Positions 1-64,000 of a stretch of 64,000 nt of DNA are shown here, in pieces. A model generated the notes under the pieces. The model was not told the DNA's origin. It did not search any database and was given only the letters and a program-made list of their open reading frames with translations. The position numbers and the translations under genes were made by a program. Source of the DNA: Syntrophorhabdaceae bacterium. Its GTDB lineage: Bacteria > Desulfobacterota > Syntrophorhabdia > Syntrophorhabdales > Syntrophorhabdaceae. Numbering within the stretch: position 1 is the stretch's first letter; each line of letters begins with the position of its first letter. The stretch spans positions 1,824,001 to 1,888,000 of the forward strand of contig OY762209.1 in NCBI GenBank assembly GCA_963665295.1, read 5' to 3'.

Positions 1-3000
1 CCTGCCCCCGTGATTGTCCAGGGGTTGCCGTTGTCATAATAAGCATACGTGACCGTCGGGTCCCGGGTGATATTCGGGCTCCCGCAGTCATTGGCCGGGT
101 TGTCGCTCTTGCACGCAGTTTCCGTGAGGAGATTACCCCTTGCATCATAGCTCATCCACTTTCTGCTCACCATGTGGTCTGAGATGTCCGTTACGATAAT
201 ATCAGTAGGCTTGCCGAAGCTGTTATAATCGAAATGGGTGACTATGTCGTCCGTGGTCCCCATGCCGTGTTTGTGCTCCATGGATACCTTAAGGACACCC
301 GGATGGTAGTCGTAGTCGACCTGCCATGTGTATTGACCGTCCTGCACATTGTCCGTGTTGGTGGCGGTGGAGGAACGCATGGCGGGGAAACAGACATCAA
401 CACGGTTGCACGTGGGTCCGTCGGAAGGGCTGTTGTCGTAAATCCCGAGCACCTCCCACGTGTTGGCAACTTCCCTGGTATGGCCCTCACGGGATGTCGT
501 TATCTGAGAGTACATCTGGCCTTTTCGGATGGCGTCCTGATGGAAGTAGGACACGGTAGTGGCCTCCGTCACGGAGCCGTTCATCTGAGTTGTGGTGGCG
601 CTCCCGAATCCATAGAAGTCCCTCTCAGGGGCATAGTACAGTCCCTGGGTATATGAGTAGCCGGTGGTGATAGGCGTGGTTGCCCTTCCGTCATACACGT
701 CTTTCTGCGACACTGTCTGAAGCACAAAAGGGAGAAGGGTGTTGACGTATACCGTGGAAGGCGTATAAGTAAGGATGGTGCTGCCCCCTATGCCGTTATG
801 GATGGCGTAGAGGAGATCGGGAAATCCGGTCTGCGGCGCCGGGTCGTTTTGGCGATCGGGGACCACGCGATTTTGGAGATATACGTCGAGCGTATTTCCA
901 CTCGTGGAACTATTCCAGGCCGCCATATCGGTCTTGCCGTCCCCGTCATAGTCGCCCGGCCAGACCCTGACACCCGTGTAACCATCATAATATGTTGTGA
1001 TGTCCCAAGTCTCCGCCGTACTGAACCCGTTGCCTATCGATTTGAGGATATACAGATGATTCGCATCGTCATATATGGCGAGGTCCGTTTTGCCGTCGGC
1101 ATTGAAGTCGGCAAACCATTGGATGAACCCGACGGTCCCGTTATAATGGAGGTCCCTGCTCAACGACCAGGCTTCGTAGGTCGGGACCTGATTGCTGCGA
1201 GCGAAAGAGCTCCCCGTTGATAAATGCACCGCCAGCGACGAATTACCGAGGGTGCTGAGATAGCCCGCAATATCGGTCTTGCCGTCGCCGTTGAAATCCC
1301 CTGTCCAGACATAGGGGCCGGACGCGCCGCTGTAGAGGGTGGCAGGCCAGGGGCTCCGGCTGAAACCGGTGAAATGTCCACCGGAGTCTGTCGTTGACAG
1401 ATGCACGTTCAGATGGGTAAAACTTTGATTATTATCCCAGGCGGCAATATCGGTCTTGCCGTCGCCATTGAAGTCTCCGAGCCATACGAGGAGGTTATAT
1501 GCGCCGCTTTTGTAGAGATCGCACGCCCATAGATTATTTGGGGTATTGGGAGAAGCGGGGGGACTCGCCAGGTATTCGCCTGCCCTTGCTCCGTCCTGGC
1601 CCACAAATCTGTGGTTGTCCGGGTCTGAAATATACACCTTGACCCAGTCTGCGTTATACCAACTCATAAGGTCGGCTATCCCGTCTCCGTTGAAATCTCC
1701 CACCCTCGTGTTGGCAATGCCTCCGCTCACATAGGCGCGTATGCCCCATGCGTTGGTATACGACTGGAATCCGTCGCCCGTGGAGGTATACACATAAATG
1801 TTGCCGCTGCCATCCATGGTGGCCACATCCGTCTTGCCGTCGCCGTTAAAGTCTCCGAGCCAAAGTCTGGGGTTTCCGTTTCCGTCCGTATATATCTGAC
1901 CGACTTGCCACGTGCTCGCCGCAAAAGCGGCGCCCGTGGAAAGATAGACAGACAAATGCGTACCGTCCACCCAACTCATATGGTCCGTCCTGCCGTCGCC
2001 GTCAAAGTCTCCCGACCAGTTGAAATTCATCGCGGCCGGCCCGGTCTTGAGCGCGGGACTCGTAGGCCATGATACGGCGTTCGCAAAGTTGTTCTCCGCC
2101 GTCTGGTAGACAAAGGCGGTCGGAGGTAACTGGGTGATGGCGTCGCTTCCCTTCCGGGTAACGGAGGCGAGGACGGAATGGGCGGTGTAGCCGTTCCAAT
2201 TTGGATGATAGGCGAGTTCATAGCTTTTTACCAGCCTGACGTCGTTTTCTCCGTATTTCGCATACGTTCGTATGGCGGAAAGCATCATTGTCGTCTGGAC
2301 CGGATAGTTGGTGGCATACGAAGTCCCGTCGCCGAGATAAGGCATCGCTCCCATCTGCTCTGCGGTGAAGGTCACAAAGGAAACCTGGTTTGTCGTACCG
2401 CTGCAGGTTGACCCGTTCCACTGACCGGTATAGTCTATCTGCTTAAGGTAAATATTCCCGTCACCGGTACGAGGATAATAGCTTATTGCCATGCAGTTGC
2501 CGTTGGTGTCCACAACCGTGTCAAGGGCCCACTTGAAGATCTTGTTACCCCCGTCGAAGTCCTGACGGGAGTCGGTCGTGGTCCCATAGTAGTATCTGGT
2601 GCCGTCCAGGGCCGTTACTTCCCAGCCGCGTGTTGATATGTTGTGGTAGTATTTGGACCGTGCTCCTTCCACCCTGGTATTGTAAAAGACCTGACCATTT
2701 CCACCCGGACCATCAAGCTCTATCCGTACCAGTTCCACCGACGCGCCGTCTATGGTCGCCACGTAGCCGTTCATGTCGTAGACCACACCCCATTTTGTGG
2801 ACTGCTGGATCGATCCCATGTCGAGACTCCAACCTACCCCTATCCAGCCGTTCTTCTGGTAGCTGTTGTACTTGAGGGCGAGATGGGGGGCCATGCCCTT
2901 TCTTCCGGGAGGCACTTCTATGGGGATGCTTGTAGAGGCTGCTCCGGTGAAGAGGGACATTTCCACGGTGGCGGGCGAGATACCCGTTGCGCCTGCGTCG

Positions 3001-3278
3001 CTTTCCCCGGACGCCTTCGAGGGGGTTCCTCCCGTCCCCTCGCCTGCCGCCGTTGCCTGGACGGAGCTGTCGATGACGGCGTTGGACATAGCGCTGCCGG
3101 ACTGATCCTGGACCGCTTCGGGGTCGGGGTCGGGAGCCGATACTGCTGCATGGGCCTCCGACACGATAAGCCTCGCCATATAGGGAAAGACAAGCTCTAT
3201 ATGGGGCGTGGAGGTTATGGTAAAGGCAATGATGAGGAACCAGATGAAGGGCCGGAAGCGGAGAACCAGGGACGGCAT
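1..3278 (-). CDS. Partial (runs off window) secreted SpvB/TcdB-like, FG-GAP-repeat, YD/RHS-repeat protein
   Basis: Absent from the ORF track because there is no stop in the window. Manual translation from ATG at 3278 (AGGAGG upstream) gives a hydrophobic leader ending SEAHA, the SpvB-type motif FTGAASTSIPIEVPPGRKGMAPHLALKYNSYQKNGWIGVGWSL, about 7 GDF(D/N)GDG(K/R)TD repeats at 930-2010, and YD-type sequence (TVTYAYYDNGNP) in the same frame at the window edge. The frame was spot-checked, not read codon by codon. Confidence 0.85.
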   Translation of the reverse strand, partial: MPSLVLRFRPFIWFLIIAFTITSTPHIELVFPYMARLIVSEAHAAVSAPDPDPEAVQDQSGSAMSNAVIDSSVQATAAGEGTGGTPSKASGESDAGATGISPATVEMSLFTGAASTSIPIEVPPGRKGMAPHLALKYNSYQKNGWIGVGWSLDMGSIQQSTKWGVVYDMNGYVATIDGASVELVRIELDGPGGNGQVFYNTRVEGARSKYYHNISTRGWEVTALDGTRYYYGTTTDSRQDFDGGNKIFKWALDTVVDTNGNCMAISYYPRTGDGNIYLKQIDYTGQWNGSTCSGTTNQVSFVTFTAEQMGAMPYLGDGTSYATNYPVQTTMMLSAIRTYAKYGENDVRLVKSYELAYHPNWNGYTAHSVLASVTRKGSDAITQLPPTAFVYQTAENNFANAVSWPTSPALKTGPAAMNFNWSGDFDGDGRTDHMSWVDGTHLSVYLSTGAAFAASTWQVGQIYTDGNGNPRLWLGDFNGDGKTDVATMDGSGNIYVYTSTGDGFQSYTNAWGIRAYVSGGIANTRVGDFNGDGIADLMSWYNADWVKVYISDPDNHRFVGQDGARAGEYLASPPASPNTPNNLWACDLYKSGAYNLLVWLGDFNGDGKTDIAAWDNNQSFTHLNVHLSTTDSGGHFTGFSRSPWPATLYSGASGPYVWTGDFNGDGKTDIAGYLSTLGNSSLAVHLSTGSSFARSNQVPTYEAWSLSRDLHYNGTVGFIQWFADFNADGKTDLAIYDDANHLYILKSIGNGFSTAETWDITTYYDGYTGVRVWPGDYDGDGKTDMAAWNSSTSGNTLDVYLQNRVVPDRQNDPAPQTGFPDLLYAIHNGIGGSTILTYTPSTVYVNTLLPFVLQTVSQKDVYDGRATTPITTGYSYTQGLYYAPERDFYGFGSATTTQMNGSVTEATTVSYFHQDAIRKGQMYSQITTSREGHTREVANTWEVLGIYDNSPSDGPTCNRVDVCFPAMRSSTATNTDNVQDGQYTWQVDYDYHPGVLKVSMEHKHGMGTTDDIVTHFDYNSFGKPTDIIVTDISDHMVSRKWMSYDARGNLLTETACKSDNPANDCGSPNITRDPTVTYAYYDNGNPWTITGA

Positions 3279-3415
3279 GGGAATATTCCTCCTGTGTCGG
3301 AATGGGTGACGCTCTATGTGTAAGGGTGCTTCCCCCCCCGGAAAGCAGAAAGCGGGAGACAAAACGATGTGGACCTCCCTCGTTCCGTCGCCGTGCTTAT
3401 ATCGCGTATATTTCT

Positions 3416-3445
3416 ACGATAAAAGATTCCGGGGGGGGGTGTCAA
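3416..3445 (-). promoter_or_regulatory. Putative sigma70 promoter of the RHS gene with a 9-base homopolymer in the spacer
   Basis: Minus strand reads TTGACA-CCCCCCCCCGGAATCTTT (18 nt)-TATCGT. Confidence 0.45.
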
Positions 3446-3668
3446 GCTCTTTTGTGAATAATTGTACTTATTCGGGTATGTATAGGGATAATAGGGGTTT
3501 TTTAAGGCCAAAGGGAATTTAGTTTCGTGAGAAGTCCCCTCCTGTGCGATAGGTGTATTGCGGGGCGGGGCTGACGCATTTATCCCGCGAGGTCCACGGA
3601 GCATCCATAGAGACTTCCCAGAATGAGGCAGCACAGCAACATCTTTTTGATGGCAGGCGCACCGGTCT

Positions 3669-4466
3669 TTATCCGGCGCGGGGTCCTCGGACCAGGGCTT
3701 TTAAGAGGGATATGGACATGGAGACCTGTCTCAGGGCCTCCTTTTGGGTGATGACCCTTTTTCCTGCGTGGCACCTGTTGGCGAGGGCGAGGGACTCGTT
3801 CGCGATTCTGGAGATTTCCTTCCTGAGATCGTGTTCCGACGTGATTTTGAGGGGGAGCGCCATGGCGGCAAGGGAGGCGCGTGAATTTTCATCCAAAGGC
3901 AGGGAGGAGTCGAGGGCCTTGTCGAAGTCCATGTGCGCGTTCTTTGCCCACCGGCCTGCTTCCCTGTAGACCAATCCGTCCGCGGCGGGCAGGTTCCCGT
4001 ATGGAAAATTGTGGAGAGGCTGGGAGAGGTCGCCCACGTAATGGGCCAGGCTCAAAAGGTAGTACTCCCGCTCCCATCCCGCGGAGTTCTTCATGTGCCG
4101 GTAGAGATCGACTATCTTCCAGTAGAGCACGCCCGCGGGGTCGGGCACACGGATGACGATGGTCCCCGATTCCGGAGCGCCTGCTTTGACGTAGGGGCCT
4201 TCCGTAATCCCGTACCGGTCGATGTAGCCGGGCGTCACTACCGCGTGGGGCGCGGCGTTGTGCCAGTGATAAGGCCCGAGCAAGGTGTCGTTCTCTTTCT
4301 TGCTGAGATCGGGGAAGCACGCTGCCTGGGGGTCGGCCAAACCCGCTTCCCGGGCGATAAAGGCGTGGGTCTTACACGACCAGCCCAGAACGCCCGTAGA
4401 CAGGACGGGGAGGGCAAGCATGACGGTGAGGACGGCACAGAGGCAACGCGGGACAATCCGCTTCAT
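3669..4466 (-). CDS. Secreted S1/P1 nuclease / Zn-dependent phospholipase C superfamily protein
   Basis: Signal peptide followed by WSCKTHAFIA (W-x4-H), WHN, and AHYVGDLSQPLH (H-x3-D-x2-QPLH) plus a distal H..D. Start reassigned to MKRIV. Confidence 0.75.
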   Translation of the reverse strand: MKRIVPRCLCAVLTVMLALPVLSTGVLGWSCKTHAFIAREAGLADPQAACFPDLSKKENDTLLGPYHWHNAAPHAVVTPGYIDRYGITEGPYVKAGAPESGTIVIRVPDPAGVLYWKIVDLYRHMKNSAGWEREYYLLSLAHYVGDLSQPLHNFPYGNLPAADGLVYREAGRWAKNAHMDFDKALDSSLPLDENSRASLAAMALPLKITSEHDLRKEISRIANESLALANRCHAGKRVITQKEALRQVSMSISLLKALVRGPRAG

Positions 4467-4537
4467 CTTCAGTCGATAGCCCGTCCCAGGGTCCGACGGC
4501 TTGCAGAGCGGTATCCTTACCGCCCGAAGATGCCCGG

Positions 4538-5116
4538 TCAAGACCTTCTTCTTGGCGCGGGCGCCGCCGACTTCTTCCTGTATGGTTCCGAATGGGCCTT
4601 ATGCTTGAGCCAGTTATCGAGGTACGGGCCCGCCAGGTCCTTTGACCTTATGAGGAGGATATTCTCCATGTCCTTTCCGTCGGCGGTCCTCCGGAAGTTG
4701 AAGGAGCCGGTGATGACGGTGGTCTTGTCGATAATGAGCACGTTGTCACGGGCAAAGGCATGGGAGCCGTCAACATAGGCCGGTACCTTCCAGTTCGTGA
4801 GGAAGAGGGCGGAGACGTATTTTTCGGACCGCTGGGACCTGTCGAGGATCACCTCTACGCTTACCGCCCTCTTCGCAGCGCCCTGAAGAGCCCGGGCGAT
4901 CTGAGGGGACGAGAAGGAAGAGGCTTGAACGAGGACCTCCATGGCGGCGTTGTCTATCTCCTGGACGATGGTTTTCACACACTCCGGGGCGGGAGAGAAA
5001 TAGACCTTTGCAGGGGCGTTGTTGAGGGTGAGATCCGTCGCGCCCGCGTTCCATGGGTATGCGACCGCCGCAAGGACAATGGAAACGAGGACTGCCGTAA
5101 AACCTTTATTAGCCAT
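4538..5116 (-). CDS. Phospholipase D (Nuc-like) fold protein with degenerate HKD motif
   Basis: VYFSP, V.VILD.SQ, IID..TVITGSFNF and ENILLI match single-domain PLD endonucleases, but HxKxxxxD reads RDNVLIID. Confidence 0.8.
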   Translation of the reverse strand: MANKGFTAVLVSIVLAAVAYPWNAGATDLTLNNAPAKVYFSPAPECVKTIVQEIDNAAMEVLVQASSFSSPQIARALQGAAKRAVSVEVILDRSQRSEKYVSALFLTNWKVPAYVDGSHAFARDNVLIIDKTTVITGSFNFRRTADGKDMENILLIRSKDLAGPYLDNWLKHKAHSEPYRKKSAAPAPRRRS

Positions 5117-5300
5117 GGAACCCTCCGATTTGTGATGGGGACCCGCCGGACGGCTTTCTCTGCCCTATTCCCGCGTGGTGCTCGCTATTTTATCACAGGC
5201 GCAATCAAATGTCCCGTCTCCCTCGCCGGTATGGGATGCCGGGCTTATTCGCCCGACCGTCTTCCGTCCCCGGGAATTTCATCGGCCCTGAATTTTTTTC

Positions 5301-5352
5301 TTGACTTATTAAAATACATATTTAAAATATACAATTGAATTAGACGTTTTAA
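5301..5352 (+). promoter_or_regulatory. Promoter/operator of the TetR-RND operon
   Basis: TTGACT-16-TAAAAT overlapped by imperfect AT-rich palindromes (TTAAAATACATATTTAAA; TTGAATTAGACGTTTTAA). Confidence 0.5.
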
Positions 5353-5378
5353 GTGGTGAAAAACGGTTGTCCGGGGGT

Positions 5379-6056
5379 ATGATGAAAACGGCGAGAAAAG
5401 ATGCGGAACAGACCCGTCAGAGCCTGCTTTCCGCAGGGCGCGAGATCTTTGCGGAGAAGAGCTACAGGGACGCGACCATTGCCGAGATATGCGAACGGGC
5501 ATCGGCGAACGTGGCGGCTGTGAACTACCATTTCGGGGACAAAGCGACCCTTTACAGCGAATCGTGGCGTTATGCCCTCCGTAAGTCTCTGGAGACCTTC
5601 CCCATCCATGGAGGGGTGAGTGACGATGCGCCGCCGGAAGAGCGTTTGCGGGGCCAGATATCGGCCCTTATGCGCAGGATTTCCTACAAGGAAAACAAGG
5701 AGTTCTTTATTGTGCTCAGGGAACTTGCCAATCCCACGGGGATCCTCGATCAGGCCATAAAGGACGACGTGTGCGAGGTGCATGACAAGATGCAGGCCGT
5801 GGTCCGCGAACTGCTGGGCAGCAGGGCTTCCGAAATGCAGGTCAGGTTCTACGGGATAAGCATCATAACCCAGTGTGTGAATATAATGGTGGCGGAGGCG
5901 TGGAAGGAAGAGGAGAAACAGAACAAATTCGGTCTCCCCAAAATAGGTGATGTCGAAGCGTACATCGACCACGTGGTCCGGATGGCCCTCGTGAGCATGG
6001 CGGCAACGCGGAACATGAACGGGATGGGCGGCGTGGAGATTATGGACAGGGCATAA
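5379..6056 (+). CDS. TetR/AcrR family regulator (CecR-like)
   Basis: N-terminal HTH TRQSLLSAGREIFAEKSYRDATIAEICERASANVAAVNYHFGDK; RELANPT in the C-terminal domain; lies upstream of an RND pump. Confidence 0.9.
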   Translation: MMKTARKDAEQTRQSLLSAGREIFAEKSYRDATIAEICERASANVAAVNYHFGDKATLYSESWRYALRKSLETFPIHGGVSDDAPPEERLRGQISALMRRISYKENKEFFIVLRELANPTGILDQAIKDDVCEVHDKMQAVVRELLGSRASEMQVRFYGISIITQCVNIMVAEAWKEEEKQNKFGLPKIGDVEAYIDHVVRMALVSMAATRNMNGMGGVEIMDRA

Positions 6057-6257
6057 TAAAGGTCCGGATGGGTACGGCAGGGGAAAAGCCATGGAGAGCG
6101 TGGTGTGCGGCATCCCCGGTAAGAGGCGGATGCCCCGGCAACGCTGCCCGTATCGCGGAGTGATAGCACAGAAGAAGAGCGGAAGGAAGGAAAACTTCAT
6201 ATTCCCCGAAAACTTTTGAGGGTAGGCAGTCGAAATCAACCCAGGGAGAGGTGTTGT

Positions 6258-7418
6258 ATGCAGGAAATCGGCAAAGTCAAATCTATCATCATTGCGGGAC
6301 TTCTCATCGCGGTTCTTATACCGGCCGGATGCGGAAAGAAGTCGGCAGGCGGCCCGCCGCCCCAGAATGCCGAGGTGTCCGTGGTGGTCATGAAAACGGA
6401 ACCCGTAACGATCGCCACTGAATTGCCCGGCCGTACATCGCCCTATCTCGTTGCCGAGGTCCGGCCCCAGGTAAACGGCATCATCCAGAAGCGCCTGTTT
6501 ACCGAAGGGGACGACGTGAAGGCGGGCGACCTCCTCTACCAGATAGACCCTGCTCCTTACCAGGCAGCCTACGATAACGCAAAGGCGGCCCTTACCAGGG
6601 TAGAGGCCAACCTGCCCCCGGTCCGGCTTAAGGCCGAGCGCTACAAGGAACTGGTTGCCATGAACGCGGTGAGCCGGCAGGAGTTCGATGAAGCATCGGC
6701 GGCCCTCAAACAGGCGGAGGCTGAAGTGGGGGTGTACAAGGCCGCGGTGGAGACGGCGCGTATCAACCTCGCATATACACGGATCACGGCGCCCATATCG
6801 GGCCGTATCAGCAAATCCCATGTGACCGTGGGCGCTCTCGCCACCGCGCATCAGGTGATCCCCCTCACTACCATCCAGCAACTCGACCCGATCTACGTGG
6901 ACGCGACCCAGTCGAGCGCCAACCAACTCCAGCTCAAGCGCCATCTTGCGGAGGGCCGGATGAAGGGTGCCGGAGCGTCCCAGACGTCGGTGAAACTGCT
7001 CCTGGAAGACGGCACGCCTTACCCGCAGGAAGGGAGCCTCAAGTTCTCCGATGTCACCGTCGATCCCAGCACGGGGTCGTTCATTCTCCGCATACTGTTC
7101 CCCAACCCGAAACATACCCTTCTTCCGGGCATGTACGTGCGTCCCGTGATCAAGGAAGGAATAATCGACCGCGCAATCCTTGTTCCCCAGCAGGGGGTCT
7201 CCCGCGACCCGAAAGGTAATCCCCTCGTATGGATGGTAAACGGTGAAAGCAAGGTTGAACAGCGGATGATCACCGTGGATCGCGCCATGGGAGATAAGTG
7301 GCTCGTTACCGATGGGCTCGCCTCCGGCGACAGGGTAATCGTTGAAGGTGTCCAGAAAGTGCGGCCCGGCGCCTCGGTAAAGGCGGTCCCTTTCAACGCC
7401 GCACCGAAAGCGAAATAG
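6258..7418 (+). CDS. acrA: RND efflux periplasmic adaptor (AcrA/MexA family)
   Basis: Lipobox AGC, ELPGRT..AEVRPQVNGII, INLAYTRITAPISGRI, QLDPIYVD, LLPGMYVR. Confidence 0.93.
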   Translation: MQEIGKVKSIIIAGLLIAVLIPAGCGKKSAGGPPPQNAEVSVVVMKTEPVTIATELPGRTSPYLVAEVRPQVNGIIQKRLFTEGDDVKAGDLLYQIDPAPYQAAYDNAKAALTRVEANLPPVRLKAERYKELVAMNAVSRQEFDEASAALKQAEAEVGVYKAAVETARINLAYTRITAPISGRISKSHVTVGALATAHQVIPLTTIQQLDPIYVDATQSSANQLQLKRHLAEGRMKGAGASQTSVKLLLEDGTPYPQEGSLKFSDVTVDPSTGSFILRILFPNPKHTLLPGMYVRPVIKEGIIDRAILVPQQGVSRDPKGNPLVWMVNGESKVEQRMITVDRAMGDKWLVTDGLASGDRVIVEGVQKVRPGASVKAVPFNAAPKAK

Positions 7419-7431
7419 GCGGAGGAGACCG

Positions 7432-10400
7432 ATGCTATCAAACTTTTTTCTCGATCGTCCTGTTTTTGCCTGGGTCATCGCCCTCATCCTGATGCTCACG
7501 GGCGGCCTCGCCATATACAACCTGCCCATCTCCCAGTATCCTCCTATCGCGCCCCCGTCCATCTACATCCAGGCTTTCTATCCCGGGGCCTCGGCGGAGA
7601 CGGTGGAGAACAGCGTGACCCAGATCATCGAACAGAAGATGACGGGTCTCGACAAGATGCTCTACCTGTCCTCCACCAGTGATTCGGCCGGCTCCGCCCG
7701 TACGGAACTGACCTTTGCGCCGGGGACCGATGCCGACCTCGCTTGGTCCAAGGTCCAGAACAAGCTCCAACTCGCCATGGCGAGCCTTCCCGAGGTGGTG
7801 CAGCGCCAGGGTGTCACGGTAGGGAAGGCCACGAGGAACTACCTGATGATCGTGGGTCTGATCTCGGAAGACGGGAGCATGGACGGCAACGATCTCAGGG
7901 ACTACGCCCAATCCAGTCTCGAAAAGGTGCTCGCAAGGGTGCCGGGCGTGGGTGAGGTGGAGAACTTCGGGTCCCAGTACGCCATGCGCGTCTGGCTCAA
8001 TCCCGACAAGCTGACCGACTATAAGCTTACCGTCGAAGACGTGGTGGCGGCCCTCAAAACCTACAACGTGGAAGTCTCTGCGGGCCAGTTCGGCGGCACC
8101 CCGGCGGTGGGGGGGCAGCGGCTGAATAACTCCATCATCGTCCAGAGCCTGCTCAAGACTCCCGCGGAGTTTGCCGCCATCCCCGTCCGTGTCAACCCCG
8201 ACGGCTCGATCGTGAAGGTCGGTGATGTGGGACGGGCCGAGCTTGGGACCGAGACGTACGATATCGACAGTGCATATAACGGCAAACCTTCTTCCGCCAT
8301 GGCGATCAGGCAGATGGCGGGCGCGAACGCCCTGGATACGGCCAACGCAGTGAAGACAAAACTGGCCGAAATGAGCAAGTATTTCCCCCCGGGGATGAAG
8401 GTCGTCTACCCCTATGACACCACTCCCTTTGTCAAAGTGGCTATTACCGAGGTCATCAAGACCTTGCTGGAAGCGATTTTGCTGGTTTTCCTCATCATGT
8501 GGCTCTTTATGGGGAACATCAGGGCCACCCTGATCCCCACCATCGCCGTGCCCGTAGTACTCCTCGGGACCTTTGCGGTGCTGGGATTCTTCGGCTTCTC
8601 CATCAACATGCTCACCATGTTTGCCATGGTGCTCGCCATAGGGCTCCTCGTGGACGACGCCATCGTGGTGGTGGAAAACGTGGAGCGGATCATGAGCGAG
8701 GAGGGGCTTTCACCTAAGGATGCGACCCGGAAGTCCATGGGCCAGATCACGAGCGCCCTTATCGGCATCGGGCTCGTGCTCTCGGCGGTTTTCGGTCCCA
8801 TGGCGTTCTTCGGAGGCTCAACAGGCGTCATCTATCGCCAGTTCTCCGTGACCATCATCGCCTCCATGCTTCTGTCCGTGCTGGTGGCGTTGATCCTTAC
8901 TCCGGTGCTCTGCGCGTCCCTCCTGAAGCCCGTTCCCGCGGGTCATGAACCTGCGGAAAATGCCATCTCTTTCCTGCGTCCCTTTTTCAGATGGTTCGAC
9001 CGCTCCTTCTTCCGGATCAGGGACAAGTATGTAAAGACAGTGGAACGCTCCTTTTCGAGGAAGCTGCGCTACTTCGTCATCTATATCCTCATCGTGGTGA
9101 CCGTGGGTATCCTCTTTACCCGTCTGCCCAAGGCCTACGTACCCGACGAAGACCAGGGAATACTCCTTTCCCAGGTAATGCTGCCCACGGGGGCCACCCT
9201 GGAGCAGACCCAGAAGGTCGTGGCCGACGTGGAGCGTCATTTTCTGGAAAATGAAAAGAAGACGGTGGAATCGGTCATGGCCATCTCCGGTATCGGCTTC
9301 TCCGGGAGGGCCCAGAACAATGGCATCCTCTTTATCAAACTGAAAGACTGGCACCTTCGGGGCCGGAAGGACCTGAGGGTGAAGGCGATTTCGGAGCGGG
9401 CCATGAAGGCCTTTTCCCAGATGCGCAGCAGCCTTACCTTTGCTTTCCCGCCGCCTTCCGTGATCGAACTGGGCATGGGTATCGGTTTCGACTTCCAACT
9501 GGTCGACCGGGGCGGGGTAGGTCACGAAAAACTGATGGCTGCCCGGAACCAACTCCTCGGCATGATTTCCAAAGACAAGCGTGTCGCAAAGGTCCGGCCC
9601 AATGGCATGGAAGATGTGCCCCAGTACCGGATCGACGTGGACTGGGGGAAGGCGGGCGCTCTCGGGGTGCCTATCTCCTCCATTCATAATACCATCTCCG
9701 AGGCCTTCGGCAGTGTTTATGTGAATAACTTTGTCCAGAACGGCCGGGTGAAAAGGGTCTACGCCCAGGGCGACGCCCCTTACCGGATGCTGCCCAAGGA
9801 CCTGGAAAAACTCTATGTCCGTAACAACGCGGGGAAGATGGTCCCCTTTTCCGCCCTTGCCTCCAGCCGCTGGACCACAGGCTCTCCGAGGCTCGAGCGT
9901 TTCAACGGTTTTCCTTCAATGAACATATGGGGAGAGCCTGCGCCGGGGAGAAGTTCCGGCGAAGCGATGCAGGCCATGGAAGAGATGGTGGGGAAATTGC
10001 CCCAGGGGATCGGCTTTGAATGGACGGGCCTTTCCTACCAGGAGCGTATGGCGAGTTCCCAGGCGCCCCTCCTCTATGCCTTTTCCATACTTGTAATCTT
10101 CCTCTGCGTGGCGGCCCTCTACGAGAGCTGGCCCATACCGCTGGCCAACATGCTCATGCTGCCCCTGGGCATATTCGGTGCGGCCTTCGCGACCTGGGCG
10201 CGGGGCATGCACAACGACGTCTATTTCCAGATCGGGTTCCTCACTACCCTCGGTCTCACCACAAAGAACGCCATCCTTATCATCCAGTTTGCAAGGGAGA
10301 GGATGGCCCGGGGAGAAGGGCTGATGGAAGCGACCCTCGGGGCCGCGCGGGTCCGGCTGCGGCCCGTTATCATGACGTCTCTCGCGTTCTTCTTCGGTGT

Positions 10401-10683
10401 TCTGCCTCTGGCTATGGCATCCGGCGCGGGGGCCGGCGCAATGAACGCCATCGGTACCGCTGTTACGGGCGGAATGCTCTCCGCCACATTTATCGACCTT
10501 TTCTACATTCCCCTGCTCTTTGTCCTCGTATCCCGCACGTTCACGCGGAAAGGGCCGAACGGGACGCTACCAAAAGGTTCCCCGCCTTCTTCAGTCGCCG
10601 GCCCTGATGCGCAGACTGCGGGCGCCCCCATGGGGACGGGGCCCGGGGTGGATCGCATTGCGCCTTCGGAGGTACACCCGTGA
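7432..10683 (+). CDS. acrB: RND efflux permease (HAE1, AcrB/MexB family)
   Basis: FFLDRPVFAWVIA, ISQYPPIAPP, AIGLLVDDAIVVVENVER, KNAILII, RLRPVIMTSLAF. Confidence 0.96.
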   Translation: MLSNFFLDRPVFAWVIALILMLTGGLAIYNLPISQYPPIAPPSIYIQAFYPGASAETVENSVTQIIEQKMTGLDKMLYLSSTSDSAGSARTELTFAPGTDADLAWSKVQNKLQLAMASLPEVVQRQGVTVGKATRNYLMIVGLISEDGSMDGNDLRDYAQSSLEKVLARVPGVGEVENFGSQYAMRVWLNPDKLTDYKLTVEDVVAALKTYNVEVSAGQFGGTPAVGGQRLNNSIIVQSLLKTPAEFAAIPVRVNPDGSIVKVGDVGRAELGTETYDIDSAYNGKPSSAMAIRQMAGANALDTANAVKTKLAEMSKYFPPGMKVVYPYDTTPFVKVAITEVIKTLLEAILLVFLIMWLFMGNIRATLIPTIAVPVVLLGTFAVLGFFGFSINMLTMFAMVLAIGLLVDDAIVVVENVERIMSEEGLSPKDATRKSMGQITSALIGIGLVLSAVFGPMAFFGGSTGVIYRQFSVTIIASMLLSVLVALILTPVLCASLLKPVPAGHEPAENAISFLRPFFRWFDRSFFRIRDKYVKTVERSFSRKLRYFVIYILIVVTVGILFTRLPKAYVPDEDQGILLSQVMLPTGATLEQTQKVVADVERHFLENEKKTVESVMAISGIGFSGRAQNNGILFIKLKDWHLRGRKDLRVKAISERAMKAFSQMRSSLTFAFPPPSVIELGMGIGFDFQLVDRGGVGHEKLMAARNQLLGMISKDKRVAKVRPNGMEDVPQYRIDVDWGKAGALGVPISSIHNTISEAFGSVYVNNFVQNGRVKRVYAQGDAPYRMLPKDLEKLYVRNNAGKMVPFSALASSRWTTGSPRLERFNGFPSMNIWGEPAPGRSSGEAMQAMEEMVGKLPQGIGFEWTGLSYQERMASSQAPLLYAFSILVIFLCVAALYESWPIPLANMLMLPLGIFGAAFATWARGMHNDVYFQIGFLTTLGLTTKNAILIIQFARERMARGEGLMEATLGAARVRLRPVIMTSLAFFFGVLPLAMASGAGAGAMNAIGTAVTGGMLSATFIDLFYIPLLFVLVSRTFTRKGPNGTLPKGSPPSSVAGPDAQTAGAPMGTGPGVDRIAPSEVHP

Positions 10684-12128
10684 TGAAACGAAAAGCACTG
10701 CCCATCATCCTTATTGTTGCCTGCCTTGCCGGGTGTGTGAGCCTTGCCCCTGAGTACAAACGTCCGGCGCCGCCTGTCCCCGCAAACTGGCCGACGGGCG
10801 CTGCCTACAAGGGGCCTGCCGGCGGTGAAACCGGTCCGGCTGCCGTCGACATGGAATGGCGGAAGTTCTGCATTGATGAAAAGTTACGGAAGGTCATCGG
10901 CCTCGCCCTCGACAACAACCGTGATTTGCGGATGGCGGCCCTGAATATCGAAAGGGCCCAGGGCGTATACCAGATACAAAGGGCCGTTCTTTTCCCCCAG
11001 GTCAGCGCGTCGGCCGTCGGCAACGAACAACGCCTGCCCGCCGACCTATCGGCTCCGGGACTGTCGGCGACCGGAGTGCCCTTATCACCAAGCCCCACGG
11101 TGTCCCGCCAATACAGTGTCGGCCTGGGCGTCAACTCATATGAACTTGACCTTTTCGGCCGCGTGAGGAGCCTCAAGGACCAGGCCCTGGAACAGTTTTT
11201 CGCCACTGAAGAGGCCCGCCGGAGCGTGCAGATATCCCTTGTGGCCTCCGTGGCAAACGCATACCTGAGTCGCGCCGCCGACTATGAAAGCCTGAAAGTC
11301 AGCCGCGATACCCTCGAAAGCCAGGAGGCCTCGTACAAGATCATCGAGCGCAGGTTCTCCGTAGGCACTTCCTCACAGCTCGACCTTCGCCAGGCTCAAA
11401 CCCGTGTGGACGCGGCCCGGGTGGACATAGCCCTCTTTACCGCCCTGGTGGCCCAGGACGAGAACACCCTGACGTTTCTTGTCGGTTCGCCGGTTCCCGC
11501 TGAACTGCTGTCGGACGAGATGGGAGCGGACGCGGTCTTTGCGGACATAGCAGCCGGTGTCTCATCCGAGGTGCTCCTTCGCCGTCCCGACATCCTGCGG
11601 GCCGAGCATCAGCTCAAGGCTGCCAACGCGAACATAGGCGCGGCGAGAGCGGCCTTCTTCCCCACCATCCTTTTGACTACCAACGTGGGTACCATGAGCA
11701 GCCAGATGACGGGACTTTTCAGATACGGGCAGGACACGTGGGGTTTCGCCCCCCAGATAACGCTGCCTATCTTCGATGCCGGTTCACGATGGGCAAGTCT
11801 CAAGGTGGCAAAGGCTGATCAGGCCATATTCCTTGCCCAGTATGAGAAGGCCATTCAAACGGCTTTCCGGGAAGTGGCCGATGCCCTTGCCGTGCGTGGA
11901 ACCGTAGGGGACCAACTGACGGCGCAGGAGTCCATGGTCTATGCCTCCTCCGAGGCCTATCGCCTCTCCGACGCCCGCTATACAAAGGGAATCGACAATT
12001 ACCTGGGTGTTCTGGACTCGCAGCGGTCCCTCTACGCGGCCCGTCTCAGGCTCATAAACATCCGGTTCTCCCGGTTCGCGAACATGGTGAACCTGTACAA
12101 AGCGTTGGGCGGAGGCACGGGAGAGTAA
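10680..12128 (+). CDS. oprM: RND outer membrane lipoprotein (OprM/NodT family)
   Basis: Lipobox LAGC, ALDNNRDLR, YELDLFGRVR, LLRRPDILRAEHQLKAANANIGAARAAFFP, LYKALGGG. Confidence 0.92.
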   Translation: MMKRKALPIILIVACLAGCVSLAPEYKRPAPPVPANWPTGAAYKGPAGGETGPAAVDMEWRKFCIDEKLRKVIGLALDNNRDLRMAALNIERAQGVYQIQRAVLFPQVSASAVGNEQRLPADLSAPGLSATGVPLSPSPTVSRQYSVGLGVNSYELDLFGRVRSLKDQALEQFFATEEARRSVQISLVASVANAYLSRAADYESLKVSRDTLESQEASYKIIERRFSVGTSSQLDLRQAQTRVDAARVDIALFTALVAQDENTLTFLVGSPVPAELLSDEMGADAVFADIAAGVSSEVLLRRPDILRAEHQLKAANANIGAARAAFFPTILLTTNVGTMSSQMTGLFRYGQDTWGFAPQITLPIFDAGSRWASLKVAKADQAIFLAQYEKAIQTAFREVADALAVRGTVGDQLTAQESMVYASSEAYRLSDARYTKGIDNYLGVLDSQRSLYAARLRLINIRFSRFANMVNLYKALGGGTGE

Positions 12129-12394
12129 ACGGGCGAAAAGGTCATGGCCAAGAAAGGCGTTGAGCCGGCCTCCGGACATTTGGCGTAAGTTGACTTTACA
12201 CATTCTCGTACCGGAAGATATGTATGATTACAGATAGGTGGTATATACAGCGCAGACTCACGGCTGTCTGACAGGACATCTTAAACAGCCTGAAATAACC
12301 GTGCACGCCGGGCCCCGCCGATCCGGGCCCTTATGGCCCGATTGGGCGCGTTAATTGCTTGCAAATCCAAGGGCGTGCTATTAGAATAGAACTT

Positions 12395-13165
12395 ATGGAC
12401 GAACTACTGGAATTTGCGGTCAACTGCGCTTTCGAATCGGGACGGATTCAGCGGGAATATTACGGAAAGGGGTTCGATATACGCCACAAAGGGGAGAAGA
12501 ACCTCGTCACCGACGTGGACGTGGCGTGTCAGAACCGGATTATCGAGCTTATTAAAGGGAGCTTCCCCGACGATGAGGTGATTGCGGAGGAGAAGACAAA
12601 CTATTACGGCGGGAAGAAGAACCGGTGGATCGTGGATCCCCTTGACGGCACGACGAACTATGCCCACGCGTACCCTTTCTTCTGCACCTCCATCGCCTAC
12701 GAGGAGCGGGGCGAGGTCACTCTGGGCGTGGTATACAACCCCATCTTTCGCGAGCTGTTCTTTGCGAGAAAGGGTAAAGGCGCGTTCCTGAACGGCGACC
12801 CCATAAGGGTCTCCGGGGTGACGGACCTCAAGCAGGCCTTGCTCGCTACGGGCTTTCCCTACGACCTTGCCACGAACCCCCGTAACAATATCGACCAGTT
12901 CGTGCGCTTCCTCTACGAGTCTCAGGCAGTGAGAAGGGACGGCTCGGCGGCCCTCAATCTGAGCTACCTCGCGTGCGGGAGGTTTGACGGTTTCTGGGAG
13001 CTGAAGCTCAACCCGTGGGACGTGGCGGCAGGGGCCCTCATGGTCCGTGAAGCGGGCGGTCTTATCACGGACTTCAAGGGCGGGGAATACAGCATCTATT
13101 CCGACGAGATACTTGCTTCCAACGGACATGTCCATCAAAAAATGCGGGACGTACTGGGAGGTTGA
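12395..13165 (+). CDS. suhB: Inositol monophosphatase family protein
   Basis: WIVDPLDGTTNYAH, RRDGSAALNL..LACGRFDGFWE, WDVAAG. Preceded by TTGCAA-17-TAGAAT. Confidence 0.92.
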   Translation: MDELLEFAVNCAFESGRIQREYYGKGFDIRHKGEKNLVTDVDVACQNRIIELIKGSFPDDEVIAEEKTNYYGGKKNRWIVDPLDGTTNYAHAYPFFCTSIAYEERGEVTLGVVYNPIFRELFFARKGKGAFLNGDPIRVSGVTDLKQALLATGFPYDLATNPRNNIDQFVRFLYESQAVRRDGSAALNLSYLACGRFDGFWELKLNPWDVAAGALMVREAGGLITDFKGGEYSIYSDEILASNGHVHQKMRDVLGG

Positions 13166-13617
13166 TTGTGAAGGAATATGCCCTCGACGACATCAGGCAC
13201 ATCGTGAGGCCGCAACTGGGGAACGACATTCCCCTGGTCCTCTACAGGTCGCTCAGGATCATCGGCATGAGGCAGATCCTGGGAGACGCTTCCGGCGCAA
13301 CTCTCTACATGATCGGCAAGCAGATCGGGACCATGTTCGAAGCCCATGACGCGGACGAGTTCACGCAACGCATCATCGATCTGAAGGTGGGTATTCCCGA
13401 ACTTACGACCATAGATGAGGACCACGTGACGGTCAAGCTTTACGAGTGTATTACCTGTGCAGGCTTTACCTATACGGGAGAGATGTTCTGCGACATGGAA
13501 AGCGGCATCATCGCGGGCCTTCTCGAACACGTGTACGGGAAAAAAGCGAGGTCCACCCAGACCAAGAGCTGGTCCATGGGCTACAATTTCTGTGAGTTCG
13601 AGGTGCTCCTTTACTGA
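13162..13617 (+). CDS. Stand-alone V4R (4-vinyl reductase) domain protein
   Basis: LY.IGK.IG, ECITC, C..ESGIIAG.LE, K.W..G...CEF pattern. Confidence 0.8.
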   Translation: MIVKEYALDDIRHIVRPQLGNDIPLVLYRSLRIIGMRQILGDASGATLYMIGKQIGTMFEAHDADEFTQRIIDLKVGIPELTTIDEDHVTVKLYECITCAGFTYTGEMFCDMESGIIAGLLEHVYGKKARSTQTKSWSMGYNFCEFEVLLY

Positions 13618-14495
13618 TGCCTGAGGATACGGGGTCATTGCAAAGGCGGGAGAAGGAACTTGAAATGGAACTCGAGGAGACGAAAAGTCTCTCCCAGGCA
13701 AGGAGCAAGCTTCTTGAAGCCAACATAGGCGAACTCAACGAAGTCTACATCATCCTGAACGAGAAGATCAAAGACCTGAGGCGCAAGGATGCGCGGATCA
13801 AGGGCTTTGAAGAAGAACTGACGAGGGCGAACAAGCTCTCGGCACTCGGAGAGATGGCATCCTCCATCGCCCATGAGATAAAAAACCCCCTTATCTCCAT
13901 TCAGGGCTTTGCGAAGAGGATCGAACGCACGGACGACCCTGCCAATATCGAACGCTATGCGAAACTGATAGACGGGGAGGCGGAACGTCTTTCGAAGGTC
14001 CTCGCGAAGCTTCTCGATTTTTCGAGGATGGACGAGCCGAAGAAGGAGCCGGTGCGCCCCGACGAGATCGTGGACGATACGGTCCTTTTCATGGAACACC
14101 ATCTCACGCGGTTCAAACAGGTGACCCTGGCTCTTGAGAAAGAAGAAGGGCTGCCCATGATCACCGTGGAAAAGATACATATCCAGCAGGCCCTCATCAA
14201 CATTATCCTCAACGCGGCCCAGGCCATGCCTGACGGGGGAACCATCACCATACGCACAGGACACATTGACGGATACGTCGCCCTTGCCGTGTCCGACGAA
14301 GGCCCCGGCATAAGTGAAGAGTACCGGGAGAAGATCTTCGAGCCCTTCTTTACCACCAAGGCGAAAGGCGAGGGAACAGGCCTCGGTCTCTCCTTGAGCA
14401 AGAGGCTGGTGGAAGCGAACGGTGGAAAGCTGGAAGTGGCAAACAACCCCGTAAAAGGCTGCACCTTCACCATCTACCTGCCGATAGACGCCTGA
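13617..14495 (+). CDS. Cytoplasmic histidine kinase (NtrB-like) with no sensor domain
   Basis: H-box SIAHEIKNPL, N-box NIILNAAQAM, DEGPGI, FEPFFTTK, GTGLGL; N-terminus is only a coiled coil. Confidence 0.92.
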   Translation: MPEDTGSLQRREKELEMELEETKSLSQARSKLLEANIGELNEVYIILNEKIKDLRRKDARIKGFEEELTRANKLSALGEMASSIAHEIKNPLISIQGFAKRIERTDDPANIERYAKLIDGEAERLSKVLAKLLDFSRMDEPKKEPVRPDEIVDDTVLFMEHHLTRFKQVTLALEKEEGLPMITVEKIHIQQALINIILNAAQAMPDGGTITIRTGHIDGYVALAVSDEGPGISEEYREKIFEPFFTTKAKGEGTGLGLSLSKRLVEANGGKLEVANNPVKGCTFTIYLPIDA

Positions 14496-14499
14496 GAAG

Positions 14500-14644
14500 C
14501 AAAGGCTGTCTTCTTCCGGCCAAAGGCTGTCTTCTTCCGCATCTCTTCGTTGCCTGCGGCGTCAGTCGTCCTCGACGTACTTGAAGTACGCCTGCGGGGA
14601 CTGACGCCTTGTCGCCTCGACCTGCGAAAGAATACAGCCTTTGG
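14500..14644. repeat. Long imperfect palindromic (REP/MITE-like) element with a duplicated left arm
   Basis: Nested inverted repeats CCAAAGGCTGTCTTCTTCCGCA / TGCGAAAGAATACAGCCTTTGG, GGCGTCAGTC / GACTGACGCC and CGTACT-TGA-AGTACG; 19-bp CAAAGGCTGTCTTCTTCCG at 14500 and 14521. Confidence 0.8.
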
Positions 14645-15210
14645 CGGCCATTTCTTGAACATTATTCACTGAACAGGAACGTCAATACTCCCCCACGAGT
14701 CTGTTCAAGCCCCGCCTGTCCCGGCATAAGAGACGATAACAAATGGGGCAGGAGCTGCCAACTGAACTATTGATTCCTGAGAAGTAACCCATTTTGCGGA
14801 TATTGCCGGAAAACTCCGCCTGTAACGTGCCGTAAATACTAGGCAAAGTATTTGCTTCAGCACTCATTATCTTGGAAATGGCACTTACTTCTCCGGAATC
14901 ACTATTGAAGGATGTCCCCACGCCTTCTGCATGACATGGCGAATAGCTCCGGGGGCATCTATACGGCTTTTCCTCGGCATGGGCATAGAGTGGCACAGAA
15001 TATCGGTAAGGTCAACATTGCCAGAGCCCCCCTATTACCCTAAGATCCGGAATACCAGCGCATGATGGCCACTCTTCTTGTTCTCCTTGCGTTAATCGGA
15101 AGACGCTGCGTTTACACCGGCGACCATCCCATTTGAGAAAAGATGGCCAAAAAAGTATCTCGACAATCTCAGTCGCCACGACGTGGCGGTGATCCCTGCG
15201 AGAAATATTC

Positions 15211-16938
15211 CTATGTTGCCATAGAGGCTGTGACCGCCTTGTAGGCTTCATAATACTTGAGCGCGGCAGCGCTCCAAGTGAAGGTCTCGGCCTTCTTGAA
15301 CCCGTTAATGACCAGTTCATAATACTCATCGGGACGTTCTTGATAGAGGCGGACTGCCTCTCGCATAGACTGGTGCAGAGCCCCTACCATGGTGGAAGCC
15401 CATTGATTTCGCTTTCTTGTCTGGGCAAAATAGCTTGACCCGACAAATTCTCTGATATTGTTCAAAGTATAGTCTGAACCATCTTCCCTGTACGATATAC
15501 CGCACCTGTCATCAATCTGGTCTACCAGCCCGCCCGTTGCCCTCGCTATGTTGACTGTGCCATTAGCCATGTACTCGACGGCAGCGCCGAATGGCTCATA
15601 GATTGAGGGCATAACGCCGAATGTACTCCCTAACTGCAGTTCCATGAACCCCTCTTTCATCCTGGTTGGAAAGACCGTGAGATTCCCTTTGCGCTTACAG
15701 GCGACTTCATAGAAGAAGTCCAAATCCGACATTCTGACGGGCATGGGAGTCATAACCACCTTGATTTCATCAGCCTCAAATTCCTCTATAGCTTGGAGCA
15801 GGATATCATAACCTTTTTGGTTGGGATCCAAGCGGCCGCTCATAACGAAAATGGGGATATTGTCCGGCAAATCCGTTATGGGACCATCCCTGTAAGAGAG
15901 TTCACCAAAACGCTCCCTTGGTCTATATTGGCCTAGAATCTCCAGTAAAGCCCTTCTGTTTCTCAGCTTGACTTCCCTCACCTCGGAAATCGTGTGTTCG
16001 TGTCTCTTGGGAAATTCAGGAGAGAAATCGACAAACATCCCATTGTTAACACCGAAGACGCCACCATGGTTGAATATGTCTTGGAGATGGGGCGCAAAAT
16101 GCTTCGTCTGCAATATGTCGGAGACGAACTCCCGTGCGAAGTTCTCGCTCACCGTCGTGATGGGGCCATCGACCAAGCCAAGCCCGATCTGATAGGCGGT
16201 CAGCCCTTTGCCCATATCAAAATTTCTGCGTCTCCACCCGTCAAAGACTCCTTCCGAAAGTTCTTTTTCTGAAAAGAAGGAATCGTAAGGGTTGTGCATC
16301 GTTTGAACGGTCGCGCAGGATCTCAACGTACCTTCGAGAACCGCCTCTTTCGATGTGAGCGCTATGAGTGCTGTTTGCCATTCCTGAAGATGAAATACAA
16401 TGTTTGCCGTAATACCTAGGGCTTTCATTGCGAAGGGTACGGCACAGCAGAAGAAGAGACTGTTTTCTCTCAGCAGAGTCTCGTTCCTCTCTTGGTTGCC
16501 TTCATCGTAAATGTAAGGATCTTTTGACGCACCAAAAAAGCCGTCTCCCCCTATGTAGTATTCAACTAATTTGCCTGCTCCGGGTTTATCATAGATGAGG
16601 GTATATTCATAAAGTGTAGCCCTTACCGAGCGACCTGCGTAAGGCACATCAAAAGAGATGTTTGACGGCTTCAACTCGGACATTTTCACCAGCTTTGGGT
16701 ATAGCGGAGTAAGCAGACATACAAAAGGGATTTTGTTCACCTCCTTAAGGTATGGAAGGACATTTGCAGCCACCGCAGCCAGCCCGCCGCTTTTCGCAAA
16801 TCGGTTCTCGAAAGAACAATAAACGACGTTTGCGATCTCCATCTCGCCGAGACTTTTCTCGAGCGCCTCAATTTCGTCCGGTGCAAAAAAGGTGCTCACC
16901 AGCCGCCAGTCTCTTCGCCACTCTGATGTATCCATCAC
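15211..16938 (-). CDS. Glycogen/starch synthase-like glycosyltransferase (GT5)
   Basis: FAKSGGLAAV (KxGGL), HLQEWQTAL, TMHN, TTVSENFAREF, NG, GRLD..QKG.DIL, MPSIYEPFG, ATGGLVD, FTW..AA..Y. Confidence 0.85.
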   Translation of the reverse strand: MMDTSEWRRDWRLVSTFFAPDEIEALEKSLGEMEIANVVYCSFENRFAKSGGLAAVAANVLPYLKEVNKIPFVCLLTPLYPKLVKMSELKPSNISFDVPYAGRSVRATLYEYTLIYDKPGAGKLVEYYIGGDGFFGASKDPYIYDEGNQERNETLLRENSLFFCCAVPFAMKALGITANIVFHLQEWQTALIALTSKEAVLEGTLRSCATVQTMHNPYDSFFSEKELSEGVFDGWRRRNFDMGKGLTAYQIGLGLVDGPITTVSENFAREFVSDILQTKHFAPHLQDIFNHGGVFGVNNGMFVDFSPEFPKRHEHTISEVREVKLRNRRALLEILGQYRPRERFGELSYRDGPITDLPDNIPIFVMSGRLDPNQKGYDILLQAIEEFEADEIKVVMTPMPVRMSDLDFFYEVACKRKGNLTVFPTRMKEGFMELQLGSTFGVMPSIYEPFGAAVEYMANGTVNIARATGGLVDQIDDRCGISYREDGSDYTLNNIREFVGSSYFAQTRKRNQWASTMVGALHQSMREAVRLYQERPDEYYELVINGFKKAETFTWSAAALKYYEAYKAVTASMAT

Positions 16939-17723
16939 TTCCCCCCTTTTCGAATGGATATTGTTTTCTTCGCGAACATTTTTTTGATATCATCGTCAAC
17001 AACAAGCACCCACTTGGTTCTTTCGCTCTCAATGAAAGGGTCAATATGGGAATAGTGTGCGGAGCGTAAGGCAGTATACAGGAAGTAACAGGTCGAAGCC
17101 GCCAGAACTGCTGCACCCAATAGATTCGGAGTATCCAGCAACCCGAAAAAGCGAAACACATCATGTGTTACCAATGTGAGCCGGTCCCCGATCTTCTTCA
17201 AATTCAGCCCTACCAGAAAGGCCCATGCCATGACAACCAGACAGATATGGAGTGACCACAAGGCTGGATAGGATCCTTTATTTATGTGTGAGTTCGGAAT
17301 AGCCATCGGGTCGTTGCCATTATTGATCCGACTCGCTGCCTCTTCCCCTTCGTGCTGCTCCCATATCCGGTATTCCCTCAATGCGTTTTCCCATCCGATC
17401 CATTTATCCTTGTAGGATCCTTCATGAAATATCTGAAGGTATGCTATAATGCGGGCGTCACTTTCCAGTCGATGCACGGTAAATTTTAGATTATAAGAGA
17501 AGAGAAAGATCAAAACCGCTACAAGTATACTCGTGCTTAAGAAATTACCTTGGTCAAATACCTTTGCGGATGCCGCGACAATCGCAAGTATCACGACTGT
17601 TCTCTCGAATACATAACTTCGATTCCTTCTGTGCTCTTCCAAAAGAGCCTTATACTCTTCCAGTTGAACGCGGGACTGATCAGGCATAGTTAATTGCTTC
17701 CCAGACTGTAATAGGGGGTTCAC
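16935..17723 (-). CDS. Hypothetical multi-pass membrane protein, translationally coupled to the GT5 gene
   Basis: 262-aa ORF with about 4 hydrophobic segments; ATGA overlap with the downstream gene; AT-richer than flanks. Confidence 0.7.
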   Translation of the reverse strand: MNPLLQSGKQLTMPDQSRVQLEEYKALLEEHRRNRSYVFERTVVILAIVAASAKVFDQGNFLSTSILVAVLIFLFSYNLKFTVHRLESDARIIAYLQIFHEGSYKDKWIGWENALREYRIWEQHEGEEAASRINNGNDPMAIPNSHINKGSYPALWSLHICLVVMAWAFLVGLNLKKIGDRLTLVTHDVFRFFGLLDTPNLLGAAVLAASTCYFLYTALRSAHYSHIDPFIESERTKWVLVVDDDIKKMFAKKTISIRKGGK

Positions 17724-17819
17724 GTGTCATTCCTATATATCCATTATCGACCAATTCTGCTCATTATTTCAACCTAAAACTACGTCTATGCATAATCCGC
17801 AGTCGCCACGTTGGTAATG

Positions 17820-17848
17820 GGTGCTGATAAGGACGCGTTATGTAAACT
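17820..17848 (+). other. dif-like Xer recombination site
   Basis: GGTGCTGATAA-GGACGCG-TTATGTAAACT: XerC-like and XerD-like 11-bp arms with ATAA/TTAT inner symmetry and a 7-bp centre (canonical dif has 6). Confidence 0.55.
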
Positions 17849-17882
17849 GGAGGGGGAGAGTGAGGAAAGAGGGGGGGTAATA

Positions 17883-18016
17883 GGGGAGGCTCGTCCGGCT
17901 TTTGCCGGTCGAGGGGGCGACGTGAGCCCTTAGGTCCAAGTGCCACCCAGCACGCACGGCGTGCGAGAGGGGGAGGCTCGTCCGGCTTTTGCCGGTCGAG
18001 GGGGCGACGTGAGCCC
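17883..18016. repeat. Two identical 47-bp direct repeats (REP-like) with a 40-bp spacer
   Basis: GGGGAGGCTCGTCCGGCTTTTGCCGGTCGAGGGGGCGACGTGAGCCC at 17883-17929 and 17970-18016; internal hairpins CCGGC-TTTT-GCCGG and GGCTC...GAGCC. Confidence 0.9.
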
Positions 18017-18039
18017 CTTTAATAAGCTGCAATGCCCCT

Positions 18040-18810
18040 TTAACTGAAATTGAGTTTCATGCCGTCGTAGGCCGCTACTACCTCGATCCCTGTTCGTTTT
18101 TTCAGTTGTTCCGCAAGGAGGTAGGGCTTTCCTTTTATCATGGTCAGGCCGAAGTGGGTCATGACAGCCACCTTTGGTCTCACTTTCTCGATAATGACGG
18201 CGAAGTCATCGACCGAGAGGTGGTCTATGGGCCGGTCCTTCTCGATGGGCCGGACCCGGAGTACATTCACGATAAGGTAATCCGCGCGATAATGGTCGGG
18301 GAGCGCGTCAAAGAACCTCGTGTCGGAGATGAGGCCGACCGTGGTCCCGTTCAGGTGGAACAGGAGCCCGTATGTCTCCACCCCGTGTAAGTGCCTCACC
18401 GGGGTGGTAAAGGTGACATCCTTGATGGTATAGCTCTTCCCTTCCTTGAGCAACTCGATTCTTTCGAGGAAGGCCCGGGTGTGGCGGAGCACGACAGGAT
18501 CGTCGGTCACCGCGTCTTCAGGGCAAAAAAGGACCCCTCTCTTCTTGAAGCCCCCTTCCGTCATGGCCTCGATCACGATGTTCGTGTCGTTGGAATGGTC
18601 CAGGTGTTTATGGGTAAGGATGATGCCGTCCAGGCGGGCGGGATCGAAATGTTCTTTTGAGCCGTGGATTCTCACGACAGCCCCCGGACCGGGGTCTATG
18701 CAGAGGTTCGTATTCCGGTGCTTGAGCCAGAGTCCCCCTGTTGCCCTTACCTGACTCGCTGCCACGAACCTCGCGCCGCCGCTTCCGAAGAATTTGATAA
18801 AACCTTCCAT
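18040..18810 (-). CDS. MBL-fold metallo-hydrolase
   Basis: F.GSGG, IDPGPG, THKHLDHSND (HxHxDH), H.VETYG, SDT, HL, THFG. Confidence 0.9.
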   Translation of the reverse strand: MEGFIKFFGSGGARFVAASQVRATGGLWLKHRNTNLCIDPGPGAVVRIHGSKEHFDPARLDGIILTHKHLDHSNDTNIVIEAMTEGGFKKRGVLFCPEDAVTDDPVVLRHTRAFLERIELLKEGKSYTIKDVTFTTPVRHLHGVETYGLLFHLNGTTVGLISDTRFFDALPDHYRADYLIVNVLRVRPIEKDRPIDHLSVDDFAVIIEKVRPKVAVMTHFGLTMIKGKPYLLAEQLKKRTGIEVVAAYDGMKLNFS

Positions 18811-18870
18811 TCATACCCTCCTTATGGTATTCCTATTGTAGGAACAACGGTAAGGAATGTCAATTTGGAA

Positions 18871-19395
18871 GTGATAGAGTTTTCAATCAGAGAGACGTCC
18901 CTGGGCAATCTGGTGCTCGTGGCGAGAGAGGGCAGGATAATCGAACTCGACATCTCGCGGGAGCCCGGTTACGGGATAAGAAAGGCGATTCTCGCCCGGT
19001 TCGGGGAGGGGATCGAGTCGGATAGATCCTTCAGGATGGCGCACCTCCTTCTCGACAGGTACTTGAGGGGGCAGAAGGTCGATTTTGACATTGCCCTGGA
19101 CATCTCCGGCGAAGGTGAGTTCACGAGAAGGGTGCTTACCGAACTGATGAAGGTCCCTTACGGACAACTCACGAGCTACGGCAGGCTTTCTCAGAAACTG
19201 GGTTACAGGAACGCGGGCCGCGCGGTAGGCCAGGCGGTGGGGAGAAACCCTATTCCCATAATCATACCGTGTCACAGGGTTATCAGGGAGGACGGCACCA
19301 TCGGTGGTTTTTCCATGGGCCTAAGGGTCAAGGAGCGTTTGCTCGCATTGGAGGGTGTCAGGCTTCATTCATGCTACCCGTTCTATAACCTCTGA
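18871..19395 (+). CDS. ogt: Methylated-DNA-[protein]-cysteine S-methyltransferase
   Basis: VPYGQLTSY, RAVGQA.GRNPIPIIIPCHRVI, GGFS.GL.VK..LL.LEG; start estimated at GTG 18871. Confidence 0.92.
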   Translation: MIEFSIRETSLGNLVLVAREGRIIELDISREPGYGIRKAILARFGEGIESDRSFRMAHLLLDRYLRGQKVDFDIALDISGEGEFTRRVLTELMKVPYGQLTSYGRLSQKLGYRNAGRAVGQAVGRNPIPIIIPCHRVIREDGTIGGFSMGLRVKERLLALEGVRLHSCYPFYNL

Positions 19396-20227
19396 GATCG
19401 AGGGCGACGTAGGTGAAGCCGTAATCCTTGAGACGGCCTGTTATGGTTTCCCTGTTTGCAATCACCACATCGAATTCCCGGTCTATTACCTCTATTCTTG
19501 CGAGGTCACCGTGGTACCTTACCCTCACCTGGGTTACGCCAAGCCCTTTCAGGAACTCCTCGGACAGCTCGATCCTTTTCAACAGGCCCGTATCGATCGG
19601 GGTCCCATAGGGTATTCTCGACGCGAGACACGCGAGAGAGGGTTTGTCGTAGGTCGGTAGCCCGAGGTCTCTGGAGAGCTTTCTCACTTCTGCCTTGGTG
19701 AGGCGTGCCATAAGTATGGGACTCAGCACCTTCTTTTCCGCCGTGGCCCTTCTCCCCGGCCTGAAATCATCGAGGTCGTCAAGGTTCGAGCCTTCCACGA
19801 TACAGGTGAGGCCCCTTGCCCGCGCCGTTTCCTCCGCTTTGCCGAAGAGGTTCAGCTTGCAGTAGTAACAACGCTCCCGCGGGTTCCGCAGGAAATCGGC
19901 GTCTTCCATTTCGGTGGTATCCACGGAGACGTATTCTGCGCCCATGAGGTCCGCATATTCCCTGGCCTCCCGGATTTCCCTTTCAGGATATGAGGGGGAC
20001 AAGCCGATAAAGGCAAGCACCTTTTCCCTGCCCAGCACGTCGATACAGCATTTCAGAAGGAATGTGCTGTCGACGCCTCCCGAATATGCGACGAGCACCT
20101 TTTCAAGCCCCTTTATAATCCTTTTCAGGTCTTCGAATTTTGAGGCGGTATCATTCACATCCCTACTATAACAGGATGACGGCTGATATGCAACGGGGCC
20201 ATGTGCCATGATGCGGCGGCCCGGCAA
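19358..20227 (-). CDS. larE: ATP-dependent sacrificial sulfur transferase LarE
   Basis: PP-loop AYSGGVDS, RCYYCK, DDFRPG, ACLASRIPYG, VRVR.HG.LARIE, LDL.GYRTGSMN. The true start is probably the GTG near 20157. Confidence 0.9.
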   Translation of the reverse strand: MPGRRIMAHGPVAYQPSSCYSRDVNDTASKFEDLKRIIKGLEKVLVAYSGGVDSTFLLKCCIDVLGREKVLAFIGLSPSYPEREIREAREYADLMGAEYVSVDTTEMEDADFLRNPRERCYYCKLNLFGKAEETARARGLTCIVEGSNLDDLDDFRPGRRATAEKKVLSPILMARLTKAEVRKLSRDLGLPTYDKPSLACLASRIPYGTPIDTGLLKRIELSEEFLKGLGVTQVRVRYHGDLARIEVIDREFDVVIANRETITGRLKDYGFTYVALDLRGYRTGSMNEA

Positions 20228-20255
20228 TCCCGGCCATAAGGGGCACCCGCTCCCC

Positions 20256-20918
20256 TTATGGCTTGTAAAGGCGGAAGGCCTCGAAAATGCCGCCTATAAT
20301 AAACTGGACCGCGATGGAGAGGAGCATGAGACCCATTATCCTCCTTGCGACCCTGGTGCCCGTCTTCCCGAGATAGGCGAGGATCGGCCTGGCTTTCACG
20401 AGTATCACATAGGAAATGGCGAAAACGAGGGCGATGTTGCCGAGCAGGATGATCCTGTTGAGGAAGTGCCCTGCGGTCTCGAAAAGGACTATGCCCGTAG
20501 TGAACGCGCCGGGACCCGCGAGGAGGGGAATGGCCAGGGGGATAACCGTGATGTCGTCCATGGCCGCGCTGGTTTCTTCCTCTGCCGAGGAGGACTGGGT
20601 CTTCGTGCCCTGCCCCAGAAGCATTTCTATGGAGATGATCATGAGGAGAATGCCGCCCGCAATCCTGAAGGCGAATATCTCCACGCCCAGAAGCCGGAAG
20701 AACAGATTGCCGCCCACGGTCACCACCATCACGGTCAGGGCGGCGATGAAGGTCGCCTTCTTCACCATGGATGTCTTCTGGACCTCTCCGAAGCGGTCAA
20801 GGAGGGCGACGAAGAGAGGGACGTTCCCTATGGCATTCACTATGACGAACAATGATATGAAGGAGTGGAGAAAAAAGGTGCCGCTGTGGGAGCGGATCAG
20901 GTTGTGCAGGATATCCAT
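20256..20918 (-). CDS. marC: MarC family membrane protein
   Basis: LFVIVNAIGNVPLF, AFRIAGGILL, PLAIPLLAGPG, RIMGLMLLSIAVQFI. Confidence 0.9.
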   Translation of the reverse strand: MDILHNLIRSHSGTFFLHSFISLFVIVNAIGNVPLFVALLDRFGEVQKTSMVKKATFIAALTVMVVTVGGNLFFRLLGVEIFAFRIAGGILLMIISIEMLLGQGTKTQSSSAEEETSAAMDDITVIPLAIPLLAGPGAFTTGIVLFETAGHFLNRIILLGNIALVFAISYVILVKARPILAYLGKTGTRVARRIMGLMLLSIAVQFIIGGIFEAFRLYKP

Positions 20919-21020
20919 TGAGAGAATATAGGCAGTCTGTGCCGATATTTAAATGCCCGGGCCGGAAACAGTATGTCCCGGAGGCGTTGGGCGTGCGCCC
21001 CTAACGCGGGTGGAGAAGGG

Positions 21021-21278
21021 TCATCGGGCAAGCTGAGCCCGTTCCGGCACACCGTTCCTCGCCCGTGAAGAGAAGTTCTTGCAGGACGCGCAGATGGTCT
21101 CTATCCTGGTGCGGGCTTTTTCGGTAAGGAATCCGCCGTACCTATCCGCCGCACGGATCAGGACCTGCACCTCGCCGCTGCATTTGTATGTACGGGCGTT
21201 GTCGCATAAGGTGAAGACGTTCATGGTGAAAAAATTCCCTCCCTGATCCGAGACTGAGACCTTACCGGTCCGAGACAA
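21021..21278 (-). CDS. Small hypothetical protein with Cys residues (possible metal binding)
   Basis: Probable start MNVFTLC after GGAGG; C..C-x2-C pattern. Confidence 0.45.
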   Translation of the reverse strand: MSRTGKVSVSDQGGNFFTMNVFTLCDNARTYKCSGEVQVLIRAADRYGGFLTEKARTRIETICASCKNFSSRARNGVPERAQLAR

Positions 21279-21442
21279 TTGAGCGCCGGTCGCTGCGGGG
21301 ATTTGTACATCAAACCAAGGACATGGGCCGTCGGGCCGAATCGTGCCGGCGGCGCGTCAATCTCTTAGAAATATAAGCTCTCCCACGGAAAAGTCAATGG
21401 GACAGGCCAGGGAATTTCGACTCCGGAAGGAGTCAATTCCTT

Positions 21443-23890
21443 TCAGGGAGATGCGCTCCGGACCATTTCCATAAGGAGCCGTTCAAGCTCCCTGACCGTG
21501 TCTACATCCTCGAATATCCGGTGGTTGGTGGAGAGTATCTTCTCTTTTATCTCCCTTCGATACGACGGATCAGAGGCCAGGCGCACCGCCATCGTCACAT
21601 ACTCGTCCGGCGTGGAAACCACGCAGTCCATAACACCCATCCGTTGATAGAGGGAGATGGTCTGGCGGCCCCGCATGAAGGCTCCGGGCATTGTCACCAC
21701 CGGCGTCCCCACTGTGAGAGCGTCGAAGGTCGTAGCCCCTCCGTTGAAATGCACCGTGTCCAGAACCACGCCGGAAAGGGCGACGAGGTTCATGTAGTCG
21801 TCGTAGTCGTACCTTGGAATTATATGGACGCGGTCCGTCATGTCGCCCAGCCTTCGACGAAGCCGCCCTGTGAGGAGGTCCGCCCAGCTTCCATGTTTCC
21901 CGTGGAAGAAGACGATGATACCCTCCCTGTCGCGATTCAGTATCCCTTCGATGATTTCGTCGAAATCAGGATGGACCTTGAATAGGGACTGGCAGCAAAG
22001 ATAGAGGTGGCCTTTGTCCGGGAGGCCGAAATACCCTCTCGTTCCGGTGAGTTCCTTTATGTCTGGTTTCAAATAGCATGCGTAGGTTACCCTTCCCGGG
22101 AGCTTGACGAGTTTTTCGCGGTAATGGGCGTCACTCCCCTCGATCTCGCAAAGCTCGTGGGAGATGAAGTAGTCCACCGTCTCGATCCCCGTGGTGATGG
22201 GGTGTCCGTAAAAGGCGCACTGGACGGGGGCCAGCCGGTTGAAGGCGAGAAAATAGGTGTAGGGCTCCATACCTATGTCGGGATAGAAGAGAATGTCCAG
22301 TTCCGCCTCCGAGACAACCCGGCATATGGCTGCCATCGATTCGGGAACGGGAGTAGCCGAATCCGAATGTCTCTCCACGAAATCCACCACTTCATCCTTC
22401 CTGTTAGGGAAGAGAAAGGTGTGCACTTCAAAGATGTCACGGTTGAGATGGGCTATGATGCCCGACATGTATTTACCTATGGTGTGATTTTTCAAATGCC
22501 TCGACAGGAAGCCTATCCTTATCCTTCCGTGTCTTCCCTGCTGCCCGGACGTGCGGCAGTGAGGGGCCGTAAAACCGAGACCCGGGCATATCCGCTTGTA
22601 GAACCCGGCGAGTTTTGTCTGAAGGGCCTTCCCATCAGTGCCGTGATAGGCGAGGTAGAAGTTGGCCCTCCCTATCTGCTTTATGGGGTCGTCGATGGTG
22701 AGTCCTTCCCGGAGCAGGGCGTCAATGCCTTCTTCAAGGTCCTGTCGCGTCCATTCCATCTCCTCCGTGGACCGATAGATCACGGGGACGAGGGTTGCCA
22801 GGGCGACCTTGAGGCCGGGGTGCGGCTCCAGGGCATATGCCCTTCGGTAACACGCGCGGGCAGCCTCGGTGAACCCTTCTTCGGCCAGTATCATTCCGAG
22901 GTTGGTATGACCTGTTGCGTAGCTGTCCCTGATTCTTACCGTCTTTTCAAAATGTTTTTTCGCCTCCTCAAACAGGCCGAGACCGTAACAGGCGACTCCA
23001 AGGTTGTTGTGGGCCTCCGCGAAACCGGGTTTCAGCCTGACCGCTTCCATGAAACAGCCGGACGCTTCTTCGTAGCGCCCGAGCTTCTGGTAGGCAAGGC
23101 CGAGGTTGTTAAGGCCGTCGATAAAGGAGGGGTCAAGGCCGACCGCGTCGCGAAAGCAGGCCAGGGCCTCTTCGACGGCGCCCTGTCCCACGAGCACGGT
23201 CCCCAGGCAGTTAAAAATCTCTACGGAATGGGGGTCCGCCTTCACATCCTCCCTGTACTGCCTCAATTCGCCGGAAATGCCGCCCGATTCACGGAACGCA
23301 ACGAGGAGCCCCGCATATGCGTCCATAAGTCCCGGTTGGTGACCGTTAACCCTTTTGAAACACCGGGCCGCGTCCCGAGGACGGTCCGTCTGGAGGAAGG
23401 TGCTTCCCAGGTTCATGAGGACCGTAGTGGATGCCGGGTTTATGAGAAGGGCGCGCTCGTAGGCCCCGATGGCCCGGCCATAAAGTCCCAACTCGTGAAA
23501 GAGTATGCCGAGGTTGTTCAGGGCCTCCACGAAGTCCGGCCGGAGGACGATCGCCCTTTCGTAGCATTCCACCGCGTCCGGCGCAAGATAAAGCGCCCGG
23601 TACACGTCCCCAAGGGTATAATGGTAAAAGGGGTTCTCCGGCTCGGCCCTTATGGCCCGGTCCACATATTCCTTCGCCGATTCATATTCGGCCTTGTTGC
23701 AGTGGACGAGGCCGAGGAGCCACGACGCGCGGCCATGTGAGGGCTCCCGGGCGAGGACGTCCCGGCACAGGCGCTCCGTCTCTCCGGGGTTCCCGGATCG
23801 TAACTGCTCGAGGGCAGTCTCCAGAATTTCGTTCATGCCGACAGTGTCCTGTTCAGAAGATATACCGGCGCCTTCGCTCAAATCCGTCAA
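21443..23890 (-). CDS. TPR-repeat O-GlcNAc transferase (GT41/SPINDLY-like)
   Basis: Multiple TPRs (EALNNLG, AHNNLG), then RIRIGFLS.HL.NHTIG, LDILFYPDIGM, RLAPVQ..YGHP.TTG, LDT..FNGGATT.DAL..G.PVVT.PG..MRGR. Confidence 0.9.
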   Translation of the reverse strand: MTDLSEGAGISSEQDTVGMNEILETALEQLRSGNPGETERLCRDVLAREPSHGRASWLLGLVHCNKAEYESAKEYVDRAIRAEPENPFYHYTLGDVYRALYLAPDAVECYERAIVLRPDFVEALNNLGILFHELGLYGRAIGAYERALLINPASTTVLMNLGSTFLQTDRPRDAARCFKRVNGHQPGLMDAYAGLLVAFRESGGISGELRQYREDVKADPHSVEIFNCLGTVLVGQGAVEEALACFRDAVGLDPSFIDGLNNLGLAYQKLGRYEEASGCFMEAVRLKPGFAEAHNNLGVACYGLGLFEEAKKHFEKTVRIRDSYATGHTNLGMILAEEGFTEAARACYRRAYALEPHPGLKVALATLVPVIYRSTEEMEWTRQDLEEGIDALLREGLTIDDPIKQIGRANFYLAYHGTDGKALQTKLAGFYKRICPGLGFTAPHCRTSGQQGRHGRIRIGFLSRHLKNHTIGKYMSGIIAHLNRDIFEVHTFLFPNRKDEVVDFVERHSDSATPVPESMAAICRVVSEAELDILFYPDIGMEPYTYFLAFNRLAPVQCAFYGHPITTGIETVDYFISHELCEIEGSDAHYREKLVKLPGRVTYACYLKPDIKELTGTRGYFGLPDKGHLYLCCQSLFKVHPDFDEIIEGILNRDREGIIVFFHGKHGSWADLLTGRLRRRLGDMTDRVHIIPRYDYDDYMNLVALSGVVLDTVHFNGGATTFDALTVGTPVVTMPGAFMRGRQTISLYQRMGVMDCVVSTPDEYVTMAVRLASDPSYRREIKEKILSTNHRIFEDVDTVRELERLLMEMVRSASP

Positions 23891-23969
23891 TAGTCTGACG
23901 CCCTTTCAGGGTCCGGGCCGCTTATGGGCCTCGATTCCCTACGGTTTCCCAGTTTCACACTGATTAACA

Positions 23970-23985
23970 AGCAAACCCCGTGCCA
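23970..23985 (-). promoter_or_regulatory. Sigma54 (-24/-12) promoter upstream of the GT41 gene
   Basis: Minus strand TGGCACGGGGTTTGCT matches TGGCAC-N5-TTGCW. Confidence 0.75.
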
Positions 23986-24092
23986 TTCAGCCTGATAGGG
24001 GGTTACGAAAATCAATCCGCACCGCGGGCAAATTCGGGGAGAGGGCATTATATTACGGATAGCGGTAAAAAACGAAATAACCAGGGAGGATT

Positions 24093-24992
24093 CTATGGAT
24101 AGAAGAAGTTTTCTGAAGGGAGCGCCGACATAACGGTAGCCTCATAGTGTCGCGGAGGTGAGAGGAATCGGGCTTTCTGTTCCTTTTTCGGCGGGGTCCG
24201 GGAGCCGAACATCCTGAAAGGATAGGTGATAGTATCCCACAGAAGGCCCAACCATGTCCTGCTGTACGCATACCCGTGGATAAGGTCCTGCCTTTCCGAT
24301 ATGTCCGGCGCTACGGAAAAGTCCCTCCACTTGTTCCGGGCGATCTCTTTCCTGTCTTCTTCGCTGAAGCAGACCGTCTTGTTGGCGCACAGGTGGTCGC
24401 CGACCACACAGATGGTATAGGCGCTCATGGCCTCACCCGTGTGGACGTGTCTGAACAGGAATGCGTGTCCCAACTCGTGGACCAGGACCTGGGGGTTGTC
24501 CCGCCGGAGCACCACGTATCTCCGGTACTCGTCGTCGATGGCCCCTGTCCAGCCGCCGAACATATTGAAAACGAGGGCTTCGGCGGGGTCCATGTCGTAA
24601 AAGGCTATTGCCATATCAAAGGGCTTCGGGTATGTCTTCATGGCGTCTATGAGCTGCCCAAGCATCTCGTCCCGGGTCCCGGGCGCCCACTCGATCGTGA
24701 GGGTGTCCTTCACGGTGAGTTCGATGCCCGTCTGCTCATAGAATATTCCGCAGGCCTTTTCCAGAATGTCCCTGACCTCTTCCCCGTCGGCGGCATCATC
24801 CACGACCAACACGGCGGCGATCTCCCGCGTCGGCCGGACTTCGGCGGGTGTCTCGCCGTTCAGGCAATGGGTCGTAAAGCTGCACGCGGAGGCGGTAAGC
24901 CAGATTGCCAAGGAGAGCATCAAGGGAAGCACGGGGAATACCCTGCTTCGCCGGCCCGGCCCCCCGGACCTGTCGTTTCCGGTTTGCTCCAT
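24093..24992 (-). CDS. Putative lipoprotein zinc metalloprotease (HExxH)
   Basis: Hydrophobic leader with ASAC, and VLVHELGHAFLFRH..EAM (HExxHxxxxxH plus Met-turn-like). Confidence 0.65.
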   Translation of the reverse strand: MEQTGNDRSGGPGRRSRVFPVLPLMLSLAIWLTASACSFTTHCLNGETPAEVRPTREIAAVLVVDDAADGEEVRDILEKACGIFYEQTGIELTVKDTLTIEWAPGTRDEMLGQLIDAMKTYPKPFDMAIAFYDMDPAEALVFNMFGGWTGAIDDEYRRYVVLRRDNPQVLVHELGHAFLFRHVHTGEAMSAYTICVVGDHLCANKTVCFSEEDRKEIARNKWRDFSVAPDISERQDLIHGYAYSRTWLGLLWDTITYPFRMFGSRTPPKKEQKARFLSPPRHYEATVMSALPSENFFYP

Positions 24993-25076
24993 GATTTTGA
25001 CTCCTGACTGAAAGCTAATGACTTGGATATGACCTGTCAACGAGCCGACTTTGCCGGAACAACAGCCGCCTGTTTT

Positions 25077-26192
25077 CTATCGCGGAAGGGTAATCACGAA
25101 CCGGGTGTCCTGACCGGGGGTGCTCTCAGCCCTGATCGTCCCTCCATGGACGAGGACAAAAGCGCGCGCGAGGCTGAGGCCAAGACCGTTTCCCGGTGTG
25201 GACCTGTTCTTCTCTCCTCTGAAGAACCGGTCGAAAATATGCGGGAGGTCTTCTTCGGATATGCCGTCGCCCGGGTTCTCCACACGTATGAGGGCGGCCG
25301 ACGGAATCTCTTCCACCGAGATGCCGACCGATCCCCCATGATGAGTGTACTTTATTGCATTGTCGACAAGGTTCGAGAAGACCCGTTGCAGCTTCTTGAG
25401 ATCGCCCCGCATCGACAGGGTTTCCGGGGCCCGGATGACCATGGTTATGTTCCGGTCTTCGGCCAAAGGTTGAAAAAGATCGCACACGTCGCGAAGCAAC
25501 GCGACAAGATCGACATCCTGCGGAACAAGTTTCATGAGTCCCGACTCCGCCTCGGAGATGTCGAGCATGGCGTTGATCATCCCCAGAAGCCGGTCGCATT
25601 CTTCAATGATGGTTCCCGCCATGGCCGCATGGTCCTCATCGATGTTCTTGCCCACGCCTGTAATATCCATCTCGGCCACGCCCCTCATACGCGTTATGGG
25701 GCTCCTGAGGTCGTGGGCTATATTTTCCGTAATCTCCCTCATCTGGCCGATGAGGTCCCGGACCCGGTTCACCATTGCATTAAACGCCTGGGCCAGGCGG
25801 TCTATCTCGTCCCCGCGCCCTGTGATGGGCACCCGCCTGTCGAGGGCTCCGTTCGTGATATCGACTGCGGCCCGTGTCACCTCTTCGACCCCGGAAAGCG
25901 CCCTTTTCGCCATGAGCCAACCGCCCCCGGCAGACAACAGTATGATGATCGCCAAAGGCATGCCGAAGTAATGGCGGAACGCTTCCCGAAGCTCCGACAG
26001 CGCATGACGGCCGACGCCGTGGCTCCCATGAAGCTGTAGTATATAGAAGGCGAGCAAGGTCGCAAGAAGCGACACGGCAAAGAACCCCGCATACCAGATG
26101 GTGAGGCGGAATGCGACCGAACGGCTGAGGTTACCGAGACGCTTTAAGAACGTATCCCGCTCCCCGGACCGTGTGGATAAGCTTGTTTTCAT
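25077..26192 (-). CDS. HAMP-domain sensor histidine kinase
   Basis: 2 TM segments, HAMP (GDEIDRLAQAFNAM), NIAHDLRSP, NLVDNAIKY, G.GI, FDRFFR, GNGLGL. Confidence 0.92.
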   Translation of the reverse strand: MKTSLSTRSGERDTFLKRLGNLSRSVAFRLTIWYAGFFAVSLLATLLAFYILQLHGSHGVGRHALSELREAFRHYFGMPLAIIILLSAGGGWLMAKRALSGVEEVTRAAVDITNGALDRRVPITGRGDEIDRLAQAFNAMVNRVRDLIGQMREITENIAHDLRSPITRMRGVAEMDITGVGKNIDEDHAAMAGTIIEECDRLLGMINAMLDISEAESGLMKLVPQDVDLVALLRDVCDLFQPLAEDRNITMVIRAPETLSMRGDLKKLQRVFSNLVDNAIKYTHHGGSVGISVEEIPSAALIRVENPGDGISEEDLPHIFDRFFRGEKNRSTPGNGLGLSLARAFVLVHGGTIRAESTPGQDTRFVITLPR

Positions 26193-26823
26193 AATCCCCG
26201 TCCACCTTGTCCCGGAGTTTGCTGATCCGGGCCTCGACGATATTGGTTTGCGGATCGAAGTTCAGGTCCCACACGTGTTCCATGATCATGGTTTTGGAGA
26301 CGACCCTGCCCGTGTTCCGCACGAGGTATTCGAGAAGGCCGAATTCCTTGGGCTGAAGGTCGATCCTGCGGCCCGAGCGGAAGACCTCTCTCGAAAGAAG
26401 GTCGATCGTGAGGTCCGCTACCTCCAGCACGGTGGGACTGGGCGCGCCCGTCGCCCGGCGGATCAGGGCATTGACGCGGGCGAGAAGCTCGGAAAAGGCA
26501 AAAGGCTTTGTAAGGTAATCGTCGCTCCCCGTTTGCAGGCCCTTCACCCGGTCTTCCACTGAACGCTTTGCGCTCAGCACTATTATGGGGACATTCGGTT
26601 TCGGCCCCCTCAGTTCTGCGATGAGCGTGAGACCGTCCTTCTTCGGCAGCATGATATCCACGACAATCACGTCATAGGGCTCGGTAAGGGCGAGATGGAG
26701 ACCATCCTCCCCGTTGTCCGCGTGGTCCGCCGCAAAACCCGCCTGCCTCAATCCCTTTATCACAAAAGAAGATATGCCCTGATCATCTTCCACGAACAAA
26801 ACCCGCATCGCCGTTTCCTCCAT
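26131..26823 (-). CDS. OmpR-family response regulator (CusR/CzcR-like)
   Basis: LFVEDD, DIMLP..DG, DDYLTKPFAFSELLAR, KEFGLLEYL, HTVRGAGY. Confidence 0.95.
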   Translation of the reverse strand: MEETAMRVLFVEDDQGISSFVIKGLRQAGFAADHADNGEDGLHLALTEPYDVIVVDIMLPKKDGLTLIAELRGPKPNVPIIVLSAKRSVEDRVKGLQTGSDDYLTKPFAFSELLARVNALIRRATGAPSPTVLEVADLTIDLLSREVFRSGRRIDLQPKEFGLLEYLVRNTGRVVSKTMIMEHVWDLNFDPQTNIVEARISKLRDKVDGDYENKLIHTVRGAGYVLKASR

Positions 26824-26952
26824 GCGCCATTGGTCCCATGTACTCTACCATGAATCGGTCAACCCCGCCAGATGCGGCCTGCCCCGGCGGACCTTCCTTC
26901 ACGCCACGCGCTCCCCACGGCTACCCCGCCGTTGAAGCGCCGGATCAGGAAT

Positions 26953-28659
26953 TCATCGCCCCGGGCCGGCGTTGACGGCAAGGCACCGGTTGTCCCGACA
27001 GACAGGGGCTACCTCTTTTCCGATCCCCAGCCCACGAAGGCGCTCAAGCCTTTTTTCCCTGAATAACACCCACACTTCCCTGTCCGACCGGAAGAGACGC
27101 GCCAGTTCGTCCTCGCTGATGAAGTACTGCTTTGCATCTTCGTACCCGGCGCCCATCGCGAGTTCCCCGGTGTACGCGGCAATATGGGTTCTCTTCTTGA
27201 GGTAGAAGGGAAGGGTCTCGTCAAAAGTGCCGTAGCTCACCACAAGGGCATCGGCTCTGGCCTCCCTGCTCACGGTCCCGGCCTGCCCTTTCGTGGTATT
27301 GAGTTCGTCTGCCACGTGGGCATGAAGCATAAGGGCAATGGTCACAAAGAGGGAAAAGCCGACCAGCAGGGAGAATAAGGAACTTACGGTGCGCATCCTT
27401 TTCACCACAAGGGAAAGGGCGGCAATAAAAGAAATACCCGCCAGGGCCCATGAAAAGCCCCGGACGCCATGGAGCACTGAGGCGATGTCCGGCTTCGCGG
27501 CGAGATACGGGTAAATGAGGCCTGAACCGCAGGCAAGGCCCGCGCACATAATCAAAAAGAAGAAGACTCCGTAGACGATCGTTTCCCAGCCTTGCGCCAC
27601 ATGATGCCAATTCTCCTCGAAGAATGCCGCCAGCACGACGCAAAGGGCGGGGAAGACGGGAAGGATATAGGGCGGCAGCTTCGACCCCGACACGCTGAAA
27701 AAAGCAAACACAACAGCGGACCATATGAGGAGCAGCCTGAGATCCCTCCTGCGCCACAGGCTGTCGAGTGCCCTGGGGAGAAAGACGGACCACGGGAAGA
27801 GGCCTCCCAGCAAAACGGGGACGAAATAATAGATGGGTCTGGACCTTTTGTGCTTCTTTGTGAGAAACCTTAATATGTGCTGGTCTATAAAGAAGAAGTG
27901 AAAGAACTCCTTTTCCATTATCGATACTGCCACAAACCAGGGAGCCGCGATGAGAACAAAGAGAAGGATGCCCTTTATGGAGGCCATTTCTTTGAGGAAG
28001 GATATCCTCTTCTCGGTTATGAGAAAGAGGACGATCGTGACACCCATGAGGATTATGGCGACCGGTCCCTTGGCCAAAACGGCAAGAGCCCACGTGATAG
28101 AGAAAAGGTAGAGAAACAGGGCCCTCTTTTCCCGATAGAACCCAAGAAAGGAAAGGAGTGAAATGAAAAGAAGGGACGAAAAGAGCATGTCTATGGTCAC
28201 GATATGGGCAAGGGCGATGAAACTGAAGCACGACATGAGGATAAGGGCGGCGAGAAGACCGGTCTTAACGGAAAACCACCTGGCTGTGAAGAGATAGGTA
28301 ACCACCACGCAGAGCAGGGCGACGAGGGCGTTGGGCGGCCTGAATGACCACTCGTTCGCGCCCGATATCCTGAAGGAGAGAGCGGTCATCCAGTAGTGCA
28401 AGGGAGGTTTCTCAAAGTACCGCACATAGTCGAGGCGGGGCACCATGTAGTCCCCCTGTTCTACCATTTCACGGGGGATCTCCGCATACCTGCCCTCATC
28501 GGGTTCCTTGAGCGAATAGCTGCCGAGGTTGAAAAAGAAGAAGAACAAGGACAAAAGGAAGATGGCGAGCAGGCCGAGGGCTTTCTTGTTTTTGACGAGA
28601 TGTGCCTTCGTATCCTCTATGAGCCCCTGTTTCATGGTTCCTTCGTCAGGGACTTTCAC
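26953..28659 (-). CDS. arnT: ArnT family glycosyltransferase
   Basis: EPDEGRYAEIPREM..GDY.VPRL..VRYFEKPPL.YW, LAKGP, SKLPPYILP.FP. Confidence 0.85.
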   Translation of the reverse strand: MKVPDEGTMKQGLIEDTKAHLVKNKKALGLLAIFLLSLFFFFFNLGSYSLKEPDEGRYAEIPREMVEQGDYMVPRLDYVRYFEKPPLHYWMTALSFRISGANEWSFRPPNALVALLCVVVTYLFTARWFSVKTGLLAALILMSCFSFIALAHIVTIDMLFSSLLFISLLSFLGFYREKRALFLYLFSITWALAVLAKGPVAIILMGVTIVLFLITEKRISFLKEMASIKGILLFVLIAAPWFVAVSIMEKEFFHFFFIDQHILRFLTKKHKRSRPIYYFVPVLLGGLFPWSVFLPRALDSLWRRRDLRLLLIWSAVVFAFFSVSGSKLPPYILPVFPALCVVLAAFFEENWHHVAQGWETIVYGVFFFLIMCAGLACGSGLIYPYLAAKPDIASVLHGVRGFSWALAGISFIAALSLVVKRMRTVSSLFSLLVGFSLFVTIALMLHAHVADELNTTKGQAGTVSREARADALVVSYGTFDETLPFYLKKRTHIAAYTGELAMGAGYEDAKQYFISEDELARLFRSDREVWVLFREKRLERLRGLGIGKEVAPVCRDNRCLAVNAGPGR

Positions 28660-30392
28660 CGGGACACCCGCCTACTTGCGGCGACGCTCTTTCCCGGTAC
28701 GTTTTTCATAGTCCCGGTACTTTGCGCCGTCCTGTTCGTGAGGAGCACCAGGGCGCCGTCCGTTCCCATATCTCGCTTGAAGACGACGGAGAGTCGGCCC
28801 GTGGCCGACAATTCCTTCTCGTGCCTCATCTTCCTGTCCCTGATTACTATGTACAAAGGCTCTCTCCCCTCAAGGACGTGTCTCGCGACCTCTCCGGTTT
28901 CTATGACATACCGTCCCGTGTAGAAAGGGATCGCGCCTCTTAACGTCTCGTCGGGCTGATACGCGTAAAGGGGCGCTCCGACGGGCATCGCAGCTGCTAC
29001 CTGTTCGCAGAAAGGGACGAAACTCTTGTATCTGTCCAGTATGGGCACGAACACGACGAGGGTGAAGAGCAGTATGCAGTAAATGGAGATGGCGATTGAG
29101 ACCCAGTATCTCTTCATGTTCTCCCGGACAAGATACCGGAGCGCACCCAGGGGAAAAGCGGTGAGAAAGAAAGAAACCGCCACGATGGACACGGAAAGGC
29201 CGCGAGAGGCGTCCGGAACGTAGGCCTCTCTGAAACGAAAGTAGGCGGGTGTCAATCCGAGTCCGATGACAAGGAGGAGGAGGACGTTGAGCCACAGGAA
29301 CACCTTTCCTATCTTGTCGAGCCGTGTGTCGCTCATGCCTGCACTGATGGTGTAATCGATATAGAGGGCGGTCAACATGGCCATAGGGGCAAACAGAGGC
29401 ATAAGGTAGAGGATCCTCTTTGTTGACGCCAGGCTGAGAAAGGCCATTCCCGCGAAAAACCAGCATTTGGCAAAGAGACGTCCCTTGGCGGAAGGGGTAT
29501 GAGAGAGGCCTGTTTTCGAAAAAGCGAGATAGAGGGTAGGAACGAGAAGGATGCTCCAGGGAAGGAAACCGCCGGGAAATTCGGTGACATAGTAGTAAAA
29601 AGGATTGTGATGGCCTGAAGGGCTTCCCGCCATACCGGCCGGAAGAAACCTCTGGAGGTGGTTGTGGAGCAGAAAGACCTTCAGGTGTTCCGCGTCGGCC
29701 TGCCACACGGCCAGGAACCACGGAAGGGTCATGGCCAAGAATATGAGGATGCCGAGCCAGAGGTGCATCCTCATAAGCTCCTTGAGGTTTTTCTCCATTG
29801 CGAGAAACGCAACGATACCGAGCCCCGGGATCGCAATACCGATGAACCCTTTAACGTAGAAGGCAAGGCTGCATGCCACATAGAAAAGAATATAGAGGAG
29901 CAGTTTCTTTCTGCCGGGCTTTGCATGGTATCCTGAAAGGAAGAAGCCCGTTGCCGAGATCACGAAGAAGGTAAGGGCCCCGTCCACTATGACCCAGTGG
30001 GCTACCCGAAAGTATTCTCCTGTCGTAGCCAGGATAAGGCCCGAAAAAAGGGCAATCCGAGGCCCGAAAAGAAGGTTGGCCACAAAGAAAAGGGCGAGCA
30101 CCCCTGCGAAGGCGAAGAGGGCCGAGGGAATTCTCGCCACCCTGTCGGAGGTCCCGAAGACCTTATAGGCAAGGGCCAGAGAGCCGTAATACAGGGGAGG
30201 TTCCTCCAGGAAAGGCCTTTGATTGAGGGTGGGAACGGCCCAGTTGCCGGTAATGGCCATCTCCCGGCCGATCTCCGCCACCCTGGGTTCGTCGGCCGTC
30301 CAGAGACCGTGGTTCGCGAGGCCCAGCGAATAGAGGGGCGCAACTACGACAAGAAGAAGGATAAGATAGTGTAAAGCCTTTTTGTTTACCAT
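28656..30392 (-). CDS. ArnT family glycosyltransferase (second paralogue)
   Basis: ADEPRVAEIGREM..GNW.VP.LN..PFLE.PPLYY, KGF, FLPWS, KR..Y.MPL. Confidence 0.85.
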   Translation of the reverse strand: MVNKKALHYLILLLVVVAPLYSLGLANHGLWTADEPRVAEIGREMAITGNWAVPTLNQRPFLEEPPLYYGSLALAYKVFGTSDRVARIPSALFAFAGVLALFFVANLLFGPRIALFSGLILATTGEYFRVAHWVIVDGALTFFVISATGFFLSGYHAKPGRKKLLLYILFYVACSLAFYVKGFIGIAIPGLGIVAFLAMEKNLKELMRMHLWLGILIFLAMTLPWFLAVWQADAEHLKVFLLHNHLQRFLPAGMAGSPSGHHNPFYYYVTEFPGGFLPWSILLVPTLYLAFSKTGLSHTPSAKGRLFAKCWFFAGMAFLSLASTKRILYLMPLFAPMAMLTALYIDYTISAGMSDTRLDKIGKVFLWLNVLLLLVIGLGLTPAYFRFREAYVPDASRGLSVSIVAVSFFLTAFPLGALRYLVRENMKRYWVSIAISIYCILLFTLVVFVPILDRYKSFVPFCEQVAAAMPVGAPLYAYQPDETLRGAIPFYTGRYVIETGEVARHVLEGREPLYIVIRDRKMRHEKELSATGRLSVVFKRDMGTDGALVLLTNRTAQSTGTMKNVPGKSVAASRRVSR

Positions 30393-30592
30393 GACAATCC
30401 CTCCCGGATAGTGTGTTCCTGTTGTAGCACGGCCGGGTTAACCGGGAGGTTGCGCGAACATTACCGATTGGTAATGTGATTGAACGGGGTTTATGCATCC
30501 CTGCGTTCTTGCTCCTCACGCCGGGATGTGTTTTATTTACGTGACATATGCCCCTGTTTTTCCTTAAGGAGAGGGATGGAACGAGAGTGAGC

Positions 30593-31569
30593 ATGCAAAG
30601 CGGATGGTTTTTCAGATTACTGGCTGTCGCGACATGTGTCGCAATAGCAATGGTTGCCCAGGCAGGAAACAATTACAAAGGGTACGTCAAGGGAGGCGTC
30701 TTTATCACCGCCGCGGAACTCCGGGGATTGATCCAATCCAGGGACCCCAAACTCGTCATTATCGCGGTGGCCAATCCGATGGACTACCACCTGGGCCACA
30801 TACCCGGAGCCATGGAACTCTGGCGTCCGGACTACGAGGCCGACCCTGCGAGCCAGGGCGGGGCGACGGACAATCTGATCGAGGCGAGGGTTTCACGAAA
30901 CTCATGCAGAGGGTGGGCGTGAACCCCGGTTCAAAGGTTGTTCTCTACGATCACAAATATGATGCGACCCGGCTGTGGTGGGCCTTTTACTATTATGGAA
31001 AGACCGACGTGAGGGTCCTCGACGGCGGAATAAAGGCATGGAAGGACGCAGGCTATCCGACAGACCTCTTTTCATTCAAAGACCCGGCCCGCGGCACGTG
31101 GATTGCGAAAATCACCTACCCCTTCATGCGCGTGGACACGGCCGACATACTGGCGCTCAGGGGCCGCAAAGACGCGCAACTCTGGGACACACGGGGCGAC
31201 TCCGAATTCTGCGGCAAAGAGATCAAACAAGACGCCCATCGCGCGGGGCGCATCCCGTGGGCGGTGCAGGCCGACTATGTTCTCGTGAAAAAGAAAGGGA
31301 ATGACGGCGAGTGGCGAACAGCGGACGACGTGCGGAGGACCATGAATGAACTCGGTTTTGACAGGCAGAAACAGCAATACTTTGTCTGCCAGTCGGGCGT
31401 CCGCACTACGCAATGGATAATCACGCTTTATGCGATGGGCTGGCCGGTGGAAAACCTCCACAACTACGACAGTTCATGGGTCGGATGGTCCCGGGACCCA
31501 ACGCTTCCCGTGGAGACAGGGTGTCCGGACACTACTCCCGCCCCATGGCAAACGAAGCAGGAACGATAG
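30593..31569 (+). pseudogene. Secreted two-domain rhodanese/sulfurtransferase with a single frameshift near 30885
   Basis: ORF 30548-30922 gives a signal peptide and YHLGHIPGA; ORF 30604-31569 continues with F..LM...GV....VVLYD...ATRLWW..VLDGG..AW, GRIP.A, CQSGVR, YDSSWVGWS. Confidence 0.8.
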
Positions 31570-31603
31570 GTACAGGAACAAGGGGATACCCTCTCGGGAG
31601 GGC

Positions 31604-32413
31604 CTACTTTTCAGCGCATTGCAGGTCTTCGGCGAATCCGGAAACCCTGGAGGCGATGCCCGCAAAGAGGTCGTCTATCGCTTCTTCCCGGGGCAGTTCT
31701 TTCCGTATGCGCCACAGCAGGTCTCGTTCCATCGCAAGGCGCAGTGTGGATGGATAATTCAGTTCGTAAAACCATGTGGCTATCATGACAAGGATATCTC
31801 CCAGGGTGGAAAGATTACCATAGGGAACTGATTGCGTGTTTTGTGCTTCCTGAAGGGCTTCAGGGCTCACCTCACGAGAGAGGCGGATATGGGGCAGTAT
31901 GGTGCGCAGGTCCTGAAAACCGTCGGATGTTACGGCACCCAGGACAAGTTCCATGATGTCCAGTTTGTCCGCATCCCGAATCAATTTCAACAGCCGATCC
32001 TGGCCTCGGCCCAAGTCACGGGGGATATCTTTCCGGCTCTTGTTGTGATATTCCACAGCGCACAAAAGCTGTTCCCTGTCCCCGGGACTGTCCGGAAAGG
32101 GGAGATCTTCCCCTTCGAGCACCTTGCGCCCCTCGGCGCCGTGGTCCACCGTGTCCGCATCCCCAAAGGTGCCATGTTCTGTAAACTGGGTGAAACGACC
32201 CACATCATGAACCAACCCTGTCCCCTCGGCCAGGTGTTTTTCCGACTCCGTCGCCTCCATGGATGCGGCGATGAACGCCGCGTTTTCGGCAACTCGTATG
32301 CTGTGACAGCGCTTCAATTCCAGCATGGGATGGAGAACCCCGTCTCCGTTGCGAAACCGGTCGAGGTATTTTTGAAACCATGCTTCAAGGGACCTCAGTT
32401 CTTCCTTAGTCAT
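31604..32413 (-). CDS. HD domain phosphohydrolase
   Basis: LK..HS.RV, GLVHDVGRF.QF....TF.D..VDHG..G, YHN, IRDADKLDI. Confidence 0.88.
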   Translation of the reverse strand: MTKEELRSLEAWFQKYLDRFRNGDGVLHPMLELKRCHSIRVAENAAFIAASMEATESEKHLAEGTGLVHDVGRFTQFTEHGTFGDADTVDHGAEGRKVLEGEDLPFPDSPGDREQLLCAVEYHNKSRKDIPRDLGRGQDRLLKLIRDADKLDIMELVLGAVTSDGFQDLRTILPHIRLSREVSPEALQEAQNTQSVPYGNLSTLGDILVMIATWFYELNYPSTLRLAMERDLLWRIRKELPREEAIDDLFAGIASRVSGFAEDLQCAEK

Positions 32414-32605
32414 TTCGACATAGATTATACAACGGGCCGGAGCCAAAATCCATCGGCCCCCGCCCTTTAAACGCAGTTCTTCAAAGACACAGGATGCGCC
32501 CCCGTGCGCCCACCCTCCGTCCCAACGCCGGGCTCGGAAAGTTTTTCTTGAAATTTCCCGTGACGTGGATCACAATAGATTTCAGATGAGATACGATACG
32601 ATGAC

Positions 32606-34186
32606 TTGAGTGACGGGTCGAAGATCGATATTCCACGCCCCTTTGAGGTTCCCATGAAAAGAGCCGGAAAGAAAGAAACCCTCTCCATATCCCACCGGCG
32701 TCCTGACCGGCTTCCCCTTCCGGAGTCTCCGATTATCTACGAGATGAATACCTGGGTTTGGCTCCATGAACTAAGCGAAAAATACCATACCTCAATCACC
32801 CTCATGACCGTCCCCGCCGAGGAGTGGGATGCTATCGGAGCCCTGGGCGTTGACGCGGTGTGGCTCATGGGTGTCTGGGAGCGCAGCCCTGCGGGGATTG
32901 ACATAGCCAATAACAACGAAGGCCTTCTCGCGGAGTTCCGGATGGTATTGCCGGATTACCGGCCGGGAGACAATGTCGGCTCGCCTTATTGTGTTCGCCG
33001 GTACGTAGTCGAGGGGAGACTGGGCGGCCGGGAAGGACTCGCGAAGGCCAGGCAGGAACTCGCCGGGCGCGGCATGGGGATTATCCTTGATTTTGTTCCC
33101 AACCATGTTGCCCCGGACCATCCCTGGGTTACGGACCATCCCGGATACTTTATCCGGGGGGACACGGAGGACCTTGACAGGGACCGGGCGTCATTCCTTC
33201 GGATCGAAGGGAAAGTCTTTGCCTGCGGGAAGGACCCCTATTTCGAGGCATGGCCGGACGTGCTCCAGCTCAACGGCTTTCACCCGAAGCTCCGTGATGC
33301 GGTAAAAGAAACCTTGCGGGACATTGCGGACCAGTGTGACGGCGTGCGCTGTGACATGGCCATGCTGCTCATGAATGACGTTTTTGAACGGACCTGGGGC
33401 GCGAAGGCGGGGGCCCGGCCGGAGATTGATTACTGGTCTGAGATAATCCCGGCCGTGAAGAGGGAGGACCCCGATTTCACGTTTATTGCAGAGGCCTATT
33501 GGGATCTGGAGTGGGATTTGCAGCAGCAGGGATTTGACTATTGTTACGACAAGCGGCTCTATGACCGCCTCGGACATGAAGACGCCGAGAGCGCCCGGCT
33601 TCACCTCCTGGCTGATCCGGTCTACCAGAAGAAACTGGTCCGCTTCATCGAGAATCACGACGAGCCTCGCGCCGCTGCTATTTTCACCATGGAAAGAGAG
33701 CGGGCGTACGCAGTTGTAATAGCGACCCTGCCCGGGGCAAAGCTGTTTCATGAGGGACAGTTTCAGGGAAGGAAGGTGAGGCTCCCTGTGTTTCTGGGCC
33801 GTCGGCCCGTGGAAAAGCCCGACCCGGACCTTGAGGCGTTCTATGGGAGCATGTTGAAGGCAATCCATGTACCCGCTCTCCGTGCGGGAGAGTGGCGCCT
33901 CTGTGAACGGGGCGGCTGGCCCGATAACCGGAGCTATCTGAACCTGGTGGCGTGGTGCCGGGAAAAAGACGGAGAGCGATTTCTCGTGGTGGTCAACCTC
34001 TCGGACCGGAGGTCTCAGGCCCATATCCGTCTGCCCTGGGATGATCTGACCGGCGCCTTCTGGCGGCTGACGGATGCTCTTAACCAGGCGGTCTTTGATC
34101 GGGACGGCGGGGAGATGGGCGCTTGGGGACTGTTCGTCGATCTGCCTGGTTGGGGATACCACTTCTTTCACCTTGAACGGGCCTGA
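32606..34186 (+). CDS. GH13 alpha-amylase family protein
   Basis: IYEMNT, DAVWLMGVW, GSPY, LDFVPNH, DGVRCDMAM, FIAEAYW, FIENHDEPR. Confidence 0.9.
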   Translation: MSDGSKIDIPRPFEVPMKRAGKKETLSISHRRPDRLPLPESPIIYEMNTWVWLHELSEKYHTSITLMTVPAEEWDAIGALGVDAVWLMGVWERSPAGIDIANNNEGLLAEFRMVLPDYRPGDNVGSPYCVRRYVVEGRLGGREGLAKARQELAGRGMGIILDFVPNHVAPDHPWVTDHPGYFIRGDTEDLDRDRASFLRIEGKVFACGKDPYFEAWPDVLQLNGFHPKLRDAVKETLRDIADQCDGVRCDMAMLLMNDVFERTWGAKAGARPEIDYWSEIIPAVKREDPDFTFIAEAYWDLEWDLQQQGFDYCYDKRLYDRLGHEDAESARLHLLADPVYQKKLVRFIENHDEPRAAAIFTMERERAYAVVIATLPGAKLFHEGQFQGRKVRLPVFLGRRPVEKPDPDLEAFYGSMLKAIHVPALRAGEWRLCERGGWPDNRSYLNLVAWCREKDGERFLVVVNLSDRRSQAHIRLPWDDLTGAFWRLTDALNQAVFDRDGGEMGAWGLFVDLPGWGYHFFHLERA

Positions 34187-34209
34187 AGGGTTTTCAGGTT
34201 CGGGGACTT

Positions 34210-37044
34210 TTGCAGCAAAATACGCCGGGGCACGGACCGCCTGACCGGGGGCGGCTACACAGGTTCTACAGAAAGACCGGTTTTGGAGGTGGTGCAATGA
34301 CTGGGGGCAAGCCGGAAGAATTTGTGGTGACCGCGGAACACACAAGGCTTGAAGAGGCTCGGGAGCAAAAGGCCCTATGGAAGAAGTGGGGGCCCTATCT
34401 CAGCGAACGGCAATGGGGGACCGTAAGAGAAGATTGCAGCGATGCCGGCGATGCATGGGACTCCTTCACCCATGATCAGGCCCGTTCCCGCGCATACCGG
34501 TGGGGAGAAGACGGACTGGGGGGAATCTGCGACAACCGGCAAACCCTTTGTTTTGCCCTGGCGCTCTGGAACGGGAAGGATCCCATCCTCAAGGAGCGGT
34601 TGTTCGGCCTTACGAACAGGGAAGGCAACCACGGCGAGGATGTCAAGGAATACTACTTTTATCTCGACAGCACCCCCACGCACTCATATATGAAATTCCT
34701 CTACAAGTACCCCCAGGAAGCGTACCCTTACTCGGACCTCGTGGAGACCAACCGCAGGCGCTCCCGGTCGGAGATGGAGTACGAGCTTATCGACACGGGG
34801 GTCTTCCGGGAAGACCGTTATTTCGATGTTTTTGTGGAATATGCCAAGGCCGCGCCGGAAGATGTGCTGATCAGGATCACCATCTGTAATCGGGGACCGG
34901 ATGCAGCTCCCCTCCATGTGCTGCCCACCATCTGGTTCCGTAACACCTGGTCATGGCCCGGCGGCGGTTCAAAACCCCTTCTCAGATCCATGGAAGGTGC
35001 GGAACACGGGGTGATTCTTGCCCATCACGGGGATCCCGCCTTTCAGGAATCGGCCCGGGACCATTTTCTCCGGTGCAGCGGAAGACCTGCGCTTCTTTTT
35101 ACGGAAAATGAGACGAACAACAGGCGCATCTTTGATATCCCCAACGCCGGGCCCTACGTGAAAGACGGCATAAACAATTATCTGGTCCACGGAGACCCGG
35201 AGGCAGTGAATCCCGAACAGCAGGGGACCAAGGCGTCCGCGCACTACCACGTGAAGATCGACGCCGGAGATTCCGCGGTCATCAAATTGAGGCTTTCCGC
35301 CGCATCAACAGAGATCGAAGGCGACGCCTTCGGGGATGCCTTTGATGAGACTTTTTCCGTCAGGCTTCGTGAGGCCGATGATTTCTATCAATCCGTGATC
35401 CCCCCTGCGGCGAGTGACGATGCGGCCCATGTCATGCGCCAGGCCCTGGCCGGCATGATGTGGAGCAAGCAGTATTATTTCTTTGACGTCAACCTCTGGC
35501 TCAAGGAACACAATGCCCACCCCTTGCAAGGCCATAGCCGGCACTTCCGGAACAAAGGGTGGTTCCACATGCTTAACGACCACGTTATCTCCATGCCCGA
35601 CAAGTGGGAGTATCCCTGGTATGCCGCCTGGGACCTTGCGTTCCATTCCGTCGCCCTTGCGCTGGTGGACACGGATTTTGCCAAGGACCAGCTTGCCCTC
35701 ATGCTTCGCCTGGGCTATCTGCATCCCAGTGGTCAGATTCCTGCCTATGAGTGGAACTTCAGCGACGTGAACCCGCCGGTCCATGCGTGGGCCACACTCT
35801 TTTTTTACCGGACCGAGCAAGCCCTGCACGGGAAGGGCGACCTTGACTTCCTCAAGCGCTCCTTCGCAAAACTCATGCTGAATTTCACCTGGTGGGTCAA
35901 CCGCAAAGACCGGTTCGGCAGGAATGTCTTCGAAGGCGGCTTTCTCGGACTCGATAATATCGGCGTTTTTGACAGGAGCGCGCCTCTTCCCGGCGGGGGT
36001 TATCTGGAGCAGGCCGACGGTACGGCATGGATGGCCCTTTTTTGCCAGAACATGATCGAACTGAGCATTGAATTGGCCATCCACGATCCTGCCTACGAAG
36101 ACCTCCTCTACAAGTTCCTCGAACATTTCCTTTGGATCGCTTCGGGGATGAACCGCTCGGGTGACGACAGCATGTGGGATGAGGAGGACGGTTTCTATTA
36201 TGACCTGCTCAGGTTGCCCAACGGAAGCGCCGAGCGGCTCAAGGTGCGATCCATGGTAGGGCTCCTCCCGCTTTGCGCCACAACGATCATCGAAGAGAAC
36301 GACAGAGACCGGATGCCCCACGTGACCCATGCCCTCACTGAACACCTGAAACGCATGCCGGAACTCCTCCGCACCATGCATCCCACCGGTCCGGGTCACA
36401 GGGGCGTTGCGGAGCGGGGCATCCTCGCCCTCGTAAACAAGGAAAGGCTGCGAAGGATCCTCACCCGGATGCTCGACGAGGCGGAATTCCTGAGCCCTTA
36501 CGGCATCCGGTCCCTCTCGCGCTACCATCTGGAGCACCCCTTTGTCACCCACATACACGGCGAGGAATACCGGGTTCAATACGTTCCCGCCGAGTCGGAC
36601 AGCGACCTGTTCGGCGGAAACTCCAACTGGCGGGGTCCCATCTGGATGCCCCTTAACAACCTCATCATCCGGGCGCTCCTTCAGTACTATCGTTACTATG
36701 GCGACAGCTTCAAGATTGAATGCCCCACAGGGTCCGGCGTGCTGATGAACCTTTTTGAAGTGAGTAAGGACATCGCGGAGCGTTTAACCCGCTTGTTCCT
36801 CCGTGACGGGAACGGCAGACGTCCTGTCTACGGCGGAACGGAGAAATTCCAGACCGACCCGCATTGGCGGGACAACATCCTTTTCTACGAATACTTCCAT
36901 GGGGACAATGGCGCCGGGCTGGGAGCGAGCCACCAGACCGGCTGGACAGGTATAGTGGCGAAGCTGATCCAGCTTTACGGCTATGTCGATTCCCGGAGCA
37001 TGCTCGATGCGGATAGCGCCAAGGTGTTCGTGAAGCGGCCATGA
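34210..37044 (+). CDS. GH63 / MGH1-like glucosidase
   Basis: WGPYLSERQWGTVRED, SMPDKWEYPWYAAWDLAFH, GGNSNWRGPIW, FYEYFHGDNGAGLGASHQTGWTG. Confidence 0.9.
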   Translation: MQQNTPGHGPPDRGRLHRFYRKTGFGGGAMTGGKPEEFVVTAEHTRLEEAREQKALWKKWGPYLSERQWGTVREDCSDAGDAWDSFTHDQARSRAYRWGEDGLGGICDNRQTLCFALALWNGKDPILKERLFGLTNREGNHGEDVKEYYFYLDSTPTHSYMKFLYKYPQEAYPYSDLVETNRRRSRSEMEYELIDTGVFREDRYFDVFVEYAKAAPEDVLIRITICNRGPDAAPLHVLPTIWFRNTWSWPGGGSKPLLRSMEGAEHGVILAHHGDPAFQESARDHFLRCSGRPALLFTENETNNRRIFDIPNAGPYVKDGINNYLVHGDPEAVNPEQQGTKASAHYHVKIDAGDSAVIKLRLSAASTEIEGDAFGDAFDETFSVRLREADDFYQSVIPPAASDDAAHVMRQALAGMMWSKQYYFFDVNLWLKEHNAHPLQGHSRHFRNKGWFHMLNDHVISMPDKWEYPWYAAWDLAFHSVALALVDTDFAKDQLALMLRLGYLHPSGQIPAYEWNFSDVNPPVHAWATLFFYRTEQALHGKGDLDFLKRSFAKLMLNFTWWVNRKDRFGRNVFEGGFLGLDNIGVFDRSAPLPGGGYLEQADGTAWMALFCQNMIELSIELAIHDPAYEDLLYKFLEHFLWIASGMNRSGDDSMWDEEDGFYYDLLRLPNGSAERLKVRSMVGLLPLCATTIIEENDRDRMPHVTHALTEHLKRMPELLRTMHPTGPGHRGVAERGILALVNKERLRRILTRMLDEAEFLSPYGIRSLSRYHLEHPFVTHIHGEEYRVQYVPAESDSDLFGGNSNWRGPIWMPLNNLIIRALLQYYRYYGDSFKIECPTGSGVLMNLFEVSKDIAERLTRLFLRDGNGRRPVYGGTEKFQTDPHWRDNILFYEYFHGDNGAGLGASHQTGWTGIVAKLIQLYGYVDSRSMLDADSAKVFVKRP

Positions 37045-37096
37045 GGGTCAAGGCAGATCATACGACGACAATGCTCCTTGCGGGAAGACGAGGTAG

Positions 37097-38464
37097 ATGA
37101 GGAAGGAGGGAATGGTGACAAGAATCTTTACTCTTGTGATGGTATGTGTGTCGGTAGCCGTTTTTACAGGTTATGGGGCCCTTGACAGTTGTCTTGCGGG
37201 GGGCAACGAGAGGTCTGCGAACCAAGAAAAGACGGAGCAGGGCAACGTACAGAAGAAGACCTTCGATGCCCACGAACCCCACGTCCGGTATCACTTCAAA
37301 GATTCGGATATGGACTTCACCTTTGGTTCATTGATCCTCGGCGCCGTGATCAATCAGGGCGCCGAAATAGGCGAGGCATTCCATACCGCCGCCAATATCA
37401 AGGATGGTGATGCGGACAGTTGGCAGGAGGAATGGATCAGGACGGCCCGCCGTGCCGAGGCCAGAGGCAGGAAATCGCTGGACCGGGGTCACAAGGTGAG
37501 CGCCCGTGACCAACTGTTGCGGGCATCCTACTATTACCGGGCAGGGCTCATATCCATGATGCCCCGGGACGCCCGCTTCAAGGAAACCGCAATAAAGAGC
37601 CGTAGTTGCTTCACGCAAGCCGGGAAACTGTTTGATCCGCCCATAGAGTATTTCGAGATAGCCTTTGAAGGCACGGTGCTGCCGGGGTACTTCCGTAAGG
37701 CTTTTGCGGACGCAACCCCACGCAAGACCTTGATCATGATCGGGGGAGGAGAGACCTTTGCCGAAGACCTCTTCTTCTACATAGGGCCACAGGCCTTTGA
37801 CCGGGGTTACAACTTCGTCGCCGTGGATCTGCCGGGCCAGGGCGTGTTGCCTTTGGAGGGGAAGACCTTCCGTCCCGCCATGAACATTCCCATAAAGGCA
37901 GTGACGGACTTCGTCTTGAGCCGGCGCGATGTTGACCCTCAAAAGCTGGCAGCGTACGGAATGAGCGGCGGCGGGGGATTTGTGCCCCAGGCGGCAATGC
38001 ATGACCCACGCATCAGGGCAATCGCCATGAACAGCTGCGTTTTGGACGGCCGACCTCTCTTTGCAACAATGCCCATGTTCAATGCCACGAAAGAGGAGAT
38101 CGACTCCTGGTCCGCCTTTCACCGTAACATCGTACAACTCGTTGCCTGGCGCTGGGGCGTGAGAGCGGACAACCTCCACGGCATGATCGCGGCCAACGAG
38201 GGCTTTACCTTCGATCCGGCGAAGGTTTCCGTTCCTGCCATGATCATAGTCGGCGCAGGAGAGTACCAGAGCAAGGAGATCAAGAGGCAACAACAGGAGT
38301 GTATGGAAAAACTGTCGAACCCGGGGAAGAGACTGGTGGTCACCCCGGCGGCCGAGGGGGCCTCCAACCACTGTGTCATGGAGAACCGCAGTCTTATGAG
38401 CCAGGAGCTGTTCGACTGGCTGGATGAGACTTTTGAAGAGGCGGGAACCAAAGGGCCCAGGTGA
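37097..38464 (+). CDS. Secreted alpha/beta hydrolase (dihydroxypseudooxynicotine hydrolase-like)
   Basis: LRASYYYRA, LPGYF, DLPGQG, nucleophile elbow GMSGGG, GASNHC, FDWLDE. Confidence 0.8.
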   Translation: MRKEGMVTRIFTLVMVCVSVAVFTGYGALDSCLAGGNERSANQEKTEQGNVQKKTFDAHEPHVRYHFKDSDMDFTFGSLILGAVINQGAEIGEAFHTAANIKDGDADSWQEEWIRTARRAEARGRKSLDRGHKVSARDQLLRASYYYRAGLISMMPRDARFKETAIKSRSCFTQAGKLFDPPIEYFEIAFEGTVLPGYFRKAFADATPRKTLIMIGGGETFAEDLFFYIGPQAFDRGYNFVAVDLPGQGVLPLEGKTFRPAMNIPIKAVTDFVLSRRDVDPQKLAAYGMSGGGGFVPQAAMHDPRIRAIAMNSCVLDGRPLFATMPMFNATKEEIDSWSAFHRNIVQLVAWRWGVRADNLHGMIAANEGFTFDPAKVSVPAMIIVGAGEYQSKEIKRQQQECMEKLSNPGKRLVVTPAAEGASNHCVMENRSLMSQELFDWLDETFEEAGTKGPR

Positions 38465-38779
38465 GACGATAAAGGCTTCGCCCGTTCATGAAAGCAAGCA
38501 ACGAAATAGCCTGTCCCGTACCTCACATAAAGAACACGGACTCCCCTGCCAAGTCCGTGGTAACTTCCGCCGGTCTATGGGGCGGGCAGGGCGCCATCCA
38601 CGGAAGGTAAGAACAGTATAGTGGTCACCATCAGGAAGGTCAAGGCGAACCGACCGGATGGGTCGGTGGGGACGTTAATTCTTTCAATTCATTCGGCCGG
38701 GTCCTCCTGGGACATGTTTGGAGCACCCAAAAGTCCGGAAGGCCGACACGTTCGGAAATACGGATTTCGGGGGCAGATC

Positions 38780-38945
38780 CCGGATAAGGTGTTACGCCGT
38801 ATCCCTGTCATTTTTCTGACTTCCCTTGCCGAATCTGCCGATGAGGTCCACGGTCCCGGCATGGGGCATGGGAGCCGTGGATTACCATCAATAAAGGCTT
38901 CACCGCGATATTCAGAATCAGGGTCTGCATCCATTTGGACCCAAA
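38780..38945 (+). pseudogene. Decayed response-regulator receiver fragment
   Basis: RRIPVIFLTSLAESADEVHG followed, after frame changes, by MGAVDY...RIRV..HL, the C-terminal half of a REC domain. Confidence 0.55.
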
Positions 38946-39141
38946 AAGGCATCCGGGATACTATTCGGCGCCGTGAACCCCACCAGGATTTTCGGCATCA
39001 TCCTTGCATCATTTACTGACCATTCCCTCGCTCTGCGGTAACATGGAAGAAACGCATCCCGGCCGTCGTTCTCCGAACTCACGCAGGGGCGACCCATTTG
39101 TATGGATATGGCACGACCAACTAATCCATCACGGAGGTATT

Positions 39142-41622
39142 ATGATTAAGCGAGCGTATGCAGCAGCAGCCACCATGTTCCTCATCCTCATCTTGTGCAC
39201 GTTTCTCTTTGTGCCTCAGTCCAACGCCGACACCTGCGTGTCGGGGCAGCGCACCTTCAACTTTATCAATAACTGTGGCTTCACCGTATGGGTGGGCGGT
39301 CACTCGATCCTGGACCCGACCCCGGTCCCGAGCTGGAACTGGAGGGTGAACTCGGGGACCACCCAGACCATGTGCATACCCGAGGCGGCATGGAACAGCG
39401 GCAGGTTCTGGGCCCGGACGGGCTGCGCCTTTGACAGTTCCAGCGTCCACTATCCAACTTGCACGACCAGCGCCGACTGCTCGCCCTATCAGGGGGTAAA
39501 CCCCGTCTGCTATCAGGGGGTCTGCGTGAAGCAGGGATGCCAGTTTAACACCGACTGTATCCCCTTTATCGGCGATAACAGCGCCCAGTGCACGAACGGC
39601 TACTGTCTCCTCCCGAGCGCCTGCGACCTTGGCGACTGCAACGGCCTGCTCAACTGTCAGTCCGGGGGGAGCACGCCCTCTACCCTGAACGAGTTTCAGC
39701 CCGGCGTTGCGGGAACGTCCGTGGACAACTACGACCTGAGCACCGTGGACGGGCCGGGCATCCCCCTGGAGATCGCCGTCATACCGAACACTACTCCTGC
39801 TCCGTGCAATAATCTCGGATGTGTCCAGGCCGGACCGAACTGCCCTGCCCCGTGTGTATGGGACGCCAATTCCAAGTGTCCTCCCGAGCTCCAGATACTT
39901 TCGAACTCCGTCGTGGTAGGATGTCTTGCCCCTCAGGATTATTGCAGCCGCAATCCGAACTGCAAAAGCGGCGGCGACCCGACGTGTACCGCGAATTCGG
40001 ATTGCTGCAGCGGGAGTTGCGTATCGGGGACCTGCGCCGTGGGCAGCTCCATAGACTGTAACAAGGCCCACAGCATGGGCGTGATCTCCTGCTCCCAGAA
40101 TTCGGATTGCCCCGTCTTAGGGGCGAATCTCTGCGGCGATTACCCCAATTATACCTGTCCCACCGGCACCACCTGTCAGATCATCAACACCGAAGCGCTC
40201 TGCGTGATGAACTGCAACCCTCAGACCAACACGTGCCAGGCCCTTCCCTGTACGACGAACGCCGACTGCGCGCCGAGCACGGCCACATGCAACGGAATAA
40301 CCAAGCAGTGCTCGGACGGGAGCGGTCCGTGCGACCCCACCCGGGGGAACTACGACTGCCTTGGCCCCCTCGGGGCGCTCTACGGGCAGCCTCAGGCGTG
40401 CGACCTTACCCCCAACTCGCCCACCATCAATACATGCCAGCCGAGTTCCTGGAGCCTCTATGCGTGTAACGGCATAAACCATACGTCCTGCAAGGGGACG
40501 GGGTCCTACGGAACCAGCGCGACGTGGTGCTGCGGCTGCTCTTCCTGGCAACAGGCGGACGGCGAGTGCCAGGCGGTGAACCCCACATGGGCGGCCGTGG
40601 CCGAGCCCTTTGCCGCGCTCTTCCACAACTCGTGCCCCACCGCGTACAGCTTCCCCTATGACGACAAAGTCCTGCTGACCTGCCTCGGCGATGCGGGGGG
40701 AGCCTTCGGCTACGATGTCACGTTCTGCCCCACCGCGGCACCCTCAACGTACAAATTGACGGTCACCCCCACAGGCACGGGCACGGGCACGGTGACGAGC
40801 TCGCCCTCAGGCATAAATTGCGGCTCCACCTGCTCCGCCTCGTTCACGGCAGGGGCCACCGTCACGCTCACCGCAGTTGCGAACAAGGGATACGCCTTCG
40901 ATAGCTGGTCGGGTTGCACATCCACCTCGGGCGCGACCTGCACGGTGGTCATAAACAGCGCCACAACCGTGGCGGCCGCCTTCAACAAGCCGCCATCCAT
41001 CTCGGTAAACGCCAAGAGCGTCAACCTGGGCAACGTGAAGAAGGGCGTCACCTCCGCCACCAAGACAGTGATCATAAAGAATACCGGGGTCGGCCAGCTC
41101 TGGGTGACCTCCACGACCATCACGGGATCCACGGAGTTCATTGCTTCGAACAACTGCACCTCCGGCATGGATAAGAACGAGACCTGCCAGGTCACGGTGA
41201 GCATCCTCGCCTCATCATACGGCAAGAGAACGGGAACCCTTCAGATCGCCTCCAACGATCCTGTGCACCCCACCGTTTCTGTGAGCCTCACGGCCACCGC
41301 CGTTGCGCCCAAGATGTCCGTGTCGCCCACCAGCATTAACTTCGGCACGGTCACTACAGACGACACGTCAACGAAGCCCATCAAGATCAAGAACACGGGA
41401 TTGTCCGCCCTCACCGTGGGGCCCGTATCGACACCCGCCGACGCGTCCTTCACCGTGGACGCGAGCGGCTGCACGAGCGGAAGCATTGCCCAGAACGCCA
41501 CGTGCACCATAAACGTGACCTTTGACCCCGCCACGGCAGGAACGAAATCGAGCAGTTTCACCATCGGCTCGAATGCCTCGGCTACCCCGACGACAGTGAA
41601 GCTTTCGGGTAAAAAGAAGTAG
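39142..41622 (+). CDS. Secreted thaumatin-like (PR-5) domain protein with Cys-rich inserts, an InlB-B-like repeat and two choice-of-anchor-D/ASH Ig domains
   Basis: Signal peptide; FINNCGFTVWVG, WNSGRFWARTGC, C..GDC, TL.EF, DNYDLSTVDG, CPPELQ, VGCLAP, F...CPTAYSFPYDD; then GTGTVTSSPSGINCG..C and two NFG.V...IKNTG...SNDP domains. Confidence 0.85.
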   Translation: MIKRAYAAAATMFLILILCTFLFVPQSNADTCVSGQRTFNFINNCGFTVWVGGHSILDPTPVPSWNWRVNSGTTQTMCIPEAAWNSGRFWARTGCAFDSSSVHYPTCTTSADCSPYQGVNPVCYQGVCVKQGCQFNTDCIPFIGDNSAQCTNGYCLLPSACDLGDCNGLLNCQSGGSTPSTLNEFQPGVAGTSVDNYDLSTVDGPGIPLEIAVIPNTTPAPCNNLGCVQAGPNCPAPCVWDANSKCPPELQILSNSVVVGCLAPQDYCSRNPNCKSGGDPTCTANSDCCSGSCVSGTCAVGSSIDCNKAHSMGVISCSQNSDCPVLGANLCGDYPNYTCPTGTTCQIINTEALCVMNCNPQTNTCQALPCTTNADCAPSTATCNGITKQCSDGSGPCDPTRGNYDCLGPLGALYGQPQACDLTPNSPTINTCQPSSWSLYACNGINHTSCKGTGSYGTSATWCCGCSSWQQADGECQAVNPTWAAVAEPFAALFHNSCPTAYSFPYDDKVLLTCLGDAGGAFGYDVTFCPTAAPSTYKLTVTPTGTGTGTVTSSPSGINCGSTCSASFTAGATVTLTAVANKGYAFDSWSGCTSTSGATCTVVINSATTVAAAFNKPPSISVNAKSVNLGNVKKGVTSATKTVIIKNTGVGQLWVTSTTITGSTEFIASNNCTSGMDKNETCQVTVSILASSYGKRTGTLQIASNDPVHPTVSVSLTATAVAPKMSVSPTSINFGTVTTDDTSTKPIKIKNTGLSALTVGPVSTPADASFTVDASGCTSGSIAQNATCTINVTFDPATAGTKSSSFTIGSNASATPTTVKLSGKKK

Positions 41623-41650
41623 TAGGACTAACTTATTCCAAGACCTTTCG

Positions 41651-41689
41651 CGGCGCCGGAGAGAGGGGCATTCCCCGCCTCCGGCGCCG
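41651..41689 (+). terminator. GC-rich hairpin after the thaumatin gene
   Basis: CGGCGCCGGAG / CTCCGGCGCCG 11-bp inverted repeat; no clear U-tract. Confidence 0.5.
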
Positions 41690-41963
41690 TCGATCTGTCC
41701 CCTGAACGGCCATTCGGCCGTGACATTCTTCTCACGAAAAACGCCCTTCTTCAGTGTCCTTTGCCGGTCCCCTTGCGAGGCGCCTTCCTCTCCTCCACGT
41801 CCGTGATCCGCTTAATTCCGCAATTACAGGATTGGGGAAATAAAGGAAGATAAGGAAAATAATGGGGGTAGGTTATGCATAGAGAGTCCGCCGTTACGAC
41901 AGACGCAGACATTTAGGTTCTAAAGCAAACATCACTCACCCCACCAGGGGACAACCAGGCTAT

Positions 41964-42899
41964 TTATTCGGGAAAGATAAAGTCAGAAGCTACTTTCCTA
42001 GCCTCAAACCTCGTCCCATTATCCATATTTTCATAAGCGAACAGCTTTTCAGTAAGGGTGATAAGCTTGTATGCATCTCTATTTGAAGGGTCTGACGGGT
42101 CTGCAACCGTTGTCTTGTCACCCTCGAGACCGGTCTTATAAATCTGGAAAAAGACGTCCCCCGAAACGCCCCATTCTCCGGATTCTGTCCTGTCCATTTT
42201 CTTCCCTGCCGGATCTATCGTTCTGAACCGAACCGTGTAGGAGCCATCATTCCTGTTATCTGCGATCCACATGTACGTTCCGCCTTCTTTAGTACTCGTA
42301 CTGCCGAACCACCTTCCGACAACGAGGCCCCATTTTGCCTCCCTTGTAGCAGGGACCTTTGCCGCATCCTTGCCCTGAGTCATCTTTGAGACCGGCTTCT
42401 TCTTCTCCATTTCCGTCTTAACTTCCTCGGTCATCTCCTTACAAAGGACCTTAATCTTTTCCTGTAGTTCCGGCAGACGTTTCTGCAATGTAGCCATGGC
42501 CAAACGCATGGCTACAGGCATCTTTTCGGTAACAGATCGGCCGACTGGACTCTTATAGAACACAAGCATCCCCTTCAACTCTTCTTCGCTAAATGAATGG
42601 ACATAGATGTTGATAATATCATCCTTTGAATTTTCCCACCCCACGCTTTGTTCCATGATATTCAATAATTTTTCTTGGTATTTATCCAAAATCGGTTTCA
42701 TGTCTTCCGGAACGCCGGCCTCAGACAATTGCCGTGCCATCATTGACCGCATTTCATCAAGAGCCTGCTTCATCGCTTGGTCAACCTTTGTCGTATAGAA
42801 CAAATATTCAACAAGCTCTCTTTGCGAGGCTTCGTCTGCGTATACGACAGGGCTTACGGCGCAAAGAGCAATTGCGATTAACAGCACCAGAGTCTTCAT
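41964..42899 (-). CDS. Exported DUF2059-like protein with an extra C-terminal beta domain
   Basis: Signal peptide; IY...FSEEEL..ML.FYKSPVG.....KMP motif; C-terminal LVVGRWFG...ESGEWGVSG domain. Confidence 0.75.
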   Translation of the reverse strand: MKTLVLLIAIALCAVSPVVYADEASQRELVEYLFYTTKVDQAMKQALDEMRSMMARQLSEAGVPEDMKPILDKYQEKLLNIMEQSVGWENSKDDIINIYVHSFSEEELKGMLVFYKSPVGRSVTEKMPVAMRLAMATLQKRLPELQEKIKVLCKEMTEEVKTEMEKKKPVSKMTQGKDAAKVPATREAKWGLVVGRWFGSTSTKEGGTYMWIADNRNDGSYTVRFRTIDPAGKKMDRTESGEWGVSGDVFFQIYKTGLEGDKTTVADPSDPSNRDAYKLITLTEKLFAYENMDNGTRFEARKVASDFIFPE

Positions 42900-43175
42900 C
42901 TGTTCCTCCTACGTGCGCAATAGATATGATATTCACTACCACTACTTGCTGAAGTATAGCAAGGAATAATCCGAGATGCTCGGTTTTAGGAAGCAATATG
43001 GATGAGGACATGCGGAGTCCGACAGATTGAATCCCGGCTTTTACATACGCTAAATTGCCATCTTTTTGCTAAAGTGATTTGCGTGCAAGTCCTACTTACA
43101 GGCACAGGGCCATTAGGGACGCTCATTGAAATATTAAATGCTCTTTTCTCGTCATGCCAGCGCCAGCTTCTCACG

Positions 43176-43920
43176 CCCTGTTTCTCAAAAATATGATAAT
43201 TCGATGAGCTTCCCTAATCCCTCCCCTTTTCAATGGGGAATTGATGTCAGTAACATATTTATGGCCCACGACCCCATCGCCTCTTGCTCTACAAGAAAGA
43301 TGTTCCCATAGTCAAGGTCCCATATATAACGGTTTGGCGTCTTCGATCGTTGAGTTGGTGTGCCGAGCCGTGATGCAAGAACCTTGGAAGTCTTCTCGAA
43401 TACCCGGTGGGCTTCGGTTTGCTTATCGGTTATATACTGAAGCGTCAATTTATATATCTTTCCGTCGATGGCACCAACTACCAGATACCAACGATACTGA
43501 TTGAAAGTTACTTGTGGGCCGCTGAAAACCTGTTCGCCCGCTATGCCTTTCCCGCCCTGAGAAGACCATAAAGCGGCATACTCATTCGGCGTCAACTCCA
43601 CTAAACCGCGAGCAGTTTTGACGTCTTGGCCGAAGCGATACTCTCCGATCTTGTCGATCATGTCCGCCCCATGACAAAGAATGGAGACCTGCATAATGAT
43701 CAAGCAAGCTGTTAAAACCCTCAGTGCCTTCAAGCCGCACCTCCCAATTGAATTTTCTCTTTGGAGATAGATTATACCACATACCAATGATCTTTTTTCC
43801 GCAAAAGCAATGTGGGTACCGCTCAATATTTTCCCTAATTGCAGACCACTCGGAAGACGACACCTCTAGAGAGCCCCCTGTTTCTCAAGAATCTGGTAAT
43901 TCAATGAGCGTCCCTAATCC
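43176..43920. repeat. 45-bp imperfect direct repeats flanking a single gene, plus an inverted 19-bp copy at 43112-43130
   Basis: 43176-43220 vs 43876-43920 are 40/45 identical and exactly 700 bp apart; ATTAGGGACGCTCATTGAA (43112-43130) is the exact reverse complement of 43900-43918. Confidence 0.85.
43230..43826 (-). CDS. Hypothetical exported protein
   Basis: 198-aa ORF; the true start is probably near LKALRVL, which is followed by a signal-like segment. Confidence 0.6.
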   Translation of the reverse strand: MSGTHIAFAEKRSLVCGIIYLQRENSIGRCGLKALRVLTACLIIMQVSILCHGADMIDKIGEYRFGQDVKTARGLVELTPNEYAALWSSQGGKGIAGEQVFSGPQVTFNQYRWYLVVGAIDGKIYKLTLQYITDKQTEAHRVFEKTSKVLASRLGTPTQRSKTPNRYIWDLDYGNIFLVEQEAMGSWAINMLLTSIPH

Positions 43921-43940
43921 TCCTAATCCTCCCCCATTTC

Positions 43941-44452
43941 CTGATGGAGACCGGCTCGAGAGTGGGCGAAGCCTGGGCGCTCAAAGTGAAAGACCTTGAC
44001 GTGAAACAACTGAAGGCAATTATAAGGCGAACGTGGAGCCGTACAAAGCTGGTGGAAACGACGAAAGGAAGAAACAAGCCGCCCGTCTATCTTTCGGACA
44101 AGACTTACGAGATAGCGAAGCGAAACATGGAAGGGAAGTTCGGAGAGGATTTTGTTTTACCAATTCGTTCACTGGTCGCGGATACACACAGGAATGCTTG
44201 CGGAAGAGATGGCGTAGGCACACCGATGCAGCCGTCACGCCCAAAGAGGCTACGCGACATTCCTGCTGCACGCAGATAGCGGAAAGCGGACAGCGTTAAG
44301 GACACACCCTCCAGACACAACAACTGATGCGCCATGCCGATCTCAGGAGCACACGGAAGTATTTTCACGGTACCGAGAGGAGCATGAAGGAAATTATGAA
44401 CCAGCGGGGAAGGTGGGAAACTCCAGTCAATCTTCCTCTTGGACGCCCGTAA
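43941..44452 (+). pseudogene. Tyrosine recombinase/integrase C-terminal remnant (two frameshifts)
   Basis: METGSRVGEAWALKVKDLD (box I), TKG, then ATRHSCCTQIAE in a second frame and QQLMRHADLRSTRKYFH (box II with catalytic Y) in a third. Confidence 0.85.
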
Positions 44453-44472
44453 TTTTTGTATTATAATCTATC

Positions 44473-44802
44473 ATGCCCATATTAACCCTCAGAGAACCCG
44501 AGAGGAAGATGCTTGTTGCGCGTAAAACGGCGCTCTTCGAGAAAGCGAAGCGTACAGGCGAGTATTTGCGAAGCTTGGGGGCAAAGGAGGTTTACCTCTT
44601 CGGCTCTATCACCAGGGATGACTTCCGCCCTCATTCGGACGTGGACATAGCCGTTTCGGGCCTTCCCTATGAATTCATCTACACCGTGGAAGCGAGGATC
44701 GCCGATATTCTCGGCACTGATGACTTCGACCTCGTGTATCTTGAGTATACAAAAGAGCGGGTAAGAAATAGGATACTTGAGCAGGGGGTCAAAGTTTGTT
44801 AG
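44473..44802 (+). CDS. Minimal nucleotidyltransferase antitoxin (MntA-like)
   Basis: YLFGSITRDDFRPHSDVDIAV (GS-x10-DxD) and FDLV; preceded by TTGGAC-17-TATAAT. Confidence 0.9.
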   Translation: MPILTLREPERKMLVARKTALFEKAKRTGEYLRSLGAKEVYLFGSITRDDFRPHSDVDIAVSGLPYEFIYTVEARIADILGTDDFDLVYLEYTKERVRNRILEQGVKVC

Positions 44803-45275
44803 CCGTTTTTCAGGATGTTCAGATAGAACTGGAGGAACTCAGAGAAGAAGTTGAACGGCTGAAAATTAAGAAGAAATTGTACAGAAAAGCGGTGGACGCC
44901 GACGTTGAGATTGCCGATTCGCATATGCGGGCCATGGCTTCTTTTATTCATGACATATACACCGGCATGGAAAAGCTCCTTGAAGGTTTGGTGAAGTACT
45001 TCGATGGTCAACTCCCGGCAGGTGAAGACTGGCACCGTAAATTGCTTGCAAGGGCCGGTTTTCCCAATGAGAATGCCCGGCCCGCGATAATATCCGATGA
45101 CACAGGCAAAATCCTTGACGAATTGAGGAGCTTCCGTCATGTTTTCCGGAACAGATACTTAAGCAACCTCATCCCTAAACGGGTCGATGATCTGGCGGGT
45201 GAGACAATAAGTGCCTTTGAGGCATTCCAAGAGGACATACGCAAATTTATAGCAGCTGTTAAGTCGGAGCATTAA
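44796..45275 (+). CDS. HepT-like (HEPN) ribonuclease toxin
   Basis: H.IYTG.E, P.GE.WH..LL, P.IIS......LDELRSFRHVFRNRY; overlaps the MNT gene. Confidence 0.85.
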   Translation: MLAVFQDVQIELEELREEVERLKIKKKLYRKAVDADVEIADSHMRAMASFIHDIYTGMEKLLEGLVKYFDGQLPAGEDWHRKLLARAGFPNENARPAIISDDTGKILDELRSFRHVFRNRYLSNLIPKRVDDLAGETISAFEAFQEDIRKFIAAVKSEH

Positions 45276-45700
45276 CTGCCGGGCCAGATCAACGAATAAC
45301 AAAGCCGTCTTTTCCTGGCAGTATTCGCAGACCTCCCCGCGTCAAGAAGGTCTTTTCAATCCCTATAAACGCTTCACACGACATATGCAGCCAGGGTGGC
45401 CATTAGGCCCTTCCTGCACGTAATGGTTAAATTCTGAGGCGAAAGCATTTCTGCTGTTCTTCCTGAAGTCTACACTCCATCCCGTTTCACCTACATAGCA
45501 CTTCCTGCACGTAATCGGTAAATTCCCCATGAAAACATTTCACCTTTCCTGTAACGGAGTTTTGTGAATTCTTCTGGACATCCCGCGCTACAAGTGATAA
45601 GGGATACCCTAGAGTCAATTTTGGCTAACGCAGCAGGCAAACGAAGGCGCGGGCGCTCAACGATCCCCTGTCTTGGCTGCCGCAAGCGCGCGGAGAGCTC

Positions 45701-46963
45701 ATGGGTTGCGATGTGTTGCTGAGCGAGATAACAGACTTCTATTCGAAGTCACGTGATTACAACGGGATCCCCATTTCCTCTCTCGTCAGACCCCACGGAG
45801 AAATGAAGGTGAGAAGCTGCTTGTCCCAACTCATCAGTGATGGGCTAGTGTCTGTTGTATTCGGCGATTACCACCCTAACCCACACATAAAAGCTCTTCC
45901 CCCAGAACCCGAAGCAGAGCAGCGCGAGAAACTTGATACACCCCGCTTCCAACGCGCATGCGCGTACCCAACTGCCAAGCACCTAACAACAGTAGTCGAT
46001 CCGGCCGCTTTCAGCGACAGACCATTCAACTTGTCTCTGGCGCTTGGGGAGCCACAGTTAACATACAAGAGTTTCGACTTATCGATACTAGAGATATATC
46101 GTAACGATCCGCGTTACCACTATAGCTACGACGACATTCACGGTTGGATTAGCGTCACGAGCGAGTTCTTCGAGACAGACAGGATGAAGGACTCAGACCA
46201 GGTGCTCCTAGAGTCTTTCGGTTTTTGTTTCGATAAGGAGAACAACGTCTACGTGGCTGCATTTCTCAGATACTTGTCAGGCCTTAGCCCTGAGCACCAA
46301 CTTATATGGGCTTCAAAGAAGGTCAGCAACGAAACGTACTTGCATCCAGATTACCATCGGACATCGATAATCGGCGATTGGCCTGAACGACTCTCCCTGT
46401 ATCAGGCCGTTCTGGCGGAGATGAAGGCGATAAATGATATCTGTGCAGCCATCGGACGTAAATCTTTCTTCAAAAACGACTTCGCCGAGGGCAGACGGCC
46501 ACGTGAGTTCGGGTATCTGCTCCGCCCGACGTTGAAGGAATACAACGAATTTATCCACCTTCTCGACAAAATGCTATCCGAGAATATTAACAGAGAGTTT
46601 TTCGGACATGATGTTTCTTTTGAGAGAGAAGAAGAAAGAGGTGACGGAAAGATTATTGTAAGGCAAAAGGGGACAATTCAGATACTGACTGATTGGCTAA
46701 GAAGTTGCTTTAAGACCAATGACTGGTCAGAAATTGAAGAAATGCTTCAGACGCTCCGAGATGTTAGGAAGTTGCGTCAAAAGCCAGCTCACTCGATAAA
46801 AGAGAACGAGTTCGACCAACAGTACATTCGTGAACAGCGGGAGGTCATGAAGCAAGTTTACCGTGCAGTCATGATTTTGCGCGTTGCGTTGGCGTTGCAT
46901 CCTTCGGCCTCCGAGATCAGGATTCCCAGGCAGCTAACGGATAGCCTTATATGGGCAGTGTAA
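45701..46963 (+). CDS. Hypothetical protein with C-terminal HEPN-like R-x4-H motif (candidate defence RNase)
   Basis: 420 aa; LRDVRKLRQKPAH in a helical C-terminus; no Walker A motif seen. Confidence 0.65.
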   Translation: MGCDVLLSEITDFYSKSRDYNGIPISSLVRPHGEMKVRSCLSQLISDGLVSVVFGDYHPNPHIKALPPEPEAEQREKLDTPRFQRACAYPTAKHLTTVVDPAAFSDRPFNLSLALGEPQLTYKSFDLSILEIYRNDPRYHYSYDDIHGWISVTSEFFETDRMKDSDQVLLESFGFCFDKENNVYVAAFLRYLSGLSPEHQLIWASKKVSNETYLHPDYHRTSIIGDWPERLSLYQAVLAEMKAINDICAAIGRKSFFKNDFAEGRRPREFGYLLRPTLKEYNEFIHLLDKMLSENINREFFGHDVSFEREEERGDGKIIVRQKGTIQILTDWLRSCFKTNDWSEIEEMLQTLRDVRKLRQKPAHSIKENEFDQQYIREQREVMKQVYRAVMILRVALALHPSASEIRIPRQLTDSLIWAV

Positions 46964-47117
46964 GTGGTAGGGGCTAGCGCAAGGCGCTCCACGCGGACAC
47001 CGCCTGGCGGCTCTCTCAAGCTTGATGGGACAAAAGGGTCGGCACCCGACATGAGACAACCATGAAGCGGCTTCTCTCTGACCCTCGATGTAAAGGCCAG
47101 AACAGACGGGGGTGTGA

Positions 47118-47588
47118 ATGAAAAAGTTTGTGTGGGACACATCTGCAATCATAAACATTAAAGAGCCGAATTCAGAGGGCTATTCACCCGGTCACAGCCT
47201 AATTAAAGACCTTTCTGATGGATGGATCCGCGGGCCATATCAGAATATATTCCCATCTTTGGCAGTTTTCGAGGTGTCCGCTACGGTCTCTCGAATGCAT
47301 CGCGAAGGCAAAAGAATATTGAGAGAATTCTACCTACTGGATGAAAAGTCAATATTGTATGACGTTGATAGGGGTCTTATTCTCAAGAGTCATGATCTTC
47401 ATGCTAAACAGGGCTTTGATCAACTAAAAGGAGCAGATTTGGTTTTTGCATGTATTGCCTATATTGAAGATGCTTATCTCGTAACGCTAGACAAACAGCT
47501 TGGAAGAAGCATATCAAGACATGTTAAAATCATAGATCTAAACGATAGTCGTGATTTGCCGGAATATAGACAATTATTTGAGCCCTAA
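47118..47588 (+). CDS. PIN domain protein
   Basis: FVWDTSAII, L..FEV, LKGADLVFAC.A, LVTLD. Confidence 0.85.
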   Translation: MKKFVWDTSAIINIKEPNSEGYSPGHSLIKDLSDGWIRGPYQNIFPSLAVFEVSATVSRMHREGKRILREFYLLDEKSILYDVDRGLILKSHDLHAKQGFDQLKGADLVFACIAYIEDAYLVTLDKQLGRSISRHVKIIDLNDSRDLPEYRQLFEP

Positions 47589-47606
47589 CCGAATACCAAC
47601 CATGGA

Positions 47607-50096
47607 TTAAGGTAGACAACACTTCTTGTATTTCTTCCCACTGCCGCAAGGACATGGATCATTTCTGCCTATTCCGCCGCGGTTCTGCATGGCTTTCTCT
47701 ATCCTTTTTCTTCTTAAACTCTCTGCTCGAATTTTCAGTCGTTCAAGCTTTGCATCAGGAATATCTTCAAGGCTAATAAAATCAAAATCGACAGCAATGA
47801 GATCTCGCGCTAAATTAAAGGTTAGTTCGACTAGTAGCCGTTCTTGATCTCCGGTAACCAGCATGGCCGTCTGTACGTGTTCTAATGCAAGTCTCTTATC
47901 TCGTTCTAATAACTGCTCTTGCCAGCAAAACACCGTAATCTTTACGTCGCCATAGGTTGAGAGTGCTCTTGCCCGACCTGATACTGATTGTTCTTTCAAC
48001 ACCTCATCTATTCCCGACCAAATAGTAGTTCGCCATGATCCCTCACAATCGAGAAGCATGCTTGATACCTTTCTTCGGTAGCTTTGAGTACTTGTTGACA
48101 AAAAATCTATGATCTCTTTTAGGCGGACAGGTAGCTCCTGCCTAAGAGAGCATGTTGCGTCTGGATCATGTAGTTTATGGGTAAAATAATGGTCGATATC
48201 TACTCGATATCCGTTCCACAACAATTCTCGGTCAAAACCAAACTGTTTTACGTATTCGGTGTAAATATTATGTTTGAGGTATAAACCGAGATGATCAAGT
48301 TCATCTTCCGTTTTAATCAAATTCGATTGAAATGCCCGTACCCTTTGTTCAACAAAATGCAAGAAAATAAGAGGGTTATCAAAGATGTCGGTGTAAACTC
48401 GTAAATCGTCTATTGAGATTGACCATTGAGGATATTGACCCACATTTACGCCAATCTTCTTTAGATGCTGCGCCTGTGAAGCAAGCTCAGTAAACGCGTC
48501 AAGCGTAACTGCACATACCGTAACGTGCTCAAACTCATTTCTCGCGATTGTTCCGATAAAATCATGGTTTTTGTCGAAGAGATCTACTTTGACATCGCTT
48601 TCGAGGTATTCCAAGAAGCGTCCTCCCTGTTCAGCTGGCTTGAAGACCAGATTTCGTAGCGACTCAATATATGCTGAAAAATCCGTCGCAGGGGGCGTAT
48701 ATGTAAATGCTCCGGCCTTTACTTCGACGATAAAGAGATGGTCTTCATAAATTAATATGGCATCTACCTCGCACCACTGTAAACTATTACCGGATCCCGT
48801 GTGCCAACGATAGTATACGGGGCGATAAGTCTGAGCCCCAGGAAGCAGCTTGACAAAAAGCTCTATAGGAATCCGCTCGGATACATCCTGTTGCTTGTTG
48901 TTCCATATTGCCCGATACTCTGGTTTCCTTTTTAATATGATTCGCTGCATAGTTCTATAGAAGTTATCAAAGAGGTTATAAAGTTCAAAACAATAATTTT
49001 GTCCATTGATCTTAATGAAAGGGCGTTTAAAGATGGGCCATATTCGGAGAGGCCATGCTTTGTATTCGCCTTCTGCAAAAAACTCGGTATCTTGTCCTGG
49101 CTCCCACGACAATTCGTTCAGTAGCGCCTCTGGCAGATCTGTGATCTTCGCGAGATTGAATAGATCCAACCCGCAGAGTCTTCCGGACACGTGTTCTCGC
49201 CAATCTTCCCCGTAATTTTCACGGATGATTCGTCGCATGGCGTCAGGAAGGTCCCCTTCTTGATCATTTCCCAACGTCCCTCTTTTTTCCTCCAGTTTGG
49301 CGATTACAACCTCTCGACACTTCACCAATTCTTCCAGTACATTCCCCAAGCCCATTGTCAGCGAATCTTGAATTCGTTGAAGTGCCGAAAGAAGTTTCTC
49401 AACATTGATACCAAACAATTCCTGTAGAATATCGTTGTGGGGTGAAAGGACATCACGGAGAAACGGAATATTGTGTGCGCTGTAGCGATGTCCGCGGATG
49501 TTGCACCAGTAAATTTGAGCTTTGTAAAAATACTCTTCAAAATCAGGGTCATAATCAGGGTCATTCTTACGAGCGACAGCCGTACGACAAATTTGGTAAT
49601 CCATGTTTAGTTTGGAAAACAAACCGCCTACTAACGCTCTAGTCTCTTCCCACTGTTCTTCGGTTACTGCCTCTTCAATGACTTCGGCTGGCTGTGCCGA
49701 GGCTATGATGCTTTGCAAATAATCCACCATTCTAAGAGAGAGTGCGCCATCTTGGTCAATATCGCTTTCACTCTTTATGTTGAGATGATGCCCCGCCATT
49801 TCCCAGTAGCCCCTTTTGAGCACTTCATCTGGTGGAAGTTTTCTGACTATCTCAACAATACGGAAAATTGCGTCGTTAATTTCTTGACAAACTTCTGGAA
49901 AATGCTCGATGAGTTTTTCCTGCGCCTCCTCGAACTGTTCGCCGGACATCCGGTTTCTGGCCACCAGCAGAGTGCCGAAACGAGCCATTTCGAATGCCCC
50001 GTGGGAAAAATAGTCGTCAGCGGATACTGGCTTCTTTTTTGCTACGAGTTCCGAAACTCTATGCTTAGCGCGTGCCTTCTTTCCCATGAGTAGCAT
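47607..50096 (-). CDS. NERD/PD-(D/E)xK nuclease-like protein with C-terminal SEC-C motif
   Basis: EVDAILIYEDHLFIVEVKAG and IGRNDPCPCGSGKKYKKCC; AT-rich gene. Confidence 0.85.
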   Translation of the reverse strand: MLLMGKKARAKHRVSELVAKKKPVSADDYFSHGAFEMARFGTLLVARNRMSGEQFEEAQEKLIEHFPEVCQEINDAIFRIVEIVRKLPPDEVLKRGYWEMAGHHLNIKSESDIDQDGALSLRMVDYLQSIIASAQPAEVIEEAVTEEQWEETRALVGGLFSKLNMDYQICRTAVARKNDPDYDPDFEEYFYKAQIYWCNIRGHRYSAHNIPFLRDVLSPHNDILQELFGINVEKLLSALQRIQDSLTMGLGNVLEELVKCREVVIAKLEEKRGTLGNDQEGDLPDAMRRIIRENYGEDWREHVSGRLCGLDLFNLAKITDLPEALLNELSWEPGQDTEFFAEGEYKAWPLRIWPIFKRPFIKINGQNYCFELYNLFDNFYRTMQRIILKRKPEYRAIWNNKQQDVSERIPIELFVKLLPGAQTYRPVYYRWHTGSGNSLQWCEVDAILIYEDHLFIVEVKAGAFTYTPPATDFSAYIESLRNLVFKPAEQGGRFLEYLESDVKVDLFDKNHDFIGTIARNEFEHVTVCAVTLDAFTELASQAQHLKKIGVNVGQYPQWSISIDDLRVYTDIFDNPLIFLHFVEQRVRAFQSNLIKTEDELDHLGLYLKHNIYTEYVKQFGFDRELLWNGYRVDIDHYFTHKLHDPDATCSLRQELPVRLKEIIDFLSTSTQSYRRKVSSMLLDCEGSWRTTIWSGIDEVLKEQSVSGRARALSTYGDVKITVFCWQEQLLERDKRLALEHVQTAMLVTGDQERLLVELTFNLARDLIAVDFDFISLEDIPDAKLERLKIRAESLRRKRIEKAMQNRGGIGRNDPCPCGSGKKYKKCCLP

Positions 50097-50392
50097 TCAC
50101 CGATCTTAGAGATATTGTATAATATTCTTTGACGACATTATAGCAAAGGAAAGAGAGCAACACCCATAGGGGCCCTTCATACAAAGTGAACTTTTGGTCC
50201 TAAAGCCAGTACATGTTACGTTCCTATCATTTTTGTCCTATGGCGCATGTCTCACACCTTTCCTTCGATGATGTGCAACCATTCGAAAAAGGTCCATCAT
50301 CGACTTGTTGTGAAGTTCACGCACAACCCTCTCTTGACCCCGTGGCTCTTTCTGCACGTAATCCGCAGGTTCTCATGAGAAATCATTTTTGT

Positions 50393-51263
50393 TGTCAACG
50401 GTCTTTTCAATTTGAGCCATTTTCGGTCGTCAAGACTGAGCCACCCGCCCTTACGCCCAACTCCTTTTCTTCCACCTCCTGTCCGATCTTTCCCCTAAGC
50501 CTGTAACTGTTTCCTTTCATGTTGATCACCACGCTGTGATGGAGGAGGCGATCAAGGAAGGCGGTTACAATGACCGGGTCCTGGAAGAGCTCCGTCCAGT
50601 CCGAGAAGGCCTTATTGGAGGTAATGATGGTGCTGGCCTTTTCGTACCGGTTGGCGATGAAGCGGAAGAAGAGATTGCATTCTTCCCTGTCGATGGGCGT
50701 ATAACCTACCTCGTCCACGATCACGAGCGCCGACTTGCGGTAGGCCCTCGCTCTTCCCTTGCCGCCGGACGCACGGTCCTTTTTCAACTTCCCGATGAGG
50801 TCCTCCATGGTAGTAAAGTAGATGCTCAATCCTGCCTGGCACGCCTTTACCGCGAGGGATACCGCCAAGTGGGTCTTCCCGATGCCGGGAGGGCCGAGAA
50901 AGATCACATTGTCCTTCTGCCGGACAAAGGTCAGGTCAAAGAGGGCCATGATCTTCTGTCGATCCAATGTGGGTTGGAAGGCGAAGTCGAACTCATCGAT
51001 GCTCTTGACAAAGGGAAGGCCCGATATCTTCAAAGATGTCTCCACTCTCCTTTGCTCCCTTGAGGCGACCTCCTCTTCAAGGAGTTCATCAAGAAATCTG
51101 AGATAACTCTTCCCCTCATCCTCCGATACCCGTATTGCCCTTTCCAGGATGGTGCCCATATGGGAGAGCTTCAGTCGCGTGAGACTCCCCTGAATTCGGT
51201 CAAAGACGAAGGTATCGTTCATATGGCCACCGCATCATAAAAAGACGGGGACCGTACTTCCAG
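50393..51263 (-). mobile_element. Truncated IS21-family element (right end, istB and last 14 codons of istA)
   Basis: Terminal TGTCAACG...TTGAGCCA...CTGAGCCA at 50393-50444; istA tail LEVRSPSFYDAVAI* overlaps the istB ATG; the rest of istA is absent. Confidence 0.85.
50407..51222 (-). CDS. istB: IS21 helper ATPase IstB
   Basis: FDF.FQP, GPPGIGKTHLA, IVDEVGY, RYEK.STIITSNK.F..W...F.D.....A.LDRLLHH, G.SYR. Confidence 0.95.
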   Translation of the reverse strand: MNDTFVFDRIQGSLTRLKLSHMGTILERAIRVSEDEGKSYLRFLDELLEEEVASREQRRVETSLKISGLPFVKSIDEFDFAFQPTLDRQKIMALFDLTFVRQKDNVIFLGPPGIGKTHLAVSLAVKACQAGLSIYFTTMEDLIGKLKKDRASGGKGRARAYRKSALVIVDEVGYTPIDREECNLFFRFIANRYEKASTIITSNKAFSDWTELFQDPVIVTAFLDRLLHHSVVINMKGNSYRLRGKIGQEVEEKELGVRAGGSVLTTENGSN

Positions 51264-51303
51264 GAGGCTATAGGGACGTCCAAGGAGGCTATAGGGACGT
51301 CCA
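51262..51303. repeat. Perfect 21-bp tandem duplication at the istA breakpoint
   Basis: AGGAGGCTATAGGGACGTCCA at 51262-51282 and 51283-51303. Confidence 0.9.
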
Positions 51304-51660
51304 TGAAAGGATTAAATTGTCTGCGGTTTGCAGAAAAACAAAGGTTTAGGCGTTGAAGAAATCCTTAATGATGCCACCCTTTAACTGTTTCTTCTCGTAA
51401 ATCATTGCCGAGTCAAAGCAGTCCGTGCTCGACTTATAGGTCAAGTTCACACTAAAGCCCTGTCTCGGCCCCTTAACGCTTTCTATGAGGGGCTACCGGG
51501 ACGTCCTTCAAGGATGTCCCCATTGATTGAACAAGTAAGCGGGAAACCGTGAATGTCAATATTTCACCGCCGCCCCGTCCCCATTAGATCCTGAAGTCAG
51601 GGGTCAAGAAGTCCGCCGTCGATCATTGCGATATCCTGAGAGAGAAGATAAGCCCCGCCC

Positions 51661-51725
51661 CAGTCCGGCTCTATGAGGAGATCAACAAAGAATAGAGCCG
51701 GACTGCGGTTTTGCTTGCCTTTTTT
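51661..51725 (+). terminator. Terminator-like hairpin in the leader of the S8 peptidase gene
   Basis: 14-bp perfect inverted repeat CAGTCCGGCTCTAT / ATAGAGCCGGACTG followed by T-rich sequence, about 75 nt before the ATG. Confidence 0.5.
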
Positions 51726-51779
51726 CCCCGATTCGGACCATAATAATCCAAAAATAAGACCGAAGAGCGAGGTATTTTT

Positions 51780-54146
51780 ATGAAAACGTCGGTATCGCAG
51801 GTGACTTGCCACGCTATTCTCCTGGCTGTCCTTACTCTGGCGCTGGTGTGCTTTATCCATCCCCCGGTTGCGGGAGCCGCCGATCGAGGCGTGGAGAAGA
51901 CGGTGGGGAGGAGCACCTATCCGGCGCTCCTTGCGAGGGCCGAAAGCGACGGCTCGGCGAGGGTCATCGTAAAAGTGGGCATCGATTTCAGGGCAGAGCC
52001 GGTTCTTGCCGGAGAGCAGATGGCCGCACAGAGGGCCGCGACCCTCATGGCCCAAAACCGGCTTATCTCGGAGCTTGAGACGAAGGGCGTCGCGCCTTCC
52101 GCCTTTTATCGTTACAAATACATACCTTTTATGGCCATGACCGTGAGCGCCGCCGGCCTGAAGGCTCTTGCCGCTTCGGCCAATGCCCTGCTCATTCAGG
52201 AGGACGCGGTTTCCCTGCCTGACGAAGACCCCACACCGGGTTGGAGCATCCCCCTTATCGGCGCAGAGGCGATGCAGAACGCCGGCATAACGGGCGCGGG
52301 CATGACCGTTGCAGTGGTCGATACGGGCGTTGACAAGACCCATCCCTATCTTACCGGTGCGGTTACCTCCGAGGCATGTTACTCCACCAATGACAGGCAG
52401 CACAAGCAGTCCTCTCTCTGTCCCGGGGGAGTTTCCTCCTCCACGGCCGCAGGCTCCGCAATGCCTTACGGGGGATCGTGCCCCACGTCCACCGTGCCCG
52501 GTCAGGGAAAGTGCGACCATGGCACCCACGTGGCGGGAATCGTTGCCGGACGGAGCGGTATCGCCGGAAGCCCGGGACCGGGTGTGGCCCCGGCGGCCAA
52601 CATTATCGCCATACAGGTTTTCACTTACTCTGAGCGGGCCCAGGACTGCGACTCAAACGGGCCTCCGTGCGTCACGGCAAACGACTCCGACATTATCAAG
52701 GCCCTGGAGAGGGTCTACGAACTTCAAGAGGGCGGCCTTACCATCGCTTCCGTCAACATGAGCCTCGGAGGCGGTCAGTATGGCGAGAACTGCGACAGTC
52801 AGGCAGCTTCGAAAACTATCGTCGATATGCTGAGGGCGGCGAATATCGCCACCGTGGCATCATCGGGCAACAACGGGTATTGCGGCGCCATAGGCAGTCC
52901 CGCGTGTATTTCGTCGGTGGTCAGCGTGGGCGCAACCGATTCGAACGATAATGTAGCCCCCTATTCAAACAGCGCGCCCTTCATGAGCCTTCTGGCCCCG
53001 GGCTCGGCAATCACGTCGTCCATACCGGAGGTGGAGGACACGTGGTATGCCTCCTGGAACGGCACGTCCATGGCCGCCCCGCACGTGGCGGGCATTTGGG
53101 CGTTGATGAGGCAGCAGACACCCGCGGCCACGGTGAGCGACATTTTGAGCGCCCTTACGTCCACGGGGGCCTCGGTGACCGATTCGTCATGCAGCCCGGT
53201 GACGAAAAAGAGGGTGAACGTGAGCGAAGCCTCCGCCCTGCTCCAAAACGGGGCAGCCCTCTCAGTTACCATCGGGGGAAAAGGCCAGGGCACGGTCTCA
53301 GCCGACGGCCTCACGTGCGCGGGCAGCGCGAGTTGCTCGGGAACCTACGTGACCGGGACCACCGTGACCCTCACCGCCCAACCCAATTTCAAGTACGCCT
53401 TCGACGCGTGGACGGGCTGTACCACCACGACAGACAATACGTGCACCATAGTCATGGATAGCGGCAAGACCGTGACCGCGTCCTTCGGGCTTCTTCCCGT
53501 AATGAACGTGACGCCCCAATCCTTGAACTTCGGCTCCGTGAAAAAAGGGATTCGTTCGGATAAACAAATCACCGTCAAGAATACAGGACCCACCGGAGCC
53601 GCCCACCTTACGGTCGGCACTGTCGATATATCAGTCCCCTCGGATTTTGCGGTGACCGGCACCACCTGCGCCACGCCCCTTGCAAAAGGGGAATCGTGCA
53701 CCATAACCATCGGCCTTACCTCCTCGTCCTACGGGGCAAAGAGCGGCCTGGCAAGGGTGGCCTCCAATGACCCCAAGCGATCCCCCATAGGCGTGAAACT
53801 CGCGGGGAACGCCGCACCTCCCGTCATCTCCGTGCCGGGCAACACAAACCTGGGTTCCATCACGGTGGGGCAGACAAGCGAGGCGAAACAGATATATGTG
53901 AGGAACACGGGACTTTCCCCCCTCACCTTCACCTTTATCGGGCTTGCCGACAAGAGCGGCCCCTTTGCCCTGGTCTTCGACGGGTGCACGGGCCAGAGCG
54001 TTGCCAAGGGTGACTATTGCCCCGTGGCAGTCACTTTCACCCCTACCGCTGCCGGCACCGCGACAGGCCACCTGATCATCCAGTCCAACGACCCCAACCC
54101 GTCAAGGGCCACGCTCGTGAGGCAGCTAAGCGGTCGGGGGAAGTAA
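51780..54146 (+). CDS. Secreted S8 (subtilisin) serine peptidase with an InlB-B-like repeat and two choice-of-anchor-D/ASH domains
   Basis: VAVVDTG, DHGTHVAGI, SSGN, GTSMAAPHVAG catalytic motifs; signal and propeptide; C-terminal NFG.V..KNTG..SNDP domains. Confidence 0.92.
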   Translation: MKTSVSQVTCHAILLAVLTLALVCFIHPPVAGAADRGVEKTVGRSTYPALLARAESDGSARVIVKVGIDFRAEPVLAGEQMAAQRAATLMAQNRLISELETKGVAPSAFYRYKYIPFMAMTVSAAGLKALAASANALLIQEDAVSLPDEDPTPGWSIPLIGAEAMQNAGITGAGMTVAVVDTGVDKTHPYLTGAVTSEACYSTNDRQHKQSSLCPGGVSSSTAAGSAMPYGGSCPTSTVPGQGKCDHGTHVAGIVAGRSGIAGSPGPGVAPAANIIAIQVFTYSERAQDCDSNGPPCVTANDSDIIKALERVYELQEGGLTIASVNMSLGGGQYGENCDSQAASKTIVDMLRAANIATVASSGNNGYCGAIGSPACISSVVSVGATDSNDNVAPYSNSAPFMSLLAPGSAITSSIPEVEDTWYASWNGTSMAAPHVAGIWALMRQQTPAATVSDILSALTSTGASVTDSSCSPVTKKRVNVSEASALLQNGAALSVTIGGKGQGTVSADGLTCAGSASCSGTYVTGTTVTLTAQPNFKYAFDAWTGCTTTTDNTCTIVMDSGKTVTASFGLLPVMNVTPQSLNFGSVKKGIRSDKQITVKNTGPTGAAHLTVGTVDISVPSDFAVTGTTCATPLAKGESCTITIGLTSSSYGAKSGLARVASNDPKRSPIGVKLAGNAAPPVISVPGNTNLGSITVGQTSEAKQIYVRNTGLSPLTFTFIGLADKSGPFALVFDGCTGQSVAKGDYCPVAVTFTPTAAGTATGHLIIQSNDPNPSRATLVRQLSGRGK

Positions 54147-54177
54147 TAGGGGCTTCTATAAGGGTATTTAAGGAGGT

Positions 54178-54226
54178 CATCCGCAGGGACCCGGACCACT
54201 GTGGCCGGTCGGGGTCCCTGCGGATG
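54178..54226. terminator. Hairpin downstream of the S8 gene
   Basis: 15-bp perfect inverted repeat CATCCGCAGGGACCC / GGGTCCCTGCGGATG. Confidence 0.55.
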
Positions 54227-54456
54227 GCTCGCAAGCTATGACAGAGCAAGAGCCTTCACTTAGCCGGAAGGGTGGAATTGACACAAAGGGCCTATCTGTG
54301 GCGCCATGCTGCGCCGGTGTCCTCTGACGTGCGGCAAGTACGTCGCTTAGAAGCACCTGCCGTTGGCCGGCACCGCATCTGATACATACCTCTGACCCCG
54401 TGAATCTGCACTCCCTGGGGAGCCCGACCTCCTGACTCTTTCCCAGCCTACGACGT

Positions 54457-54645
54457 ATGACAATACGTTGCCTGGAAGTAGTGAATAGAGAATTGGCGAT
54501 GGAGTTCGGCCGGGGCTTCTCTGAAAAGAACCTCCGGCACATGATCCGTTTTGCAGAAGTCTTTCCCGATGAGGAGATTCTCTCCGCACTGCGGAGAGAA
54601 TTGAACCGGACCCACCTGAAGAAGATCATATGCCCTTGGTGGTGA
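54457..54645 (+). pseudogene. DUF1016 (YhcG) N-terminal fragment
   Basis: L..EFGRGFSEKNLRHMIRFAEVFPDEEILSALRREL..TH...I; truncated at both ends. Confidence 0.8.
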
Positions 54646-54735
54646 TACTGTCATTCACTTCTGCACGTAATAAACAGTCAGCCGCCGTAATGTTATAGCT
54701 CAACAGCAATGAACTTGGATGCTTCCCCCGCCGCC

Positions 54736-56196
54736 TCAATCTGCCATCCAGCTACCTCCTAAGGACTTAATGAGGGCTATGACCGACACGAGTTGTTGAC
54801 CGCGCAGGCGCATGGCCGTCCGGTCGATTCCCAGGGTGACATTCTCCGCCGTTGCCACATCGAGATAAGTGACGAGACCTGCCTCATAGCGGTTATTGGC
54901 AACTTCCAGTTGCCTTCGCCCCGATTTTGACGCTGCCACGACCCTCTCATGCTGGTTGGCAAGCAGATATTCAGCCGAGAGGTTGTTTTCAACGTCCGCG
55001 AAGGCACTGAGCACCGTCTGGCGGTATTTGGCAACCGCCTCCTCATAGGCTGCCCTAGCCTGGTCGAGCCCGGCGACAAGCTGGCCGCCTTGGAAGAGCG
55101 GGAGCGTGATTGACGGCGCGACGGTCCAGAACCTGCTCTGCCAGTCGAGGAGGTTGCTCGTTGTCCCGCTCTGATATCCTGTCTGGGCGCCAAATCTGAT
55201 GGTCGGGAAAAATGCTGCCGTTGCCACTCCGATACTTGCGTTGGCGGCAGCCATGCGCCGCTCAGCGGCGGCAATATCGGGCCTGCGCTCGAGCAACTCG
55301 GAAGGCAAATTGGGTGGGAGTATCACCGGTTTCAGATCAAGGGGCCGCTCTGATACCCTGAAAAACGATGCATTTTGTCCGGTGAGCACGGCGAGCGCAT
55401 GTTCGAACTTCGCCCTTTGCAGGGCGGTATCGGGGAGTTGGGACTCTGTGTTCCTGAGAACCGTTTCCGCCTGTGCCACATCGAGATCCGACACCATGCC
55501 CCCCGCCCTCCGATTCGAAACGAGCTCGAACGATTTACGGAAGACCTCGATGCTCCTGAGGAGCAAATCCTTATCCCCGTCTAGGGCTCGGATTGCGAAA
55601 TAATCTGCCGCGACTTCCGCCTGAATGGCCAGCTTCACCGCCTCCACATCGTCGGCGCTCGCCTGCACCTGGGCCGTCGCGGACTCGACGAGGCGCCTTA
55701 CTCGCCCCCAGAGATCGACCTCATAACTCAGGTCAAAAAGAACGGTATCTGTATTGTACGTTTGGCCCGGGTGGCCCCCGGCAGGACGGTTCAGCGAGTC
55801 AAGCTGCCTCACCGGGAGATAAGAGCCGGATAGTTTCGGGAAAAGATTCGCCTGCGTCACGTTGGCGGCAGCGCGAGCCTGGTTGAACCTGGCGTAGGCA
55901 GCCTTCAGGTCCTGGTTGGCCGCGGCTGCGGCCTCTTCCAGTTTATTCAGCTCGAGGTCGCCGAACACTTCCCACCATTTGCCCTTGGGAATATGCGCCT
56001 GGGGCACGGCGATCTTCCATTCATCGGACACTCCGGTGTATCCTTCAGGGATCTCCGTTGCATCGGGGCGCACGTAGTCGGGCCCCACGGCGCAGGCCGC
56101 AAGCGCCATCGCCAAAAGAAATAGTGCGAGCACCGAAATCACCAGACTGTGGCGGTCTGCTATCCGGAGAGACGGGAGTGAACGAATCGTCTTCAT
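54736..56196 (-). CDS. RND outer membrane lipoprotein (NodT family)
   Basis: LAAC lipobox, WWEVFGD..LN.L, YEVDLWGRVRR, LLERRPDIAAAERRMAAANA.IGVA.AAFFP, LIKSLGG. Confidence 0.92.
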   Translation of the reverse strand: MKTIRSLPSLRIADRHSLVISVLALFLLAMALAACAVGPDYVRPDATEIPEGYTGVSDEWKIAVPQAHIPKGKWWEVFGDLELNKLEEAAAAANQDLKAAYARFNQARAAANVTQANLFPKLSGSYLPVRQLDSLNRPAGGHPGQTYNTDTVLFDLSYEVDLWGRVRRLVESATAQVQASADDVEAVKLAIQAEVAADYFAIRALDGDKDLLLRSIEVFRKSFELVSNRRAGGMVSDLDVAQAETVLRNTESQLPDTALQRAKFEHALAVLTGQNASFFRVSERPLDLKPVILPPNLPSELLERRPDIAAAERRMAAANASIGVATAAFFPTIRFGAQTGYQSGTTSNLLDWQSRFWTVAPSITLPLFQGGQLVAGLDQARAAYEEAVAKYRQTVLSAFADVENNLSAEYLLANQHERVVAASKSGRRQLEVANNRYEAGLVTYLDVATAENVTLGIDRTAMRLRGQQLVSVIALIKSLGGSWMAD

Positions 56197-57392
56197 TTGC
56201 CCTTCTCCTTTTTCGCGGCCGGCGCCACGGACACGGCAGCACCGGTGGAAAGCGAATCAGAAGGATTCAATATAACCCGGTCGCTCGGCCCCACGCCCAC
56301 GAGCACTTCAATGGTCTGACCGAAATCCCGTCCCAGCTTCACGTTCCGAAGCTCCACCTTCCCGTCGGCCTTCACCACACCGACCTGAGGCCCTTCCGGC
56401 CGGAACAGCACCGTATTAGCAGGGAGGGTGAGGACGGGCTCACTCTTCGCATCGGTAAACCGTACCTGGGCATACCCGCCCGCAATGATCTCCTCCTTCG
56501 GGTTATCAAGCTCTAGCTCTATGAGGAGCGTCCTGGAGTCGGCGGCCATGACACCGGCCGTACGGATCACTCGGGGTTTAAATGTCCGGTCAGGGAACTC
56601 TGACACGGTCAGCTCTGCGCTCTGGCCGGTTCGGATGCTCCGGGCCATTGACTGGGGAACCTGCACGAATATCCGGAGTTTCCCTGTTTGGGCGAGGTGG
56701 AAGATTTCCTTCCCCGCCCCGGCGACGATGAGATCGCCCGAATCGATATTTCGGACCGTGATGGTGCCCGCGAACGGCGCCTTGACCCGTAGGAACGATT
56801 CGAGCCTTTCGAGCCTGCGCACTTCCGAGCGGGCCGATTCGGTACTTGCCGCTTTAAGCTTGAAATCGGCCTGTTTCTCGGCGTTCTCCTGGTCGCTCAC
56901 GCTCGCGGTCTTCACGAGACCCGCCCACCGCTCCGCCGTGATCTTGGCGAGCCCAAGGGCCGCCTCCGCCTGGGCGAGCTGTCCCCGGGCCCGCTCGATC
57001 TCCTGATTGAGCTCCGGCGCGTCGATCTCGGCAAGGAGCTGGCCCTGCTTGACATGACTCCCTATGTCCACGAGCCTTCTTTTAAGATAGCCGTTTGCCC
57101 GTGCATAAATCGGAGCCTCCACAAATGGCTTCACCTCCGCGGGAAGGGGGAGGTGCGACCCTGATTGGCCAGGTTTGGGAGACACCACTACGACCGTAGG
57201 AACGGAAAGTTCCTTCGTTTCCGCGCGCAGCATGGCCCGCTCCCGAAGCCTCGGCACGAGACCTGCCACGACACCAATAATGATCAGGAGCGCGAGAATG
57301 ACCCCGACAAGCATGAACCTGGAGCGTCCCCGACCGGCCGTGTCTCCCGTATTGTGGATGAGATCAAAAGGATTATTTTCTGTTGAATTCAT
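56193..57392 (-). CDS. RND efflux periplasmic adaptor
   Basis: IYARANGYL...VDIG..VK.GQLLAEIDAPE, APF.G.IT.RNID.G, GRDFG; start reassigned to MNSTEN, overlapping the permease stop. Confidence 0.9.
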   Translation of the reverse strand: MNSTENNPFDLIHNTGDTAGRGRSRFMLVGVILALLIIIGVVAGLVPRLRERAMLRAETKELSVPTVVVVSPKPGQSGSHLPLPAEVKPFVEAPIYARANGYLKRRLVDIGSHVKQGQLLAEIDAPELNQEIERARGQLAQAEAALGLAKITAERWAGLVKTASVSDQENAEKQADFKLKAASTESARSEVRRLERLESFLRVKAPFAGTITVRNIDSGDLIVAGAGKEIFHLAQTGKLRIFVQVPQSMARSIRTGQSAELTVSEFPDRTFKPRVIRTAGVMAADSRTLLIELELDNPKEEIIAGGYAQVRFTDAKSEPVLTLPANTVLFRPEGPQVGVVKADGKVELRNVKLGRDFGQTIEVLVGVGPSDRVILNPSDSLSTGAAVSVAPAAKKEKGK

Positions 57393-60300
57393 GGTAACAC
57401 CTCGTCGGTTTTGATTTCTGTTGGATCGGGCTCGGCTCCTTTTCTGTGGAGAAGGCTGAATACGACCGGGACGAAGAAGAGGGTTGCAATAGTGGCAAGG
57501 ATCAGGCCGCCAATGACCGCCCGGCCAAGGGGTGCATTCTGCTCGCCCCCTTCGCCCAGTGCAAGGGCCATGGGGAACATGCCGATCATCATGGCAAGGG
57601 CCGTCATGAGCACCGGTCGCAGGCGGCCTACACCCGCCTCCCATGCGGCCCTCATGGGGTCGAGGCCGCGGCGGAGATTATTTCTTGCGAAAGTCACCAC
57701 CAGGACCGAGTTGGCCGTAGCCACTCCCAGGCTCATAATTGCCCCCATCATGGCGGGAACGCTGAGCGTGGTGAAGGTAAGGTAGAGCCCCCACACTACG
57801 CCCGCAAAGGCACCGAGAAGGGCGGTAATGATGATGAATGGATCAAGCCAGGACTGGAAGTTGATGACCAAGAGGAGGTAGACGAAGGCGATTGCTAGAA
57901 GGAGCCCTATGGAGAGTCCGGTGAAGCTCGAATGCATGGTGTCTGCCTGCCCCCGGAACATGATGAAGCTCCCCTTGGGAAGCTCCTTCTTTGCCTGTTC
58001 CACCAGGGGCATGATATCCCGGAGCACGCCCCCCAGGTCACGCCCGCTCACTCCGCCGAATACGTCGATCACGGGCATGACATTGTACTGCGAGTAAATG
58101 GGTGAGCCGCTCGCGCGCTTCAGAGAGGCGAGGTTGGCGAGGACCTGCGCGTCGTTTTTGCCCTGCCGGTTCGCGCTTACCGGGATGCCGTTCAAGGCGG
58201 CGAGCGAGTCGATGGGGTGCTCCGGCACCCTCACGTTCACCAGGTACTGTATGCCGTTTTTGGGGTTGAGCCAGTAGTTCGGCTGCACCTGGCTGTTGCC
58301 GCTCAAGCTCAGGAGCACCGAGCCGGTAACATCCCGCTCGGAGAGCCCGATCTGTGATGCCTTGGTACGGTCGACGTCGAAATGGAGCTCGGGCTGATCC
58401 GTTGGTTGCTGGATGCGCACATCCACGGCCCCGGGAACCCGGCGGACCTTTTCAACGAGTCGTGCCGCAACGGCGTGGCTTTTCACGCGGTCCTTGCCGA
58501 CGATCTGGATGTCGAAGGGCGCGGGCAAACCGAAATTGATGGTCTGGTTCACGATATCGGCGGGCAGAAAATAAAAGGTTGTCCCCGGAAAGTCACGGTT
58601 AAGCCGGGCCCTCAGGCGCCTCACGTAGCCTTCCGTGGACCGGTGACCGGATTTGAGGGATACGAGTATATCCCCGTCGGCCGTCCCCGTGAGGCCGTTG
58701 TCGATGTAGGTGAGGGGGATCCCTCCGAAGGGGATGCCGAGATTATCGAGGATGCCGGCGATCTCTTTGGCGGGGATTTCTTCCCGTATGACACCCTCGA
58801 TCCTGTCAGCAAGCCGGGTTGTTTCTTCGATTCGCGTCCCTGTTGGGGCCCGGACATGGAGCCTGAACTGGCCAGCGTCTACCGAGGGGAAGAAATCCTG
58901 GCCGAGTTGAGGGATGAGAAGCCAGGAGCCGACGCAAAACGCGGTAAAAAGGATCGCGAAGGCCGTTCGATGGGCAAGGACATTGCCCAGCATCCGGCGA
59001 TAGTCTTCCCGGAAACGGGTGAATCCGCGCTCGAAACTTCCCTGCAGGGACACAAACGGGCGCAGCAATGGAGAAACCGATCCCGGGTCCGTTCCATGAC
59101 CCCGGTATTCGATATGGCGGTAGAACCACATGACAAGTGTCGGAATGAGGGTCCGGGAGAGCACGTAACTTGCGAGCATCGCGAATACGACTGCTTCGGC
59201 AAGAGGCACGAAAAGATACCGGGCAACGCCGGTTAAAAAGAACATCGGCACGAAGACGATGCAGATGCAGAGGGTGGAGACAAATGCAGGCAGGGCTATC
59301 TCCTGTGCCCCGTCCAAGATCGCCTGGACGTTCGGTTTGCCGAGCGCCATCTGGCGATGGACATTTTCAATTTCCACCGTCGCGTCATCCACCAGAATGC
59401 CAACGGCCAGGGCTAGTCCTCCCAGGGTCATGAGGTTGATGGTCTCGCCGAGGGCGGAGAGAAGGCCCAAGGAGCACAGAACGGAAAGAGGAATTGAGAG
59501 AGCGATGATAAAAGTGCCCCGCCATGTACCAAGAAAGAGGAGGATCATTATGGCCGTGAGCGTGGCGGCGATAATACCCTCTTTCATGACGCCGTTTATC
59601 GCCGCCCTCACGAAAAGGGACTGGTCGGCGAATTCCTTAACCCCGAGTTCCGAGGGAAGACCGCTTAGAATCCGGGGCATGGTCTTCTTCACGCTGTCCA
59701 CCACTGCGAGCGTAGAGGCGGCACCCGTTTTCATGATGGTAAGGAGAACTCCGCGGACCCCGTCGAGGCGTACCACATTTTGCTGGGGTTGGTATCCGTC
59801 ATGGACGTGAGCCACGTCGCCGACCCGGATTACCGCGCCGTTCACCGTCTTCACGGGAAGGTCGTTGAGCGCCGAAATCACCTCCGGGTTGCTGTTCATG
59901 AAGACGTTGTATTCCGTGGCGGCAATTTTTGCGGTGCCGCTGGGGAGAACGAAGTTCTGGGCGTTGACTGCGTTCACGACATCCTGGGGGGCTAGGTTCT
60001 TCGCCTGGAGGGCCGGAAGGTCGAGGTCCACGGCGACGACCCTTGCCTTGCCCCCGTACGGATAGGGCACCGAAGCGCCGCGCACGGTCGAAAGGCCCAC
60101 CTTGATCTGGTTCATCGCCATGTCCTGCAATTCCTGCTCGGAGAACCTTGTGCTCGCCAGGCTGTATTGCAGGATAGGCACTGTCGAGGCATTGTAGCGG
60201 ATCACGAAGGGCGGCGTGACCCCCGGCGGAAGGAACCTTTGGGCCGCCTGGCCGCTGGCGGCAAGCTGCCCCACCGCATCGGAAACCGAGGCACCCGGCT

Positions 60301-60589
60301 GGAGAAACACCTTGATGACACCAGCGCCGTTATAGGCCGTTGCTTCGATGTGCTCAATATCGTTCACCAGAGCTGCAATCATTCGCTCATGGTTCGAGAT
60401 GATCCGCTGATCCACCTCTTTCGCGTTGAGGCCGTTGTAGACCCAGACCACGCTCACGACCGGGATATTAATCTCAGGAAATATATCCGTCGGAGTGCGA
60501 AGCAGCACGAACGGCGTCAGTAATAAAAGCACCAACGAAGCCACCACGAACGTGTATGGTCGACGTAGTGCGAGTTTAACAATCCACAT
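57389..60589 (-). CDS. RND efflux permease (NolG/CzcA-like subgroup)
   Basis: MWIVKLALRRPYTF, DIFP.INIPVV, GILVDDATVEIEN, RLRPVLMTALAM.IGM.P.AL..GEGGEQNAPLGRAVIGG. Confidence 0.95.
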   Translation of the reverse strand: MWIVKLALRRPYTFVVASLVLLLLTPFVLLRTPTDIFPEINIPVVSVVWVYNGLNAKEVDQRIISNHERMIAALVNDIEHIEATAYNGAGVIKVFLQPGASVSDAVGQLAASGQAAQRFLPPGVTPPFVIRYNASTVPILQYSLASTRFSEQELQDMAMNQIKVGLSTVRGASVPYPYGGKARVVAVDLDLPALQAKNLAPQDVVNAVNAQNFVLPSGTAKIAATEYNVFMNSNPEVISALNDLPVKTVNGAVIRVGDVAHVHDGYQPQQNVVRLDGVRGVLLTIMKTGAASTLAVVDSVKKTMPRILSGLPSELGVKEFADQSLFVRAAINGVMKEGIIAATLTAIMILLFLGTWRGTFIIALSIPLSVLCSLGLLSALGETINLMTLGGLALAVGILVDDATVEIENVHRQMALGKPNVQAILDGAQEIALPAFVSTLCICIVFVPMFFLTGVARYLFVPLAEAVVFAMLASYVLSRTLIPTLVMWFYRHIEYRGHGTDPGSVSPLLRPFVSLQGSFERGFTRFREDYRRMLGNVLAHRTAFAILFTAFCVGSWLLIPQLGQDFFPSVDAGQFRLHVRAPTGTRIEETTRLADRIEGVIREEIPAKEIAGILDNLGIPFGGIPLTYIDNGLTGTADGDILVSLKSGHRSTEGYVRRLRARLNRDFPGTTFYFLPADIVNQTINFGLPAPFDIQIVGKDRVKSHAVAARLVEKVRRVPGAVDVRIQQPTDQPELHFDVDRTKASQIGLSERDVTGSVLLSLSGNSQVQPNYWLNPKNGIQYLVNVRVPEHPIDSLAALNGIPVSANRQGKNDAQVLANLASLKRASGSPIYSQYNVMPVIDVFGGVSGRDLGGVLRDIMPLVEQAKKELPKGSFIMFRGQADTMHSSFTGLSIGLLLAIAFVYLLLVINFQSWLDPFIIITALLGAFAGVVWGLYLTFTTLSVPAMMGAIMSLGVATANSVLVVTFARNNLRRGLDPMRAAWEAGVGRLRPVLMTALAMMIGMFPMALALGEGGEQNAPLGRAVIGGLILATIATLFFVPVVFSLLHRKGAEPDPTEIKTDEVLP

Positions 60590-60735
60590 GGTCTATCTCC
60601 TCCTGCTGTACTGCTCTTGGGGGGCGGCGCCGAAGTCTTGTTGAAACGACCCCTCTCGCCCACAAACGTAAATGGATCCAGGGAACCTGCACCTGAACCT
60701 GTGATTTAAGAGTTTAAACTACGGGTATTGCGGTA

Positions 60736-61032
60736 TTAGCAACGAAGGGGTGGGGCTTCTGTCTGGGTGTTGGGGGTAGGGGCTTCAAAATCAAAAGTAG
60801 ACGCTGTCAGAACAACGGCCGGATCGGGACTCATCGGGCCCGAGGGCGGAAGGCCGACCATCTCGGCGAGGTCGGAAGAAGACGTCACCGAGTCGCGAAG
60901 ACACGGTTTCATCTTATGCGAGAACGGGCAGCCCTGAGAGAGCTTGTGCGCGCAGGTAAGCGGTACCATGCCCGCAATGAGCATGATAATAGCACATGCC
61001 ACAATAGTCGAGGTCAAACTATGACGCCGCAT
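60736..61032 (-). CDS. Small exported Cys/His-containing peptide upstream of the RND operon
   Basis: GGAGG RBS; hydrophobic N-terminus, CAH..CPF.H...PC, C-terminal PPLRC. Confidence 0.55.
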   Translation of the reverse strand: MRRHSLTSTIVACAIIMLIAGMVPLTCAHKLSQGCPFSHKMKPCLRDSVTSSSDLAEMVGLPPSGPMSPDPAVVLTASTFDFEAPTPNTQTEAPPLRC

Positions 61033-61527
61033 TATCTATCCTCCGCAATCCTTCACTTCACTAGTATAGCATAAACGAATAATGTGAAGGAACAGCGAAG
61101 AGAATGTGAATAATTATGAAGAAGAACCTGCCGCGCCTGCTTCCTACGCGCGCATAATCGGTAATTCGCACAACAGACTGATAGAAATATCCTTTCTTTC
61201 TATCAGTCTGTAACAACCTCTTCACCCTAAGGTCTACCACCGTTTCAGCCATTTGCATTGTTAAAAGAGCCCGTGAAACACGCTGCGAGGTGGGCCCAAA
61301 CGTTGAGATGGGTTTTTTGTGAATTGCGATTTCATTATCAATTTCTAATCGCTATTAACACTTTCTATGCGTAATTCGCAGCGGAGGGCTTACCCTGGGT
61401 TATTTACTTGCAGGTGACGGCATCAGATCCATCTAATTTCGGCCCATCGGGTGATCAATAAAGTGGCGGTGATAGCCCTTTATGGTGATTGTCACACCAC
61501 TTACCTAATGATGTCAGTGGTTTAAGA

Positions 61528-61548
61528 GCGGAGAGGGTGGGATTCGAA
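61528..61548 (-). other. 3' fragment of a tRNA (probably Ser); att-site core
   Basis: Minus strand TTCGAATCCCACCCTCTCCGC corresponds to a T-loop plus acceptor stem 3' strand; no 5' half of a tRNA is adjacent. Confidence 0.75.
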
Positions 61549-61739
61549 AATACGGCCATTCAGTAATGACACGGCCTTCTAAGCTTTACCTAAATATCAC
61601 CTAAACATCAAATCGCGTGCTGTTGACTCCACCTACAAGTCAATAACCGAGGCCGAGGGTTTGGCCGAGGACTACGCATAGAAAGCATTGCATTTTGGCG
61701 TCAAGAGAGGACCAAGGCGAACTTCACGACAAACAACCC

Positions 61740-62549
61740 TCACCCCCCAATCCGCTTCAAGAGGAGAATAATACCAGGTGAAGTGAAAACCAGTTTGTGT
61801 GAGTTCAGTTTCAAGGTAGGACGACGAGAATGACAAACATCGTCATCGGAAAACTGATCCCCATTAGAAACATACAGGCAGCCCAACCTCTGACAAACTG
61901 TCTTGAGGGAGCCTTTTCCGTTCGCGCAAAATCGCGCCACATTGAATAGTCCTCCGGATGCAACCAAAAGTACCCGCCCGGGATCATTAGTAGCAGGCCC
62001 ATGAGGATTACACCGATCATGATCCATGAAACAGACGCTATCGCCTTCGCTGCTTGAGGCCCTTCGAAGAGGGCGGAGATAGTAACCGCTAAGGACCGCC
62101 GACGGTCTACAATAGACGTGTCTTATGTTCTCCCAGTTGACGCGGCGTTTCACGAGACCTAGACGCTGCACGATCTCGGCGCCGTCATTCTCAATGAATC
62201 CTCTCTCGTTCACTTCATAGCTTCCATGATTGGTGTCTATGAAGTAGAACGGTCTACCACTACGTATCGAAATTCTTTCCTGCAATCCCGTTACATTCTT
62301 TAGCTCTACGCGCGTTTTGAAGAGATGCTTGATTTCTAGATGTTCCGACGTGAGCGAAATGCGCTCGGGAGTCAACAGACTAGCACATATCCCGATCAGC
62401 CAAAGTAGCAAGGCGAGACCGACATACAGAAAAGCAACCTGAATTTTATTCAAGGCACCTCCGATGTGGCTTTGCTGGTGATCTCCATGTAAGCTATCAT
62501 TGTTCTTTTGGCTGGCTATCTGATCTCTTGGACGTAGGGGCGACTGCAT
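61740..62549 (-). CDS. Hypothetical membrane protein (3' part possibly frameshifted)
   Basis: N-terminal TM plus a PH-like region; an overlapping frame (61811 to about 62120) encodes additional TM helices. Confidence 0.45.
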   Translation of the reverse strand: MQSPLRPRDQIASQKNNDSLHGDHQQSHIGGALNKIQVAFLYVGLALLLWLIGICASLLTPERISLTSEHLEIKHLFKTRVELKNVTGLQERISIRSGRPFYFIDTNHGSYEVNERGFIENDGAEIVQRLGLVKRRVNWENIRHVYCRPSAVLSGYYLRPLRRASSSEGDSVCFMDHDRCNPHGPATNDPGRVLLVASGGLFNVARFCANGKGSLKTVCQRLGCLYVSNGDQFSDDDVCHSRRPTLKLNSHKLVFTSPGIILLLKRIGG

Positions 62550-63174
62550 CCCCCGATGAGTCTGGCTTAGCGCAGTTCTTCATATAGGGCGTCAGTCCGG
62601 CCCTGGGCTTTGCGTCCGGGTATTTCTTAGCCAGTTCCTCGGCACGAATGCTGAAGGATTTCCCCTCCTCCGCACGACCTATCTCTTGAAGGGCTCTAGC
62701 ATACAAAGTGAAGTATGCCACGAACTGGCCGGGATCGGTCCCAATGAATTCTTCTTTATCTACGATCGGGATGGCCTGGCCGAAATAAGATACGGCTTCG
62801 GCGTACTCTTCCCGATCGTACTTGAGCAAGGCAAGTTCGAAAAGCGCCATGTGGGTCGGACCGGATGTTTCTTTGTCATATTTCAAAGCCTCGGTCAGCA
62901 TAAGTTCCGCGTTCTTGTGATCGCAAAGAATGCCAAGCATCCTTCCGTACGAGTATGCGGCGGCCGCGTGACGTTGGGGTTCCAAGTTTCCCATTCTTAC
63001 GTTTACCAGCGCCCGGTAATAGTTCATTTTGGCGAGTTCGTATTGACCTTCTTGTTCAGCCACGAACCCGGCCTGATAATATCTTTGGTACGTCACTCTG
63101 TTTATGGGATTCGCGCAGCTATTAAGAACAAGAAAAAAGACCCCGATCAAACAAAGTTTGTATGCTGTCGTCAT
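62497..63174 (-). CDS. TPR-repeat lipoprotein
   Basis: GAGG RBS, lipobox LNSC, TPR-like helices (A..YY.RAL, LFELALL.Y....Y.EA..YF.QA). Confidence 0.7.
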   Translation of the reverse strand: MTTAYKLCLIGVFFLVLNSCANPINRVTYQRYYQAGFVAEQEGQYELAKMNYYRALVNVRMGNLEPQRHAAAAYSYGRMLGILCDHKNAELMLTEALKYDKETSGPTHMALFELALLKYDREEYAEAVSYFGQAIPIVDKEEFIGTDPGQFVAYFTLYARALQEIGRAEEGKSFSIRAEELAKKYPDAKPRAGLTPYMKNCAKPDSSGDAVAPTSKRSDSQPKEQ

Positions 63175-63378
63175 GTAGGTTTCCTCTTTGTGGGAGGCAG
63201 AGTAACACACCCATATCATTACCACTTACAACGATTTATGTCCACAAAAGATTAGAAAGAACAGCCTTTAGGAATTAAGGCGAAACTCGTTTGTCGTGAA
63301 AGGTGCCCATTACGTGCAGAAAGCATTCAACGGGTGATGTAAGGTGAGGTGTTGACTTCAGGAAGAAGCAGGTATCAC

Positions 63379-64000
63379 TTATTTTTTCTCAAAAGGAAAG
63401 ATAATCTTCCAATCATTCTTCATACTTATAACGACCCATCCTTCCTTTTTTGCCTTAGACATGAGAGCGTCGCTGAAGGTACCAATTCTTGATTGTGCGC
63501 CGTAGGCCCATTCGCGCTCGGCGTCATCATGATGCAGTAACACCATGAGCCTCCTTCCCCCGTTACATTGTGTCCACTCCAGCATTTGTTGATCCCCGTC
63601 GGAGTTTCCAAAAGCCGCAACGGGTTGTCTGCCGAGGTGCGAGTGGATCGTGACCGGTTTAGCGGATTTGTCGTCGATGAAAAGCATTTCCGGCAGGCGG
63701 ATCAGCACAGACTTGCCGTCCCTGATCTCATACTGCGTCTTGACGCTGCTTCCTATCACCTGCTCCGGCGGAATGCCGTACACCCTCTCTGTCCATGGCC
63801 TCATGAACTCGATGCCGCCCGCGGAAACAATGTATGTTTTGAATTCGTTCGCACGAAGATACGCGAGGAGTTCCAGCATCGGTTCGTATGTCATCTCGGT
63901 ATAGAGACGACCCGTTTTCGGGTGCTTTGCGGTAGAGATCCAATCTTCGACGATCTGCTCAAATTCGGTTGTCGTCATACCGGCGTGGGTGCTCATAATG
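63379..64000 (-). CDS. HAD family hydrolase / nonspecific acid phosphatase (partial, 5' end outside window)
   Basis: PMLELLAYLRANEFKTYIVS.GG.EFMRP, YGIPPEQVIGS, AFGNSDGD..ML, HHDDAERE.AY, MK.DW..IF. Confidence 0.88.
   Translation of the reverse strand, partial: IMSTHAGMTTTEFEQIVEDWISTAKHPKTGRLYTEMTYEPMLELLAYLRANEFKTYIVSAGGIEFMRPWTERVYGIPPEQVIGSSVKTQYEIRDGKSVLIRLPEMLFIDDKSAKPVTIHSHLGRQPVAAFGNSDGDQQMLEWTQCNGGRRLMVLLHHDDAEREWAYGAQSRIGTFSDALMSKAKKEGWVVISMKNDWKIIFPFEKK

Follow-up and report, generated by a model that had tools for sequence, protein, structure and literature searches.

A two-part DNA border, apparently undescribed so far, brackets accessory-gene stacks across many anaerobic bacteria, and a short motif repeated in the window (the whole 64-kb stretch of DNA analysed here) is a local variant of one of its arms, for which the family consensus is TTTCAATCCGTAAT. 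We read these borders, with a probability of roughly 0.55, as site-specific recombination sites of Desulfobacterota, made up of 7-bp strand-exchange cores and accessory arms, through which cassettes are stacked. The genome under study would retain the system only in decay, with about 20 ends gathered in islands of the tRNA-linked and defence kinds and without the recombinase pair described below. Searches of openly accessible main texts returned no paper on these ends or on the two-recombinase element.

The motif and the ends in the window

The 5.51-Mb genome holds eight exact copies of CTGCACGTAAT, against a Markov expectation of 1.4-1.8, and five of the eight fall in the window (P ~1e-8, or ~1e-6 corrected for the number of windows), where the motif ranks first among all 11-mers in repeat count (Table 1). 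Exact copies and variants were recovered where the original prediction had placed them; its claim that all are intergenic holds for the five exact copies against Pfam-annotated or longest ORFs, but a 97-codon unannotated ORF (50213-50506) overlaps the copy at 50352. The copies at 17785, 41873, 54659 and 61143 would belong to the family by their arm only, because their flanks bear no similarity to it. An Rfam search and a tRNA scan of the window returned no matches, and an 11-bp repeat around the GT5 module, CAGTCGCCACG, did no better than many chance 10-11-mers and was set aside.

Table 1. Features of the motif family and its surroundings, in window coordinates
Feature	Position	Strand	Remarks
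Exact CTGCACGTAAT copies	45414-45424, 45505-45515, 50352-50362, 54661-54671; 63309-63319	+; - (last)	
Motif variants	17784-17796, 61363-61375; 61671-61683	+; - (last)	
Motif variants	61151-61158; 41873		
Arm-like TCTATGCATAA	17784..17810	+	At GT5 module edge; family flanks absent, membership doubtful
dif-like site GGTGCTGATAA-GGACGCG-TTATGTAAACT	17820..17848	+	7-bp centre
Arm-like TCTATGCATAA	41873..41885	-	Family flanks absent, membership doubtful
Arm, local B-type variant TTCCTGCACGTAA	45411..45424	+	Rung 1 of five-rung arm/core ladder, ~45-bp steps
B end	45459..45515	+	Core CTTCCTG 45459-45465; arm TTCCTGCACGTAA 45502-45514
Core-like TTTCCTG and arm CTACAAGTGATAA	45545..45600	+	Weak model match, E 2.8
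Cargo	45701..47588	+	420-aa ORF of no family, then PIN-domain gene
B-type end	50308..50389	+	Degenerate core; arm 50349-50361
Truncated A-type end	51436..51487	+	Interrupted within arm by GGGAC[AG]TCC-type end
Isolated arm, then TAAACA	54658..54671	+	No core upstream
Degenerate arm-like sequence with TCGGTA	61145..61168	+	Membership doubtful
A end	61362..61416	+	Arm TTTCTATGCGTAA; core GCAGGTG 61410-61416; directed toward tRNA-Ser fragment
tRNA-Ser 3' fragment	61530..61548	-	Between two inverted A ends
A end	61630..61684	-	Arm TTTCTATGCGTAG; core GTAGGTG 61636-61630; E 2e-4, model trained without this genome
Cargo	61740..63225	-	TPR gene and 269-codon ORF of no family, between B end 63365 and A end 61684
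B end ladder	63219..63365	-	Core CTTCCTG 63365-63359; arm 63322-63310
Same ladder, further parts	63219..63365	-	Degenerate core TTCCTAAAG 63274-63266; further arm near 63232-63219

The whole border spans 60-150 bp, of which the motif is one arm. An A end runs from the arm across 35 bp to GTAGGTG, its conservation beginning at the arm and ceasing ~10 nt past the 7-mer, and a B end runs from CTTCCTG across ~36 bp to the arm. Complementarity between the flanks of GTAGGTG reaches 2.81 over 103 cores, compared with a mean of 2.47 and a maximum of 2.78 in 1000 partner shuffles and with 1.17-1.95 at shifted centres; this symmetry excess is small and also common to kin.

The B end at 45459..45515 shares 76-78% identity over 99-142 bp with two sites of a relative of the same genus (G001); the flank upstream of the preceding arm (45411..45424) is not related to the family. 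The next rung overlaps a sigma-70-like promoter, TGGACA-N17-TAAGGG, that faces the cargo (read by eye), and between the 420-aa ORF and the PIN-domain gene attC-like remnants were seen by eye only. The end at 50308..50389 is broken at 50390 by a TGTTGTCAACGG end adjoining an IstB gene; IS21 ends begin with TG. The 200 bp upstream of the truncated A-type end recur at genome positions 2297614, 2281969 and 687475, the TAAACA behind the isolated arm also follows many B-end arms in relatives, and the intact tRNA-Ser gene lies at genome positions 1890812-1890903. Cores of this genome have drifted to GCAGGTG, CCAGGTG and GCACGTG.

A coding remnant was considered and rejected: although YVQKA can be read on the reverse strand, the frame is often interrupted by stops, and the variable bases occupy codon positions 1 and 2. 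The sigma-54 promoter consensus includes an invariant GG, absent from the border, and that identity was likewise dropped. An ordinary regulon, with the motif as a transcription-factor site, e.g. of LexA, is the least probable reading of all, for although promoter-like sequence (read by eye) often lies downstream of B ends, the strong sites of this genome are confined to variable islands, A ends are located at the 3' ends of genes, and the spacers between motifs are homologous across copies.

Host dif and the half-site reading

The original prediction likened the motif to an XerC arm and took it for a half-site scar of a tyrosine recombinase; in the version weighed here, host XerC/XerD leave the scar and cross over within the six nucleotides after TAA. 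The arm does terminate in TAA, the six bases that follow are biased to T....A as had been stated, and one of the doubtful copies has a dif-like site at a distance of 24 bp. Against this, the host dif (AGTACTGATAA-GAGATA-TTATGTTAACT), found at the GC-skew maximum and kept in all five relatives searched, shares no more than 5 of 10 XerC-arm bases with the motif and lies 2 Mb from the sites of the window; an XerD arm after a 6-8-bp centre is absent behind every family copy, as had also been observed, and present solely at the separate site at 17820; and the recombinase-element insertions described below map to GTAGGTG/CTTCCTG, the probable exchange point, 35-36 bp from the proposed crossover. Half-site scars are hence very improbable. 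The complete dif-like site exists, with a centre of 7 bp instead of 6 bp, and is probably a feature separate from the border family. Left and right halves are reassorted around the six nucleotides after TAA, which resembled a crossover signal, but the repeating ladder of arms and cores accounts for it. A comparison of filled and empty alleles, proposed as a check, resolved no module's allele pair to base level. From the broader idea of modules stacked by a recombinase, the accessory-module borders, the arrays and the tyrosine recombinases at borders survive, and the XerC scars do not.

Distribution and arrays in Desulfobacterota

Among 401 genomes of the phylum, the A pattern gives 80 matches in 22 genomes (reversed control, 0) and the B pattern 227 matches in 29 (reversed control, 2); 14 of the 22 A-pattern genomes are also B-positive against 1.6 expected, kin not being independent in this count. 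Copies of an end reach 85 per genome, in G366, where the patterns used find 85 B and 9 A ends. Models trained without this genome recover its sites 597684, 594537 and 590222 and window site 61685 (E 4e-5 to 5e-3), and find no matches in the reversed genome. With models trained on this genome's own sites, the best match outside it among 150 phylum genomes has E 9e-5, and within the order only G001 and G012 score. The exact B consensus of this genome has no match in 185,579 genomes, a set from which near relatives may be missing, none in viral contigs, and 13 in metagenomes, every one without flanks. Over all genomes the A pattern yields 24 matches, about the chance number, three of them real and in deltaproteobacterial records; the plasmids and phages searched gave no match.

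In relatives the ends form arrays of a single orientation, cargo-A|B-cargo, with A and B ends abutting 13-61 bp apart and recurring between accessory genes. Long one-strand runs occur in all six mapped regions, which were picked around known sites. The genes beside the ends have no recurring protein family in common. Contigs assembled from four runs, which cannot reveal rare circles, contain no joints at sites. A 200-aa recombinase beside one array was discarded, being without homologue in other loci or in this genome.

Such arrays bear on a reading in which the A|B junction, 115-170 bp long, is a mobile element in miniature, or in which the B end combines a paired operator with a promoter; it would spread from one accessory gene to the next and provide for their expression, and the intervening genes would not move as units. 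It would account for the sequence 5' of the A arm, unrelated from copy to copy, for an A-to-B spacer of family-specific length (13-14, 42, 49 or 58-61 nt), for 85 B ends in a single 3.1-Mb genome and for the promoter-like sequence behind B. It predicts both orientations, however, whereas 13 of 13 matches lie on one strand in G549 C3 and again in G229 C85; lone A and lone B ends bound the clusters externally, and neither terminal inverted repeats nor hairpins were detected at the ends. We consider it unlikely.

A two-recombinase element inserted into the cores

A 2-kb element comprising two Xer-like tyrosine recombinase genes with inverted ends, CTATACGTA[AC], is found between direct copies of either core 7-mer, its insertion dividing the A|B junction; complete two-sided direct repeats are formed by GTAGGTG in G197 and G413 C113 and by CTTCCTG in G493 C10 and C28. 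Words of the CTATACGTA[AC] type abut a core 7-mer in 15 of 20 cases in the fetched loci, most of them fetched around ends and only G493, G413 and G355 C13 chosen by recombinase; in this genome none of five does. The element end agrees with window arms at 9 and 8 of 10 bases. The recombinase pair is absent from this genome, from G001's three tyrosine-recombinase hits and from the array-rich G549 and G468, of which all four hits each were fetched, and the genes after the examined B ends include no recombinase family. Integrases of tRNA islands, IS91-linked recombinases and IntI were set aside, the ends not regularly flanking them. The recombinase family concerned, labelled XerD, has at least 6437 clusters at E 1e-60.

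Alternatively, the borders might serve a different enzyme, either host XerC/XerD helped by an accessory factor or a recombinase that escaped recognition, and the element be a parasite that targets them. Splitting of the A|B junction by the insertion would fit, as would the array-rich genomes without the pair, in each of which two of the four hits are XerC/XerD-sized top scorers; yet both core regions are unlike the lineage's dif, and the arms match the element end at 8-9 of 10 bases against 4-5 of 10 for the host XerC arm. This makes a parasite a minority reading, a shade more probable than the miniature element.

Under the preferred reading of the borders as recombination sites, GTAGGTG and CTTCCTG would be the strand-exchange cores, and the arms extra binding sites for this pair of recombinases or for a related enzyme. 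Two like cores in succession would recombine to yield a circle of B end, promoter, cargo and A end, whose re-entry at another core would stack modules head to tail. Some modules may also carry an attI-like site, so that integron cassettes would load into them. That the element inserts exactly into the border suggests a system of gene shuffling distinct from integrons. A more tentative proposal, held at somewhat less than even odds, sees here a second system of gene cassettes that depends neither on IntI/attC nor on XerCD/dif: a mobile Xer-like pair would excise promoter-bearing modules with attI sites and stack them in arrays of up to dozens of units per genome in anaerobic Desulfobacterota; its marks would be conserved 7-bp cores, arms 45-47 bp apart and integron cassettes inside modules that are themselves mobile. 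If true, it would set a gene-capture platform beside integrons and pdif modules in an anaerobe phylum, with up to 85 ends in a small genome, assign a role to the large recombinase family for which XerD is at present the sole label, and offer one route by which cassette clusters end up far from integron integrases. The claim is directly testable, with cores and arms as well as the candidate enzymes delimited at base resolution.

Comparison with known systems

Integrons, CALINs and attG insertion are treated in bioRxiv 10.1101/2022.09.11.507474, and integrons as set out there resemble the present system in lining up small accessory genes in head-to-tail arrays. Sequence like attI and attC may be present in some modules here. 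In contrast to integrons, the sites at the borders consist of arm and core in double-stranded form and do not fold, and each module has its own promoter (by eye). There is no intI in this genome or G001, and none of 28 intI loci has an end closer than 1.5 kb; L151 has one truncated intI, 170 bp away from an A end. The ends were rejected as attC, the single-strand hairpin RYYYAAC...GTTRRRY not being found and fold z-scores being ~0 at 16 of 18 sites; the two exceptions, 61157 and 61374, extend into an adjacent repeat of terminator-like form or into AT-rich flank. An attC-like end stands 7-12 nt before the arm at 7 of 101 A ends, two doubtful by eye (shifted controls 0, 0 and 1), and at none of 79 B ends, and an attI-like word is present downstream of 4 of the 79 B ends, the reverse strand giving 3. 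A serine-resolvase res site was dismissed, this genome having no PF00239, as were IS91-family ends, with no Y2 transposase in G000 or G001.

Sites of pdif modules alternate in orientation, whereas the borders are directly oriented, lack an XerC/XerD arm pair and have two ends that differ from each other, the arms standing 45-47 bp apart. The pdif modules of Acinetobacter, from the available text of PMC6449649 and PMC12907356, likewise hold accessory genes between repeated tyrosine-recombinase sites, with the enzyme in trans.

RIT, BIM and Tn554-like elements also have adjacent overlapping tyrosine-recombinase genes on a short element, and the available text of PMC3414803 and PMC8138268 makes no link from them to cassette arrays. 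RIT elements have inverted ends (PMC10214605, in part), and ours shares a terminal inverted repeat at both ends; it was rejected as a RIT for having two recombinase genes between them, not three adjacent. Its genes are two of ordinary, Xer-like size, not three, not one with an unknown protein and not one long and one short, and it makes a 7-bp direct repeat of a fixed target. Behind no examined B end did a family-level search find the four-gene recombinase operon that follows the left end of SEs and GInts, elements marked also by strand-biased circles and the lack of an empty site. As far as PMC10214605 and PMC5385486 describe them in part, these share with the present system several tyrosine recombinases, a 6-7-nt staggered exchange, a left-end promoter, cargo and nesting in islands; the exchanged word here, however, is conserved and not a variable footprint.

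Module borders and their arrays

The recurrent 11-mer of the window, a local variant of the border arm, occurs there in five of the eight exact copies found in the 5.51-Mb genome (clustering P about 1e-6, windows counted), and no second 11-mer in the window has five copies; the repeated motif of the original prediction was confirmed, and its listed variants were found. Alignment sorts the copies into two classes that carry conserved sequence 45 bp to either side. In the anatomy of 122 A and 55 B ends, an A end consists of the arm, 35 bp and the 7-mer GTAGGTG, conserved from the arm and fading about 10 nt past the 7-mer, while a B end consists of CTTCCTG, about 36 bp and the arm. Where both occur, B follows A at a spacing of 13-14, 42, 49 or 58-61 nt. 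No folding of border sites was seen.

Six regions, mapped around known sites, contain long one-strand runs of ends with accessory genes between them (13/13 hits on a single strand in each of G549 C3 and G229 C85, contigs of two other genomes), and at the four loci inspected in full a junction is followed by promoter-like sequence, a gene and the next junction. In the source genome the borders cluster next to the islands of tRNA-Ser and tRNA-Leu, and also where defence genes are dense. HU/IHF-like genes are cargo or neighbours in seven border loci (among them L316, L323, L296, L328, L330 and L295), and a DNA-bending factor of this kind could help arm-core synapsis. Individual features are collected in the table.

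Coordinates and context of border-associated and dif-related features
Location	Feature	Observation
Genome 590222; 594432 with 594537; 597684	B; A with B; A	B end, cargo, A end order, as in relatives' arrays
Window 63365; 61684	B; A	B end, TPR cargo, A end order
Window 61361-61685	Two A ends facing each other	tRNA-Ser 3' fragment between, flanked by GGTGAT / ATCACC repeats; looks like an island attachment junction
Window 54400-54631	Broken DUF1016-like reading frame (label of the original prediction, without a confirming family hit)	Stops 28 bp upstream of an isolated arm
Window 43112-43918	800-bp piece bounded by 19-bp inverted repeats ATTAGGGACGCTCATTGAA	Repeats match Y1_Tnp element ends at genome 848940 and 860437; such ends often adjoin or interrupt A/B borders
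L058:12810-19896 (genome 2274810-2281896)	Operon behind a B end: two D12-type methyltransferases, HAD hydrolase, 868-aa protein with GGDEF-like and weak thymidylate-synthase-like parts	May be a defence system based on DNA modification
L003:7014-10474 (genome 477004-480491)	520-aa ORF between two convergent XerC-like genes	Within a type III restriction / AbiEii island
L439:5064-6900	ORF resembling a reverse transcriptase; flanks of group II intron type (by eye)	Inserted in a junction that also contains a decayed recombinase pair
G197	Two-recombinase element	GTAGGTG both sides; between A arm and B end
G413 C113	Two-recombinase element	GTAGGTG both sides; adjoining A arm
G493 C10, C28	Two-recombinase element	CTTCCTG both sides
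G355 C13, G413 C54, G493 C13	Two-recombinase element	Same arrangement on the one readable side
Genome 3906636	True dif, AGTACTGATAA-GAGATA-TTATGTTAACT	At the GC-skew maximum
Window 17820-17848	dif-like site, 7-bp centre	Fits lineage XerC and XerD arms; at edge of low-GC GT5 module
Window about 14500-18040	GT5 module	Missing from G003 between the same flanking genes (154 bp gap there)
Genome 5111713, 5115617	Two arm-like words then TCCACA-G[TC]CGCAGAGG	3.9 kb apart; resemble right flank of the 17785 copy
Window 17883-18022, 14525-14639	Intergenic repeats 70-140 bp long, in two families	Copies by the dozen in this genome, G001 and G003

Distribution among genomes

Patterns in this genome's own spelling gave almost no matches in other genomes. 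The A pattern TTTCWAWBCGTAA-N32-YTTGYAGGTG, reached by stepwise loosening and run with one mismatch, had 80 matches in 22 of 401 genomes of the phylum Desulfobacterota (reversed control, 0), and the B pattern CTTCCTGWAA-N34-TTWCAAWNNGTAA, run on the same genomes, 227 in 29 (control, 2), with most in G366 (85) and G549 (39). Fourteen of the 22 A-positive genomes were also B-positive, against 1.6 by chance, a comparison that counts related genomes as independent and uses patterns tuned on earlier hits. G001, of the same genus, has two copies with 76-78% identity across 99-142 bp, and a third at E 2e-15 by a model built without that copy.

Models built solely from other genomes recovered this genome's 597684, 594537, 590222 and 4985545 and window position 61685 at E 4e-5 to 0.02, were weak at window positions 61360 and 45546 (E 2-3) and had zero matches on the reversed genome. 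By themselves they fail to recover the CTGCACGTAAT copies, which are assigned to the family because of their core-arm geometry, the distance from the CTTCCTG start to the arm being 43 bp at both 45502 and 63322, as against 44 in the family pattern.

A recombinase element at the cores

Inside junctions lies an element of 2 kb, bounded by inverted CTATACGTA[AC], whose two Xer-like tyrosine recombinase genes overlap and whose products score under all NCBIfam cut-offs. These end words abut a core word in 15/20 cases in fetched loci, most of them fetched around ends and those of G493, G413 and G355 C13 picked by recombinase, vs 0/5 in this genome. At E 1e-60, at least 6437 clusters match the first recombinase, labelled XerC or XerD only. 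Strand-exchange cores look like this: an asymmetric, conserved 7-mer set between inverted flanks and repeated on both sides of a tyrosine-recombinase element that has inserted there. Flank complementarity at GTAGGTG is 2.81, vs a mean of 2.47 and a maximum of 2.78 for partner shuffles and 1.17-1.95 at shifted centres, and the element end agrees with the window's A arm at 9/10 and its B arm at 8/10.

Starting from the borders, their order and the insertion of the element at cores, all directly observed, we propose that the arms would bind the recombinase pair or a relative, that exchange between successive like cores would free a B-cargo-A circle, and that re-entry of such circles would produce stacked modules. 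To this full reading, excision and stacking at cores by the pair or a relative, we give a probability of roughly 55%; that the borders are recombination sites of some enzyme is appreciably more probable. Counting against it, no module movement was caught at the sites on the contigs of four runs, and the pair is absent from this genome, G001's three hits, G549 and G468: it may act in passing and then be lost, or it may be a mere parasite of the border sites.

The original prediction had read the motif as XerC half-site scars of a process capturing and stacking gene modules; it was right in kind and wrong in detail, as the motif shares 5/10 bases with the XerC arm of the host dif. The true dif lies 2 Mb from the window and is kept in all five relatives searched. 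The predicted dif-like site does exist, and the adjoining motif copy lacks the family flanks; site and GT5 module may stem from an independent insertion by Xer recombination, far from the terminus.

Comparison with known systems

Sequences resembling attC ends finish 7-12 nt upstream of the arm at 7/101 A ends, two of them doubtful by eye (controls 0, 0 and 1; B ends 0/79). An attI-like word, with 12 matches in 28 intI loci, also occurs within modules, one copy abutting an arm directly, and shows no enrichment behind B ends (4/79 vs 3). Some modules therefore may take integron cassettes, which are not their defining feature, and no intI was found in this genome or G001.

Our literature search, confined to text outside figures, supplements and subscription papers, found no description of A/B ends, and an earlier one may exist. 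Set against published accounts, the borders work like those of pdif modules and depart from them in a defining test; the same holds for an integron array (bioRxiv 10.1101/2022.09.11.507474). The 2-kb element is similar to RIT and Tn554-type elements (PMC3414803, PMC8138268) but failed a defining test of theirs, and in the comparison with SEs and GInts (PMC10214605, PMC5385486) none of the B ends examined led into a four-gene core. The borders would represent a new variant among tyrosine-recombinase cassette systems, and possibly a system of their own.
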